DNA of 62,733 bases, the filler included, from Kipferlia bialata (taxonomy: Eukaryota), in the NCBI GenBank assembly GCA_003568945.1. It is 4 parts of 4 records of this genome, joined end to end, with 100 filler letters (N's around TTAATTAATTAA, not from the genome) between each part and the next. Parts side by side here need not be neighbours in the genome. Positions count along the whole stretch, not along the records: positions 1 to 23,271 come from BDIP01000264.1; positions 23,372 to 46,584 come from BDIP01000265.1; positions 46,685 to 55,990 come from BDIP01000321.1; positions 56,091 to 62,733 come from BDIP01000326.1. One strand, written 5' to 3'. The notes beneath the pieces are model-generated. The model ran no database searches, was not told where the DNA came from, and worked only from the letters and a program-made list of their open reading frames with translations. Within the stretch, counting starts at the first letter, position 1. Each line of letters begins with the position of its first letter. This document shows positions 1-62,733 of the stretch, piece after piece. Made by a program: the position numbers and the translations under genes.

Positions 1-49
<49 letters not shown>
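1..49. repeat. (GA)n microsatellite (intronic)
   Basis: Pure GA dinucleotide run at the window start. Confidence 0.95.
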
Positions 50-52
<3 letters not shown>

Positions 53-59
53 GATATAC

Positions 60-1346
60 CTCTCTACTAATGCCGGGTCCATCTGTGCCAGCAGTCCCGA
101 TGCGGCAGAGGAGTGGTTGTCCAGGAAGTTGAACAGCTTGGCCCTCTCTGCATCCCCCTCCTTGTCTCTTATCCTCTCCTCCTGCTCAGCCTGTCGGTCC
201 CGTCGCCGTCTGTCGGCAAGGGTCTGCGTGCCCTCAACCCACTCCTGAGAGGGTGAGAAGAGGGGGGGGGGGGCAGAGAGAGAGAGATACACCGATGACC
301 GTTTGGATATATATGTCTCACTATTTCTGTGGTGTATGAATAGCACAACATCATACCTGAGGCCTTGTGGCGCATAGCAGTGGCCTATGTATAGGTGCAG
401 GGACTGCCGGTGGGGGACGCCTTCCCCTTGTATGTGACGCCTGCACCCTAGAGTGATGTGTTATACTCATACATTGTGATGCCGCACTATTGACTGGGTC
501 CAAGAGAGTAGGCATGCACCCTGCCCTGAGGACAGGGGGGGACAGACACTCCCTAAAGACAGCCGCCCTCTCTACCCCTGCCACCTCCTCGGGAGATAGC
601 ACCACCCTCAGCTCATTGGCCTCCTGCAGGGCATCCTCCCCATACTCCTCCACCCCACACCCTCCCCCTCCCTTGCGGTGCCTGGTCACACTCGCATGCA
701 TGTCCCGAACAGTCTCTGTCAGGGAGAGGGGGACGACGGGGGCAGTGCTGTGGGTGTGACTGAAGTTAAAAGTACATTCTCTCTACAACCTATGACAGCT
801 ATGTACATGTTTAGTCTGTCACGTAAGTACCTGCCCCTGCCGGTCTGTGGGTTGTACAGGTCCTCCCAGTCAGCAGAGGCATCCTGAGACCCAAGTCTGG
901 CCAGCATGGTGGCAGCCCTGGGGTATGAGAGAGAGAGAGAGATGGGTGAGAACTGATACACTGCACCACCCAACCTGATGGTAGGCAGCATCGGCCCAGG
1001 GCTGCACTCAAAGGGTGACCCATAGTCCATGTCTGCCTTGGGGTCCCACAGCCTCTCATAGGCACCACTACCATGAGCCTTTGATAGGGGTGTGGTTGGG
1101 GTGCTGGCAGGGCGGCTGGGTCGGGTATAGGGGTGGGGGGATACCGGGGGTGTCGGTGCCACTCGCAGCCTCCGTGGTATACTAGGGGGAGGGGCTGAAG
1201 GGAGGCCCATACAGGGCAAAGTCCCCTGCCCAACTGAAGAGAACAACAGACAAAGTCCCCTGCCCAACTGAAGAGAACAACAGACAAAGTTCCACATGGA
1301 ATACATACCTTTGTGACACTTTTGGTTTGGGTAGCTCAAATGCCAT
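60..1346 (-). CDS. Multi-exon hypothetical protein, 3'-partial (continues off the left edge)
   Basis: ATG at 1346 (MAFELPKPKVSQ) followed by a GTATGT donor. GT-AG-bounded open exons include ...AYERLWDPKADMDY..., ...EDLYNPQTGRGRYLRDRLNMY... and EWVEGTQTLADRRRRDRQAEQEERIRDKEGDAERAKLFNFLDN (60-244). No family recognised. Confidence 0.6.
1217..1290. repeat. Perfect 34-bp tandem duplication spanning a 3' splice site
   Basis: caaagtcccctgcccaactgaagagaacaacaga at 1217-1250 and 1251-1284, plus a further caaagt. Confidence 0.95.
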
Positions 1347-1664
1347 AGTGACGCATCGTGTCATAACATACTGACTATGTATAGAACTGTCTTACCATCT
1401 CACATGGTGAAGGCCTAGTTATGTAAAGAAGATACAACACCTGCACCACAATTAGTGGAACTCTATTCATTCTTTGACACAATGACACACACACTCACAA
1501 CTCTACACTGATACTCAAACGGTATCTCTTCCAGTCTCTAACACGAGACTTACTCTCCTCTGACCAGAGTGCTCTCGAAAGGATGGGGAATAACTCCGAT
1601 GGCAGTGTGGTTGGTACTACGCTACCATCTAGACCACCTAGACTATCTAGACCATCTGGTAGTC

Positions 1665-4600
1665 TCAGGACAGGAGACCGGCCTCTGCGGCTCTCTCTCT
1701 CTCCACAAGCAGTGTCCTCAGCCCATCCAGCCACCTCCCCCTCAGCATAGGTGTCCCAGTCTGGAAGTCCACCACCCCACCCCCACTCAGCCTCAGCCTG
1801 ATGTAGCACGAGTCCTTGACCCTCCTCTGACACGAGGCAGGGAGGGTGTCCAGGTCAACACCACCCTCGGCATAGGTGATCTCAGACAGTGGGTACACCT
1901 CACCATCCCCCTCTCTCTCCCTCATGCCTCTGATGTTGACGGCAGTGTCGGCACCTCTGAGTAGAAGAGACACCGCCTTGGGCTTCACACTGCCATCGAT
2001 GAAGTGCATGATGACGCTCTTCCTCTTCAGGGTCCGTGTGATGGTGGGGATCTGTTGCTCTAGCTCCTCGTCGGATAGTGCCGCAGGGAGGGGAGGGGGT
2101 GCAGACGCAGGGGCAGCAGGGGCAGCCTCCACCTTAGGCTCAGGTGCAGGTGTGGGGACAGGTAGTGTGGAAAGAGGGGCGAAGGGGGCAGGGGCCGGTA
2201 TGGGCTCTGGCAGGGCCTCTGACAAATCCACCGTCTTGTCCTCAGCAGTGATCTCAGCCACAGGTACCCTCATAGGCACCGCAGGGATAGAGGGAGGGGC
2301 AGGGGGTATAGCAACACTGGGTGCTGGCGGGGCCACAGTGGGTACAGGAGGGGCAGGTACAGGGGCCTCTTCAACCACCACTGGGGGCAGGGGGGCTGGG
2401 ACCATAGGGGGGGTGGGAACTGGGGAGGGCTCCTTCTCAACCTCTGTCTCTCTCTCTACCTCTGTCACCACCACCTCTGCCGGTGTCTCTGTGTCTGATA
2501 GGACCAAGGGAGGAGGTGGTGGCACCCTACCAGTGGCCAGTGTTGGTGGGGTGGGGCTTGGAACAGTAGGTGGAGGGGTGGGGATGAATGGTGCGACAGG
2601 AGCCTCAGAGACAATATCTTGGACTATTACTGGTGGAGTCCCAATGGGCTGTGGTGGGGGAGGGGGACCGGAGGACACAGGAATAGGCTCAGAGTCAGGA
2701 AGAGGTGCTACCTGCACAGGGGGAGGAGAGGGGACTGGTGGTGTAGGAACAGGTGTGGGGATGGGTGCAGATGGCACCTGCTCCATGGGAAGAGGGGCCA
2801 CCTCAGCAGCAGGGGAGGGAGAGGGAGAGGGAGATGCCTCACGTACGGATGGCACGACCACCACCTCCTCCTTCACTACCTCCTCCTCACCTACCACTGC
2901 ACTCTCACTGACTGTGATGGGTGGCAGAGGAGGGGGGGCAACAGGCCCTGACACAGGCGCCCGCTCCACAACAGCTGGTACCGAGGGAGCCTCAGGAGAG
3001 GGTGCCCTACCTAGTGACAGAGACGCCTCACCCACACTCTCCTCAGGTACTAATACTGGGACAGGTGGGGGGATAGGGGCTACATAAACAGGAGCCTCAA
3101 CTGGCTCCTCTGCCAGTACCTCCTCCTTGTGTACCTGTGGCACAGAGTCTATGTGCACAGGCACAGGCTGGGGGGTGGGCACACTAGTATCCGGCTGGCT
3201 CTCCCTCTCCATCTGCCTCTCTGCTGTCTGGGCACCCCACTCCACAGGGGCACAGGCCCCCCTCTCCTGCTCCAGAGGGGTGGGCTGGGGGGAGGGGGAC
3301 ACAAACTCGTCTGTGCCCATGTCCCTAGGGGGTGCAGGGGGCATGCCTCTGACACCGGGAGAGGGGAGGGGGGGTGGGGTGGCAGTGCGCTCCCGACTCC
3401 CCACAGACTCTCCCTCCCTCTCCCCCTGCCCTGGTGCCACCACTGTGACCTCCCACTCTGTCTGCACTCCCACAGACACACACATCCAGGGCAGGTCGGA
3501 CCCCACGCCCCTGTCCACAGTGTTGCAGGGTACAGGCCTCTCCCTCTCTCTCTCTCTCTCTCTCTCCTGGGGCACCACTCTGGCTGGACTGGGTGGAGAC
3601 ACTGCAGCCTTGGGGGTGGCATAGCCAGTCTGCTCACCCCTCCTGGGCCGCCTCTCCCTCTCCCTGCTCTCCCTCCCCTTGGAGGCCTCTGCCCTCTCCA
3701 CACTGGTATCCACTACATCCAGTAAGGCAGCCACGGCCTCCCCCCTCGACACCCCCGATGCAGTCTCTGCCCCTGCATACCCCTTCCCCTTGACGGGTGA
3801 GGTCAGGGTGGAGGGGGACACAACGGCATCGAGCAGGGCACGCTGACTGCGGAGCTCCTCAGCATGCACCTGCAGGATTAGACAGAGGGGGAATGGAGAG
3901 GGGAGAAACACAGAAACAATGGGAGAGATACATTAACACTAGGGCACAGAAAGTCACATATATAGTAACATGTATGCACTATAATACAACATACCTGCAG
4001 TGTGGATAGAATAGCATCCAGCCTTGGGTCTCCCAGAGATGCAGGGGAGAGAGAGGTGGCGGAACGCTGGCGACTCCCGACACCAGCCGACCCCTCTCTC
4101 TCCTCCCTTCTGGGTCTGGGCTGGGTAGAGGAAGCATGCATGGAGGGGGAGTGGGGGGCCCGGGAAGACCCTCTCTCCCTCTCCCTCTCCCCCTGTACCC
4201 TGTTTGGATGTGACCCAGGTGGCATGGACTGCCTCGCGCCCTTCCTGACATGCTGCCCACTGAAGGTGTGGGTCTTACCCCCCACCCCACTGCCACTCCT
4301 GGGCACTGAGTGTCCCTTGCCCTTGATACCCTCTCCAGATGGCACAGGGTGTCTGGACCCAGACACAGAGTGCATGCTCCCAGTGCGAGAGGGGGGTTGT
4401 CTACTACCCCTCGCCCTCTCATGTCCATGCCCATGCATGCTCTGACTCTGACCATGGGTACCCATGTGCTGAGGGGACATAGCCACAGCTGGCTGGGTGG
4501 GGGCGGGTACGAACCCCAGCAGCCCTGGTATCCGCTTGGCCACCCCAGGCATGGAGGGTGTGAATGTGAAGGTGCTCTTGGTGTGGGACCCCCTTCCCAC

Positions 4601-5090
4601 ACCCCCTCTAGTGGGCACCTTCACAGTGATGCCCACACTCTCTGGTGTGCCGGGTGGGGCATCCTGCACAGGCACGTGTCTGGCACCTATGACTAGGTTG
4701 CGGTCTGGAGTGAGGGGAGAGATGTTACTACATATAGTGTGGTGCACTGAATACCGTGATTGATTGTATTGATTGTACAGGGTACACACACTCCATTAAC
4801 AGTGCTCTCATATAGCCACTGATTCCCATATAGCTCCCCTCACCTACCACGAACAGCTGCTGCCCGTCCTCCAGCACAGCAGACAGCCTCTGGGGCGACA
4901 CTGATAGTACTGACTGGTACTGGCTGCCCATGAAGGTGACAGTGCCCCCATAGGCATAGCTGCGGCCTCGGCCATCGGGCGTCATCTGCAGCAAGCGACA
5001 GAGGTGCGCTGCAAGACCACTGTCACTGTATGCGAGTGGGTATGAGTTCTGTTTGGTAGAGAGCCCCGTTTGAGGTGTCTGAGACCGGGA
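1665..5090 (-). CDS. Multi-exon Pro/Glu-rich protein with a C-terminal PH-like domain; 5' end uncertain
   Basis: Long terminal exon (ORF 1665-3911) joined by GT-AG introns to ORFs 3878-4789 and 4728-4994. The C-terminal ~110 aa (TLKRKSVIMHF...YPLSEITYAEGG...YIRLRLSGGGVVDFQTGTPMLRGRWLDGLRTLL) has the PH-fold pattern, ending in a helix with the conserved Trp. Confidence 0.65.
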
Positions 5091-5256
5091 TTTTTGCTAG
5101 CATTCTGGGGGTTCATCGACATCAATACAAGTGACAAGGAGAGAGAGGGGGGATACATAGAAGTACATACAATCCACGGGCACGAATATGATACATCTAT
5201 TACTGGCTCTGACACGTAAAAAGTGGTGCCTATATGAAGGAGACCAGGGCAAGAGC

Positions 5257-5838
5257 CTAGAAGGCAAGAGGCTCCTTCTCATATGGAGTCAGGAACCCGC
5301 TGGCGTCCTCGCCATTGACTCCGTCCTCCTCTGCATCGATGGAGAACTCCCATGCCTTGTTGTAGAGCAGCACGTCCTTGCTCTTTGTGTCCACCTCCTC
5401 CTCTGTCATCAGGAAGACTGTGTGCCTGGACTCGGAGGAGGCCAGGACCAGGTTGGATGTGTGGTGGTACATGACCACAGACACAGACCCCTTGCCGCCC
5501 CGGAAAGCAGGGCAGAGCTCAAACCTAAAGAGGGCTGCGTTGGCCTCCTTGTCCGTCATGGACAGGTCGCTGGCCAGCCACAGGGGGGAGTCCAGGTCCT
5601 CGCACATCAGGGTCATTCCGTTGGGAATGGCATTGGAGGGCACTACACGCCACAGAACACCCCTTGGGGCGGCCATACTATCCAACCCAGCCATGTCAGA
5701 CCCTCCATTCAGGGACAGAGGGTCAGAAAGGGGATCAAAACTTGTTCTCCTCCAGGATCCTATGTAATACAGCCCGGCGGTATTGAAAACCTCAGACGTG
5801 GAAGGCAACAGGCTAGTTACGTCTGCACCCGCGTCCAT
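5257..5838 (-). CDS. Intronless hypothetical protein, 193 aa
   Basis: ATG-to-TAG ORF with globular, beta-rich composition and GC-rich third codon positions. No family recognised. Confidence 0.65.
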   Translation of the reverse strand: MDAGADVTSLLPSTSEVFNTAGLYYIGSWRRTSFDPLSDPLSLNGGSDMAGLDSMAAPRGVLWRVVPSNAIPNGMTLMCEDLDSPLWLASDLSMTDKEANAALFRFELCPAFRGGKGSVSVVMYHHTSNLVLASSESRHTVFLMTEEEVDTKSKDVLLYNKAWEFSIDAEEDGVNGEDASGFLTPYEKEPLAF

Positions 5839-6065
5839 CGTGGTGATTACGTACTATTGGCTCGAGTAGGTTGGACTTTGTTGGTAAGAGGACCAGGCTG
5901 GTTACCTGAAAACAAACCCTTTCCTCTGCCATTTTTGCCCCATGATTCTTCAATGACTCTTTAAGAGTTTTGGCTTAGGTCTCTCTACCTACTAGATCTC
6001 TACACCCAGTGCCCCACCGCCCCCAGAGACCATTCTGGAGGTGGGGGCAAGGTCCTTCAGTACTT

Positions 6066-9000
6066 ATGGCACATGAAGGGGAGCATACATACGAGGTATG
6101 GGAGGATATTTGAATGAGTGGCGCCCGTCCAATATTTGACCCTGATATGTGTCTCATTCCCTTTCCTCCCCCGCAGGTCAATGGGTGGATCCGGGTCTCT
6201 CTAGTGTCCTCGTACGACCCGAGCCGGGGAGAGGGTCTGACTGCGCTGACCCTGTACAACCTGACTGCCTTTCAGCTCTACGGCACATTCAGTTACATGT
6301 CTGCCAGCACAGGCATGACCATGGAGGTGGGGACTGGTATATAGGGGGGGGGGAGTTGTGTGGGAGCCGTATGGACTCGTTGACTACAGTGGCGTGATAC
6401 CAATTGGCTACTCCCTGTCTCTCTATTGGTTGTAACTCTATATGTCTATCTATAAATGGATTCCTATGATTACCCCTCACCCCCAGGACCGGCCTGTCAT
6501 CCAGACCTTTGTGCTTGACAAGCACACATCCACAGAGTACAGGGGCAGCTCCCGGCTCCGCATTGTGGGCCCCCCCTCCATTGTGCTGCACTCCATGCGT
6601 CTGTTCGAGAGGGTGGGTGTGGCCCAGACAGCCGTGGACAGGTGGGCAGGGCCCCCCAAGCCAAGTGTGTCAGGTGGGGGGCAGGGAGGGGGGGACTACG
6701 GGGGCATGTACACCAGGGCGTCCCAGGGGCTGGCATCCAGCACACCCACCTCTGACCAGCACAGATACAGCATAGGGGTGGGTCCCCCGTACTCTGTCTC
6801 TGGAGCATCGGGTGCCAAGGGTACCCCTGCCCTGCCCCACATGAGGAATGTGTTTGGGGTCATTAGGAGCAGCAGGGCATTCCTCGCATCCCAGGTGTGT
6901 TCAGTATATACTAGCTTGTGAATATGTATATAGTATGTCCACTTGCCTCACTCCCCAGGGTGCTGTTGATCCAAGTGATGGCAGCCAGACCAGACGTAGA
7001 GAGAGTGTGGGTATGGGCACCCCAGACAGGGTGTACCGGGCACGCACGGGGGAGAGGGGCAGCAGGGGTGACTGGGACTCACCCAGACGGAGTGAGGTGT
7101 CCCCCTTCACACCCCCAAACGCAGTGGGGTGGGACAATGGACCATCCACAATGGGCAGGAGGGGGACGGTATCTGCAGTGGGTGTTGATGGTAGACATGA
7201 GGGCAGGAGTCTCTCTGTGCCGCACCGCAGGGATAGCCGGGGTATGGCCCACTCACATGTGGGGCATGGCCTGGTGAGACACGGCACCATGCCCGTGGGT
7301 GGGCCCATACCCTCCCTGAGACACCAGGGGAGAGGGGGAGGGACAGAGGCCAGGGGTGCAGTGGGTGGGTGGGACTGGGAGCAGCCAGTCTCATCGCTGG
7401 GGGAGAGGGGTACATACAGCGGGATGGGGGAGCGGCACAGCATCAGCAGCCGCCCCTCCCGCCTAGCTGCCACCCCTGTCCGAGTGGACAAGGCCCTCAA
7501 CCTGTCCAGTGTGTCAGCAGATGCAGACTACCTGGGTGGGCGTCTGCCTGGGGCTGACTCCCTGCTCAGACGGGACTCCTCCAGCACCAGTATAGGTATA
7601 GGTGGGGGGAGGAGAGGCAGGGAGAGAGACAGAGAGAGGGAGAGGGTGCGGGGCCGCCAGGATGCGGTGTTGGTGGATCAACTGTTGCATAATGCCACAT
7701 CCCTAGAGGATACGGATGGAGACACAGATAGGCAAGATAGCCAAGGGGGGGAGAGGGATGCAGCGGCTATTAGGGCCAGGGAGAGGCGTGCTGCCATCCT
7801 GGCCGAGAGGCGGCTGAGGCTGCGTGACACGACTGAGGTAGCAGTGTACCAGGTGGGGGACGGGGTGCGGAGCTCGGCCCTGCCCAAGACACGGACAGAG
7901 CCAGCCGTGGAGGCAGGCCCTCCCCTCAGGGTGTGTGGGTATGCGAGGGATGAGAGTGGTCAGGAGGTCCTGCAGTGCCAGAGGGAGGGGGAGGGGGGCA
8001 AGGGGGTGGGCTCTGTCTTCCTAGTAGACCCTTATCATGTGGAGGCAGTGGCATCAGTCAGAGAGAGACGGTGGCTGAACGTGGTGCTGGGGGAGACACG
8101 CCGTCTGTACAAGCAGATGGCCACAGACAAGCATGTACGCCCCCCCTCCCCCAGCCGCCTCTCCCCCCTGTACACTTTAGTCAAGGGTGCCAGGGTTCCC
8201 TTATGTGCACTGTGTGTGGTACTGTGCATACTGGCCATGTGGTCCAGCACTGGCACTGTATCTGACTCCAATGTGGACACCCTCACTGCCGGGTTTGGGT
8301 CTGCCCTACCTGTGGTACAGGCACTGTGTCTGGTTGTGTTTGGCTTGGTCTGTGTGTGTGGTACCCTGACCAGTAGGATACGCCTGTCTCAGACCGGGTG
8401 TGTGGGTAGTACCCCTGGGTGCCATGCTCTGCACCCATCCACACCCTCTGGTACAGACACCCCAGACATGGACAGGAGGGACAGAGCAGCCATAGGCCTA
8501 GAGGAGGCAGTGGGGGGAGGGGAGTCACCCAGAGGTGCTGGTGCATGCCCCCCCATGTCGTCTCTCTCCACCCATGACATGGGTGTGTACAGTCACATGT
8601 GCCTGGATGTACTATGTGCACTGGCCAAGAGACACCCCACCTCAGACTCCATTGTGTCCCTGACCCACAAGGCACAGGGTGCGATAGCTAGGGTGGTGGG
8701 TAGAGCCCATACTAAGGGTCAGCAGCATGCACACAGACAGAGGACAAGAGTGGCCAGAGGAGGGGTGCTGCTGGGCACCTGTCTCGGTGTGTCCCTGTGT
8801 GTGTGGTATGCAGGGTCAGCATCCTGTCTCTCCCTCCAGGGTATATGTGAAGAGACAGAGGCTGTGGGTGTCCTCTCCCTCCCTGTCTGCCAGGCATGGC
8901 TCAGACCCGTCCTCTTCCTCTGCTGCCTGGTGCTGGGCGGACTGGCAGTCAGGAGCTTCAGACGCCACCCACCCCCTGCCGCCCTCCCCACCTGCCCCCG

Positions 9001-11113
9001 GATACCCAGGGAGGTGCTGGGTGCTGTGCTTCTCCCTGATGATGACCCCTCTCCCTTTGCATGCTCTGGGCGGGGGGTGCTGGGGGTGTTCCTGTTGGCT
9101 ATGGGTGGCATGGTAATGGCACTCAGGGGGACATACGTCGCAGCCAACACAGGTGGGTACTAGTGAGTATTACACCCCTTTACACAATTATTACACCATT
9201 ACACAATATACTATGTCCTATATACTCACCCTAGATGTGACTACCCTGTCGAGTCTCAAGCCCACCTGGGTGCAGGCCCTAGTCTTCCCAGTCTCTGATG
9301 CATCCTCTGCCGTGCCAGACGTAGTATCAGCCACCTCCTCTGCCACAGCTACTCTACTAGCTGGTGTGTGTGTGTGGCTCCTGACCCTTGGCACTGTATC
9401 CATGGTGCTATGGTGCATGGGCTCTCAGTACATGGGTGCCAGACGGGCCAGACACATCATGGACAGATACTGTCTGGCAGAGGAGGATGACTCTGAAACT
9501 ACACCACAGTCACGTTCCCGTATACCCCTGACCACCCTTGTGCTGCGTGTACTCTCTGCACACACCGTGGCCTCTCTGTCCGGTGTGTATGTACAAGAGG
9601 ACACAGATGGCATGGTGGACCAGCAGTCACCTGAGGTGGCACAGTGCGTGCACGCAGTCACGGGTATCCTACGCGATGCCACCACAAGGTACTAACACCT
9701 GCTAGAGTGAGTGGTCTAGACTCTCCTAACCCCAGACTATCCTGCTCTGTCTATGTCCCAGGGTCCCTGCCATCCTTCTATCTCTGTGGGGTGGGAGGGG
9801 TGGTGGGGTGGGGCCTTGCCTCGTGGCTTGTGGCCCTATACTCAGTACAGACTGATGTCACAATGGTGTGGGCAGTGTGTGTATGCATAGCTCTTGGGTG
9901 TGTTGCCCTTCCCCTCCTGGGCCGGTCTGCTGTCCCCCCCTTCCCCTGTCCCCTGCCTGAGGCCTCTGACCCTGGGTTCAACCCTTCTACTAGGGCTAGA
10001 AGAAGAGAGAGGGAGAAGGAGAGAGAGAAGAGAAGGCAGAAGAGAGCCCTAGCCCGACAGCACCAGCCCGACCCAGCCTCAGATGCCGCAGAGGGCGGCT
10101 CTCTCGAGGGCGGCTCTCTCTTCTCCCCTGCCTCACCTGCTGAGTCACCCCATTCCACCCACACTCATGCCCTACCCATACCTGCTGTCCCCTCCTCAGG
10201 TGGTGTGCCCCCCCTGGACATGGTGCTAGACCTTGCTGTATCGAGTGACAGGAGACAGGCGGCACATGCCCTGGCAGACACCCTCTCCCATACCTTAGTG
10301 GCACACACCCATGCATACATAGGGGCCAGTGCCATGTGGCCTGTGCTAGTGACTATGGGTATGGTGCTGGCAGTACCCCCTGCCCTGTATCTATGCACCT
10401 TACCCATACCCCTGCTGCGTGACTCTGTATCCACCCTCTTCTCAGAGTATGCCAGTGAGTGTGGGACCTCTGACCTTGGGGGTGCCCTCTCTACACTGGT
10501 CTGTGGGGGTGTATCCAGTGTGTGGTGGGGTGTATGTCTGGCAGTGGGGTCGGGGCTGGTGCTGGTTGGTCTCCGCCTCAGGTCTGCTGTCCCCCCTGTC
10601 CCCCCACCCCCCTCCCGCAGCGTGTCTGTGGTGGAGAGACAGGCAGGGTGGGAGAGGGGCACGCTCTACCAGAGGGCGTGTCTCCTGGCCAGCAAGATAT
10701 ACCCCTCCACCCGCTCCCCTGGTCTAGTCTCCCCAGACCACATGTACCTGGTCAGGAGGGGTGTGGTGTGTGCAATGGTGGTGCTGACAGTTGGTGTCGG
10801 GTATGTGTGTGCGTGCCTCCTGGCCACTCTCAGCATGGGTCCCTCCAGTATGGCAGACAGTGACATGCCCTTTGCCTCTCTTGCCCACTCCCTGGGGCCC
10901 TCTCTCCTCTCCCTCCCCGCCTCCCCCTCTGCCTCTGCCTCTGATGCCTGGGTGTGCATAGTGTGCCTCTGGTGCCTGGGTCTCTCTCTCTCCTCCCTGT
11001 CCCTCCTATCCCTCCTCTGTCTATGTATAGTCAGGGTGGCCGCCTGTCTCAGGCACCCATTCTCACCCACATACGCCAAGGTCTGCAAGAGGTTGGACGC
11101 GGCGCTAAGGTGA
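6066..11113 (+). CDS. Large multi-exon, multi-pass membrane protein (hypothetical)
   Basis: MAHEGEHTYE|VNGWIRVSLVSS... spliced to long ORFs 6442-6921, 6848-9163, 9153-9695 and 9644-11113. About ten Cys/Leu/Val-rich hydrophobic segments lie in the C-terminal half; TGA at 11111-11113. Confidence 0.65.
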
Positions 11114-11343
11114 TAGCTACATAGCGTAGCAAAAGTGTACTCATTATTTCCAGTGTTTTGTGTTTGTTCTCACCTGTATCCCTATCCATGTGTGATAGGT
11201 GTGTCTAGTGTGACCATGGTGGGTGATCTCACCAGTTCCCAAAGAATAGAAAGAGTTTTGTATTTGATTAGAGCATGTTATAGTACAGTACATTTGATGG
11301 TACACATGTCAGCCTCGCTACTATACACTATCTATTGGCTGTG

Positions 11344-13934
11344 TCACTGCGGGGTTGTCTGTCTCTGCACCATGAACTCTGTCAGCAGCCTCTGGTGGGG
11401 GGACACCTCCTTGTCCCTGTCCCGCTTGGCCTTGGCCCTCTTCTTGACCTGGCGTCAGTTTATAGTATACATATATATACAGTGTATATAGTGTATATAT
11501 ACGGTTTATAGTGAGTATATATGTAGCATATGAATATATATACAAAGCCTAGTATTATAATTACAATATGATCCTGATACTAACACTACTCCTCTTCCCC
11601 CACCTTAGCACTATTCTTCAGTCTCTCCAGTCTCTCCCTGGGCATGCTGGTATGCTCCATGTCACTCCCCTCCTTGGCCATACAGACACCCTCGGCAAAC
11701 AGCACCTTCCGGAAGCTGTCGTATGTGATCTGGCCAATCTTCTTCCACTCCCTCCCGTTCATGTCCAGGTAGGGGTGCTTGGGGTCCTCGAACCCATCTG
11801 TCCCCTTGCCCTTGGCCCTATTGGCTCTGATGACAGTGACCACTTGGATGGCCTCATTGCGCATATGGGAGAAGACAGTCTGGGGGTCAGTAATATAAAT
11901 GTATGCGAGACAAGTACCAAATTAGGCCAAGTACAGTAGCTAGAGTCTGTATGTCATGAGTACTAGTGTGTGAATACACATACTAATACCTTGGGGTCTA
12001 TGGGTCTGAAGCACAGCACCCTCTGGTACCACATGACATTGCCCTCTAGCCACAGACGCAACTGAGGGGTGAGAGAGGACTATACTAGTACACTACCAAC
12101 AGATATATGAGTACAGTAGAGTACCCACCTGCTGTGCGGCCTCTCTCTTGTGCAGGGTCTGTGTCTGCTCTGTGTCCCCTGTCGACAGAGCCTCTATCAG
12201 GTATGCACTGCTGCGGCCCTCGGCACCGGGTATGCCCTCGCTCACAGCGGTCTGGGGGTGGGTGTTAGTACATGAGAACATACAGAGACAGTGACTCTTG
12301 AGATATGAATGGGAAATAGCCAAAGTGATGAACATACCTGTCTCAGCTCCTGCAGTGGCACCCTCCTGAGGGTCCTGACCACAGCCGGGGTGGGTGCTAT
12401 CTCGGGGGAGGTGGCACGGGCACTGCTGGGGATCAGGGAGGGTAAGGTATATATATATATGTGTGTGTGTGTGGGTATGTAGTAGATATGGCCCGGGCAG
12501 ATACGTATGAAGAGTATATGTATATCCACCCAATACCTGAGCATGCCGTTGAAAGTACACAGGGGTAAAGTGTTGTATGTATAGGTAAATGGTGTATCCA
12601 CCCAATACCTGAGCATGCCGTTGAATATGAATGTATTCAGGTTTGGAGGGTAATATGTGCGTGATGTAATACGGAGTCATGTTGTAATGACCCACAGTAC
12701 CTGAGCATGCCGTTGAACGTGGCTGGGGTCGGCAGGACAGGCAGAACAGACTCAGCCTGGGACCCCCTGCTCCCCCTACTCCTTCTCTCTCTCTCTCTCT
12801 TCCTCCCACCCTGGGCAAGTGCCGCAACTGCTGTATCCCCAGAGAAGTGGGTGGATATGGGTATGGCCTTGCTCCTAGTGCTCACCCCACTGGTCGAGGG
12901 TTGGGGCTCCTCTCTGGGGCGTCTCCGTCCATAGGGTATGCCTCTTGGGTTCCTGTAGACATTCGGCACATCTCTCTCCCTCTCCCCCTCCCGCTCCCTC
13001 TCCCTCCCAGCCTCCCTCTCTCTCTCCTCAATCTCCCTCTCGTTCTCCCTCTCTGTGATACCCCTCAGCTTCAGGAGGGTACCCATCAGCCTATCAAACT
13101 CCCCCTTAGTCTTCTCCCTCCCCCTTGTCCCCTCTGCACCGCATACATACTGCTCAAGGGTGGATACCGCAGAGGCGACGGCAGGGGGCAGGGTATCCCT
13201 CAGTGAGCCCTTGGGTGGCTGTGCATATAGATTGCGCACAGGTTTGGTAGTGGGCTTCATCAGTCCCACCCCTGCACATGTCTCACTGGTACTGGTGTGG
13301 GTATACCCCTCCTGTACCATAGTCGCAAAGGGGTGGGAGGGTGGAGACCCTGCCCCGACACCACCAGCGGCACCCTTCTTACTCTTCTTGCCTTTGCTTG
13401 CAGTCTTACTATTAGTCTTGATGGGCTTCTTCACAGGTCTCTTCGCAGTGGGTGACTTGTCTCTGGAGGCCCTTGCAAATACGTTGGTAAAGGCACCCCC
13501 ACCCCCAGTCTCGTTTCTGTGGCCTATCCGCATGAAGGACTCTCGGACCTAGGGTGAGGGCATATAATGTGATTGTATCACTCTATATGTGAAGCATAAT
13601 TAGTCTTATGGCCTCAGTACATATTTGTATCAGCACGAAGGACCTGTGGAGTGAGGCAGAACATACTTATTGGGGTAGAGTAGCATATATATAGAGAGAG
13701 AGAGAGAAGAGTGCATGTTTAAGTGTAAGAAGCACAGGAATGTGGAACACACTGTGCCATTTGCAAAGGATAGTATTGGTATTTGTGGATAGAAGGACAG
13801 GAATGGAACATTAGAGATGTCATTTGCAGATGTATAGATAGAGGATTGAGAGAAGCATACCGTGACAGAGAAAGAAAACCACATACTGACACCCTCATAG
13901 AGAATGGTAGAGGGGAGGGTGGAGGTGGAGGGGG

Positions 13935-13966
<32 letters not shown>

Positions 13967-14515
13967 ACATACATATACATATACCCCCACCACGTACATC
14001 CTGTGTGGATGGCAGGTGCTGTGTGACTGTGGCACTACCCGGCATGACAGGTGTGTGGGGGGCATGGTTATGGCCATGGTGGGTGTGGGTGAGGGTGTAG
14101 TCAGAGTCCCTCAGCACTCCTAGAGGCAGGGCCGCAGTGGCCTGGTCCAACACATCCCCCAGTCTGATCTATGCGTGAGAGAGAGAGTACAGGGTATCAA
14201 TACAAATGCATATACACTCTCTTCCCAACTCTATCCAGCATAGAATCTTGCACTGCATACCTGGGACACATGCTCCCTGACACAGCACTCTCTGATGTGG
14301 TCTATCTGGGCTCGGTATGGGGTGCCGGCTATCACAGTATGGCACACAAAGCAGGGCTGGCAGTGAGAGGCATTTCGCACATTCGCATATATATATCATA
14401 AGATGGGGAGGGGGGTGGGGGGGGGGACACCATCACCCAACAACCATATCTTATACACACTCCCACATACCGACAGGGGTGATGACACCCTGGATGCACC
14501 GGTGGGGGCCGGCAT
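11344..14515 (-). CDS. SLX4: SLX4-like structure-specific endonuclease scaffold
   Basis: Exon 14261-14356 encodes CFVCHTVIAGTPYRAQIDHIREC (C-x2-C-x14-H-x3-C, UBZ4 spacing). There is a SAP-like segment LRRVPLQELRQ|TAVSEGIPGAEGRSSAYLIEAL. The C-terminal LRLWLEGNVMWYQRVLCFRPIDPK...ITYDSFRKVLFAEGVCM resembles the SLX1-binding domain. Domain order matches SLX4. Confidence 0.65.
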
Positions 14516-14607
14516 CAGCCAACCATGCACTGAGGAGAGAGCTATGCGGACTGGACTCCAAAGTTCAAAAATTTTGTTGTGTACGAACCCTTTTTCGAGC
14601 GACGCCA

Positions 14608-16501
14608 ATGCGTGTAGGGACTGCGACCAGTATTAGATACTCTTCCCCTCTCTACCCCTGTCTCTTCAGGCTTAGACTGTGCTCCACAAGGCCTCCGATA
14701 GTTGGTATGCAGGGTGCTCCGACCTTTGAGTTTGGCCCCGTCCCAGTGGACTTTGAGGTGACACCTTGAGCCCTCTCTCTCTATTATACTCTATTTTACT
14801 CTATTATATGTGCCTTGTGTCTTACAGTCAGGATAGAGTATATGGTACTAGTGCTGCCTTTTCGCTGGGGCCCAACACAGTGGGGGTACTAGGTAGGGTC
14901 ACTCTCCAATCGGAGGTACACTCCAAACCAGCATCATGTATATGTGCATCATACTGCAGTCACTCGACATATACAAACAGCAACCCCCCCTTCCCCCTCC
15001 ACTACATATCTTCATCTGCCACTCTATGGGTATTATGTCTCTCTGTCACACCCTGGAGTCGCGGATTACCCCCCCCCGCCCCCTTCCCTATCCCTACTTT
15101 CTCTCATTGCTCATTGCAGGTTCTGATGCCGATTACCGAGAGGTCCTCCTGACAGTGACCCTTAGGGACCCAGGGGCTGGGGAGGTGGTACCCACCATTC
15201 ACAGTAAACAAACAGGTTGCAAGACAGCATTGACTGGAATGGTTGCAGTAAGGTAGAGACCTATACAGAGAGTTAAGAAACTGAATGGTATAGTATTCAC
15301 TAAGTACTCTCCCCACTCTCTATGTCTCACTGCAGAGTAGGACCCTCTGTCTACTGCTATGGGGGAAGGTCTCGGTCACACTACTACTCCAGCCAGCTGC
15401 GAGAGTATCATTTGGACACAGGGTGCGATATAGCTACTAAACAATCAATCCCTATGGAAGTGCGGGTCTTTGTGAGCATTGTACACTCTGCATCAGCAGG
15501 ACATGGGGTATGAACCTCACCCTCTGAGTCTCTCTAAGAGTGACCCTCTCTCCATCTCTGTCTCCTCCTGTATTCATGACATGTTTCACTGGTCGAAGCA
15601 TATATGTACCTCTCTCTCTCTCAATAACTCTAACCAAGCACTTGGAAGACCCTTGGTGGTATCAGTGCCAAGACAGCCGAGACAGAGGCAAAGCACAGAG
15701 AGTATCTGGAGAGGTGTGATGATTTCAGTAAGGGCACAGTTAGAGACACGGCTGGGTACTGGCCCAGCCCTAGAGAGGGGTGTGTGGCTGGATGTCTGGG
15801 GGGGAGACTCTTCATCGCAGGTATGTATACACACACACATATATATATAACCCCTTGATTTCACTCCCTATCAGGTGGTCAGGGTGATAAGCAGAGCTTC
15901 AATGAGACATGGTGGTATGACCCAACCCTCGGGTCTAGGTGGCAGAGGGGGGAGGTGAGGGACAGCCATCACTCTGTTTGCATTCAGTCGTAACTACTCT
16001 TACGCTAAGGACCTCCCTGCCTCCCTAGCCACTCAGACTGTGCTGCGTACCCAGAGGGGGGATGAGAGGGTGTTCTCCCAGCAGAACGTGTCCTCTGTCG
16101 TAGTGGGTGACACTCTGCACTGTGTGTGTGCTGACCAGAGGCACATGGCCTACACTGTACACCAGGGAGAGAGTGTACCTAGAGGGGTGTGGAGTGAACA
16201 AGCTACCCTTCCGCAGATAGGCATGTGGGGTTGTGTAACTGCCATTGGGTACAGGCAGCAGTACCTGGCAGTGGTTGGTGGTAGAGTCAGACATCAGAAG
16301 GGGACAGTCTATGACCTAGATGCATGTGAGTGGGTGGAGGAGGGCAGGTGGTGGGAGGGGGTGAGGGGAGCACCCTATGTCAGAGAGGGCAGTGCGTGTG
16401 TGTTTGCAGGGACAGGGAATGCCCACACACAACACCTCCTGATGGTGGATGACGGGGCTGGGATACACGTTGTCACAGCAGTGTGGTGGGATAGTAGGTG
16501 A
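14608..16501 (+). CDS. Kelch-type beta-propeller protein, multi-exon; start could be 14707
   Basis: Kelch motifs: VGPSVYCYGGRS...QLREYHLDT, WPSPREGCVAGCLGGRLFIAG|GQGDKQSFNETWWYDP, YLAVVGGRVRHQKGTVYDLDACEW. Confidence 0.8.
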
Positions 16502-16989
16502 GGGAGTGGACCTTGACCATCCTGAGTAGAAACCCTTCTTTCACACGTCAATGCATGTACCACACGCCGTGTAGGATCTGCCCTCTCTAATAGGGTCTCT
16601 ACAAGCCCTTGTCGTAGTTGCCTAGAGACTCCCACATAGAGTCGCTATCCAAGGTGAGACCGGTTTGTGTTGACTATGGGATCTGATACAGACAAATGAT
16701 GTTGATGACAAATAGAGACAAGTGATGTTGGTATCGCTCTCATGATACCCTATATTTCAGTGACCCATAGCTGCAGCTGAACTTCCATTCCAAATAGAGC
16801 ACACTTTACCTATAATGAATGAAAATATCTCCTACGCATGTACTGCACTGGATATTCGTTTACCGATGCTTTGAAAGCATTGCAGTTCGGAACTGACAGT
16901 TCCGCGACACGTCGACAAATCCAAAAAAACAACAGATAAGGGTTTAGACAAGACCTGTCCAATTCTCTCTCCTCTCATTCCTGCTTACA

Positions 16990-17094
16990 ATGGTTCAAAA
17001 ACCTGCAAAGCCAGGGATATTGGTTGCACTCGATGTGGGGACCACCTACTCTGGTCTGAGTATTTGTTTAGACACTGAGGGTGGATATGGAGAA
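16990..17094 (+). CDS. First exon of an HSP70-family (HSPA12-like) actin-fold ATPase; remainder lost in or beyond the N gap
   Basis: MVQKPAKPGILVALDVGTTYSGLSICLDTEGGYGE followed by GTAAGT. It contains the phosphate-1 motif (D-x-GTTYSG). Confidence 0.6.
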
Positions 17095-18274
17095 GTAAGT
17101 GTCCCTACACGCAAGCTAATCATCACCTGAACTGTCTCTTTTGGTCATCCCCAGTTGATGTGGAGATACCATGCTCACATACCCCCATAACTATGTATAT
17201 ACTCTATACTGACCCCCCCCCCCCCCCCCCCCCCCCCTACCCCCACCCCCCCANNNNNNNNNNNNNNNNNNNNNNNNNNNNNNNNNNNNNNNNNNNNNNN
17301 NNNNNNNNNNNNNNNNNNNNNNNNNNNNNNNNNNNNNNNNNNNNNNNNNNNNNNNNNNNNNNNNNNNNNNNNNNNNNNNNNNNNNNNNNNNNNNNNNNNN
17401 NNNNNNNNNNNNNNNNNNNNNNNNNNNNNNNNNNNNNNNNNNNNNNNNNNNNNNNNNNNNNNNNNNNNNNNNNNNNNNNNNNNNNNNNNNNNNNNNNNNN
17501 NNNNNNNNNNNNNNNNNNNNNNNNNNNNNNNNNNNNNNNNNNNNNNNNNNNNNNNNNNNNNNNNNNNNNNNNNNNNNNNNNNNNNNNNNNNNNNNNNNNN
17601 NNNNNNNNNNNNNNNNNNNNNNNNNNNNNNNNNNNNNNNNNNNNNNNNNNNNNNNNNNNNNNNNNNNNNNNNNNNNNNNNNNNNNNNNNNNNNNNNNNNN
17701 NNNNNNNNNNNNNNNNNNNNNNNNNNNNNNNNNNNNNNNNNNNNNNNNNNNNNNNNNNNNNNNNNNNNNNNNNNNNNNNNNNNNNNNNNNNNNNNNNNNN
17801 NNNNNNNNNNNNNNNNNNNNNNNNNNNNNNNNNNNNNNNNNNNNNNNNNNNNNNNNNNNNNNNNNNNNNNNNNNNNNNNNNNNNNNNNNNNNNNNNNNNN
17901 NNNNNNNNNNNNNNNNNNNNNNNNNNNNNNNNNNNNNNNNNNNNNNNNNNNNNNNNNNNNNNNNNNNNNNNNNNNNNNNNNNNNNNNNNNNNNNNNNNNN
18001 NCCTCTTTTTTTTTTTCCCCCCCCCCCCCCCCCCCCCCCCCCCTCCACAGCCTATAGTATCGGTTGTACCAGTATATATTTGTAAATGTTTATAGTCTTT
18101 CTCACACTCCCATTCTCATTATTATTTCTTACTAATGAATCTATATGTTCATTTACATACTAATGTCTACACAAATTTATGTATTTATATACTACTTCAC
18201 ACACACACTCCAGGTCCCATACACAAATATTGTACATCTCCTGGTTAAACTCCGTAAGTCTTCTATAACTGTAG

Positions 18275-19233
18275 GTCACGAGGGTCAAGTTCTCTGAGAA
18301 GGGTGGTACTTTGCATCCATATATATACTCACATATATTTATATATATACTCATTAATGTATATATTCCTATCACGTATATGTATGTAACCCCTTACTGT
18401 AGGTGACCAGGGTCAAGTTCTCTGAGAAGGGTGGTACTTTGCATCTGGCACAGAAGGAGATCAAGATGAAACTGCCATTAGGTAGGATATAGTATATATA
18501 TATATACTCATATGTATATGTATAATGTATAGTGTGTAGATGTTATACTATACTGTATAGAGGGTGGTGCTTTCCATCTGGCACAGAAAGACATCAAGAT
18601 GAAACTGCCATTAGGTATATATTGTTCTATTCATAAGGGTACTGATAATATATGGAATTATAACTTTATATACAAATAAGTACTCTGCACCTGGCACAGA
18701 AGGAGATCAAGATGAAACTGCCTCTAGGTAGGCTATACTATATGATATATACTCATGTGTGTGTATATGTACTGTACAATGTATGCTCTACAAAGTATAT
18801 AATGCAATTAGTATATACAATAGTATCTAGAGATCAAGAAGACACTGTCATTAGGGTGTATATATCGCAGTAGTGCGTATATATATATTGCATGTTGGAC
18901 TGTTATTGCTACTATTTTATGAAGTAATCGTTTGAAATAGTATTTGGCACAGAAAGAGATCAGGATGAAACTACGCATATGTTTGTAAACATGTAGTATT
19001 CAGTAAGTATAGCGTTCACTTCTGCTTAGTGGACTATAGGAAGTTTTAAGGCTTTTACTATCTTAACAACAGGTGCTGATGATGACACCCCTCTGTGCAA
19101 GATAGGGCGGAGACTGTGTGTGCTGTACAGCGATGAGTATGTGATGCACAACCTGGCAATGAGAAGGTATTAGATACATAGTATATCTGCAGGGATCATT
19201 ATATAGCGTGTGTAGCAATGGTGTTCATATTCA

Positions 19234-19268
<35 letters not shown>

Positions 19269-20620
19269 TTTGTGTGTGCTGTACAGTGATGAGTATGTCA
19301 TGCACAACCTGACAATGAAGAGGTATATATGTATATAGATATGTATCTAAATTGGTATATATTGATTCCAGGTCTCAGACCCTCCCAATTGTCAACCCCT
19401 TGAAAGAGTCTGATATATAGTGGGCCAATCTATGTCCATTGCTGTTCTAACTATATATTTATGTCCTCATACCAGGTCTCAGACCCTTCCCATTGTCAAC
19501 CCCTTGACAGAGTTCTGGGCCGACATTGAGCCCATCCCACACCCGACAGACCCCAATAAGGTATATATACACTTTCTAGTAGTATATTGTAATGTATGAT
19601 TGTATTATTAGTGATAAATATTCCATGTTCCATATTTTGTATGTTATACTAAATTGAGTGTGTTGGAATTTAGCCCATCCCACACCCCACAGACCCTAAC
19701 AATATACATGTCCTGCTGTTTAGATATTATTGTCTATCTAGTTATGCATCGGAGTTCCATACTCTTGACAGTGTACATATCTACAATAGAGTCTCATGGA
19801 AGGTTATACAGTTTGGAAAACCTGGGAGCAACACCACGTCCAAGACTGGGAAGAAGGCTGAGAACGTCGAGAGTGTGCTAGAGTTTGATATGCAGACGGG
19901 TATATCAAACTACATATGATATATGTGATCTCACTATTACTAAAACTACTCTGCAATATTATTAATGTATACATACACTATATTGTGTTATACGTGTCAT
20001 ATTGTTTGCTGGAGTTTGATATGCAGACAGGTACATCAAACTACATATTATATATGTGATTCATTCAACTATTACTATTATATGCATATAAATGTATCTA
20101 CTCTATATTATGTATATATATATTGTGTACTGTAGTTTGACATGCAGACTGGTTGGTCTTAGATACACTAGCTCTATGTACATATACTTACTCTATATGT
20201 CATTAGTATTCATTACATATACTATGTGCTGAAGCCCTCTTACCTTTTACCTCTAGGATTTCTCTCTAAACCTTGTGATAGTCTAATATCTAGGAGAAGT
20301 CAACCAGTTATTTCACACCTATATACATATACGAGTATATATATGTGTTTGGATATATGTAAGTGTATTATTATAAACACTACCTCTAGGAGAAGTCACC
20401 CAGCGGCAGTCCATCCCAACCTCTCTGCTGAAGAAGCTAAGGAAGGGATACGGAGATGATAGGAGGTTAGGACATTTTCTCTATCATCCTCACTATATTT
20501 CCATTTGTGTTTATGGTTACCCAGGGGGGACACCGATCCGTTCACTGAGTATGCTGTCTCATCGCCCCTTATCTTCCTCTCTCTCTCTAGAACCGATCCC
20601 TTCACAGATTCGTGTCCCCT

Positions 20621-20655
<35 letters not shown>

Positions 20656-21240
20656 AAAGAACCTAATCCCAAGACGGGACAGCGACCTCTCCCAGATTCG
20701 AGTCTCCTTCTTTGTCTCTCTCTCTTTCAATAGTCTAATCCCAAGATGGAACACCGATCCCTTCACAGAGTACGCTGTCGTTGGAGATGTGTTGCACATC
20801 ATACAGACAAGGTCAGTAAGAATATATATTCATATATATATGTATATATACATATGATAAATACTGTATATAGTACATATATATTACTATGAGCTATCGT
20901 ATCGTGAGAGGTCCTGCACGTCATACAGACCAGGTCAGTATGTGTAGTTATAATATGTGTTTCTCTTCACACTTATAGAGAGAGAAGTGTGTATATAGCA
21001 TTTGGTTGCAAAATCCACTGTATATCTCACTCCTAGTCAGTTCTGGGAGATATCCTTCCACTGGGCGTATAATCTAGTGAAGAGCGATTTCTATGCTATG
21101 GGACCTATTCCCTGTGAGGTAGATATGTATTTATGTGTATACGTATATATATATACACATATAAGGTAGGTAGTAGTCTCTTTCTCGATATCTCTATTTG
21201 GACTAGGTCTCTAATCAATGGGCCCTACTCCCGGTGAGGT
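18275..21240 (+). repeat. Cluster of intronic partial exon copies (echoes)
   Basis: Exon 18403-18481 is copied at 18275-18317, ~18560-18614, 18680-18727, ~18829-18855 and ~18945-18972; most later exons also have copies. Confidence 0.9.
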
Positions 21241-22552
21241 ATATATGTACAAATTCAGATATATGTACGTTCATGCCTATTTAGCTTCCCTAGGTTCGTT
21301 AGGTGTTCTATCTTTCTGTCTCAATGTAGAGATTTGTTCAAACATATCATAGTACAAACCTTTCGTTCAATCCTCTCACCTCTGTGTTCAGAATATAGGC
21401 CCGTATCTCACATTAGGTATTTTGCCCCCTTAAACATTGACCATATCTCTGTCTCCCTCGCTCTCTTCTGTATCTCTCTGTATCCACGTATCCTCACATC
21501 ATAGGTTTATAACCCTGCCGTCATTTGTTTTGGCCCGAACCTCTATCTAATAGGAGGCAAGTATCACGAGAGGTAGGGATCACTGCTATGGTTTTAGTGT
21601 TTTCTGTAGTACCATATTAGTGGTAATGAATTGTGTACATACTCATTCACATAAACAATGGGTATATTTGTTTTGGTTGTATCAGTATCAGTATTGATGT
21701 TTGATTGTCTTTGTTGTTAACCCTAGCACCGTCCATGTATACAACACCGAGACTGCCAAGTGGGCATGCCTAGCCACAGACTCCCCCTTTGCACTAGATG
21801 CATGTGTGGGTGTGGATATGGGAAACGGCAATGCCCTCGTACTAGGTAAGAGTGTCTTCTCAGCAACAATGAGTGTAGTAGTCTTGATACTCGGTTGTAT
21901 TGTATATCCGAGCATGTGTGGGTTCGGAGATGGGTACTTCTCTTAGGGACCAATACTCTCTCGGTGTGGATGTTATAGTGATACCCTCTTGTCCAGTGTG
22001 TGTGGGTGTGTGTGGGTGTTGATATAGGGAACAAGGAGGGCTCTGTTGCTATGTGTGACTCAATTTCTGTGGTAATGATAATCTGACGTGTTAGGCACTG
22101 CCCCAGTGGCACAGTCTTCAGACAGTGAGGGGTCTGAGAATGATACTGTAGACGACAAGGAGATACTATGCTACAGAGTATGCGTTGAGACATCGGGAGA
22201 CAAGGCACAAGGCGAGGAAGGCCTACTACCCAGCAAAGACTCTGCCTCCTTGTTAGAGAGCCAACCTGCACGCATGGAGACTCCAATACAGAAGAAGGAG
22301 AGAGAGAAGCGTGAGGTGGAAGCCGAGTGGGAGAAGTTTATGGAGAGGGAGAGAGAGAGGGAAGCTGAGGCAAGGGGAGAGTCGACCAACCTACTCGCTG
22401 AGGACTCTGAGGCAGAAACACATAAGGGTGGAGCAAGAGAGAGAGAGGCAGAGGATAGCTGGATGAGCTCCCCTGATTCCCCACCCATACCGACTAGGAG
22501 GAAGAGAGAGGCAGAAGCACCCGAGGACTCTCAGATGTCGCAGGAGATTTGA
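18403..22552 (+). CDS. Multi-exon protein with C-terminal Kelch-like blades, 5'-partial; two candidate last exons (21947-21978 or ~22096-22552)
   Basis: Exons splice in frame: VTRVKFSEKGGTLHLAQKEIKMKLPL|GADDDTPLCKIGRRLCVLYSDEY...|WNTDPFTEYAVVGDVLHIIQT|...VYNPAVICFGPNLYLIGGKYHE|TVHVYNTETAKWACLAT... Confidence 0.7.
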
Positions 22553-23076
22553 ATGGAGTATGATAATAGAATCAACTACCCTTAGGGATATTGTCGACAC
22601 CTATTCTGAAACACAATCACTAGACAGATATCGCATTTGAATGGATAACAATCAGAATGGATATTGGAACAAACTTTCATTTGTATAATGGGTATTGAGA
22701 AAATAGGACTGAGCGTAAGACAGTGTCTTAGTAGATGGCTCCTTATCAACCTGTACACATATTCGCCCTCTCTGAGAGTCAATTATTCTTCAAACCCGAT
22801 ATAGAATTATATTGAATATATTGTGATACCGATATCTCGACTTATGGCAGTGGGCCAGGGGGTGCCACCCAGATCACGGGTTACATACAATACCTTTGAA
22901 AAAGAGAGTAGATGTATTACATGATGTAACTGAGATGCTGAAGGTTAGTGTGACTTGCGAATCGCTTTCATTATCTATTCTCACATTGAGATACTATCCA
23001 TACAGTAATGCCGCCAAGAAGCGCCAGAATCAGGAATATCTCTCCCATTCTCTCTCTTGCAACTTCGCTTATACTC

Positions 23077-23139
23077 CTATTGAGTCATCTTGACTATCTG
23101 GACTGTGTACGTCACCGAGTCTCCATCGTGGAGTGTGAC
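23077..23139 (-). CDS. Terminal exon of an unidentified gene (5' part beyond the linker)
   Basis: ctcaccctag|GTC ACA CTC...CAA TAG = VTLHDGDSVTYTVQIVKMTQ*. A partial echo copy with its own acceptor lies at ~23219-23245. Confidence 0.5.
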   Translation of the reverse strand, partial: VTLHDGDSVTYTVQIVKMTQ

Positions 23140-23271
23140 CTAGGGTGAGATATCAATACAATAGAAAGTGAGGATACAGAGAGACGGCCTACAGAGAGAG
23201 CAAGAGTGTGTATGTGACTGAGTCGCCATTGTGAGTTGTCACCTAGGGGAGAGAGGGCGAGAGTACTAAGA

Positions 23272-23371
23272 NNNNNNNNNNNNNNNNNNNNNNNNNNNNN
23301 NNNNNNNNNNNNNNNTTAATTAATTAANNNNNNNNNNNNNNNNNNNNNNNNNNNNNNNNNNNNNNNNNNNN
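23272..23371. other. Artificial contig linker (N44-TTAATTAATTAA-N44)
   Basis: Six-frame-stop spacer centred in Ns; an identical cassette occurs three times in the window. Confidence 0.95.
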
Positions 23372-23545
23372 CCGTCATTTGCATTTCTAGTTTGTGATAT
23401 TCACAGTTCTCCCCCACCCCCCCCCCCCCCCCCCCCCCTTCCCCTCCTACGTGGCTGCCAATTCTTATTCGCTATTTTGGAGACATTACCTGTCAGGATG
23501 TCACTAGTCACTATTAGAGCATAGACTAGGCCTAATAATAGTAAC

Positions 23546-24544
23546 ATGGCTGACCTACCACTGTGGACAGAGTTTGACTGCCCCACCCCTCTCTCTGTCA
23601 CTCCCTATTACCCCACTGGAGCCATAGAGACTGGACACAACGAGGTACTAGTAAAATCGTCAGATGGACGTGGAGGTTCTAGCCTAGCCCTTGTGCGTCT
23701 ATTGTCCACTGGGTCTATAGTCAAGGAGTTCATTGAGAGACCAGTTTTCAGTTTCAACCCATGCACGTGTAGTGGGGTGTGTTATGGAGGGGAAGTGTAC
23801 ATTTACAATAACTATCGCCTGGATACACTGCACATACTGGACCTGGCTACCCACACCTGGCGGTCAGTGAGTACTACACTTAAGACACACATGGGGAACA
23901 CTTTCGGAGGCTCCAGGAACCTGACGCGGCTACTTTGTGATGAGACTAGTATACTGATAGTGGGGCAAGGGTATGTGGAGGCGGGAAACGGCTGGGCAGA
24001 AGTGAGGGGTGTGTGGAGGTATGACCCTGAGACAGAGGTGATGGAGTGTGTCTCATCGCACACAGATGAATCACGCCAGCCAGACATGGATGGTGCTTTC
24101 ATTGTGGATGGAAGCCCTCACATTGTGGCTGGTATATCCGTGTTCAGTCATAGTATGGATAGTACTCCCACAGGCGGCTGGATTCAAGCGCCTGAGACAG
24201 AGTGTTTTGAGACTGGCGTCCATACATACATTCTACCTGTTACCTTTAGTGGGATGGTTGGCAAGTGCTTCATGTACGGGCCCGTACTCCCTACTCTCAG
24301 TGATCTGTCACTCTTGTGTGCATGGGATACCATATCACACGAGTGGGGGGTGTGGGGGGAGACAGAGGATTATGCCGCTGTCCTGTTCTCTCCCTCCAAT
24401 GTTCTTTGGTACGAAGTCAGGTCTCAGACTGATGTTCAGTCCTGCTACCTGCGTTACCTTGACCCTGGGCTACTGTACCCCCATGAGTCACGGATGTGGG
24501 CCGGTAGTGGTAGACTCTTGGTCCCACACTTGGACGTTGACTAA
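23546..24544 (+). CDS. Intronless divergent Kelch/beta-propeller protein, 332 aa (paralog of 42499-43476)
   Basis: Complete ORF with blade motifs GGEVYIY...LHILDLATHTWRSV, VWRYDPETE and AWDTISHEWG. Confidence 0.8.
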   Translation: MADLPLWTEFDCPTPLSVTPYYPTGAIETGHNEVLVKSSDGRGGSSLALVRLLSTGSIVKEFIERPVFSFNPCTCSGVCYGGEVYIYNNYRLDTLHILDLATHTWRSVSTTLKTHMGNTFGGSRNLTRLLCDETSILIVGQGYVEAGNGWAEVRGVWRYDPETEVMECVSSHTDESRQPDMDGAFIVDGSPHIVAGISVFSHSMDSTPTGGWIQAPETECFETGVHTYILPVTFSGMVGKCFMYGPVLPTLSDLSLLCAWDTISHEWGVWGETEDYAAVLFSPSNVLWYEVRSQTDVQSCYLRYLDPGLLYPHESRMWAGSGRLLVPHLDVD

Positions 24545-24811
24545 TCTATATTAGAGAGTAACTCATAGCTTCTAGTCAACCGCTGAATGATTGAGTTGTA
24601 TGTGTGCAATATTATGTCTGTCCAATAATATAGATCCAGTGAAATAGAAACAAAGTCATTCTCAAGTATTAGTTGTACAATCTATTGAATTAGAAAGAGG
24701 CCTCGTTATAGGCAGTGACTACAGCAGTCACTTGTGCCAGCTGTCTGTTGTTTTGAGCATGCTATACATGCTGAAGGGTTAGTGTTAGTATCAGCATCAG
24801 TGTTTGATCCA

Positions 24812-27800
24812 TCAGCTGTCTGTTCTGAACATGCTGAATGACCCCCCCTCTGTCTCAGAGTTGGCAGGGGTCAGTCTCTCCCTCTCTCCGGTGTTGGCAC
24901 CCTTCTCCTGGGGTTGGAAGGGAGACATATATACTATCACTATATAACAGGTTATATGTATGGTTTGCAAGATAGATGGAGAGTCGGAGGTGCCCAGTGT
25001 TGGCACTATTCACCTAGGGTTAAGAGGAAGAAGATCTATTTTTTGTATTATTGTCTATATTGTGATTGTCTCATACCTTGAGGTACCCTCCGTGGACGTA
25101 CACTCCAAACCCTGTAACGACCAGAATGACAGACACAAGCTGGGGTAAATTAATAACTGATATGGATAATACACTATAGATATTATCACACTTATAGTAC
25201 CCACCTCGTATGTAGTCCATGCCTCCCCATACAGCATGACACACCCTATATCAACATATATATACAGACACATATATATTTACTAATACACTATTAGGCC
25301 TACTTACATACCTTGTACGTGGTCCATGCCTCCCCATAGAGCATGACACACCCTATGATGACAACGACCCTTCTGATCATGTCCACAATGCCTGGGGGGT
25401 GAGATGCATATACATGTAGCTCATAACCTATATAGATACTATATCCGTACCTACAAACAGTGCCGATGCCACCATGCACGTGAGACTTCGAGTATATGTA
25501 CATATAATAATGAACATGTATTAACCAATATCTGAACCTACATATAGAGCTGCACGTGTAGAACTTGAACATATACCAGTATAGACACACTACAATAATA
25601 TAGAATCTATATACTAATATATACATATATTCTACACACATATATATATCCATACCTACAAACACTGAATACAATCAATAATCTATAAATGAGTGGTAGT
25701 GTATCTATATACTTAATGATGTACATGTATATATATATATATCCATACCTACGAACAGCGCCGATGCCAGCATGCACGTGTAGAACTTGAACAGATAGCC
25801 AAGCTGCTTGGACATGGCAACGCCTGAGGCTAAGACAAGGGAAAAGAACAAGAGGGATAACAATTTGACGACATTAAACACAAATACAGCCATCCTACTT
25901 GGCACTGGTATGACTGCAAACAGAGAGGATTATTCACCAGACTACGTAAATTAGAGTGCGCCAGTAAGCAATTTCAAATATAGATATACATAACAAATAG
26001 TGAATATATATATAATACTTGTCTACCTATTGACACTATCCAGTACATGTTGTCTGTGATGTCCCAATCCTGGTTCTCACCTGAGATAAAGGGCGTAGAG
26101 GGAATATAATGGTGTAGATAGGAGGATGAGTCAGCAAGGTGTATAAACATATACATCTGAGGATGTGGGGGATAACAAGGGAAAAGAGGAAGGTGAAGAC
26201 AAGTCATCCCAGACCTGGTTCTCACCTGGGGATGAGGGTGTATGATAGAATTATTAATTATTATCAACAAGTATACAAACACATAAAATATATATTCGTA
26301 TATATGCCACATACCCACGATCCAGGGCATTGGCAGGACCAGCAGGAACGACACGAGACCGTTGTAGAAGGCAGTCTGGGTGACATCCTAATAGTGAGTA
26401 ATAACACTAGTCACATGACATATACACGAGTATACTTGAATACATGGGTATATGAATGAGACCAGACCGTTGTAGAAGGCAGTCTGGGTGACGTCCTGAT
26501 GGTCAGCGTGTGTGATGATCGGAGTTCACTACAATATGTGAAGAGGGGGAGCAAATGAAGGTACTCTAAGAAGACAGTCTGGGTGGTTACGGCTACTGTA
26601 TATATACATATGTATATTATATACCTCCGCCGTCCTCTGGTTCTTGGGCACCCTGGCATCCTCAAACAGATATATATATATATATATATATATATCTATA
26701 TCTATATCTATATCATATACATATACATGTATACTACTATACATATGATATCATACCTACGCCGTCCTCTGGATATTGGGCACCTCGAACAGATATGATA
26801 GATATATTTATGAAATAGATGTAGATGTATAAACAGCAGTTACTACTATACTTCTATATACCTCCGCCGTCCTCTGGTTCTTGGGCACCCTGGCATCCTC
26901 GAACAGCACCTGGGCAAGGCAGGTCTGGAGGGCATCTGGAGTGAGAAGTACAGAAGTACAGAAGTAGAGAAGTAGAGAAGTACAGAATAAATACATATAT
27001 ATATTCATATGAAGCACATAATACATTAGAACAAGGCGAGACAGGTCTGGAGAGCATCTGGGGGGAGGTGGTATATATGTCACTAGAAATGTATATGTAT
27101 TAGGATCATAATACTAAGAAGAATACCATACCTATGAATGTACTGGTCAGGCTGCATACAAAGCTAAATCATAATTATATATATACCATAATTGTATATC
27201 TATATATGTATATAAAAATGGTTCATACCCATACCTATGAATGCACTGGCCAGGCTGCATGCAAATGCCATGGCATACCCAGTGTCCTTGAGGATGGGGT
27301 AGGAGGCGTCCTGATATAAGACATACTTCAACATATATATAATACCGATGTATCAGTCCAACATATGTCAGTGGTGACAAGCCCGATTGATATATGCTCA
27401 TATATATGTGCCCTATATATTTAAGCACTCATCTATATGCGTACATACCTCTGGTTCAAACCCTATGACGCATATGCCAGTGATGACAAGCCCAATTGAT
27501 ATATATATATACATATGAACCATATATATATATATATACGTATACATGTATCTATCTGTATGGGTACAAACCTCTGGTTCAAACCCTATGACGCATATGC
27601 CAGTGGTGACAAGGACAACGGCTATCAGGTTGTGGGGGGTGAACCTGGGTTAGGGGCTGAGAGAAAGAGAGAAACACATACTATGTATAAACCGCATATG
27701 GAAATGTAGGCAAAGGGGAAGAGGCTACTGCACACTTACGCAATTAGAATCAAGTTAGGTGCACGTACTTCATTCCAACCATGACCCTGGACAGAACAAT

Positions 27801-29433
27801 ATACATATACATATATATATATAATATACTACGAGGTAGGGGGTACTCACTTCTTGCCAACCATGATCCTGGAGAGTATAAGGTTGAAGGGGAGGCTGCT
27901 GCTCTTGATGATCATGTACACACTGCCTGAAGTAAGAGTATATACATGTATATATATATGTATATATATATATATATATATATAAGACTACGTATACAAA
28001 CATATATGTTGGGAGGCTGCAGCTCTTGATGATCATGTACACACTGCCTGGGGTGAGTGAATGTGTATACATAAATCATAAGAATACACATTCTATGACA
28101 CATATACTATTCGTAAGTATATACAGAGAAACAGGGGATAAGTGATATGCTCTTGATGATCATGTACACACTGCCTGGGGGTAAGAATATATAAATATAT
28201 GTATATAAGTACTCTACATAGACTATATATATAATGTATACTGTATAAACTCAAATGATCATGTACACAATGTCCGAGACACACACACACATCATATAAA
28301 TATGTGTGTGTGGGGAGGGGGGGGGGGGTGATTGTATATACATATATATATCAGGACTATTATATATATATATCCAATAACACCTGGGAGCGCATTGAGC
28401 CCTATGCTAAGGAGGCTGATGTGGACACCATCCAGGACACCCAGGAAGGTATACCTAGAGTGAGACTATCATATGATAATACAATATATAATACAATATT
28501 GTATATTCCAATTAAACACAAATAATGGTATATGAGATGTGGACACCATCCAGAACATCCAAGGAGGTGTATCGGGGGGTTAAGATATTAGGGTGGATAT
28601 ACTAATACCTGAGATTGAGACACACATATACAAACACATGACATATAGTTACACCACTGAAACAATCTAGAGTCCATACCTGGAGAATATCCTCTGCGAT
28701 TGGAATTATATACGTTTCAGAGGCAGTAAATGACACCACGTGAATATGGAAGATAGACCACCACTACTACCGGCACATGTATACCTGGAGAACATCCTCT
28801 TGAGGTGTGCCACCCACTCAAAGGATGGCTTGTGGTATGTGTTGTCACCACTGATACGCGTGTAGACCTAGGAGTCAGCATATGAATACATGTCCATACA
28901 GCAATATATACAGACCGAATATCTCCTATGAGAATGATACGATACTCTCATACCAGTGATGCTGCATTGGCAGGCCACCCAGCAATATCTATAAATATAT
29001 ATATATATATATATTTTTATATATATGCTATTCGTATGACATATATATATAATACTCGTATGATATGTGTATATACTATCATACCAGTGATGCTGCATTG
29101 ACAGGCCATCCAGCAACACACACACATATATATGATATATATGTCAGCCAGCAATATCTATACTTATATACATATCTCTTATTCGTTTGATATATATAGA
29201 TATATGCTTCGTATGGTATGTCTCCATACCAGTGACGCTGCATTGACAGGCCACCCAGCTATGTATACATCTATATATATATATATCTATCATAATTTAT
29301 ATATAATTATCATATGATGTATACTGTCCATACCAGTGATGCTGCATTGACAGGCCACCCAGCTGTGAGGAACACGGCACCCAGCCAGGGGTAGGAAATG
29401 CCTAGGAGTTAGATGTCAATAGTATAGAATGAC

Positions 29434-29470
<37 letters not shown>

Positions 29471-29984
29471 CTGTACCCAGCCAGGGGTAGAGGATGCTTA
29501 GAAGTTGGATGAATATGAGAGGACATATAATCACTATACGAATACTAGTGTAGAGAGAGAGGGAGAAAGGAAGTGGCGGGGGGCATAGTTCATTCCGGAC
29601 TTGGGATACCACCTCTTAGATGGTGGAGAGGAAAGGAATGAGAAGGTAACACATATTGCAGAGAGGGGCAAGTCGCTGAAAGTGTCCCAACATATATAGT
29701 GATACGGGAATTGACATAGGATGTTGAAGTGAAGGGGGGATAGGGGTACCTAGCACATCGTCGTTGTACTTGACCAGCAGAGACTGTGCACTGAAGCATA
29801 TCAGGAAGAGCAGAGACACTATGCCAGTCTTGACTGTGTGCCAGGTGACCATGTCACTCAGTCCCCCGCTCTCTCTCTCTCCCACACTCACACCACTCTC
29901 CACATCAGCCACGGTATCTACTGACCCACTACCAGTGTCAATTACAAGGGCATTGGGCCTTAGATACGGTCCCTTGCGCGTCAT
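24812..29984 (-). CDS. Drug/metabolite transporter (DMT) superfamily protein, purine-permease (PUP)/SLC35-like, many small exons
   Basis: The spliced product has ~10 TM segments: YTFLGVLDGVHISLLSIGLNALP|GSVYMIIKSSSLPFNLILSRIMVGKK|FTPHNLIAVVLVTTGICVIG..., DVTQTAFYNGLVSFLLVLPMPWIVG|E, VVIIGCVMLYGEAWTTYK|LVSVILVVTGFGVYVHG. Confidence 0.8.
25200..29495 (-). repeat. Cluster of intronic partial exon copies (echoes)
   Basis: Examples: ataccagtga(t/c)gctgcattg x4 (28950-29350), tgatcatgtacaca x4 (27905-28270), ctccgccgtcctctgg-like x3 (26625-26880). Confidence 0.9.
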
Positions 29985-30130
29985 GCACCTACCAAAGCGT
30001 ATCAGTGCTCGACAAACAGACGCTCACAGACTCAATCAAGGTAAACCCTTCCCCCAATCAAAGGTCAAAAACAGCACCGATCCTGATTCTTGATTGACAT
30101 CTCTTCACTGGAGTGTTAGACCCACCCCCC

Positions 30131-33100
30131 ATGGTGCTTCAGTACCAGAACCTCTCTGGTGGTGACGGACACACCCATATATACACCCCATTAGACAGTG
30201 ATGGGAGCAGTAGCTCTGAGAGTGAAGGAGAGGGGGTGGTAGGTACACCCCAATCAGGTCAAGAGGGGGAGGGGGAGGGGGAGGGGGTGAGTAGGCTCAG
30301 CAGCAGCATGGCTAGGTGGGTGTTTATACGTAAGTACTCTACCATGTGTAACCACTTGACTATGTGCAAGTGGTCATTCACTGTCTGTATCAATCTAGAC
30401 ACATATTTATATCTATCCACTTCATACTCTGACCCCCAGACACCAGAGGGAACTGACCTCCAACAGATATGTTCTAATATATGTCTATATATACACTATA
30501 TACCTTGTTCTCTCTCTATATATATTCACTGACCCATCAGGCACCAGAGGGAACTGGCCTCCAAGAGAAGAGTGAGGGCAGCACCAGAGAGTGTCAAGGA
30601 GGCAAAGGCGGTACGTTGCATGTCTCCCTCTCTCTCTCTCTCTCTCTCTCTTTCTCCACAACCCCTCACTGTATATAGAGATTGAGATTGAGACAAGACC
30701 TATTGGGGTGTGGTTCAGTGTCTACCCCCCCCCCCAGATGAGTGCCTTTCCTCAGATACTATTCCAAAAATCTATTATATTATCCTATATTAATATATCC
30801 TATATTCTAGTGATACGCTATATACCCACTCACCCGTCAGTTCCTGCGCACATTCATCCCCTACCTGGTATTCCTGGGTCTGTTCATATGTGAGGTATAT
30901 GCCTCCTATCTCTCTCTCTCTCATTCATCCCCCCCCCCTCTCTCTTGGCTACTTCTCTTCTCTCCCCTCTCCCCGCCTCGTGGGCGAGGTTCTATTTGAA
31001 TACACGTTCCCTATGTATCTCTCTCTATCCTTCTGTCTCTGTTTGCGCAACTAGTTATTACCAATATTCACTCCTCTTCTTCTTATATACTACCTCATGT
31101 CCCTCCATCATGTCCCGATAGATGCACTAGTACCCTCCCTCTCTTTCTATGCATATATACTATATGTCGTTATACTACCTTCAGGTCTACATCATGTCTA
31201 GGGACATGCGGCACTTCCAACACCCCCTCCGTTCTCTTTCTATATGTATGTATCTATTAATGTATGTCAATGTATGTACCTAACCCCAGGTCTACATCAT
31301 GTCTAGGGACATGCGGCACTACTACTTCCTGAGGGGGATAGACAATGCAATGTGAGTATAGTATAGCCGTTGAGTCCCTAAAGAGACTATTTAACGCAGA
31401 TGGCAATATTTGTATTGTTGTGCAGTCTCATTATTGTTGCCCTCTCCCCCTAGGTTCGAGAGTACCAATGGATCCCCAGCTGCCAATGTCAAACCATACG
31501 AGGAGATTCCGGTGAGTTCATGAATGCATATACATAATATATTAAACATGTATCAGTTGTTTGTCGAGTCACTAGCCGAGGCAATGACACTATACCGAAG
31601 TGGGTGTCAGATGTCTCTTACGCAAGGGCTTTCCCTCATACTTTACCTCTCTCTCTCTCTCTCTCTCTCTCCACACCTTTTACCTTTAGGACTTTGCCTT
31701 GTACTTTGACTGGCTTGAAAGTCCACTCTTACTTGATAATACTGCTAGTGATAGAGTTGTTACAGTCCATTATACCTTTCTAACCTTAGGACTTTGCCTC
31801 CTACTTTGACTGGCTTGAGGGTTCAGTCTCCACATGGCTGGTGGCAGCAGACTACTACAATGGAGACCCCATCCATGAGGATAACATAGGTGCGTAGTTT
31901 GTTCGGTATAGTTGAGAGGGTGCACTATCTTCTGTATGGATACTCATTACATGCTATGCCCTGCACCAGTCCCCCATTAGTATCTAGAGAGTCAGAGATA
32001 TATGTGACTATGGCGTACATTAACATTGCCTATTGCTTATTGTTTCTAACACTTAGGCTATGCCCTGCACGAGTCACCTATATATATATACAAATATATA
32101 TATATAGTGTATATAGTGTATATATGCATGAGTGATGTATGCATACACATATATACTTATGCCAGGCTATGCCCTGCACCAGTCTCCCATATATTACATG
32201 TCACATTCGTGTATAGTTGTGTATATTGTGTATATTGTTATATACTCTACTTAACCCTTAGGCTATGCCCTGCACCAGTCACCCATCTTTGGAGGACTCA
32301 GACTCAGACAGGTATACATGTATTGTTATATGACAAGACTCAAATGTGAATATCACTACATATGCCTGGATGCATACATCAAGAAAAAAGAAGTGAAGAA
32401 GACTACTGTGCCCTAGCTGATGTTGATGTCTCAGATTGCCACAATAGTATTCATGCAATGGATCTCTCTAGCAGTCCTGTGTACTCACTATAGGTCAGAG
32501 CCACCCAGGAGGACTTCTACTACCCAGACACGGCAGAGGCAATAGGTATTGACTATATACATGCATGTATCATACTGTTTGAATATATATGTGCAGAGTT
32601 CTATCTCCAGACCCGGCAGAGGCAATAGGTATCACCCCCCCCCCACAAACACACACACACTCCCACACACACAAGTGAATCCGTCCATTAGTGACATTGT
32701 TTATGTATGTATTATTTAGTACTACTCTAATATGGCCAGTGCAATCAGGGTGCAAATACGTATTCACATACATTACACATATATATAAATTCCTCAATAA
32801 CCGTCGGCCTGTTAGACCATGTCTTCTACCCCGATGTCAGTGGCAGGGAGCCGCCACTCTCTCTCTCTCCCTATATATATATATACAACATTGTACTGAC
32901 GCTTATACCAGGCCTCCTAGACCATGTCTTCTACCCCGATGTGAGTGGGAGGGGTCACCATGAGGACACTGCCATGCACTGCGGGGTGGAGTGGCAGAGC
33001 GCAGAGGACCTAGGCGGAAAGGTATATTCATATATTCATACAAATATATATTTATTTGCATGTGCATAATAGTGTATGTAGTGTGATATGTATCACACTG

Positions 33101-36100
33101 CGGGTGGAGTGGCAGAGCGGAGATGATCAGAGGGAAAGGTATGGATCTAGGGAATATATATATACCTGTGTATAGTTTCACGCATGGATATGCATTACAC
33201 TGTGGGGTGGAGTGGCAGAGCGCAGAGGAGCTGGGGGGAAAGTTAGAGTACTTACACAAATTATATATGTATATATATGCTCGTATAATTCTTATGATAT
33301 CAACAATATGGTATCACACTGTGGGGTGGCAGAGCGCAGAGGAACTAGGGGGGAAGGTATGTATATATAGTTGTGTGGGGGAAGGTATATATATATATCG
33401 TTGTGTGTATGCTTGTGCAATAGTTTGTCTGTATGTACATACCCCTCACCCCTCAGATCTGGCGTGGCAAGGTTGGCCTGTACCCTGGGAGTGGGTATGT
33501 GGTGGACATTCCCATGGACAGAGTGACAAGTGACAGCATTATCGCACACCTTAAGGAGTGTCTGTGGCTAGATGAGAGTTCCAGACTTTCTGTCCTGGAC
33601 CTGACCCTCTACAACCCAGCGCTGGTATGTACACACTATACACACCATATATGTGTGAGAGTACTCACTATATATTTACAACCCAGCGCTGGTATGTGTG
33701 TACTCTACTATATAGTATTCACTGTATTTATATTATTCACTATACCGTATTCTCAGTACAACTCAGCACTCGTCTGGTCTCTATGTAATTGAAGTGTCCT
33801 TCTCCCTGACGTTAACCTTTGTGTAAGACACAAATCTCAACCCAATACGTAGTCATCCATCTCTATATTTACCCTCCCCCCCAGTGTTCCTTGTGATATA
33901 CATATGTATGTATACATACACACATACATATATATACATCTATATACCCTCATACCCAGGACGTGTTCCTTGTGACCAGGATAGGCATGGAGTTCCCAGC
34001 AGAGGGAGGTAAGGCCTAGACTGTACTATATATGTATACTATATGTATACATATATGTAATTCTTGTGGTCTAATAGTTTATGAAAACGTAAACTGTCTT
34101 CCTAACATAGTGGAATAGAAATGGAGTTCCCAGCAGATGGAGGTGGGTAACAATGGAATTGCATACATATAGATATTATAGTATAGATATTATTTAGGTC
34201 TTTCTGATCCTAGGGTATGTTCCCTTCCACCAATTCAAGGCATAGATATTCACTATATAGTATATCCATTTGAATATGTATATATATATATATATGTCTT
34301 TGTATGGCCTCCTTATCCCAGGCTGTGTCCCCTTCCACCAGTTCAAGACTGTTGATCTCTATCGGTATCTGAGACATTCAGACTGGTTCAGGTTTGTATA
34401 GTCTTTTATATGACAGTAACATCTAGCTTTTTCCCAACCAGAAGTATGTGGGAAGTCGTTCAACCCACATGATGGCCCCTCTCTCACACCTAGGGTATTT
34501 GTCGAAGGCCTAATCTCCCTCTACTTTGTCAAGTTTGCCTTGGATGAGCTCGAGGAGATATGGGTACGTGACGGAACTATCATAGTGTGAATTAACAAGA
34601 GTTTCCTGAAGATGACTCTTAGAGATTGGAGTGTTCCTCACCTCAGGACTGTCTCAGGCAGACCAGCCCCATTCGAGAGTACCAGGACTTCAAACACTAC
34701 TGCAGTGACATATGGAACCTGGTGGACTGGTACGGGTGTTTTCATCTGTCTAGACGTCACATACAGGATATTCTTTTTGATCCTTGTGCCCTTTTACCTG
34801 TATACTGCATACTGACAACCAGGATCAACATCCTTCTCTTTGCTGCCATTGTGGGTATCAATCAATTGCTTGTCTNNNNNNNNNNNNNNNNNNNNNNNNN
34901 NNNNNNNNNNNNNNNNNNNNNNNNNNNNNNNNNNNNNNNNNNNNNNNNNNNNNNNNNNNNNNNNNNNNNNNNNNCATACTGACCACTGACACCTAGGATC
35001 AACATCCTTCTCTTTGCTGCCATTGTGGGCATCAGGGTGCACACAGTCCTAGTTACAAGGGGGCTGATGGAGGTACGGGTGTCAGTATTGTCCGGATTCT
35101 ATATGTATAGCTCCAATAGTGTACGACACCAGGAGATGTATGACTCCTCTTAATAATACTACTGTGACTGTGGTTCTTCTATCAGTGTTCTATCACTCTA
35201 ACCACAGGCTGTGCAGGCTGATGAGACTGCCTATGTCAACTTTGAGCCTGTTGCATACACGATGGTGTACAGAGAGCTATCCTTGGTCGGTGCCCTGTGC
35301 TTCATGACAATGTTCAAGGTGGGTATATATGTTTATATATATATATGTAATATACATAGGCTCCATATATATAGGCTCTGAGTGCCCTGTGCTTCATGAC
35401 AATGTTCAAGGTGGGTTGTGTAATCAATTGCATCCTTAAGAGCATATGCCTGATGACAATGTTCATGGTGTGTATATGTATACATACCTTACCATATGTA
35501 TAATATTTTTCTTCCGTTCTTGTGGCCTGTTTTGTTTACTCTCACCTCAGTCCTTCAAGTTCTTTGCCGCCTCCCCCCGTCTGTCCATCCTGACCAGGTA
35601 TACAATACAATACAATATTGTTCTATATCATAGCGTTAATGGAAGGTGTTAGTAGTATCATCAGTCATCAGTTATGTTGTATTGTAGTCTGTCCATCCTG
35701 ACTAGGTATATGGTACTGTATATATGTATGTATATATACTATACTGTATATATATATACCACTCTGTCCATCCTGACAAGGTGCATAATACTGTATGTAT
35801 GTATATATATATAGTGACCATAAGACCCTCTATAGGTGACAGTAATATAATCAGTCCTCAGTTCTAATGAATACAATGATCTATTTGGTACTGACCATAT
35901 AGGACCATGACAGATGCTGCCAAGGACATTGTATATATATTATGAATAATGATTATTATTATAAGTATATATATATAACTATATACATACTATACATGAT
36001 ACTTATCATATAGGACCATGACCGCTGCTGTCAAGGTCCTTGCTATATACCCATCCATAAATATATAGAGATTAGTATAAGTATATATGCATATATATAT

Positions 36101-37759
36101 ATATATATTCAATTAGTATATGTGTACTAAGACCCTCACCTCTAGGACCATGACCGCTGCTGCCAAGGACCTTGTGGCCTTTGGATTCGTGTTCATAGTG
36201 GTGTTCCTAGGGTAAGAAGAGTGTTTTGCGGGTTTAGTGTCGTAGCTGCCTAATTGTATTACTGTATGACACAGGAACATTTCACTATATGCACTATCTA
36301 ACTCCCCAGCTTTGGCATGGCAGGTCATGTTGTGTATGGGGGTGACATGTTTGAGTTCAGCAACATGGGGCAGACAATGCTCTTACTCTTTAGGTACTGT
36401 TCTGTATACATACACATATATACAAGATATATATACTATGTAGACTATTCAGTGTGACATGTTTGAGTTCAGTAACATGGGGCAGACAATGCTACTGTTG
36501 TTTAGGTACAATATAGTATTTATATACTATATATGTATATGCATAGGATATACTATACATAGTGTATCCAGTATGACATGTTTAAGTTCAGCAACATGGG
36601 GCAGACGATGCTACTGTTGTTTAGGTATCTTAGTATGTGTATACATGCTATACATGTCTTTGTGTAGTGTATATTAATCTATGTATCCACTCTGACATGT
36701 TTGAGTTCAGCAACATGGGGCAGACAATGTATCGGAATACTCCCATGTACCAGTCCCTCCCCCATTTGTGTAGTAGCCATTAATTATAGTCTGTTTCAAC
36801 AGCTTGTCACTTTTCCATAATATCTCACTTTCCAGGTGGATCTGTGGCGACTTTGACTTTATGGAGATGTACTGGAGACACAGGGTGTTCACGTGCATCT
36901 ACTTTGTATCCTTCATGTCCCTGTGCTATCTGCTGCTCCTGAATATGCTGGTGGCCATATTGATTGACGCATTCACAGAGGTATGTGGGGTGATGTAGAG
37001 AAATGCTGTTCTGCTGTTATGTATATTGTGTCGATTATTCCCTACATACCTCACTCCAGGTCAGAAAGAACCCAACCTTCAAGAGAGACAATATGCTGAA
37101 ATTGGCCAGCGCAATTGTGAGGTACGCCAATCTTCTTATATGGGTGAAAACTACATTGTATACGACTTGTTAACACTCTCTAACCCGATAGGCAGAAGCT
37201 GGTACGGACCTTGACCATCAATGGCAGAATTGGAACATCAGGTTCGTAATATCAGAAAGCACCACCATTCTCATTTTGTTTACTACTTCTATTCTCCCCT
37301 TATTTCTCTTTATGTTCTCTTTCCCTTCTCACCCCAGGCCATTCTCGCCCCACCAGCCCCCTAGCGGCTGACCAAGGGTACCCACAGGCAGTGCAGGTAG
37401 GCATATACTGGATATGTCTACTATCTGTTAACTGCAATAGGTATCGTTATTAGGATAGAGAGGACTGTCTGATGCTCACTCTTCAGGTTGCGGACTCCGA
37501 CGCCCCCGAGTTGACAGAGACTGACACATCAAGTGAGAGTGAGACAGACACCTCCACCCACACCCACACCCACTCAGGTGACATGTCCTCTATCAATGAC
37601 AGACTGGCAGGGCTGGAGGTGTCGCTATCTCTCCTCCTAGCGTCCAATGCATCCCTGACAGCTGCTATGGATAGAATGGTGCAGAGGGAGAGAAAGAGGG
37701 AGAGGGAGAGGGAGGAGAGGGAGGTAGAAGCAAGAGAGTTGCCTCCAGACACACAGTGA
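30131..37759 (+). CDS. PKD2: Polycystin-2 (TRPP) family cation channel, >20 exons
   Basis: TOP-domain motifs IFGGLRLRQ|VR, YPGSGYVVDIP and LWLDESSRLSVLDLTLYNP. Channel motifs DIWNLVDW, LSILT|RTMTAAAKDLVAFGFVF, FGMAGHVVYG, GDFDF (pore) and LLLLNMLVAILIDAFTEV, then a C-terminal coiled coil. Confidence 0.92.
31180..36735 (+). repeat. Cluster of intronic partial exon copies (echoes)
   Basis: Examples: gctatgccctgcac x4 (31953-32280), gtggcagagcg...aag x4 (32990-33357), tgacatgttt.agttcag.aacatggggcagac x4 (36343-36730). Confidence 0.9.
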
Positions 37760-38069
37760 AGCGAAGAGGTTTCTGCCTGGGAGGCATTGTGGAGACTACT
37801 TGGAGGTATCGGTTGTATATATTTTTTACATGCACACATGTCCCGAATATGGTTATATGAGTGCTTACACTCGTTATGGGTTGTCGGGCTGTGCCAATAG
37901 ATTTGATAAGAGATATGTGATCAAGCAAAGGTGGTGATCACTGATCACTGATCTTGACAAAGATGAATGATACCGTCAACGTATACAGTGTATACTAGAT
38001 AGACTCACGTACTGAACTATTCAATTTGACAAATAGATATCTGCAACTCCCTCAGACTAGTGTCCTCAC

Positions 38070-41000
38070 ATGAATATGGATGGGGTCAAAGTGGAGAGAG
38101 CGTCCATAGAGTTGGAGGTTGGGAATGCTGCAAGGCGCCTTCTCCTTCACCACTTGCTACTGACAGTGATTGACAGGTACGTTGGCAAACGTTCAAGTGA
38201 CTGTAAACAAAACCCATGAATGTAACTCTATATGATCGTGTATATACATTCAAGTAACCCCAGTAGTATAGCATCATATGCGCCCCCTCGCCAGGCTGTT
38301 ACAGAGGGATGGTTTTGACGTGTCCAGTCTGAGTGATGACACTAGGGCACAGACACAGAGAGCAGGGAGACAGCTGTGAGTTACATATATTGATTGTTTA
38401 TACATAGGCTTTCACCTCTAGATAGCACTGCTATCATAGCAGTGACTCCTTGTTCTATTATATATACACTACTTGGTGCCTGTGCTTTACTCCAGTCGTC
38501 TACACTATCACTGGAGTCTCTTTGCCCTTCTTCTGACCTCTCTCTCCTTCGGTCTCCCTGTCTTCAGTATGAAGGCATACATCATGGGAGTGTCAGAGAA
38601 GGTACGGTCTGTCTCATCCAATCTCATTGTCCTGTCTCTATCTCTGTCTCTTTGTATCATACACAATACTATATAATGAATTTAGTATCTCTCTTCTCCT
38701 TACCTCCTAGGCACTCCTGTGGGGTGGTGCCCTGGGTGTGTACTCACTGGCACAGTTCACACTGGCACCAGTGGTGGGAAGGTATTGTGTTGTGATGTAA
38801 TCTGTAGACTCTACAGTGTAGTCAAGTACCCTTCACCCTCAGGTTGTCAGATACCAAGGGCCGTGTTCCAGTCATAAGGTAGTGTATATTGTCAGCTCTT
38901 GCTAAAGGTTGTAGCCTACAACCGATTGTGTTCGCAACCATACTTCGATACTCTCACTTATGCACATCCATCAATACCCACCCTAGCAGTGACTCTTGGG
39001 TGAACATCTGTTAACGCACTGTAGTGGGAAATGCCCACAGGGCATATTCTATATGTTTACCAGCTCCACACAACTACCCTACCCTAGGCTCTGTCTTTTA
39101 GTCTCTATCCTTGGCTGTCTTGCCCAGGCATGGGCACCTAATGTCATTGGCATGTACCTCACTAGGTGAGATGATCTTCTGGAGATTACTCTACGCGATC
39201 TGGCTCTACACGATAGAACCTCTCACATTGTGTTCCGCATATATATCAGTGTCTCACGGTGAGACTCTCACCTTAGGATTATCACTGGTGCGGGTGCGTC
39301 AGTGTCAGGTGTCCTCAAAGCCTCGGTCATAGATGTATGCCCACTCAGACTCAGGTATCATATTTCATATTTCTTTACAACCATGGTATACCTGAAATGC
39401 ACTCTAGTTCTCTCACATATAGACACCGGGTCACAGCTCGCATCGGCCTCTGCACATCAGTTGGTGCCATTGCAGGGCCACTGGTAGGGATGGTCACGGG
39501 GAACAGATACGAAGGTTAACATGATCAACTAAAACCTACAGTCTCTGTCACACTGTGAGTCACAGTACTGGTCATCCCTATATCCTTGTGGGATGCGCCT
39601 CATTTCCAGGCAATGACTTATGGCTCTGTTCCATGATTCCTCTATCCATGTACATCCTCTGCCTGTCCCTGTCTGTCCCCCTTCTGATGGAGTCATCACC
39701 CAAGGCAGTGATGCAGAGGCTGTTCATAGTCTTGCAGGTAGAGATATTTGTATTCTACATGCTATATATAGATATATAGCCACAAGAGAATACACCCCAC
39801 TGTTCTTTGGAGTGTAGCTATAACAGTCAACTAACACCGCCAGAGACTGGAGAACAGAGGCTACACTGCCAATGTGAGTCAGAGTGAGATTGCTCTGAAG
39901 AACAGACTCTGGGGTATCCTGAAGGTAATGTGATACACCCACATACCGTTCTTTCTCTTACGCATACATTCAGGGACTCTCTCTCATTCCATACACTGTA
40001 CAGTACAAGTAGATATGTTCTCACATCAGGAGAAGCGCCGCAGACACCGTGACAAGCAGATGGGCCAGTCTGTGTACAGTGCATCCAGCATATACACCAG
40101 TGCCACTGGTATCATCAGTAGACACCCTGCCCTGGTGCCACTTGGGGTGTCATGTCTATTGAACTCACTCACATTCACAGGCATGGAAGAAAGAGACTGA
40201 ACCTTCACTGTCTCCAATTCATGCTATATTTGGTTCTAACCCTAGGCGTGATTGCCACTGTGTACCACCTGTTTGAGTTGAAGTTGGCAGAGATCCAAAA
40301 CCTGATAGGCCTGACACTGGTTGTGATGATTGTCGGTGTACTACTGGGTGCCGTTGCATCCTCAAGAGTTGTCAAGATATCTACTCCGGCGAGGGTGGCT
40401 AGTGTGGGGCTGGTTACTCTGTCGACAGGGGTGGTCATGCTAGGGCTCCCGACGACAGACCAGGTGTGTTACCTCTCTATCTCTTCCCTACTGATACTAC
40501 CTGGAGACCAGTGTGCTCATCTCAGGCTACCCTTATCCTCTGTGGTGCACTGCTGTGTGGTGTTGGTACTGGGGTGTCCAGCCCCATGTACAATGCCATA
40601 TACTCAATGCAGGTATTGTATGTACACTTAGACACTGAGTAATACTCATTGAGTATGTATAGCAACATACTTCAATACTGACTCTTCATAGAATTACTAC
40701 GCTTAGTACTATACAATGAGTATTGGTCACATCCAACCCCAGGGTGAGGAGGATGAGCGTGGTCTGGTCCTTGGTATGTACGGTACAGTCAAGGGACTTG
40801 GGTCCGCACTGGCTCCTGTCATAGCTGGCATCCTGTTTGATATAATGGAGGTTAGAAACTCTAGCAACAAGTAGCTAGGAGTGTTATAGATACTCTATTA
40901 TCAGAGAGCCTTTACTCTCTTTTGACACTCAGGGTGGCACTGTCCTTTATGTCTTCCTGTCTGTTGCCAACATCACTGCAGCATGTCTATTGAGATACAC

Positions 41001-41546
41001 ATCGGCATCCAAGGCAGTGCCCAGTGACTGTCCAGACTCCATACTCTCTATGGAGAAACAGCCAGAGAGGGAGAGAGAGGGTGTAGCGTCAGAGAGAGAG
41101 AAGGGTGGCAAGAAGGTGTCAGACTGTGTTGAAGTGAGAGTCAGCAGTGAGGCAGAGGAGGAGGAGGAGGGGAGGCAGATGAGTAACCCAAGTGGGGCAG
41201 CAAGGTATGTCACCTTACAACACGTCTATACAGCAATATGACAACTATATAGTATATTTGTTTGGTGATTGATTTACATCGTCCTGACCCTAGGAACAGA
41301 GGCTACCCCCCTCACCTGTGGAGCCCATCCAGACACACATCGGGTAAGGACAGAACAATGTTACATGTCTTAAATGTTTTTACCATGTATGCATGGATGA
41401 GTATTCAGGATTTACAGTCTACGTCATATACAGTATATGATATATATGTACTGATGACAGGCAAGGGCCCGGCCAAGAGAGAGAGTGCAGATGTGGATAC
41501 CACACTCCACGAGAGGGAGGCTGTTCCACCAGTCATAGAGGTGTAG
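38070..41546 (+). CDS. Major facilitator superfamily transporter (DHA1/TetA-like), multi-exon
   Basis: GVYSLAQFTLAPVVG|RLSDTKGRVPVI (MFS motif A), RIITGAGASV, GLCTSVGAIAGPLVG (motif C) and ERGLVLGMYGTVKGLGSALAPVIAGILFD. Confidence 0.88.
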
Positions 41547-41797
41547 CGACTATCTACTAGAGAGTCACTGACTGGTAGGCACTGTTACACTCTAGGATAC
41601 ATCGTACTCAGGTGAATAGTATTCACTGAATACTCAACAACCCGGCAATGAATAGAACATACGACAAGTGAGGAGAGTAAACGTCTCAGAAGCAGTAAAT
41701 GGTTTTGAACCTTTCCAGTGTAATTCGCGTTAGATAGCTGTATGCCTAAAATGAAGATCTACTAAGAGATCTTAATATACCCTCAATTTGGACAAAA

Positions 41798-41841
41798 ACC
41801 TTGAATGGGTAACTTCATACCTTGAATGGGTAACTTCATAC
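41798..41841. repeat. 21-bp perfect tandem duplication (intergenic)
   Basis: accttgaatgggtaacttcat twice. Confidence 0.9.
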
Positions 41842-42498
41842 TATCTTCTCTCTACCATCTCTTCATCCCACTTAGCATTGTCTGCCTCCAGTGAACCTCG
41901 CCCACATACAGAGGTGAGATACGTGGTGAGATGTGAGGTCTCTAATACAGCTATTTCAAGTATCTCAGACCGAGTGTCAGTCTTTCCTGAGTTATCATTC
42001 ACAGTTGCATATATACATACATACGGTAGTATCGGTGTATGTCAACACATGACTCATATGATGATATATTTGATGGGTTTAGATATACTCAATATGCATA
42101 TCTCCCCCCCCCCCCGTATATCCCCATGGTTGGTAAGGAGTGCAATTGCCTCTCTCTCTCCGTCTACGTGTGCTATCAACAGAAGACACTACCTATATGT
42201 GGTCCAACTTGGAGTAGCATTGTATTATCTTCCGTTTCAAGGAGTCAGACTGCAATCCTCCCCCCCCACCCCCCCCGCTTCATTCTATATGTGTGTATCA
42301 TAGATATATCTCTCTCTTTGCTCACTCTCCCTTAGCGCCTTACCGCAATTGAATTTGTAACATACATCCAAATATATATTGGAGGTCTTCCCAATGGGAC
42401 AATGTTACCATATTCCCCCCCCCCCCCACCCTACCTTTCCATAGAACTCCGCTTGGAAATAGATACTAACGCTATACCCCGTACTCATTCCACAGGCT

Positions 42499-43476
42499 AT
42501 GGAACAACTTCCCCTTTGGTTTACCAAGAGTCTCCGGATACCCTTCGATGTGTACCCCTTCCCCCACGGATGCATAAGAACAGGGCACAATGAGGTGTTG
42601 GTAGAGACACACGATAGCAAGGGGAGGCTTGCGCTAGCCCTGGTACGCCTACTCTCAGATGGCTCCATCGAGAGGGACATCATTAATACGCCTGACTGGG
42701 GGTTTAAGACGTCCGTGTGCAGTGGGGTCTGTCACGGAGGGGAGGTATATATATACACAAACAGACCTGGGTTTGACGTGTATGTCCTCGACCTGGCTAC
42801 ACACACTTGGAGGGAGGTGTGTGTTCCACTGTCTGTCAACGGGAGAGAGATTTGTCTCTTCGGGGGGAAACACCAGCGCCCCCACATGATCAGTGTAGAT
42901 GAGCACGTTGTGATAGTTGCACACGGATACACTCGCCACCCAAGCGGAGTATGGGACCCACCTCTAGTTGGTACCTGGCGCTATGACCCGGAGTCTGGTA
43001 CTGTCACGTGCACAGGACACACAACATGGTGTACCAACTATACTTGCATCGATGCTGTCTTCCACACTGGTGGGTCTACCTACGCTGTTATGCACGACGG
43101 TGATGAGAGTAGCGAGTTGCGCATGACTAGCTGTGACTCCAAGTGGAGACCCGCTAGCCAATCTCCAGAGTGCATTACACGCAGACTGACTGGTGAGTAT
43201 CCTGTGAGTGAGATGATTGGAAGGCTCTGTGTATATGGTCCAGTTGAGACTGTCTCATTTGAATCGTATGAGAAGGTGGTACTGGCATGGGACTCTGTAT
43301 CTGGCCAGTGGAGTGTACTAGGGGTAGCAGACTGGTACAGAACAGTACTGTTCTCTCCCCAAGAGGTACTGTGGAGTGAGGATGGGGGCAATAGGTCAAT
43401 TGTGCGCCATCTGCATCAGGGCATTGTGTGCCCAGACGACTCGATGGGGTGGGCAGTGGTGAGGGACTGCAAGTGA
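42499..43476 (+). CDS. Intronless divergent Kelch/beta-propeller protein, 325 aa (paralog of 23546-24544)
   Basis: Shares LPLW, TGHNEVLV, LALVRLLS.GSI, CSGVC.GGEVYIY, LDLATHTWR and WRYDPE with the 23.5-kb ORF. Confidence 0.8.
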   Translation: MEQLPLWFTKSLRIPFDVYPFPHGCIRTGHNEVLVETHDSKGRLALALVRLLSDGSIERDIINTPDWGFKTSVCSGVCHGGEVYIYTNRPGFDVYVLDLATHTWREVCVPLSVNGREICLFGGKHQRPHMISVDEHVVIVAHGYTRHPSGVWDPPLVGTWRYDPESGTVTCTGHTTWCTNYTCIDAVFHTGGSTYAVMHDGDESSELRMTSCDSKWRPASQSPECITRRLTGEYPVSEMIGRLCVYGPVETVSFESYEKVVLAWDSVSGQWSVLGVADWYRTVLFSPQEVLWSEDGGNRSIVRHLHQGIVCPDDSMGWAVVRDCK

Positions 43477-43796
43477 CACAGTGTATTACAGGCACTGGCT
43501 ATAGATATGGATTGTGTATAATAGACACCGCATACGACTCTGTATGTTGAGAAGTTGTGAGAGCATTCAATTCTTCCGGTATGAACAATAGTTGAACATA
43601 CTATGGAACCTTCATGAATACAGTGAGACTATAGTTAGATTAGATTTTAGAGAATAAGTACTTACATGTGAGTGGTCTGATCCATATACTAGGCTCTCGC
43701 CTATGGTACTGATATATGTCTATTAATCCACCTACAAATCATTAGTCTTCACGTATGTCTAGCCATCACACAGGCAGCCTGTGCGCTATCCCTCCA

Positions 43797-46449
43797 CTAC
43801 AGTCCCTCTGGGAGCACAGACTCTCCCCTCACCTCAGACCAGGCCCTCTTGCCTGGGGCAGAGTAGAGGTTGGCCTTGACCATATCTCCCAACAGCAGAG
43901 AGTTGTCACCCTCTAGGACTGCAGTAAGGGTGGAAGCAGCTCCCTCAAGCTTGCCCACTGTGTCTCTGGGGGTGAGAGTTGTATTGTGGCCAGAGAATGA
44001 TTAGTAGTCCAGTACAACATTAAGCGTCATGTTGTCAAAGAATGATTAGACACTCGGAAGAGTGACCTAGACGGACCTTAGTCTCTGGATGCGTCTCTTG
44101 TCCCCCTGTGTCATCTTGAAGACACCCTCCAGGGCAGTGTCGCTCATGGACTCTAGGCGCTTGGTGAAGGCAGCCTGGGATGAGTGGATAGCAATACATA
44201 CCATTCGGACACAGCGAAAGAAGACAATGGACACACAAGGCAGCCACCAATACACTAGTATCAAGTACCTGTAGCACCCGTGTTGTCTTGGAGTGGTCCA
44301 TACAGGCCATGGTGATGAAGTGCTGGGGTATCATGTCGGCAAGCTTCTTGCCCATGGTCTTGATGTAGGCAGCGATGGTGAAGGCGGCCTGGGGTGAATG
44401 TCAGCAAGCACATACTACTAAGAGGGACACAACGAGACATCAGTGGAAATATTGGTGAGAGAGTATCGTGAAAGTAAGATGAATGTATATACCTGGTGGG
44501 CATGTAGCTCCTCACAGCTCATGATGGCGAGAGCATCAGCAATGGAGGTCTGACAAGACTCCATAGTGTTGAGGACGTTCACCTCCTTTTCACCCATAGT
44601 CTTCTTGGTACAGAAGTCTTCCCCGTTTAAGGCTACCTTAGACGCAATGTACTGTGTCAGCTGCTTCCAGGCGGTCTGGGGCATGTAGTGGTTGAATGTC
44701 AGCTGGAGGACAGCGTCACACTGCAGCATGGAGCCTGAGATAAGGAATAGAGTCAATATCTACATACTGAAGTAGAGTTTGGAATACCTGTAGTTGTCTT
44801 GGCTGCACCAAAGGTCTCGTTGAGAAACCCGTCTATGATCCCTTCACTCCATGCCTGGGGCGCAGTGTCTCCAAACACCTCTAAATGCCTCTTCTTGCAG
44901 CGCCTAGAGATTGCACCTTGGGCCAAAGCAACAAACCTCTCAAAGTGTGGCTTGATGTGTCCCAGCGTGACCTCCACAGCAACAGCAAGGACATCAGGCG
45001 AGATGAAGCCTGGAACATCCAGACCACGAGAGTTGCTGATGATCTTGGCAATGGTAGCGACAAAGTGATCTGGTACCGGGCCATCCTCTCCTTCTTGGTG
45101 ACCCACTGACCCAGTATCAGACGCTGCAATGTCAAGGTCGTCTGCCTTGAAGCAGTTCTCTGGAGTGCAGATGACCCTCACACTTCTGGCGAACTGAGTT
45201 GAGGACTCCATTAGGGTACGTGGCAGGGTGTTGGCACTCCCAAATCTGGCCTGCCTGGTGAAGTCCCCCTCGATAGCGAGTACCAGCCGCTGCACCTGAC
45301 TCATGAGCTTGGTCCTGGCCACCACTGGTGACTGGGTGATGCCCATGAGAGACTCCTCGGCCTTGTGGAGCTCGGCCCTTCTACCAGCGAGAGCAGTCTC
45401 TATGTCTCTGATCACACCGGGCAGTGTGTCCTGGATGCGACTCACAAGGACCTCAGTGAGGCGCCCAGCAAATGCTACGCGACCCAAGGCAGCGCCAGCC
45501 TCACGGGCCATGTCAAATCCAGTGTGGGAGAAGAACTCGGCCTCGATAGTCTCGGCCTTGGCTCTGGTGTGGTCGTCGGAGTTGAGCTCGTCAACGTTGG
45601 GGTTGCGCAGGCAGCAGTATGAGTGCTCGAAGTTGACAGGGCCCTGGTTGGAGAGGATGCCGTATATGTCGAGTTCACGGGAGCAACTGGGGGTGAGATG
45701 GGTACACGACAGAAACACAGCCACTATGTCCAACCGTGAGACTGCCAAGAGTCCATAGGACAGTATATGATATATAACTTGTGACGTACGTGTCTGGCTT
45801 TGTGACAAGAGGGATGGTGCGGACACCCTTGGGGTCGAGGTCAGAGGCGATCTTGAAGGCCTAGGGGTAAGACACTATTGGGAATGAGGCTCGTGGGGAG
45901 ATGGGTGAAGGTGAGAAACAGACATAGTGGGGAAATAGGGGAGGGGAGAGATGGGTGAAGTACAGTATTCCCCACCTCACAGTTCTGGGGGTCTGCGTTG
46001 ACTGGGTACACGGCCAGCATGATGGACCTCTCTCCCTTGCAGTAGTGGTCGATCATGCCCCTGATCTGGTCGTAGATGTTGGAGGGCTAGGGTGAGAGTC
46101 GGTGGGCGGAGGGGAATTGAGAGTAGGGGAGGGGGGAGTGTGTATAGTATACACATATATATTACCCTACCTGGTCCCCAGTTGCCTTTCTGGTGATGCC
46201 TGGGAGGTCGATGATGGTGAGGTCAGGAACATCAGGGGCCTAGGGGGTGAGAGACAGATGGATAGATGGACATACAGGTAGATAGAAATTTGCTGCACCC
46301 AATGATCACTGATCATTGGGCACATCATCTCAATGGTGATCATTGATCTCCATTCATACAAATACTGTACATATACAGAATACACACACCTCAACGTTGA
46401 GAATGATGGGGCAATTGACAACACCACGATTGTTGCCGGCAATCTCCTC
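43797..46449 (-). CDS. Dynamin-family GTPase, Mx-like; 5'-partial (G1/P-loop exons missing at the contig end)
   Basis: EEIAGNNRGVVNCPIILNVE|APDVPDLTIIDLPGITRKATGDQ|PSNIYDQIRGMIDHY...|AFKIASDLDPKGVRTIPLVTKPD (G3 DLPG, G4 TKPD), a helical middle domain and a GED AAYIKTMGKKLADMIP...KRRIQRLRDTVGKLEGA. Confidence 0.9.
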
Positions 46450-46584
46450 CTAGTGTAAGGGAAGACATCTTGGGAGAAGTGGTATATGGGGTATACCAGG
46501 AAGTGGAGTGAAGATAGACTCCTATCACAAGAGTTGTGCCACGGGGGGGGGGGGGGGGGGAAAAAAACCACCAATTTCTCACCA

Positions 46585-46684
46585 NNNNNNNNNNNNNNNN
46601 NNNNNNNNNNNNNNNNNNNNNNNNNNNNTTAATTAATTAANNNNNNNNNNNNNNNNNNNNNNNNNNNNNNNNNNNNNNNNNNNN
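46585..46684. other. Artificial contig linker (N44-TTAATTAATTAA-N44)
   Basis: Same cassette as at 23272. Confidence 0.95.
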
Positions 46685-46737
<53 letters not shown>

Positions 46738-46795
46738 ATTCTGAGAGTGGTACTGATACTGACACCACTGACACTGACACTGACACTGACTTCAG

Positions 46796-48634
46796 GAGCA
46801 CGGTGTCCTGGCCGATGTGCTCGAGGACATCAAGGTATGTATGGGGGGACAGCATGCTGTAGACACTGTGTGTGCATGGACACTGTATGTACAGATGCAA
46901 TGTATATCTACCCCCCCCCCCCCTTCCCCTTATGCCTAGGCGAGGCAGAGGGCAGATGCCCAGGAGGCCAAGGCCATCAGGTCAGAACACGGTGGTCACA
47001 CCCCATCTATTTCATTTGTCCTGTATCCTTAAACCGTTGTCACATTATATATCATATATCATATATCATATGTCACATGTGTCACCGTGGGTGTGTCTGA
47101 CTCCCAGGGCCGAGAGAGACTCCCTCAAGGCCCAGTTCAACACACTCAAGGGAGAGGTAGGGAGAGAGGGGATATATGCATATGTCAACTGTTGTGTCCA
47201 GCATGCCCTATGTTTGTGTCCCCCCCCCCCCCACCCCCAGGCCCAGGCCCTCAAGGCCCAGGCCCTGTCTGTCCAGGCCCAGATAGCCAAGGCCCAGACA
47301 CACCTATCAGACACCCACACAGACCCAGACCCAGGGGCACATGCAGAGGCACAGGCGGAGCTGGACAGGCTGTGTGGGGAGAGAGATGCCCTGACCACAG
47401 AGCATGCCGCAAAGGTGGGTGGGGGTGGCCTTGTCTGTATATGTATGCATGCATATATATATATATATATAGTATACTCTACCGTCTCAGTGTATACTGT
47501 ATAGTCTCTGTATCTCCCATCCCCCACCCTAGGTCAGTGCCCAGAGACAACTTAAGGCCGACATCAGGCAGAATGCAGACAGGCTACAGGCCCTGAAGGC
47601 CAGGGGGGAGACGCTGCTGGAGAACGATGCTGCCTATACACACAAGGTGGAGAGGGAGGAGAGAGAGAGGGTGAGGCGGGAGGAGGCCAAGGACATGAGC
47701 GCTAGGAGGTGGGGGTGCATAGCTAGATATCTGCCATCTCTCTCTCCCTCCCTCCCCCTCTCTCTCATATATACATATGTATGTATTCATGTATATGCAT
47801 ATGCCTCTCTAATCCGAAGGTCTGCCATGCGGCACCGTGCCGAGCAGCACCTGGAGGCCACCACCGTGACCCTGGCCGACTACACTCAGGTGGGGGGCAG
47901 TGGATACTGTACACTATTAACTACAGGTTGAGGTATTGTGATGCAGGCTATAGTAAACATGCACCTCCTCAAATACCTTGTCTGGGGGTTATGTTCTCAT
48001 CATGCACCCATCCCTCAGTCTATACCCATGATACCGACACTGATGGTGATAGTGATAGTGATTGGGGCATTGACACCACTGATGCCTAGGTCCAGACTGC
48101 TGTGCTGTCCTGTCAGGCAGAGGTCAGGGCCCTACTGGAGAGGGACAATAGGTATACCAGGCATACCCATACTCATACCCATACTCATAGTCATACTGAT
48201 ACTGCCTCTGACCCTCAGACTGAGGGCTGAGGCTGCACGGCTCAGGGGACGACTCACAGGACTGGCTGAGGTATACACATATATACATACTGGAATATTT
48301 ACAGTGCACATAGATATACGTGAGAGTACATCATGTATGATACGTGGCCATATATGTATTTTTGTGCACATTGCCTAGCCCCCACCCCCAGCTGCAAGGC
48401 CTACTGGCCAGGGAGGCCACCCTGCGTCATGATGCCTCTATGGCACAGGCACAGACAGAGACAGCACACCGCATACAGGCCCACAAGGACTGTACCAGTC
48501 ATATAGTGCAGGAGACACAGGTGGGGGAGACAGGCCATTGAGCATGATAGGTGATACTCTCACCATACACTGACTGTCAGGTCGTGACGGAGATGAGCAG
48601 TCGGCTGGAGCTGCAGCTGACCCTTAACACATGA
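46796..48634 (+). CDS. Coiled-coil protein, multi-exon, 5'-partial
   Basis: About ten GT-AG exons of heptad-like A/E/Q/R/L-rich sequence (AERDSLKAQFNTLKGE|AQALKAQALSVQAQIAKAQ...|VVTEMSSRLELQLTLNT*). Confidence 0.7.
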
Positions 48635-49548
48635 TAGGATTCGTGTTAGTGAAACTGTGGACCTGTAGGTCATATGTCTGGTCGAGGCTTGAATCTTTGA
48701 GTTGATATGTACACCTCCCGTCGTATAGTGAGCACATCAACTCAGCACCCAGTGGATGGCCATGGATACTGATCATGGTGCCTCATGATTCAGCCACCTA
48801 TCCTCATATGATGCCCCTTGGGGCTTTGGGGCCGGGTCTTTGTGTCCTCACCCCATCCACCCATACCCTTCATGTACCAGGGCCAGTTGAGAGGGTCCCC
48901 AACTGCCCCATTAGATCTATCTATCTATCTGTCTGATGGGCACCCGTCTATCGATGGACGAGGAAGTGGAGGGGGTCTCCTGCCGGTGGTCCATGTTACA
49001 TATGGGGTGTGACACATGCAGGCCTGCGTGGGGTGACTATGCTAGACCTTGGGCCTGTCTGGGAGTCAGTGGATACCACCCAGTGTCACTGTGCATACAG
49101 TGTGACTGATGCTCTGACCTGTATCAAGATCGACCATGATTGATCTCTTATTGACACCGAGTTCCTAGTATCCATGCTGCTGACACCATATCCACCGAGT
49201 GTTGTTAGCGGACAGGCCCTGTCTCTGATGCACTACTCTAGGGTGTATTCTTGTGTATTTGCTTGTGGAGGTATATGTCCCTGTTTGTTCTGGCTAGTTT
49301 GCCGTGCCACACCGTGTAGATTACTATACACCGTGTCATATGGTATGGCCAATCAAGAATATAGAAAGTAGCTTCTAGTTGAGGAGTAAAGATGCTTTAT
49401 TTACAGTGTTTCAAGTTTCTGTCTCAGAGTCTGGGGCTCAGAGTCTCATTTCATATTTCTCAGTCAGAGTGTCTCATTGAGGCAAAAAGAAGGGGTGCCT
49501 ATCCAATTCAGGCATAACCAATCAGACCCCTCTCTTCATGTTCCTGTA

Positions 49549-50289
49549 ATGCAGCCAGGAAACCCTGACGTTCATAGCAAGGAAGCAGTGCGCAGTGCGC
49601 TGTTGGCACGTCTAGAGGCATCTGGATATGCGCCCAGGGCATCGGTATGTGGTATTCATCAGAGTTCATATGTCTGAATATGCAGGTGTTGTTTAGTGTG
49701 ACTCTGACCCAGGCTGACCTAGCTGAGAGGCTGAGAGAGGCCGGGTGGTTTGACCACGTGCGTGGACACATCGAGAGTGAGTCACAGACATATATGGGCA
49801 ATACAATATGAGATATTTGAAGTCATATTATCATGTCTAATATTCATTCTCATATACATACCCTCTGTCCTGTGCATCCCTGTCTCCATTGATGGTTGTC
49901 TCCATTGATGCCAGAGTACATGGACGGGCTGGGAGACCAGGTGTCTAGTGTGTCCCCTGACTCCATCACGGAGGTGTGTCAGTACTAGGCCGACATGTGT
50001 GCACAAGTCTATTAGTCTGCATAGGTTAATTTTAACTCAAGGCCCTGCTTCCCTCTGCGCTGGAGGTTATACCCCAGCACATCAAGGCACGCACAGTCAC
50101 GTTCCTCGAACAGGTATCGAAATGTGTATATGTATGTATATATGTGTGTTCAGGTGCTTTGTATATATACTGGCGTGGCCCTGATGTGTTCTATTGTATA
50201 AGCTTAGTTACCCAGTGTTGATCTATTAATACTCCTAGACCTACTGTATTGGCAGGGCTGTCCTGGCTCCGTGTGACCCCAGGCCCTGA
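49549..50289 (+). CDS. ENY2: Transcription and mRNA export factor ENY2/Sus1 (last exon tentative)
   Basis: Exons 49549-49644, 49713-49776, 49915-49973, 50042-50113 and 50239-50289 give AVRSALLARLEASGYAPRAS|ADLAERLREAGWFDHVRGHIE|KYMDG...SPDSITE|ALLPSALEVIPQHIKARTVTFLEQ. This matches the EnY2 pattern (L..sG...L..rL.e.GW.d.v...P.a...vP..vK). Confidence 0.75.
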
Positions 50290-50519
50290 TGTGCACCGAT
50301 GCCTCTGCTGCAGACCATACACTGGACCATACCCACGGGTAGACGGTGTCTGTCCATGTGTGCAGTGTCAGTCCCCACACTCTGAGGCAGTGTAATATGT
50401 CTTGTGTCTTGTGTCTTGTGTCTTGTATGTGTGTGGACAATAGACTGTGCATTACACTTGATGGGTATCTGCATATAGCACACTGAGTCAGTGACTGACT
50501 CCGTTCCATGTGTCTATCG

Positions 50520-50607
50520 TCACCATGCGTCTGTGTCGATGTGTCTGGTGACGCAGAAGGCAGGCGTCTCGTAGGGGTGGGCAGACCGCATTGCAGCCAC
50601 CACAACC
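50520..50607 (-). CDS. Terminal exon of a NIF3/YqfO PII-like domain protein (rest in the N gap)
   Basis: VVVAAMRSAHPYETPAFCVTRHIDTDAW*, containing the HPYExPA motif. Confidence 0.65.
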
Positions 50608-51412
50608 CTGACGATGAGGGATGAGGGTCAAGGAAGAGGAGAGGGGGGGGGGGGGGGTTGGATGAGGGAGGCAGATATCATACCGTATCCTATCCCCTGG
50701 NNNNNNNNNNNNNNNNNNNNNNNNNNNNNNNNNNNNNNNNNNNNNNNNNNNNNNNNNNNNNNNNNNNNNNNNNNNNNNNNNNNNNNNNNNNNNNNNNNNN
50801 NNNNNNNNNNNNNNNNNNNNNNNNNNNNNNNNNNNNNNNNNNNNNNNNNNNNNNNNNNNNNNNNNNNNNNNNNNNNNNNNNNNNNNNNNNNNNNNNNNNN
50901 NNNNNNNNNNNNNNNNNNNNNNNNNNNNNNNNNNNNNNNNNNNNNNNNNNNNNNNNNNNNNNNNNNNNNNNNNNNNNNNNNNNNNNNNNNNNNNNNNNNN
51001 NNNNNNNNNNNNNNNNNNNNNNNNNNNNNNNNNNNNNNNNNNNNNNNNNNNNNNNNNNNNNNNNNNNNNNNNNNNNNNNNNNNNNNNNNNNNNNNNNNNN
51101 NNNNNNNNNNNNNNNNNNNNNNNNNNNNNNNNNNNNNNNNNNNNNNNNNNNNNNNNNNNNNNNNNNNNNNNNNNNNNNNNNNNNNNNNNNNNNNNNNNNN
51201 NNNNNNNNNNNNNNNNNNNNNNNNNNNNNNNNNNNNNNNNNNNNNNNNNNNNNNNNNNNNNNNNNNNNNNNNNNNNNNNNNNNNNNNNNNNNNNNNNNNN
51301 NNNNNNNNNNNNNNNNNNNNNNNNNNNNNNNNNNNNNNNNNNNNNNNNNNNNNNNNNNNNNNNACAATTTTTTATACAGTGGCCCCCTCCCCCCCCCCCC
51401 CCCCCACCCCAG

Positions 51413-54218
51413 GCCACCCGCACTCGCTGTCTGTGATGGAGTCTGCTGGGTACTTCGACAGTGTGTTCAAGGGCATCCGCACCAACATGGGGGTACTCAC
51501 CGAGTACAACCAGAACGTGTACTCTCTACTGAGGAGGGCTATTGATGGTAGCCCCATGTCCACCGAGAAGCTAAGGATGTCCCTGACCCTGGGGCCCTAC
51601 TGTGCAGATATAGGGTCGGGGAGGCAGGGGAGTAGGAGCCACAGCAGAGGTGTGTATGTGTACGTATGGCACTATTCACAAAGAGTCACTCGTCTGGTAT
51701 GGATTCCATGGTACGCCTACCCCCATCTGACCCCTAGGCAGGTCCAACAGCACCCACAGGGCCCCTGAGACACAGGTGGTATCCGTACCAGCAGGGCCCC
51801 ACCTTATAGGTATGTGGATGGAGTGTACATAGTAGGGGTGGCATTTGTCATTTCTGCGTGGCACCGTCCTGACTCTTACGACACATAGTTCAATATTGCT
51901 GCATATTTATATATATCATATATATATAGTGAATTTCAGTGTGCATCTATGACCCTTACCCAGGTGAACTCTCCAAGACCCCCGAGGGATGCAACCTCCT
52001 CAGCGCCAATGGCATGTGGTTCATACTCAAGCAGGTGGTGTATATATATCTCTCTATGCAACACTCTTGTATTATTATTTGACTTCTTCCTCTTCCCATG
52101 GAGTATATCATCTCACTGCTAGTGTGCAGTCAACACGTCCCTGGAGACCAAGATCCGTTGTGCCGCCCTGTGGTCTGTGTCTCACATAGCAGCCACAGAG
52201 TGCGGGTACAGGTGGGTGCTACTTTAACTGGATGTCTTGACATACCAAACCAAGCTAGTGATGTGAATCAGTAGATAACGCTATTGTATACGATTGCTCT
52301 AGTCTCATGTCAGAACCTTCTTCTGCGAGCCCCCAGCCTCTAGACCCAGACATGACCCCTCCACACCCAGTTACATGGGTAGTAGTTACGTGGGGTCACC
52401 TTTGTCAGGCCTGGACCACTCTGCTGGCCCTGCCCCCTCTCCCTCGGCACCCCCTGCCCTATCCGCAGATGGGGAGGTGGTCTTGGAGGCCGTGTCTAGT
52501 GCAGGTGGGTGGTTACACTTCTATGCTCCCTACATACTTCAGTGCAGGTGGTGTAGTATCGGTGCTGCTAGCCGTATATGTACACACCACCTCTCTCCCT
52601 GGACTTTAACCCCTCACCCCAGCCATGAGTGCGTGTGACCTGAGGATCAAGGAGGTCGGTCTGTACTGTGTGGGTGTGTGTGGCCGTAACCACCTCCCCA
52701 GGCGTGTCTTGTCGGGGATGGGGTGGTCGTTCAACATACGTAGGTACGGTGGTGGTGCGTATGAGAGAGGATAGGGAATACTGTCATACACATTTCGGGT
52801 ATATTCTTAACCAATCATAATTCCACTGTGTCTGACCCTTAGTAATGGAGACTGCATCGCCGTCCCCAACAGGGAGCACCTCGACACCTTCTATGCCGTG
52901 CCTGAGCCCCCAGTGGGCACCCAGGGGATGGATATGGACAGACGCTCACTGTCGGGCATCACATCTATGACGGGGACATCCGGTGGGTGTAATGATATAC
53001 TATACTCTATAAGTATAAGTGTTGGTGAACTAGAGTATACTGTTCAGGCTATCTCATGTGTCATGGTATGTGTATAGTGCCTCACCCTCAGCCGGCAGCT
53101 ACACATCGAGTTGGGACAGCACAGGGTCCTACGAGTCTCTGGCGTCGTATGCTAGGTATGGATAGCAGATATACATATCCAACAGTTGGTATAAGTGTTG
53201 TCGTATACTATACAGAGTCCCGCTTCTGACACCTAGGTCCCCCTCTACGATTGCCTCTCTCGGCCTGGCCTCCCCTAGCAGTGAGGCCCATCCACCTGTA
53301 CACAGACTGGCCCAGCAGTACCAGTACCAGTCCAACAATGAGCAGACGCAGCAGCCAATGGGTCAGACAGAGAGAGAGAGAGGTGTGGGTCAGATAGACA
53401 CTCAGGTGGAGGAGCCACATACAGATGGGGGAGAGGATACCACTGATAGAACTGAGGGTACAGAGGGTGGGGACGTGCCCTCTGGCCAGGTTCCCCTAGG
53501 GGTGAGGCCTGTTCCCGTTCCCTTTGCGGGTCAGTCCTCCTACACACACTCTACCTCATCAGAGATGTCATCCGAGGAGAGTGGTGAGCGGGTGGGTGAG
53601 GGTGGTAAGGGAGGATACCGCTATGGGCGTCAGGGAGGCGATGAGGCTGGATACCCCCTCAGTGACGGGGCCCTCAACCCAGCCCTACCCCCTGCTGCAC
53701 TACCACCATCTATCAGGCAGTACACCACCCAGCACGTACCCTCTGTGTCCTTGGTGGGCACACAGCAGTGCAGGGCAGGGGGAGGGTGTCCCAGGGAGCC
53801 CTGGCATGGGGCAGGGGAGACCGAGAACCCCCTCCTCAGCTCCACCTCGCTGGGGTCCACAGGGCCATACCCCCGGCGCATATACAACCTGTCTGAGAAC
53901 GAGACCCACTTCGTACTGCAGTTCCTGCGCAGTCTATCCCTAGAGACCTCTGTGGCCCAGAAGCAACTGCGGGACCTCTTTGTGTGGGTTACTAAGCACC
54001 ACCCGGAGCTGCAGCACTCCCCCACGCTGTACATATACGTCATCCACATGATATCAACCATGCCCCTTCCCTATGCACACCGTGAGTGGCTGCTGCTGCC
54101 CAAGCTGTTTGTGACCAGGGGGTCAGACCCTGCCGCATACCTCTCTGCCCTACAGTGGGCCATGGAGAACTACTCCCCGACACACAGGGCGGGGTGGCTC
54201 AGTCACGTCACATACTAG
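51413..54218 (+). CDS. RICTOR: RICTOR/Avo3-like TORC2 subunit, C-terminal part (5'-partial)
   Basis: PHLI|GELSKTPEGCNLL, CAALWSVSHIAATECG, LRIKEVGLYCVGVCGRN...LSGMGW and the terminal TKHHPELQHSPTLYIYVIHMISTMPL...REWL follow the conserved RICTOR domain V and C-terminal motifs in the expected order. Confidence 0.75.
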
Positions 54219-54433
54219 CCTAGGGCTAACACGTGTGGCCTATTCTCATTCATAGTGTCTTGCCAAGTACCATGTCCAATAGAGTGGTCTAGAACCCGAA
54301 CAATTTCGATCAAAATTACTCTATTCTACATGGCCACAAACGGCCAATATCTAAGCATCTACACACTGTCACACACACTTCGGGTTGGTAGGTGTCCATA
54401 CTAGGTATCCCTACCCTAGTTCCTACACCTTGA

Positions 54434-55544
54434 CTACTCGGGGCCATCCATGGCGGCCTCTAGCACCATCCCGCCCTGCCTCTCTCTCACCCTATCCTCC
54501 TCCTCCAGCTGGGCTGTGACCTCTCTCTCAATCTCAGCGGCTGCCAGCCTCTCTCTCTCTGCCACGGCCTCTGCCACGGCGTCTCTTTCCTCCTCCTGCT
54601 CCTCAGTGCCCAGAGGGGTGTCTAGGGGGGTGGTCTCCTGGGCCAGGGGGGAGGGGGCAGCAGATATGGTAATGCCTGAGGGCTGGGGGTTAGACACTTG
54701 GGTATGACTAATTTGCAATGGCTTCAAATGTCTGTATCTGGTATTTACCTTCGCCTCTGGCTCCAGCTGAAGGCCCAGCTCTCTACGCCTCGCAGCCTCC
54801 TCCTCGGGTCCCTCTCCCTGGGGGTCAGATAAGGCTACATACAAATAGGTACTAACACGGGCACTCCCAATACAACACATCTCCATTATATACCCACCTC
54901 TGTCCCTAGGGACACGTTGAAGGGCAGCACTGATGGCTTCCTGACGTGCTTGACCCTGACTGGCTTGACCCCACTGTACATGGAGGGGATGCGCAGGAAG
55001 CGGTTGCCTAGAGGTCAGATGAATAGGGACACACCTACTAATTGACTGCCTACACTAAGACCCATATATACCCACATACACCCGTACCTGCCCCGTTGAC
55101 TGTGCCGGCATGCAGCACCCTACCAGAGGGGGTCAGCTCGACAAAGCTGGGGGTGAGACAGAGGGGTGGCAGTGAGAGAGAGAACTCTAGTCGCAGTAGC
55201 GGGAGTATGTGTTCATTGCGAAAAGAATCATATATACACACACCACCACCCACCGTGTGATGCCGTTTGCGTATCCGGCGTAGCAGTCCTCCTGAGCACC
55301 GATGGCAGTGCCGGCGAAGAAGAAGTTGCCATTGAGGAGACGCTGGGCAGCACCTGGGGGTGAGAGAGGGTTAGAAGGGCAGATCGGGAATTGGTGTATA
55401 TATGTGATATGATTGATTCCCTCACCTCCGTAGTACGAGTACCACCCGAGGTCCACGCACAGCACAATCTCAGCCTCCATGGTCTCCTCGTCCAGTCTGA
55501 CCACCATGCCTCTGCTGTTGCCACTCTTGCGGGACTCAGGGCGC
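54434..55544 (-). CDS. Arylsulfotransferase (ASST)-like beta-propeller C-terminus with an acidic tail, 5'-partial
   Basis: NSRGMVVRLDEETMEAEIVLCVDLGWYSYYG|GAAQRLLNGNFFFAG...FVELTPSGRVLH...NRFLRIP resembles the last ASST blades (SR...lDe..m.....yS...GsaQ.L.NGN). Confidence 0.6.
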
Positions 55545-55751
55545 CTGGGGGGGGGGGGGGGGGGGGGGGATACAAATTATAGTGATGACACATTATGAGT
55601 GCGATACACACCTTGAGAGTGAGCAGGGCCACGTTGTGCAACCATAAGTAAAGTAGTATATCACTAGTCACATAATAATATATGGGCGATGCATAGCTTG
55701 AGGGTGAGCGTGAGGTGCATTCATCAGGGTAAGACGTGTGATGCATCATAC

Positions 55752-55827
55752 CTTGAGAGTGAGCAGGGCCACGTTGATGGCATCCTCAAAGTCCATCTCG
55801 GCAGTGTGCCTCTTCTCGAGGAAGGCC
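55752..55827 (-). CDS. PSMA2: Single internal exon of 20S proteasome subunit alpha type-2
   Basis: taacccccag|G GCC TTC CTC GAG AAG...CTC AAG|gtatg = AFLEKRHTAEMDFEDAINVALLTLK, close to the alpha-2 signature FLEKRY...LEDAIHTAILTLK. Confidence 0.75.
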
Positions 55828-55990
55828 CTGGGGGTTAGGGGGGGGGGGGGCAGAGAGAGAGAGCCAGAAAGAGAGAGAGAGAGATATATATATATATACA
55901 GTAACCCAACTGTGCCCCTTCTCGAGGAAGGCCGTCGGGGTTGGGGGCGGGGGGGGGGGGGGATAGATAGAGTATAGGTGTATACCTTGT

Positions 55991-56090
55991 NNNNNNNNNN
56001 NNNNNNNNNNNNNNNNNNNNNNNNNNNNNNNNNNTTAATTAATTAANNNNNNNNNNNNNNNNNNNNNNNNNNNNNNNNNNNNNNNNNNNN
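55991..56090. other. Artificial contig linker (N44-TTAATTAATTAA-N44)
   Basis: Same cassette as at 23272. Confidence 0.95.
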
Positions 56091-56362
56091 TTATAAACCC
56101 CGTTTTCCCCCGACCCCCCCCCCCCCCCCCCCACTCTCTCTCTGATACATATATAGCATTCGTCACTCAGTGTTCAACACTGATTTCCTCCTATTCACCC
56201 CTGTACTTTCAACTCCCCCTCCTCTCTCTCTTTTAATAAAGGAGTCTCTTGTAACCACTGCGTAACAAGTGTTAGCTGCCCTCCCTCACACACTGGCATT
56301 ATCGCTCTCTCGCTGTCTCTCTCTCTCTCTCTCTCTCTCTCCCACTACACCCTTATCTCCAG

Positions 56363-57309
56363 GCATCATGTTTGGTCTCCTTGTCCTGGCCGGTGGCTGG
56401 TGGCTCATGGTGCACGTGCTGATGTGAGTGGATAGTATTATATACTGAATATATAGTATGTAGTGTATATAGTGTATGATATATATGTATGTGCTCATGT
56501 ACGTACGAGTAATATTCCCTGCTTCCTCCTTAACTCCCCCTCCCTATTCACTATAGTTACTGCAGGGTCGTCAGTATTATTGTTCCTCTCCCTCTCTCTC
56601 TACACTATTTCCCTCTATATCCTATTCTTAACGCATACCAGGGTATCATAGTGATGATTCTCTCTCTCCCCCACTTTCTCCTTCTCTCTCTCATATTTCT
56701 ATCACTATATATACTAATGTTTAGGGTCCTTGGCATCATAGTGATGTGTCTGTTCCCAGTGCCCATAGTGTATGGTATCATGGGTACGTTATGGACATAT
56801 GTATGTTATGGGTATATGCATCTATATTTGTATGTATGTAGACATTATTTCATACTGGAGGGGTAGAGAGATGAGCCCATAGTGTATAATGTTAGGGTAC
56901 ATTGTTTGTGTATATATACAGCAATAGGTATATGTCTCATACCAGTGTTCCGCAGTGTCAACAGTGCCCCAGACCCCCCCCCTCTCTCTCTCTCTTTCTT
57001 TCTCTGTATATATATGGCCATATATTCCTAATAACAGTCTTCCGCAGTGTCAACAACGCCCCTGACTCCAAGAAGAGCCAGAAGACCAAGAAGGAGGAGG
57101 TATCTATACAGATAGAGTATATATATATATAATAGAGAGAGATAGTAATGCCCCAGACTCCAAGAAGAGCCAGAAGACAAAGGAGGAGGAGGTATCTATA
57201 CAGATAGAGTGTGTATATATATAGAGAGATAGAGAGAAGGAGAGAGAGAGAGAGACTCCAAAAAGAGCCAGAAGACGAAGAATGAGGAGGTATAGAGAGA
57301 TTATATATG

Positions 57310-57345
<36 letters not shown>

Positions 57346-57758
57346 AGGAGAGAGATTACAAGAAGAGCGAGAAGACGAAGAAGGAGGAGGTATGGAGAGT
57401 GTATGTGTCTATGTACGTCAAGCGCAAGCATATCGCTCTTTCCTATGTATCTTAGTATCTAGCATGGGTATTTCCTCGTACCTTGCCCACATGCTTGCTG
57501 TCAATGCTTTATATATATGTATCTCTATCTCTCTCGCCCTCTCTCTCTCTCTCTCTGAATCTATTTGTCTCTCACACCAGTACCTTGCCCATATGCGTGC
57601 TTGTGCATATACTCATATATATATCTATATTTATATATATATGAATGTATATATGTATATATGTAGTGATGGTATGTATCTAACCCTAGTACCTAGCCCA
57701 CATGCGTGCTGTCAATGCTGCCAAGGCAGCTGAGCAGACAGCTGAGGACGCTGTCTAG
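56363..57758 (+). CDS. C-terminal exons of a membrane protein, 5'-partial
   Basis: GIMFGLLVLAGGWWLMVHVL|VLGIIVMCLFPVPIVYGIM|VFRSVNNAPDSKKSQKTKKEE|YLAHMRAVNAAKAAEQTAEDAV*. Confidence 0.6.
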
Positions 57759-58247
57759 AGAGGGAGAGGGAGAGGGAGCGAGAGAGAGAGAGAGAGAGAG
57801 AGTATGTAGTAGTAGTCTGCTGAGCAGACAGCTGAGGACGCTGTATAGAGGGGCTAGAGGGAGAGAGAGGGAGAGAGTATGGAGTAAGCGTACTAGGTCT
57901 AGTAGTCGGTAGTTAGAATTGAAGTGCAGGAATGCACAGACACCGCGTTTCACACGTTCCTCACGTTTCAGACGCTATGGTTAATAATAGAACTCATAGT
58001 ATATTCGTGGAACTGGGATTATTGAATTATCAATATGAGTTCCCTCTTCTCTTAGATACCAAAAGAGAGAAGTAGATATCTAACACCTGATTCTCTCTAT
58101 TCTTCATTGGTACACAAAACAAGTAACAGAAATTGGAAACATACACTGAAAACAACACACTTAAAGAATGTCTGTAATAGGCACTTGATAATAAGGCCCA
58201 TGCTACAGCGACTGCAGCGTCTCAGACGTCTCGGGCGTCTCGACCGT

Positions 58248-59136
58248 TCACACCTCCGGGAACAAGTGCCTGAAGAGTGTTGGGTTGAAGTCTGGGAAAG
58301 ACTTGAAACCTGGGTGTCAGCAACTACACTCATTTGGATAGGAATCAATATAATGAACACATACTGTGCAGAAGTTAACATCCACCGCACTCAGGACATA
58401 GTGTAGTATATATTAGATAGATATAATAGGATATATATAATACAGTTCTCTACAATACACATACAAATTGTATAACATATACATATGTATATAATACCTG
58501 GGCAGTAGTTGACATCCACCACACTCAGGATGTGTTTTGTTAAGAATAGTACAGTATATAATAACAGTATATACAATGAATACATAATGTAGATGTATAT
58601 ATACCTGGGCAGTAGTTGACATCCACAACACTCAGGACACTGGACCCTCCCTCTCCATCTCCCTCTCCCTCTCTATCTCCCTCTGTCTTTCCCTCTCTAT
58701 CCCCCTCTCCCTCTCTCTCTCTATCCCCCTTCCTGTCCAGAATGACATCGATGCCCAGCATGCTGACACTGGAGGTTAGAAATGTGAATATATATACCCA
58801 TAGTGTATTTACATAAAAGCATATATATATGCACATATACATACTTTCATTCATCGGTACCAAGAATGGTGACATCAAAGGACTACTAGTCATAGATATA
58901 CTCATACATACTCACTTTAGCCTGGCCGATAGGGCCAGACACGTCTTCCTAAGGACAGACAGCTCAGCCTGGGGTGAATAATAGGGGGTAGAAGATGAAG
59001 AAAGGGTGTAGAAGGAGAGAGAATAGTCTTCCTAAGGACAGACAACTCAGCCTGGGGTGAATATACTATATATTCACCACACACGCATACATATGGGGTG
59101 CAAGGAGGTATGAAGAGTGAAGGAGGATAGAAGTAG

Positions 59137-59182
<46 letters not shown>

Positions 59183-61316
59183 CACCTCAGACAGGTTGTG
59201 GGGTGTCACTGGGCTGGAGCGCATGAAGGACTGGGGGTAAGGGTAGATAAGGGAACCATATTCAATAAGAAAATACACATATTCCATATATATATATCTA
59301 CTCACTATTACTATATACTCACTACTGTTATACACAATACACATATATATATCTGGAGCACATGACGGACTGGGTACAAGGGAGGGATAACATATACGTA
59401 TCATAAGTGCGTACTATATATACAGATATTACCTACAAAGATATGGAGGGCAAGAATGATAGGGAGTATGGGGGTAGACTCTAAAAGAAATAGATGATAG
59501 TGGGAAGAACACAGAGGTCAAGGCAAATTAATATTCAATACATATTACACATATAGAATATTCATATAGAAAATATATGTACCTGACTGTTGAATGGGAC
59601 AGTGTCCACAGCAGGGTCAGAGAGTGATATATAATGTTACATGAACTCATAAAATAATACATTATAAGTGTAAGTTGTCTATATAGTCATTGTTATAGTG
59701 TCAATTAAGTCTCATACTGACCTGACTGTTGAATGGCACAGTGTCCACAGCAGGGTCAGACAGAGTGCGGACTAGGGCCTGGGAATAAGGGCGTAGAGGG
59801 AATGCAAATCAAAAATATGGTATCCCGTACCTGTACTGGCTCTGACACGTCTCCGCATATCACGTGCATACATGGACATATATATATATAAGTGTGTGTG
59901 TATATATACATACATATATTGCTTACACTTATACACTCTATGTATACCTGCACCGGTTCTGACACGTCTCTGCATATCACGTGCATGGAGTCACCGATCA
60001 TATAGACCTAAGAATGAGGGGGTAGCAATCTAATTGAGGGTGTATACTCAGGGTGTATAATGGTGTAGTCCATGAATTGGCAAATGGGAAGGAAATAGAT
60101 GTAAACTAATTTCTATATCTGACAACACTCTCACACCTTGTACACTGTGCTGTTCAGTAGGAAGGGCATGAATAAGGGTGTAGCACAAGAATATGGGTGT
60201 ATAGGTGCAACTGCTTATAGTACAGTAAGATCAAATAGAATATATATATATACCTTGTACACTGTGCTGTGCAGTAGGAAGGGCATCGCAATGACAGCCT
60301 CCCTGCACCCTTTATCCTCTGTGCTAGACCCTTTATCCACTAGGGAGAGAGAGGTGTCGGCGGCACAGAGCTGCAGACTGGGTCTGAGTGGAAATTAAAT
60401 AAACACGCATACATTCAGATATGCATATATATACCCATTTAGATGGAGAGCTGCCTACACTACAATAAAATAGGTATAATAATTAATATTGGCAATAATT
60501 ATTAACATATACAATATATTCTACATGCACTATATATATACCTGTGACTGATGCTGGGCCCACAGCCCCAGAAGGGCAATATATATATGTGTATATATGT
60601 AAATGTATGTAAATAGTAATAATGTATTTATGCATATATGAACTATACATATATATATAGTACCTGTGACTGATGCTGGGCCCACAGCCCCAGAAGGGCT
60701 TGAGGATGGTGATGCCTGAGTGTAAGGGTGAAGAGGGAGATCAATATGGTATACAAAGAGAAGCTAAGAATAATAGATTTTATGAAAACACTGGTGAACA
60801 TAGAACAATGGGTGGGTGAACGAGCCCATGAAAGTTGAGAAGTGTCCGAATCATACCTCTGAGTTATCATTATATATGTATTTATACAATAAGTAATATA
60901 CATGCCTGGGTATGGCAGGTTGACATAAGGTATATGTGAATTCATATACTCATATACAAATACTATTCATATGTATACATAAATATATGTATATATTAAT
61001 ATATTTATACACATATATACTAATGTATATATACTAATGTAAATATATATACACATATATACCTGGGTATGGCAGGTTGACTAGAGGGGGTGTGGAGACA
61101 GACACACCACTATCTCTCTCCCCCTCTACACCCCTATTCAGGGTCTGTGACACATCCTGGACAACATCAGACAGGACTGTCGACATGTCCCTCCTGATGG
61201 TTAGATAAGTATACATTTATACACATATATATATATACATATATACAATATATATACTTATACACAATACAGACAGTACAGTGGACATGTCCCTCCTGAG
61301 AGTTAACAATATACAT

Positions 61317-61347
<31 letters not shown>

Positions 61348-61860
61348 GATATATTGTATACTCATATGAACTGCAATATATATATGCAATAGTAACATGA
61401 CGACATCAGACAGGACAGTCGACATGTCTCTCCTGACAGGGTTAGATTCACAGCAATCTACACTTAGATTGTATATATACATATTAATCATAATAAGATA
61501 AATTATAGAGGACAGTGGACATATCTCCCCTTAAGGCTATATATGCATTTATAAATATGCACATATATATAATTCATATTCTACTACCCAGGCACATGGA
61601 CGATCTGGTAACATATGGTGGATATGCATATATGTTCCATAGAGAATGTAAATTCATACCTATCCAGGAAAGGCTTCACACTCATGACTGGGTCCAATAC
61701 CCTGATGCCCGGCTGGACGGACAGACAGTGGGAGAGGTCAGACAGGAGGTCCCAGTCAATACCTGATATAAGGGTGTAGAGAGAGAGAGAGAGAGAGAGA
61801 GAGAGGCAGTAGTAGAGGTCAGACAGGAGGTCCCAGTCAATGCCTATGGTTGGTACTATT

Positions 61861-61893
<33 letters not shown>

Positions 61894-62433
61894 AACCTTC
61901 CTCTGGCAGACTGATGGTACAGGGGGATAGGAACATATATATATATATACATATATATATATGTATATACATACTCACCCTCCTCTGGCAATTGAGACAC
62001 TGGTGGGTGCTGCCTGGGGTTCTCTCCCTTGACCAGTGCTGACACATCTTCTTGACTCTCAATGACCCCTTGACTCTCCTTGACCCCTTCTGTTGGGGAG
62101 GGAGGGCGAGTCACCAGGGCAGGTTGGAACACCCAGTCAGTCACCTAGAGGGGTAAGAGCGTTTGAGACGTTTATGGGTAACAAACTTGTAGGCTGGAAC
62201 ACCCAGTCACTGACCTGTAGGGTAGGTAGACTATGGATAATTACACATACACATAGAACACATATTGCAAAGATATTTGAACATGATTATACCTTCTGCA
62301 TCACGACATCACCCCTCCTCAGCATGACTCCTCTGCCTCTTCTCTCTCTCTCTCTCTCATCCCCTCTCCCCCCTTCTCTCTCCCTCTCCAGGTGCTGTCT
62401 GATAAGTGACTCTGGGGTCCTCACATGCATAAC
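58248..62433 (-). CDS. ITPK1: Inositol 1,3,4-trisphosphate 5/6-kinase (ATP-grasp), multi-exon; 5' end uncertain or partial
   Basis: DVVMQK|VTD, IRVLDPVMSVKPFLDR, KPFWGCGPSISH, AMPFLLHSTVYK|VYMIGD, VPFNSQ and MLGIDVILD...VVDVNYCP|GFKSFPDF follow the ITPK1 motif order (D...HK..D, v.DP...R, KP...SH, QeF..H...KVYvvG, FgiDvi...viDiN.fPG). Confidence 0.85.
58370..62220 (-). repeat. Cluster of intronic partial exon copies (echoes)
   Basis: Most ITPK1 exons have 1-3 partial copies in the flanking introns (e.g. ~58495-58530, 59580-59620, 59828-59870, 60540-60577, 61400-61445). Confidence 0.9.
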
Positions 62434-62733
62434 CTGAGAGTAAAAGGGTGTAGAGAGAGAGAGAGAGAGAGATGCTCTGGGTCTCACCTGAAGAGTTACA
62501 ATTGAGAGGGGAGGGGGGGATCAATGTACTGTGAGACTAGATATAATAGAAATAGTAGAGATGCATTCGTAGAGATCTAATAGAAATAATGGATAAGAGA
62601 AGTAAAGCTGAAAGGTTCACGGTCCTTGGAAGGAAGTAGCAGACAGAGAAGGAGAGGTAGAGAGAGAGAGAGAGAGGGGTCGAAACAACCTCGGAGAGAG
62701 ATATGGAGATAATGAAAGAGGGAACAAGGGGGG

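Follow-up and report, generated by a model that had tools for sequence, protein, structure and literature searches.

Repeats that run across an exon-intron boundary have been described in a few systems. In amphioxus they are called mirages and are known from single genes. The available parts of the reports (PMC3087553, PMC3902484) describe units of 60, 108 and 150-160 bp, whole units being 81-100% identical in BflGb6, that leave splicing undisturbed; length polymorphism is their hallmark, and the clusters evolve in concert. In human F7, intron 7 carries a 37-bp minisatellite whose first unit lies across the exon 7 boundary. According to the accessible portion of that report, the most upstream of the identical donors is chosen, and scanning was shown in mammalian cells (PMC1557585). 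In the Rogers model, as set out in the sections available, introns are created or slide through tandem duplication of an AGGT segment (PMC3265369, PMC4974935, PMC2891723; discussed in PMC3087553). The repeats analysed here belong to the "mirage" kind, so named in lancelets, but are unusually dense and worn down. The initial annotation had regarded them as an undescribed pattern; judged by the parts of the reports at hand, amphioxus mirages and the F7 minisatellite are the same kind of thing. A literature search returned no report of mirage-type repeats in a protist, nor of any at such density.

The window, meaning the whole 62.7-kb stretch of DNA analysed, comes from Kipferlia bialata, a free-living metamonad protist related to Giardia. 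It was compared with itself by blastn (word 9, E<=0.01), repeats with an offset of at most 1500 nt being called local, and ten randomisations within 100-nt blocks served as the shuffle control. The comparison returned 69 local direct pairs, no local inverted pair and just seven distant pairs in 62.7 kb (three direct, four inverted), while each of the ten shuffled windows gave 0 direct and 0 inverted pairs. The local pairs are located at 18-37 kb and 55.6-62 kb, with a single pair at 12.5 kb and none at 38-54 kb.

An echo was defined as a copy of an exon edge within the adjacent intron, and 58 N-free introns from five genes were surveyed. The gene models are our own predictions except for the minus-strand gene at 25-27 kb, which has an RNA contig; they agree with six of the seven internal exons bounded by RNA joints, and the median exon length per gene is 70-134 nt. 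The survey found 67 echoes, 45 donor-side and 22 acceptor-side, and the reverse-complement control gave 0 matches. Copies lie in the right direction in 52 of 102 tests and in the wrong direction in one of 102; control tests against introns of other genes matched in 2 of 408. The splice position is reached by 38 of the 45 donor-side copies and the exon start by 20 of the 22 acceptor-side copies. Of these, 32/38 retain GT and 14/20 retain AG, where 91% identity predicts 0.83 (p = 1.0 and 0.13). The exon part of the copies forms a continuum of 9-54 nt (median 31) anchored at the junction. Thus the exon echoes with splice sites noted in the initial annotation are real, with the polarity it claimed, and its copy size of 20-55 nt is close to that measured. 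Its gene names fared unevenly. Pfam confirmed PKD2 (exon 33457-33624, Polycystin_dom, E 9e-12) and Kelch, read earlier as a Kelch-like gene at 18-21 kb; the PUP-like, PSMA2 and ITPK1 readings, searched as single exons, had no match at E<=0.05. The initial annotation took the process to be genome-wide; within the window, three of the eight multi-exon genes, with 33 introns, have no echoes at the survey threshold. Coordinates are collected in Table 1.

Table 1. Echoes, echo arrays and echo-free genes of the window, with the evidence for each
Feature	Position	Strand	Evidence and remarks
Acceptor-side echo: intron end, AG and ~43 nt from the start of exon 18403-18481	18268-18317	+	offset 128; 96% identity to 18396-18445
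Parent exon (predicted), 3' edge echoed four times downstream	18403-18481	+	gene model
Four donor-side echoes in 591-nt intron: 18561-18617, 18680-18737, 18830-18864, 18942-18972	18561-18972	+	identity to parent 0.93, 0.91, 0.83, 0.90; spacings 133, 113, 127, 126
Donor-side echo 19271-19326 of exon 19073-19166, in 309-nt intron	19271-19326	+	0.91 identical
Acceptor-side echo of exon 19476-19560, same 309-nt intron	19365-19409	+	0.91 identical
Tandem array across donor junction, period 131, 2.2 copies	19873-20153	+	TRF; whole-unit alignment; spacers still alignable
RNA-verified part of gene: exons 25077-25139, 25312-25391, 25749-25823, 26027-26080, 26315-26387, 26862-26935, 27235-27310	25077-27310	-	RNA contig record 10 of run X2
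Donor-side echo in 172-nt intron	25203-25249	-	spliced out, joint 25139 to 25312; 0.91 identical, GT present, donor score 6.2
Three donor-side echoes in 357-nt intron: 25440-25482, 25551-25575, 25644-25664	25440-25664	-	removed, joint 25390 to 25748
Acceptor-side echo, branch point and AG intact	26207-26228	-	not used, joint 26078 to 26313; score 6.0, equal to the real site's; 89 nt from donor
Acceptor-side 26454-26506 and donor-side 26618-26669, 26753-26784, in 474-nt intron	26454-26784	-	removed, joint 26386 to 26861; outer donor echo 98% identical, inner 91%
Acceptor-side 27035-27067 and donor-side 27126-27162, in 299-nt intron	27035-27162	-	removed, joint 26935 to 27235
Tandem array, period ~109-122: 3' edge of parent exon 27572-27644 and two echoes	27362-27613	-	whole-unit alignment; spacers alignable; loose end of RNA contig continues into exon body at 27614
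Donor-side echo array, period 131	28942-29364	-	342-nt alignment at 70%
PKD2: 3' edge of exon 32912-33021 and donor-side echoes 33096-33142, 33198-33245, 33321-33368	32977-33368	+
PKD2: two donor-side echoes	35382-35477	+	first echo 100% identical to parent over 35 nt; flanks unrelated
PKD2: array, period 119, 3.3 copies	36343-36729	+	TRF; whole-unit alignment; outermost copy 100% over 37 nt, inner copies 0.89, 0.87 vs parent
Exon chain (predicted; 38-43.5 kb, +) and dynamin gene (43.8-46.4 kb, -; Pfam Dynamin_M, Dynamin_N)	38061-46449	+ and -	0 echoes in 27 introns, 23 of them shorter than 160 nt
Gene with six short introns (66-140 nt)	54438-55827	-	0 echoes at threshold; one 27-nt repeat pair, 55610/55750
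56-58 kb gene: arrays of period 92 (57058-57393, 3.5 copies) and period 90 (57729-57907)	56940-57907	+	TRF
58.1-62.4 kb gene: 12 echoes in 11 introns, e.g. 58485-58530, 59581-59624, 60135-60169, 60531-60577, 61264-61447, 62191-62222	58353-62222	-

Most long introns in the window consist of ~113-nt modules, each headed by a copied edge of the adjacent exon with its splice signal. The echo period has a median of 113 nt (IQR 104-127.5; 58 of 67 within 80-140), and intron length equals 121 nt plus 106 nt per echo (r = 0.82). Echoes are present in 33 of the 41 introns of at least 160 nt and in two of the 50 shorter ones; introns free of echoes have a median length of 97 nt. The proposal that echoes expand introns is thereby upheld. 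The exon-derived cores are on average 91% identical to their parents, and the spacers between them measure 83 +/- 23 nt.

The echoes are likely by-products of head-to-tail duplications of ~90-135 bp, each spanning one exon-intron junction. A tandem origin is seen directly in nine arrays and is extrapolated to the remaining units. In the nine, the alignment extends over the whole unit, with an identity of 0.914 and 17 gap nt over 631 exon-derived columns, compared with 0.829 and 217 gap nt over 814 spacer columns. TRF reports six arrays with periods of 81-131. Elsewhere the TA-rich spacers are mostly unalignable, as had been claimed. Of 65 adjacent spacer pairs, only 11% are more alike than the 95th percentile for spacers taken from separate introns (MWU p = 0.14), ungapped identity falls to the control level within ~10 nt of the junction, and an alignable intron part persists in about 1/9 to 1/6 of the units.

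These spacers raise another reading, namely that an intron-sized stretch of new TA-rich DNA, either break-repair filler or an introner-like mobile element, was added at the exon edge with a target-site duplication of 20-50 nt, so that spacers were never copies of each other. Introners, which are introns derived from transposons in some algae, fungi and dinoflagellates, form sequence families with short target duplications and are not known to create any as long as 20-50 nt. Insertion would suit the abrupt end of homology past the junction, the likeness of most spacers to one another being no greater than that of unrelated introns, the spacer length, which is about that of a plain intron, and cores of 97-100% identity with unrelated flanks. 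It cannot yield spacers that align with many indels in nine arrays, six of which TRF calls as tandem. Nor is a mobile family visible, given the seven distant pairs, the lack of local inverted repeats and the absence of family likeness among spacers of different introns. Insertion is therefore improbable.

Under junction-spanning duplication, the polarity needs no special mechanism. A duplication reaching from the exon interior into the adjoining intron would place an extra exon edge and splice signal inside the intron. Because only use of the outermost site preserves the message, copies of the 3' edge would survive downstream and copies of the 5' edge upstream. Nearly every tolerated duplication would span a junction, since ordinary introns (~97 nt) are shorter than the unit. 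Among the options listed in the initial annotation, this is the only one that predicts the 52:1 polarity. Duplication of whole exons followed by decay of half of each extra copy is very improbable. The ~113-nt period would fit a short exon together with some intron sequence, but random decay should leave either exon end on either side, and the core lengths are continuous and anchored at the junction.

After duplication, the TA-rich intron part would be scrambled fast by insertions and deletions, as is seen where units still align, and the GC-rich exon-derived core would remain recognisable. Spacer identity is 0.65-0.66 whatever the identity class of the core; of the 13 cores at least 0.95 identical, one has a spacer above the control 95th percentile. 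A drop in core identity with distance from the parent exon was not seen. Core and spacer ages are thus decoupled, which points to occasional re-homogenisation of the core with the real exon, probably by short-tract gene conversion. Three cores of 34-37 nt are 100% identical, which is little more than the roughly one that chance would give when identity averages 91%. Gene conversion, which the initial annotation had listed among its options in the form of conversion templates, is likely involved as a secondary homogeniser and not as their purpose.

RNA evidence comes from a single assembled contig of a single gene, whose eight joints are all GT..AG on the minus strand. The six surveyed introns directly bounded by its joints contain 10 echoes, all skipped. 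Scores range over 5.7-9.0 among the skipped echo donors and over 6.2-9.1 among this gene's real donors, and one skipped acceptor is intact. Seven echo donors of the gene keep GT, six in joint-bounded introns and one in an indirectly supported intron. Across the survey, echo donors score a median of 5.6 against 5.3 for real ones, and 24 of 32 are at or above the lower quartile of real donors. As judged in this gene, echo donors look fully functional yet unused, and the expectation that decoy sites are ignored holds there; since assembled contigs lose rare isoforms, decoys may still be used at a low level. In this gene, then, the donor used is the first in line and the acceptor used is the last, with decoy donors strong but silent. 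The branch point, which is required beside the AG in this lineage, is lost from most echo acceptors.

Echoes might instead be retained for a role in splicing, whether as ends of alternative or cassette exons, as recursive sites, or as binding sinks with a tuning effect. The strength of their donors and the better preservation of cores than of spacers would agree with such roles. So would the pooled differences between core and parent, which are 2.8-fold enriched at third codon positions (89/661 vs 64/1338, 95% interval 2.1-3.8), slightly above the maximum of 2 expected if the echo is neutral and its parent constrained. At sites under at least two echoes, however, echo-private changes are spread evenly over codon positions 1, 2 and 3 (17, 16, 23), parent-private ones numbering 0, 0 and 4, and 64 cores contain four stop-creating changes and five indels. 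GT and AG disappear as often as expected under neutrality, the cores of an array have staggered lengths, and the transcript passes over every echo in its verified introns. The organism's branch-point/AG grammar is found at only one of 25 AG/GT echo junctions, which also leaves the recursive splicing suggested earlier unsupported. An acceptor lies 10-120 nt upstream of 7 of the 32 echo donors, at a length divisible by 3 in only one. Functional decoys are thus distinctly improbable. We take the echoes to have no function; judging from these substitutions, they probably drift neutrally.

That the pattern arose in assembly or library preparation is hardly credible. The assembly, a draft made from short reads, contains N gaps and has homopolymer runs at its contig ends, and the period is close to read length. 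On the other side, copies differ from the parent by ~9% and sit within unique flanks, and the RNA contig joints are consistent with the exon order. A 3228-nt DNA contig from an independent set (depth 396) matches 23452-26598, 3.1 kb, with 0 differences, although the run behind it is possibly the source data of the assembly itself. This contig carries the echoes at full depth, and the only DNA joints, with sides of 20-22 nt, fall within TA-rich repeats, which speaks against the pointer-like DNA deletion envisaged in the initial annotation.

Of that first interpretation, the tandem origin, the intron growth and, in the one gene with RNA evidence, the ignored decoys are supported; recursive splicing and pointer-like deletion are not, and the claim of novelty was mistaken. 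Counted against junction-spanning duplication are the ~113-nt unit size and the three echo-free neighbour genes, neither of which it accounts for, the slight excess of third-position differences, and the small share of spacer pairs above control, so that a tandem origin of most units would be an extrapolation.

Like introners, the Kipferlia modules add intron sequence in ~100-nt units with duplicated host sequence on the flanks; unlike in introners, the spacers have no family likeness and 9-54 nt of host sequence are duplicated. As far as the available parts of the reports go, the Rogers model shares with them a small tandem duplication that carries splice signals and is rescued by splicing. 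Its duplications lie within exons and give a new intron, whereas those in Kipferlia cross a junction that is already present and lengthen its intron; a clear case of a new intron was not found in the window. The F7 minisatellite, as described in the accessible portion, likewise presents a real donor followed by silent, functional-looking pseudo-donors, matched here by the GT-keeping echo donors of the RNA-tested gene. It occupies one locus, its unit is short and perfect, and it involves donors alone, whereas Kipferlia has many loci, a longer degenerate unit and acceptors too; its scanning mechanism might apply to Kipferlia by analogy. Closest are the mirages. The sections at hand describe direct repeats whose unit crosses the exon-intron boundary with its splice signal, at both 5' and 3' boundaries, with an overlapping unit size and regular splicing undisturbed. 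Concerted evolution is reported for mirages and appears probable in Kipferlia. Mirages are known from few genes, described one by one, in an animal with long introns, and their whole units are similar; Kipferlia, a metamonad with ~97-nt introns, has 67 copies in 58 introns of five neighbouring genes, forming a ladder of exon-edge cores amid unrelated-looking TA-rich spacers.

By eye, the region at 18-22 kb consists of GC-rich exon-like blocks with TA-rich DNA between them, and pieces of the blocks reappear every 104-156 nt. Self-comparison of the whole window at offsets of up to 1500 nt gave 69 direct repeat pairs versus 0 inverted ones. Of the direct pairs 35 were offset by 100-150 nt and 11 by 200-250 nt; only seven distant pairs were found in the window, and ten shuffled controls that kept the local composition produced zero repeat pairs. 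The pairs are concentrated at 18-37 kb and 55.6-62 kb. Alignment is confined to the GC-rich part in most pairs, and Tandem Repeats Finder scored only six as arrays, whose periods are 81-131 nt.

Partial copies of an exon edge that lie inside the adjoining intron and carry a splice signal (echoes) were counted in 58 N-free introns of five genes. The 5' as well as the 3' exon boundaries are duplicated, as in the mirages of amphioxus, which are repeat units spanning an exon-intron boundary (PMC3087553): 45 donor-side copies repeat the 3' edge of the upstream exon and 22 acceptor-side copies the 5' edge of the downstream exon. The reverse-complement control on the same introns gave zero copies. 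The five neighbouring genes carry on average more than one copy per intron. Again as in mirages, the echoes are arranged head-to-tail with a regular period (median 113 nt, IQR 104-127.5), made up of an exon-derived core of 31 nt (IQR 25-37) and a TA-rich spacer of 83 +/- 23 nt. When non-overlapping exon halves were used as probes, 52 of 102 matched in the right direction, one of 102 in the wrong direction, and 2 of 408 in introns of other genes. The echo pattern is real and far exceeds chance. Its polarity is explained by tandem duplication across one junction, with survivors limited to outcomes that preserve the message. Donor-side copies outnumber acceptor-side copies across the five genes (18403-62430), 45:22 by copies (p = 0.007) and 27:16 by introns (p = 0.13); decoy acceptors upstream of an exon may be less tolerated.

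No copy was found in 33 introns of three echo-free chains, and a sixth echo-bearing gene was left out of the five-gene count. Copies were present in 33 of the 41 introns of at least 160 nt and in 2 of the 50 shorter ones; copy-free introns have a median length of 97 nt. Intron length follows 121 nt plus 106 nt per copy (r = 0.82). Intron GC is 0.40-0.45 in the echo-free genes compared with 0.30 in the spacers, and TA runs make up 8-14% of bases in long introns compared with 2-6% in the short introns of echo-free genes. AG/CT-type microsatellites lie in or next to several arrays, and in some (57.1-57.4 kb) they fill the spacers in place of TA runs. Echoes are almost absent from the GC-rich first 11 kb.

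Exons were predicted with a gene model that combined codon log-odds, a donor matrix trained on coordinates from the window and a rule placing the branch point 3-9 nt ahead of AG, and that masked exons partially copying a neighbouring exon. Compared with RNA it placed six of seven RNA-bounded internal exons exactly and all seven donors; beyond the RNA-tested gene the exon coordinates are predicted. A first model based on composition only took echoes for exons 40 times, on the plus strand in 21 cases and on the minus strand in 19.

Coordinates of genes, exons and other features in the window
Feature	Position	Strand	Remarks
Echo-bearing gene	18.4-24.5 kb	+	counted
Echo-bearing gene	25-29.4 kb	-	counted; RNA-tested
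Echo-bearing gene	29.7-32.3 kb	+	counted
Echo-bearing gene, PKD2	32.5-37.7 kb	+	counted
Echo-bearing gene	58.1-62.4 kb	-	counted
Sixth echo-bearing gene	56-58 kb		
Echo-free exon chain	38-43.5 kb		gene-like
Echo-free gene, dynamin	43.8-46.4 kb		
Echo-free exon chain	54.4-55.8 kb		gene-like
RNA-defined exons	25077-25139, 25312-25391, 25749-25823, 26027-26080	-	RNA contig joints
RNA-defined exons	26315-26387, 26862-26935, 27235-27310	-	RNA contig joints
Dynamin middle-domain exon	44789-45685	-	
Terminal Kelch exon	23543-24508	+	weak match
Terminal Kelch exon	42496-43470	+	weak match
Long open frame	1668-3932	-	755 aa; GC-rich first 11 kb
Long open frame	6845-9160	+	772 aa; GC-rich first 11 kb
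Long open frame	9635-11110	+	492 aa; GC-rich first 11 kb
AG/CT-type microsatellites	57757-57802, 58647-58730, 59140-59180, 61778-61805		in or next to arrays
Homopolymer, C x40	17213-17252		
Homopolymer, C x27	18017-18043		
Homopolymer, G x51	46685-46735		
N runs	17254-18001, 23272-23371, 46585-46684, 50701-51363, 55991-56090		

The RNA comparison covered 23372-27501. An assembled RNA contig of 1321 nt aligned to 24702-27490 on the minus strand with eight joints, every one of them GT..AG. The eighth joint was put on a copy, 27449-27490, because the compared stretch stopped at 27501; the loose end of the contig runs into the exon body at 27614, and the real exon is therefore 27572-27644. The six directly verified and surveyed introns (172, 357, 203, 234, 474 and 299 nt) contain ten copies, all spliced out, and a 261-nt intron with indirect RNA support contains two more. 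Thus in this one gene regular splicing is undisturbed in the assembled contig, as it is in mirages, and the first donor and last acceptor are used. The 474-nt intron also holds a GC-rich, unrepeated 80-nt block with a good acceptor (26498-26578, minus strand) that is missing from the RNA contig; the block may be a relic, or else an alternative exon.

A DNA contig of 3228 nt at depth 396 was identical to 23452-26598 with 0 differences, so an independent assembly of reads, which may be the source data of the window itself, reproduces the repeats. The initial annotation had suggested that the echoes might act as pointer-like repeats for deletion. The DNA contig carries the echoes at that depth, which argues against deletion of this type, although contigs could miss rare deleted forms. 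Only six joints were found in DNA; their sides are 20-22 nt long and fall within TA-rich repeats.

The echoes keep much of their splice signal. Of the donor-side copies 38 of 45 reach the junction and 32 of these 38 retain GT; the exon start is included in 20 of 22 acceptor-side copies, and among those 20 AG is retained in 14. Together these retentions agree with the 0.83 expected at 91% identity. Echo donors score as high as real ones (median 5.6 versus 5.3), and none of the seven GT-keeping echo donors in the RNA-tested gene (six of them in joint-bounded introns, one in the intron with indirect support) was used in the contig. Downstream pseudo-donors are thus intact but silent while the most upstream donor is used, as in the 37-bp minisatellite array of human F7 intron 7. 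The branch-point/AG configuration is retained in only 6 of 20 echo acceptors versus 51 of 60 real ones.

Recursive splicing, another explanation offered by the initial annotation, needs an acceptor abutting the donor. AG abuts GT at 25 of the 32 echo donors, but only one of the 25 shows a branch point preceding the AG by 3-9 nt, and these are therefore not ratchet sites. A plausible acceptor lies 10-120 nt upstream of 7 of the 32 echo donors. Yet the RNA contig skips an intact acceptor copy (26207-26228) that lies 89 nt from its donor, perhaps through recognition across the exon. Real acceptors throughout (25077-62144) have a CTNAC-like branch point 3-9 nt before AG, a rule that 51 of 60 satisfy. 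Passages of PMC6679479 describe a branch point fused with the 3' splice site in diplomonads and parabasalids; such a fusion is known in parasitic relatives of K. bialata, and the acceptors of the window match that grammar.

In nine arrays the whole unit could be aligned, including the exon-derived part (631 columns, identity 0.914, 17 gap nt) and the spacer (814 columns, identity 0.829, 217 gap nt). The spacers of these arrays are therefore copies of one another, scrambled chiefly by insertions and deletions. The whole-unit likeness of mirages, 81-100% in the amphioxus example BflGb6, is found in these nine arrays and is generally absent elsewhere, where gapped spacer identity is 0.66 versus 0.64 in a control of unrelated introns. 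Among 65 adjacent spacer pairs 11% exceed the 95th percentile of the control, and ungapped identity, followed into the intron, has sunk to that of the control after about 10 nt. For the majority of units, whose spacers do not align, we infer a tandem origin as well.

Other sources of the copies were considered. An introner or other mobile intron family would show one sequence family across loci, with short target duplications or terminal inverted repeats; in the window the spacers of different introns are alike in composition only, local inverted repeats are absent and distant pairs number seven. RIP-like mutation was rejected because of the GC-rich nature of the duplicated cores. Copies derived from cDNA were likewise rejected, as donor-side cores continue into GT and intron-like sequence rather than into the start of the next exon. 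A fixed ruler was rejected because the anticorrelation between core and spacer lengths is only weak (r = -0.23, p = 0.09). Most probably the echoes arose incidentally from small duplications across junctions and are tolerated.

Core and spacer have decayed separately. Core identity averages 0.91 and bears no relation to how alike the spacers are; whichever the class of core identity, spacers are 0.65-0.66 identical, and only one of 13 copies with a core identity of at least 0.95 has a spacer above the 95th percentile of the control. Cores of 34-37 nt with 100% identity sit between unrelated flanks, and the copy most similar to the parent exon is the outermost in several arrays. Decay of spacers by insertion and deletion does not by itself account well for this decoupling. 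It would be expected if short-tract gene conversion between parent exon and copies kept the cores alike. At sites covered by at least two copies, changes private to one copy fall 17, 16 and 23 times at codon positions 1, 2 and 3, and those private to the parent exon 0, 0 and 4 times; the copies look to be evolving neutrally. In the pooled copy differences third positions are enriched 2.8-fold, slightly above the expectation for a neutral copy and a constrained parent.

The dynamin exon matches residues 91-389 of a K. bialata protein, 598 residues long, at 100% identity. A HMMER search of 1.84 billion representatives matched it at E<=0.001 to only five proteins, and the best three are all from K. 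bialata: itself and two paralogs at 35-37% identity. The dynamin family is thus a very divergent one. The two terminal Kelch exons are paralogs of each other (37% over 322 aa, E 2e-52). They are all that the chains at 18-24.5 kb and 38-43.5 kb have in common, the upstream exons being dissimilar. No Pfam match was found for the 755-, 772- and 492-aa frames, and the 772-aa frame is without a usable protein-atlas neighbour; these may be lineage-specific genes. Rfam and tRNA scans of the window gave no matches. Homopolymers adjoin N gaps, and three N gaps are structured as N44, 12 bases and N44. These patterns at contig ends look technical, from scaffolding or sequencing, rather than biological.

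A wider reading, which we hold only tentatively and consider rather unlikely, is that K. bialata introns grow, and perhaps arise, by genome-wide junction-spanning duplications of about 110 bp, with gene conversion with the real exons maintaining the cores. If so, intron length in this lineage would come quantised in modules, and a half-sized spliceosome, following a first-donor/last-acceptor rule, would ignore very many intact decoy donors. As gene finders easily mistake echoes for exons, some of the published 124,912 introns, and with them the inference of ancestral intron richness in fornicates, would be due for re-examination.

To gene finders echoes resemble short exons, and the numbers of exons and introns given for K. 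bialata may be inflated if the pattern is genome-wide. The window, in which 33 of 41 long introns are built of exon-edge modules, would then reflect active intron remodelling, and its dozens of natural decoys would offer a ready-made experiment on how a reduced spliceosome chooses splice sites where the branch point is fused to the 3' splice site. The decoys present a contrast, with donors equal to real ones in strength yet ignored and most acceptors lacking an adjacent branch point. For K. bialata the finding is relevant to how introns turn over, how decoys are tolerated and how genes are annotated.

K. bialata is a free-living fornicate metamonad and the sole intron-rich fornicate, and it serves as an argument for intron loss in Giardia and relatives (PMC5874029). 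Passages of its genome description (PMC5874029) give 51.0 Mb, 17,389 genes and 124,912 GU-AG introns; they make no mention of such repeats, and the word "tandem" is absent from the main text. Its spliceosome keeps 87 of 174 surveyed proteins, according to passages of PMC6679479. In the non-subscription literature searched, judged by title and start of abstract, no genome-wide or protist account of such repeats was found. PMC3087553 and PMC3902484 describe mirages for one gene at a time: the units measure 10-160 bp, splicing is normal, and the repeats of a cluster evolve in concert. Mirages also vary in copy number between haplotypes or cells; the contigs analysed here came from one sample. An earlier report on Adh3 (Canestro et al. 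2002) is cited in that literature (PMC3087553). In the F7 intron 7 minisatellite (PMC1557585) the most upstream donor is chosen, and the same holds in the K. bialata transcript. K. bialata differs from the mirages in its density, with copies outnumbering introns across five neighbouring genes, in quantised intron lengths, in degeneracy with cores retained and spacers lost, and in a host with short introns and a reduced spliceosome. The echoes are a dense, worn-down variant of a kind of repeat that is already known, and the finding therefore extends an existing idea rather than starting a new one.

What the first reader, a model, noticed from the sequence alone, without database searches (positions are those of the whole stretch)
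36310..36735. Echo copies differ from the functional exon almost only at synonymous sites
Seen here: the PKD2 exon end AGC...ATG CTC TTA CTC TTT AG|gt (to 36393) versus the echo AGT...ATG CTA CTG TTG TTT AG|gt (36454-36505) has 6 substitutions and the identical peptide MFEFSNMGQTMLLLF. Hand counts of synonymous/total differences for other pairs: 18680-18727 4/4, 18275-18317 2/2, 26454-26495 4/4, ~61400-61436 3/3, ~25205-25248 3/4, ~59830-59870 3/4. That gives 25 of 27 in seven pairs. A dead copy should take mostly non-synonymous hits (roughly 40% synonymous expected even when the live exon's drift is included). Inference: echoes were under coding constraint for most of their divergence. They may be former functional exon edges or alleles archived by recombination, be swapped back in by conversion, or be spliced in. 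Caveat: I picked the clearest pairs, so ascertainment bias is possible, and more decayed copies with non-synonymous changes also exist.
Basis: partly seen in the sequence, partly recalled or inferred. Interest (0 to 1): 0.9.

Follow-up and report, generated by a model that had tools for sequence, protein, structure and literature searches.

The report
Archived exon edges stacked in introns
In five genes of this intron-rich single-celled eukaryote, most introns hold stacked copies of the neighbouring exon edge that differ from the working exon more often at silent positions than dead DNA should, likely because they are old working versions captured from other alleles by unequal recombination.

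Summary
The seven hand counts are exact (25 of 27 synonymous) but cherry-picked. A nucleotide-only search of 60 introns in five genes finds 79 echoes in 43 introns; 127 of 228 differences (56%) are synonymous, against 27% for a dead copy and 40-42% with live-exon drift added (0 of 240 null simulations reach it). So 'almost only synonymous' is wrong, but an excess is real: four-fold sites differ 21%, zero-fold 5%. Echoes are ~110-nt tandem units (exon edge, splice site, intron piece). Their splice motifs score like working ones yet match their own live site at only ~50%; flanks are mostly unrelated; echoes also differ from each other at silent sites. One spliced RNA contig uses only the live exons; DNA depth is single-copy, and one gap hides about four perfect 119-nt units. 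Best reading (0.55, inferred): a tandem duplication founds an array, then unequal exchange between strongly diverged alleles stacks formerly live edges in the intron, where they decay. It predicts ~15% silent-site diversity and unalignable introns between isolates; no second isolate was found to test it.

The parts
36310..36393 (+). Live exon 19 of the PKD2-like gene; its last 52 nt are the parent of the focal echoes
   Evidence: Open frame in the 24-exon model; spliced RNA contig covers it with no other letters and runs on into exon 20
36454..36505 (+). Echo 1: copy of the exon end, GT kept, 6 synonymous differences
36573..36624 (+). Echo 2: GT kept, 6 synonymous and 1 non-synonymous difference; shares five leucine-codon changes with echo 1
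36693..36729 (+). Echo 3: 37 nt identical to the live exon, stops 14 nt short of the donor
   Evidence: its continuation is seen as a loose end of a DNA contig
36343..36729 (+). Whole focal array: period 119 nt, 3.3 copies, 79% matches; the three echoes begin within 1 nt of the same exon position
30131..37759 (+). PKD2-like channel gene, 24 exons, 24 echoes in its introns
   Evidence: exons 15-19 confirmed by one RNA contig
34876..34974 (+). Assembly gap likely hiding about four perfect 119-nt copies of the exon-15 acceptor unit
   Evidence: 149-nt contig (119 words of 31) that loops back, depth 4.0 times its neighbours
35598..36145 (+). 548-nt intron with two donor-type and two acceptor-type echoes, removed from outermost site to outermost site
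   Evidence: RNA joint skipping 548 nt, GT..AG; echoes
18215..22552 (+). Gene A (5' end in a gap; likely kelch-like, by eye), 16 echoes including 18275-18317 and 18680-18727
24812..29984 (-). Gene B (multi-pass membrane protein, likely a transporter, by eye), 21 echoes including 25205-25249 and 26454-26495
56368..57758 (+). Gene D (small membrane protein), 6 echoes
58246..62325 (-). Gene E (resembles an inositol phosphate kinase from recall; no call confirms), 12 echoes including 59831-59869 and 61399-61432
57819..57848 (+). Echo of the end of gene D's coding sequence, stop codon included, one synonymous change; no splice site involved
   Evidence: period-90 repeat, read

Best explanation
The echoes are ~110-nt tandem units of exon edge, splice site and intron piece that are skipped in the one spliced transcript seen, and they are likely former working exon edges captured from diverged alleles by unequal recombination. 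Steps: (1) a local tandem duplication that covers only one splice site founds an array (shown: period 104-116 nt, shared far ends, one perfect array); duplications covering both sites would damage the protein and be lost (inferred). (2) Splicing keeps to the outermost sites (shown for one transcript; exon definition or first-site scanning inferred). (3) Because introns of different alleles no longer align, a homologue's live exon pairs as readily with an echo as with the live exon; an unequal crossover or long conversion then leaves that allele's exon edge with its own intron end in the echo position, and the reciprocal product can bring an echo back to life (inferred). (4) After capture the copy decays at all sites (shown: 101 non-synonymous changes, 3 stops, 5 deletions). 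The silent excess would be inherited allele difference, not present function.
For: Four-fold sites differ at 82 of 389, twice the 43 expected for dead copy plus live drift (p=1e-7). Silent changes are mostly private to single echoes: 36 of 86 private changes are synonymous against 24% neutral (p=2e-4); where three or more echoes overlap, 20 synonymous changes are private, 2 shared by some, 1 by all, which serial copying from a drifting live exon would not give. Echo-to-echo: four-fold 33 of 149, zero-fold 60 of 724. One allele model fits all four distances: silent diversity 0.146 (0.08-0.21), replacement 0.018, decay 0.032. Echo splice motifs score like live ones (donor 2.10, n=36, vs 1.75; acceptor 3.46, n=23, vs 4.04; random sites -0.9 and -7.3) though only 54% and 48% identical to their own live motif; random mutation to that identity gives -0.5 and -2.5. 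Only 6 of 77 flanks are clearly homologous, against 75-96% expected at 25% divergence with indels. Replacement changes are more conservative than random (p=0.005). No trend with rank in the stack and no overdispersion. Far ends within 2 nt in 36% of 39 pairs vs 12% (p=0.0002). One echo copies a stop-codon end, so the pattern follows the coding boundary, not splicing alone.
Against: No second allele was seen: the DNA run shows no other letters on 34975-36509 and the metagenome scan gave only 42-48% identical relatives. The model needs very high silent diversity and introns far more diverged than four-fold sites, neither measured. Echo-to-echo ratio does not by itself exclude extreme serial copying (bootstrap share at or below 2.2 is 0.18). 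Synonymous and replacement changes show the same GC-to-AT lean (p=0.53), where allele differences might be more balanced. Perfect young copies collapse in short-read assemblies, so the even divergence may be partly an artefact. Most gene models are by hand; RNA checks only five exons.
Confidence: 0.55

Rival explanations
1. Revolving door within one chromosome: arrays expand and contract between sisters, any unit can become the live edge by deletion, so echoes are under weak second-order selection for coding and splicing; no diverged alleles needed.
For: A perfect ~4-copy array exists; far ends are shared; explains star-like relations and working-grade motifs.
Against: Selection would equal deletion rate times cost; to reach a 4:1 ratio while echoes live long enough for flanks to saturate needs diversity near 1 per site (my population-genetic estimate, not a tool result). 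The predicted stronger conservation near the splice site is not significant (36 of 857 vs 49 of 821, p=0.12) and is matched by alignment overshoot in simulation.
Confidence: 0.15
2. Ordinary dead tandem duplicates: neutral decay plus drift of the live exon, fast slippage in AT-rich introns, and uneven mutation rates or chance give the pattern.
Against: 0 of 240 simulations with the same detector reach 56%; base composition of four-fold sites was corrected for; cannot give working-grade but different splice motifs next to near-identical exon parts; exon parts hold 5 indels in 2553 nt while flanks are saturated.
Confidence: 0.15
3. Echoes are spliced into minor or condition-specific mRNAs and translated, so they are under coding constraint today.
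For: GT kept in 36 of 40 and AG in 23 of 30 echoes that reach the splice site; motifs score like live sites; one possibly exonised echo in gene A.
Against: The one RNA contig joins across echo-bearing introns using live exons only, with no other letters; using an echo site keeps the frame in 5 of 78, an in-register swap is possible in 5 of 79, distances show no preference for multiples of three (27/22/29); echoes cover at most 74% of the exon and carry one splice site only.
Confidence: 0.07
4. The donors were paralogous or homeologous gene copies (for example after hybridisation or polyploidy) that are now lost, not alleles.
For: Even divergence without overdispersion suits a fixed split time; gives the same constrained divergence.
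Against: Up to four mutually unrelated flanks at one edge (0 of 27 echo-echo flank pairs clearly homologous) would need several donors; no second copy of exons 16 or 18 maps at 88% or more.
Confidence: 0.06
5. Assembly artefact: two haplotypes joined in tandem.
For: Short-read assembly with gaps; the DNA run may be the sample behind the window.
Against: A separately assembled 722-nt contig carries a live exon and several echoes in a row at depth 448, the same as single-copy exons (396-461); up to four copies per edge.
Confidence: 0.02

Closest known systems
Human F7 intron 7 minisatellite spanning the exon-intron boundary (PMC1557585, abstract read)
   Same: Tandem unit starts in the exon and carries the donor into the intron; downstream pseudo-donors stay silent and the first site is used.
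   Different: One locus, 37-bp units, pseudo-sites identical. Here ~110-nt units at 43 of 60 introns in five genes, on donor and acceptor sides, with different working-grade motifs, unrelated flanks and a synonymous excess.
Internal gene duplication and intron gain by tandem genomic duplication (PMC3443670, passages read; Gao and Lynch 2009 seen only in its reference list, not held)
   Same: Short tandem duplication inside a gene involving exon sequence and splice signals.
   Different: There a duplicated AGGT makes a new intron; here the copies lie inside existing introns, lengthen them by ~91 nt each and make no new intron (in-register swap possible in 5 of 79).
Tandem duplication by aborted SDSA finished by polymerase theta end joining (PMC7368036, passages read)
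   Same: Head-to-tail copy from an extended break end joined to the other end; a plausible way to found an array, or to capture a homologue's edge in one step.
   Different: Sister template, mostly 10-20 kb in worms, random position. Here ~0.11 kb, at coding boundaries, and shared far ends point to later amplification.
Tetrahymena 90-bp exon arrays shuffled by unequal crossing over (PMC6564038, passages read)
   Same: Exon-intron units multiplied and scrambled by ectopic recombination in a protist.
   Different: Whole exons that stay coding in one repeat family; here partial exon edges that are skipped, in unrelated genes.
Mutually exclusive tandem exon duplicates (recalled)
   Same: Neighbouring copies with a synonymous excess.
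   Different: Those are whole exons with both splice sites and appear in mRNA; echoes have one site and were not in the RNA contig.

Membership tests
Boundary-spanning minisatellite with pseudo splice sites (F7 IVS7 type) | Tandem unit that spans the exon-intron boundary | tested here: met
   Period 119, 3.3 copies at 36343-36729; 70 of 79 echoes reach within 4 nt of the splice site
Boundary-spanning minisatellite with pseudo splice sites (F7 IVS7 type) | Authentic outermost site used, pseudo-sites silent | tested here: met
   One RNA contig, exons 15-20 of the PKD2-like gene; minor isoforms not excluded
Boundary-spanning minisatellite with pseudo splice sites (F7 IVS7 type) | Units and pseudo-sites near-identical | tested here: not met
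   Motif identity 54% and 48%; 6 of 77 flanks clearly homologous; exception: the perfect array in the gap
Boundary-spanning minisatellite with pseudo splice sites (F7 IVS7 type) | Copy number varies between individuals | not testable with these tools
   One sample only; no second isolate
Intron gain by tandem genomic duplication | Duplicated AGGT serves as donor and acceptor of a new intron | tested here: not met
   In-register donor/acceptor pair possible in 5 of 79; copies lie inside existing introns
Mutually exclusive duplicated exons | Whole exon copied with both splice sites | tested here: not met
   Echoes cover 9-74% of the exon
Mutually exclusive duplicated exons | Both copies found in mRNA | tested here: inconclusive
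   Only live exons in the one RNA contig; contigs drop rare forms
SDSA/polymerase-theta tandem duplication | Head-to-tail copy of flanking DNA | tested here: met
SDSA/polymerase-theta tandem duplication | Microhomology or templated insertion at the junction; dependence on polymerase theta | not testable with these tools
   Junctions are too diverged; no genome held
Allele archive by unequal inter-homologue exchange (proposed here) | Divergence under coding constraint before capture | tested here: met
   Four-fold/zero-fold ratio 4.2 (3.1-5.7), neutral ceiling about 2.2
Allele archive by unequal inter-homologue exchange (proposed here) | Divergence under splicing constraint before capture | tested here: met
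Allele archive by unequal inter-homologue exchange (proposed here) | Echo variants occur as live alleles in the population | not testable with these tools
   No second isolate

The most novel reading that the evidence does not exclude
This genome runs a self-feeding revolving door at coding boundaries: alleles whose introns no longer align can only pair at exons, so unequal exchange keeps stacking other individuals' exon edges, with their own splice signals, inside introns and sometimes returns them to service. A single homozygous genome would then carry a readable archive of its species' alleles (about 15% silent diversity), and this process would be the main cause of intron growth in the affected genes.
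Probability: 0.4. Interest if true: 0.85.

Novelty: new variant of a known kind. Interest (0 to 1): 0.62.

Why it matters
If right, one genome yields population data (silent and replacement diversity, past alleles) for an organism with a single sequenced isolate, and shows a route of intron lengthening and splice-site turnover driven by recombination between alleles rather than by transposons. It also poses a testable splicing question: how a protist with ~100-nt introns passes over several working-grade donors and branch-point/acceptor sites to use the outermost pair. Practically, such echoes will mislead gene predictors and collapse in short-read assemblies.

Tried and rejected
No whole genome is held, so everything rests on this window: 60 introns in five echo-rich genes plus 49 roughly annotated control introns. 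Run search listed one DNA holder and one guessed-RNA run of the same sample; no RNA holder on record. Contigs were laid only on 34975-36509; echoes 2 and 3 and all other genes have no RNA check. Zero RNA cover over echo 1 and other echoes is not proof of absence. Metagenome scan with one PKD2 exon: 302 pattern hits, 2 distant relatives (42-48%), no second isolate. Homologue searches: one 37% hit without a name, none for the dynamin piece among longer proteins; the atlas did not answer; so the lineage is not established by any search. mRNA as template rejected: echoes keep GT/AG and intron motifs, not the next exon. Conservation gradient along echoes: not significant. Mutation direction: no difference between silent and replacement changes. 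Age order by rank: none. Frame preference: none. Gao and Lynch 2009 was not held. Earlier scan notes: none by place or by words. Pfam found nothing for two short PKD2 exons and only a sub-threshold hit for the gene E exon. First gene models had three boundary errors, corrected before counting; the possibly exonised copy at 19674-19702 is part of an exon in the model and is not among the 79.

Full report
Setting. The window is from an intron-rich eukaryote with short GT-AG introns. No whole genome is held. From recall the gene style resembles the free-living fornicate Kipferlia, but no call establishes the lineage (searches gave no named relative; some searches did not complete). I built exon models by hand for the five genes where short repeats cluster: all give open frames with 60 GT-AG introns. 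The focal gene carries polycystin domains in 2 of 4 exons scanned.

Is it real DNA, and which copy is used? Contigs were laid on 34975-36509. One RNA contig of 1079 nt runs through exons 15 to 19 with no other letters, shows GT..AG joints skipping 135, 548 and 98 nt, and continues into exon 20; it therefore uses the live exons and passes over the echoes, including four inside the 548-nt intron. Contigs drop rare forms, so minor isoforms are not excluded. In the DNA run a 722-nt contig holds a live exon and several echoes in a row at depth 448, like single-copy exons (396-461); no other letters were listed. A haplotype mis-join is thus unlikely, and this sample shows no second allele there. A 149-nt contig that loops back on itself at 4.0 times the depth (119 words of 31 letters) indicates about four perfect 119-nt copies of the exon-15 acceptor unit inside the gap at 34876-34974.

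The observation. For an unbiased set I aligned the 70 exon bases next to each intron against that intron, by nucleotide only; 2 of 7200 shuffled introns reach the threshold. This gives 79 echoes in 43 of 60 introns. Of 228 differences 127 are synonymous (56%); rates by codon position are 6.8, 4.5 and 15.6%; zero-fold sites 85 of 1678, four-fold 82 of 389; 3 changes make stops and there are 5 one-base deletions. Expectation is 27% for a dead copy alone and 42% with live-exon drift (p=2e-5). Simulations through the same detector give 39-40%, and 0 of 60 runs in each of four age models reach 56%.

Anatomy. Echoes are the exon part of tandem units: median period 115.5 nt on the donor side and 104 on the acceptor side; intron length is about 155 + 91 per echo. 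They cover 9-74% of the exon and one splice site; 70 of 79 reach within 4 nt of it, with GT kept in 36 of 40 and AG in 23 of 30. At edges with several echoes the far ends lie within 2 nt in 36% of 39 pairs against 12% by permutation, so stacks mostly descend from one founding duplication. The focal stack is a period-119 array of 3.3 copies. Echoes cluster by gene: 43 of 60 introns here, 2 of 49 in six other genes annotated roughly.

Where did the silent differences arise? At the 20 multi-echo edges, changes private to one echo are 36 synonymous and 50 not (neutral 24%, p=2e-4); changes shared by all echoes are 10 and 1, five of them the leucine cluster of the focal pair. In columns with three or more echoes synonymous changes are 20 private, 2 shared by some, 1 by all: not the nested pattern of serial copying from a fast-drifting live exon. 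Echo against echo, four-fold sites differ at 33 of 149 and zero-fold at 60 of 724; a ratio at or below 1.1 has bootstrap share 0.001, at or below 2.2 0.18. A model in which every copy comes from a separate once-live lineage fits the four distances with silent divergence 0.146 (0.08-0.21), replacement 0.018 and later decay 0.032. Replacement changes are more conservative than random. Divergence does not rise with distance from the live exon and is not overdispersed (1.04; continuous-age nulls 1.35-3.4), though collapse of perfect young copies may contribute.

The intron side tells the same story independently. Only 6 of 77 flanks are clearly homologous to the live intron end and 0 of 27 echo-echo flank pairs are; 25% substitution with up to 10% indels would leave 75-96% detectable. 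Echoes with no or one exon mismatch over 27-45 nt mostly have unrelated flanks. Yet, among echoes that keep GT or AG, motif scores equal those of live sites (2.10 vs 1.75; 3.46 vs 4.04; random sites -0.9 and -7.3) at only 54% and 48% identity to their own live motif (unrelated live motifs 39% and 36%); random mutation to that identity would give -0.5 and -2.5; a branch-point-like motif is in 20 of 30 acceptor echoes, 53 of 60 live sites and 91 of 661 random AG. The motifs diverged while under splicing constraint.

Present function is unlikely: besides the RNA contig, using an echo site keeps the frame in 5 of 78 cases, an in-register swap is possible in 5 of 79, and distances are even modulo three.

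Mechanism. Shown: tandem units, a perfect young array, shared far ends, skipping in one transcript, constrained divergence in exon part and splice motif, later decay. Inferred: duplications that cover one splice site survive; splicing keeps to the outermost sites; alleles with non-aligning introns pair only at exon sequence, so unequal crossover or long conversion between a live exon and an echo deposits the other allele's edge with its own intron end. Conversion on one chromosome alone gives equal silent and replacement divergence, and second-order selection strong enough would need implausible diversity (my estimates). An echo of a stop-codon end at 57819-57848 suggests the boundary of coding homology, not splicing, is what matters. 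If the organism is a fornicate (unconfirmed), passages of PMC8516963 report loss of NHEJ and Rad51A and two Dmc1 paralogues in that group, which would make homology-driven and alternative end-joining repair the norm; tolerance of mismatches by Dmc1 is recalled, not checked. Weak points: no second allele was found, silent and replacement changes lean equally to AT, and the needed diversity is high.

Known systems. Closest in form is the F7 intron 7 minisatellite (PMC1557585, abstract). Intron gain by tandem duplication (PMC3443670, passages), SDSA/polymerase-theta duplications (PMC7368036, passages) and Tetrahymena exon arrays (PMC6564038, passages) share parts of the mechanism but each fails a defining test. 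A Paramecium preprint (10.64898/2026.05.26.727746, passages) gave no readable diversity values. Eight searches of the held library (listings and abstract starts) showed no report of gene-wide stacks of exon edges with a synonymous excess; passages of PMC5874029 and PMC6679479 do not mention such repeats; supplements were not read and most subscription journals are not held. The scan's earlier notes held nothing.

Verdict. A real, statistically supported but overstated pattern; a new variant of boundary-spanning tandem duplication whose best explanation is capture of formerly live allele edges (0.55). Interest 0.62.

Noticed in passing
window 34876-34974: Assembly gap likely hides about four perfect 119-nt copies of the exon-15 acceptor unit (looping contig at 4.0x depth); other gaps may hide young echoes too.
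   Followed up: partly
window 19531-19560 and 19674-19703: In gene A an echo may have become exon: one of two acceptors that keep the frame (19674; the other, 19755, is weak) would put a ten-residue tandem repeat in the protein. No RNA check.
   Followed up: partly
window 57729-57907: Period-90 duplication of the last codons, stop and 3' flank of gene D, with one synonymous change: an echo without a splice site.
   Followed up: partly
window 38073-54218 versus 18000-37800 and 56300-62400: Echoes are all-or-none by gene: 0 in 41 introns of four genes, 3 in 8 introns of two genes, 79 in 60 introns of five genes; echo-rich introns are more AT- and TATA-rich (rough control models).
   Followed up: partly
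window 36380-36388: Five synonymous changes fall in three adjacent leucine codons just before the donor and are shared by echoes 1 and 2; a clustered event or selection near the splice site.
   Followed up: no
window 1217-1290 and 41798-41841: Perfect short tandem duplications (34 and 21 nt) outside coding edges.
   Followed up: no
window 23525-24544 and 42463-43476: Two intronless ORFs of about 335 codons that look related by eye, among intron-rich genes; the first has a single unnamed 37% relative.
   Followed up: partly
window 12505-12720 and 55607-55956: A few echoes also occur in two GC-richer genes on the minus strand.
   Followed up: partly
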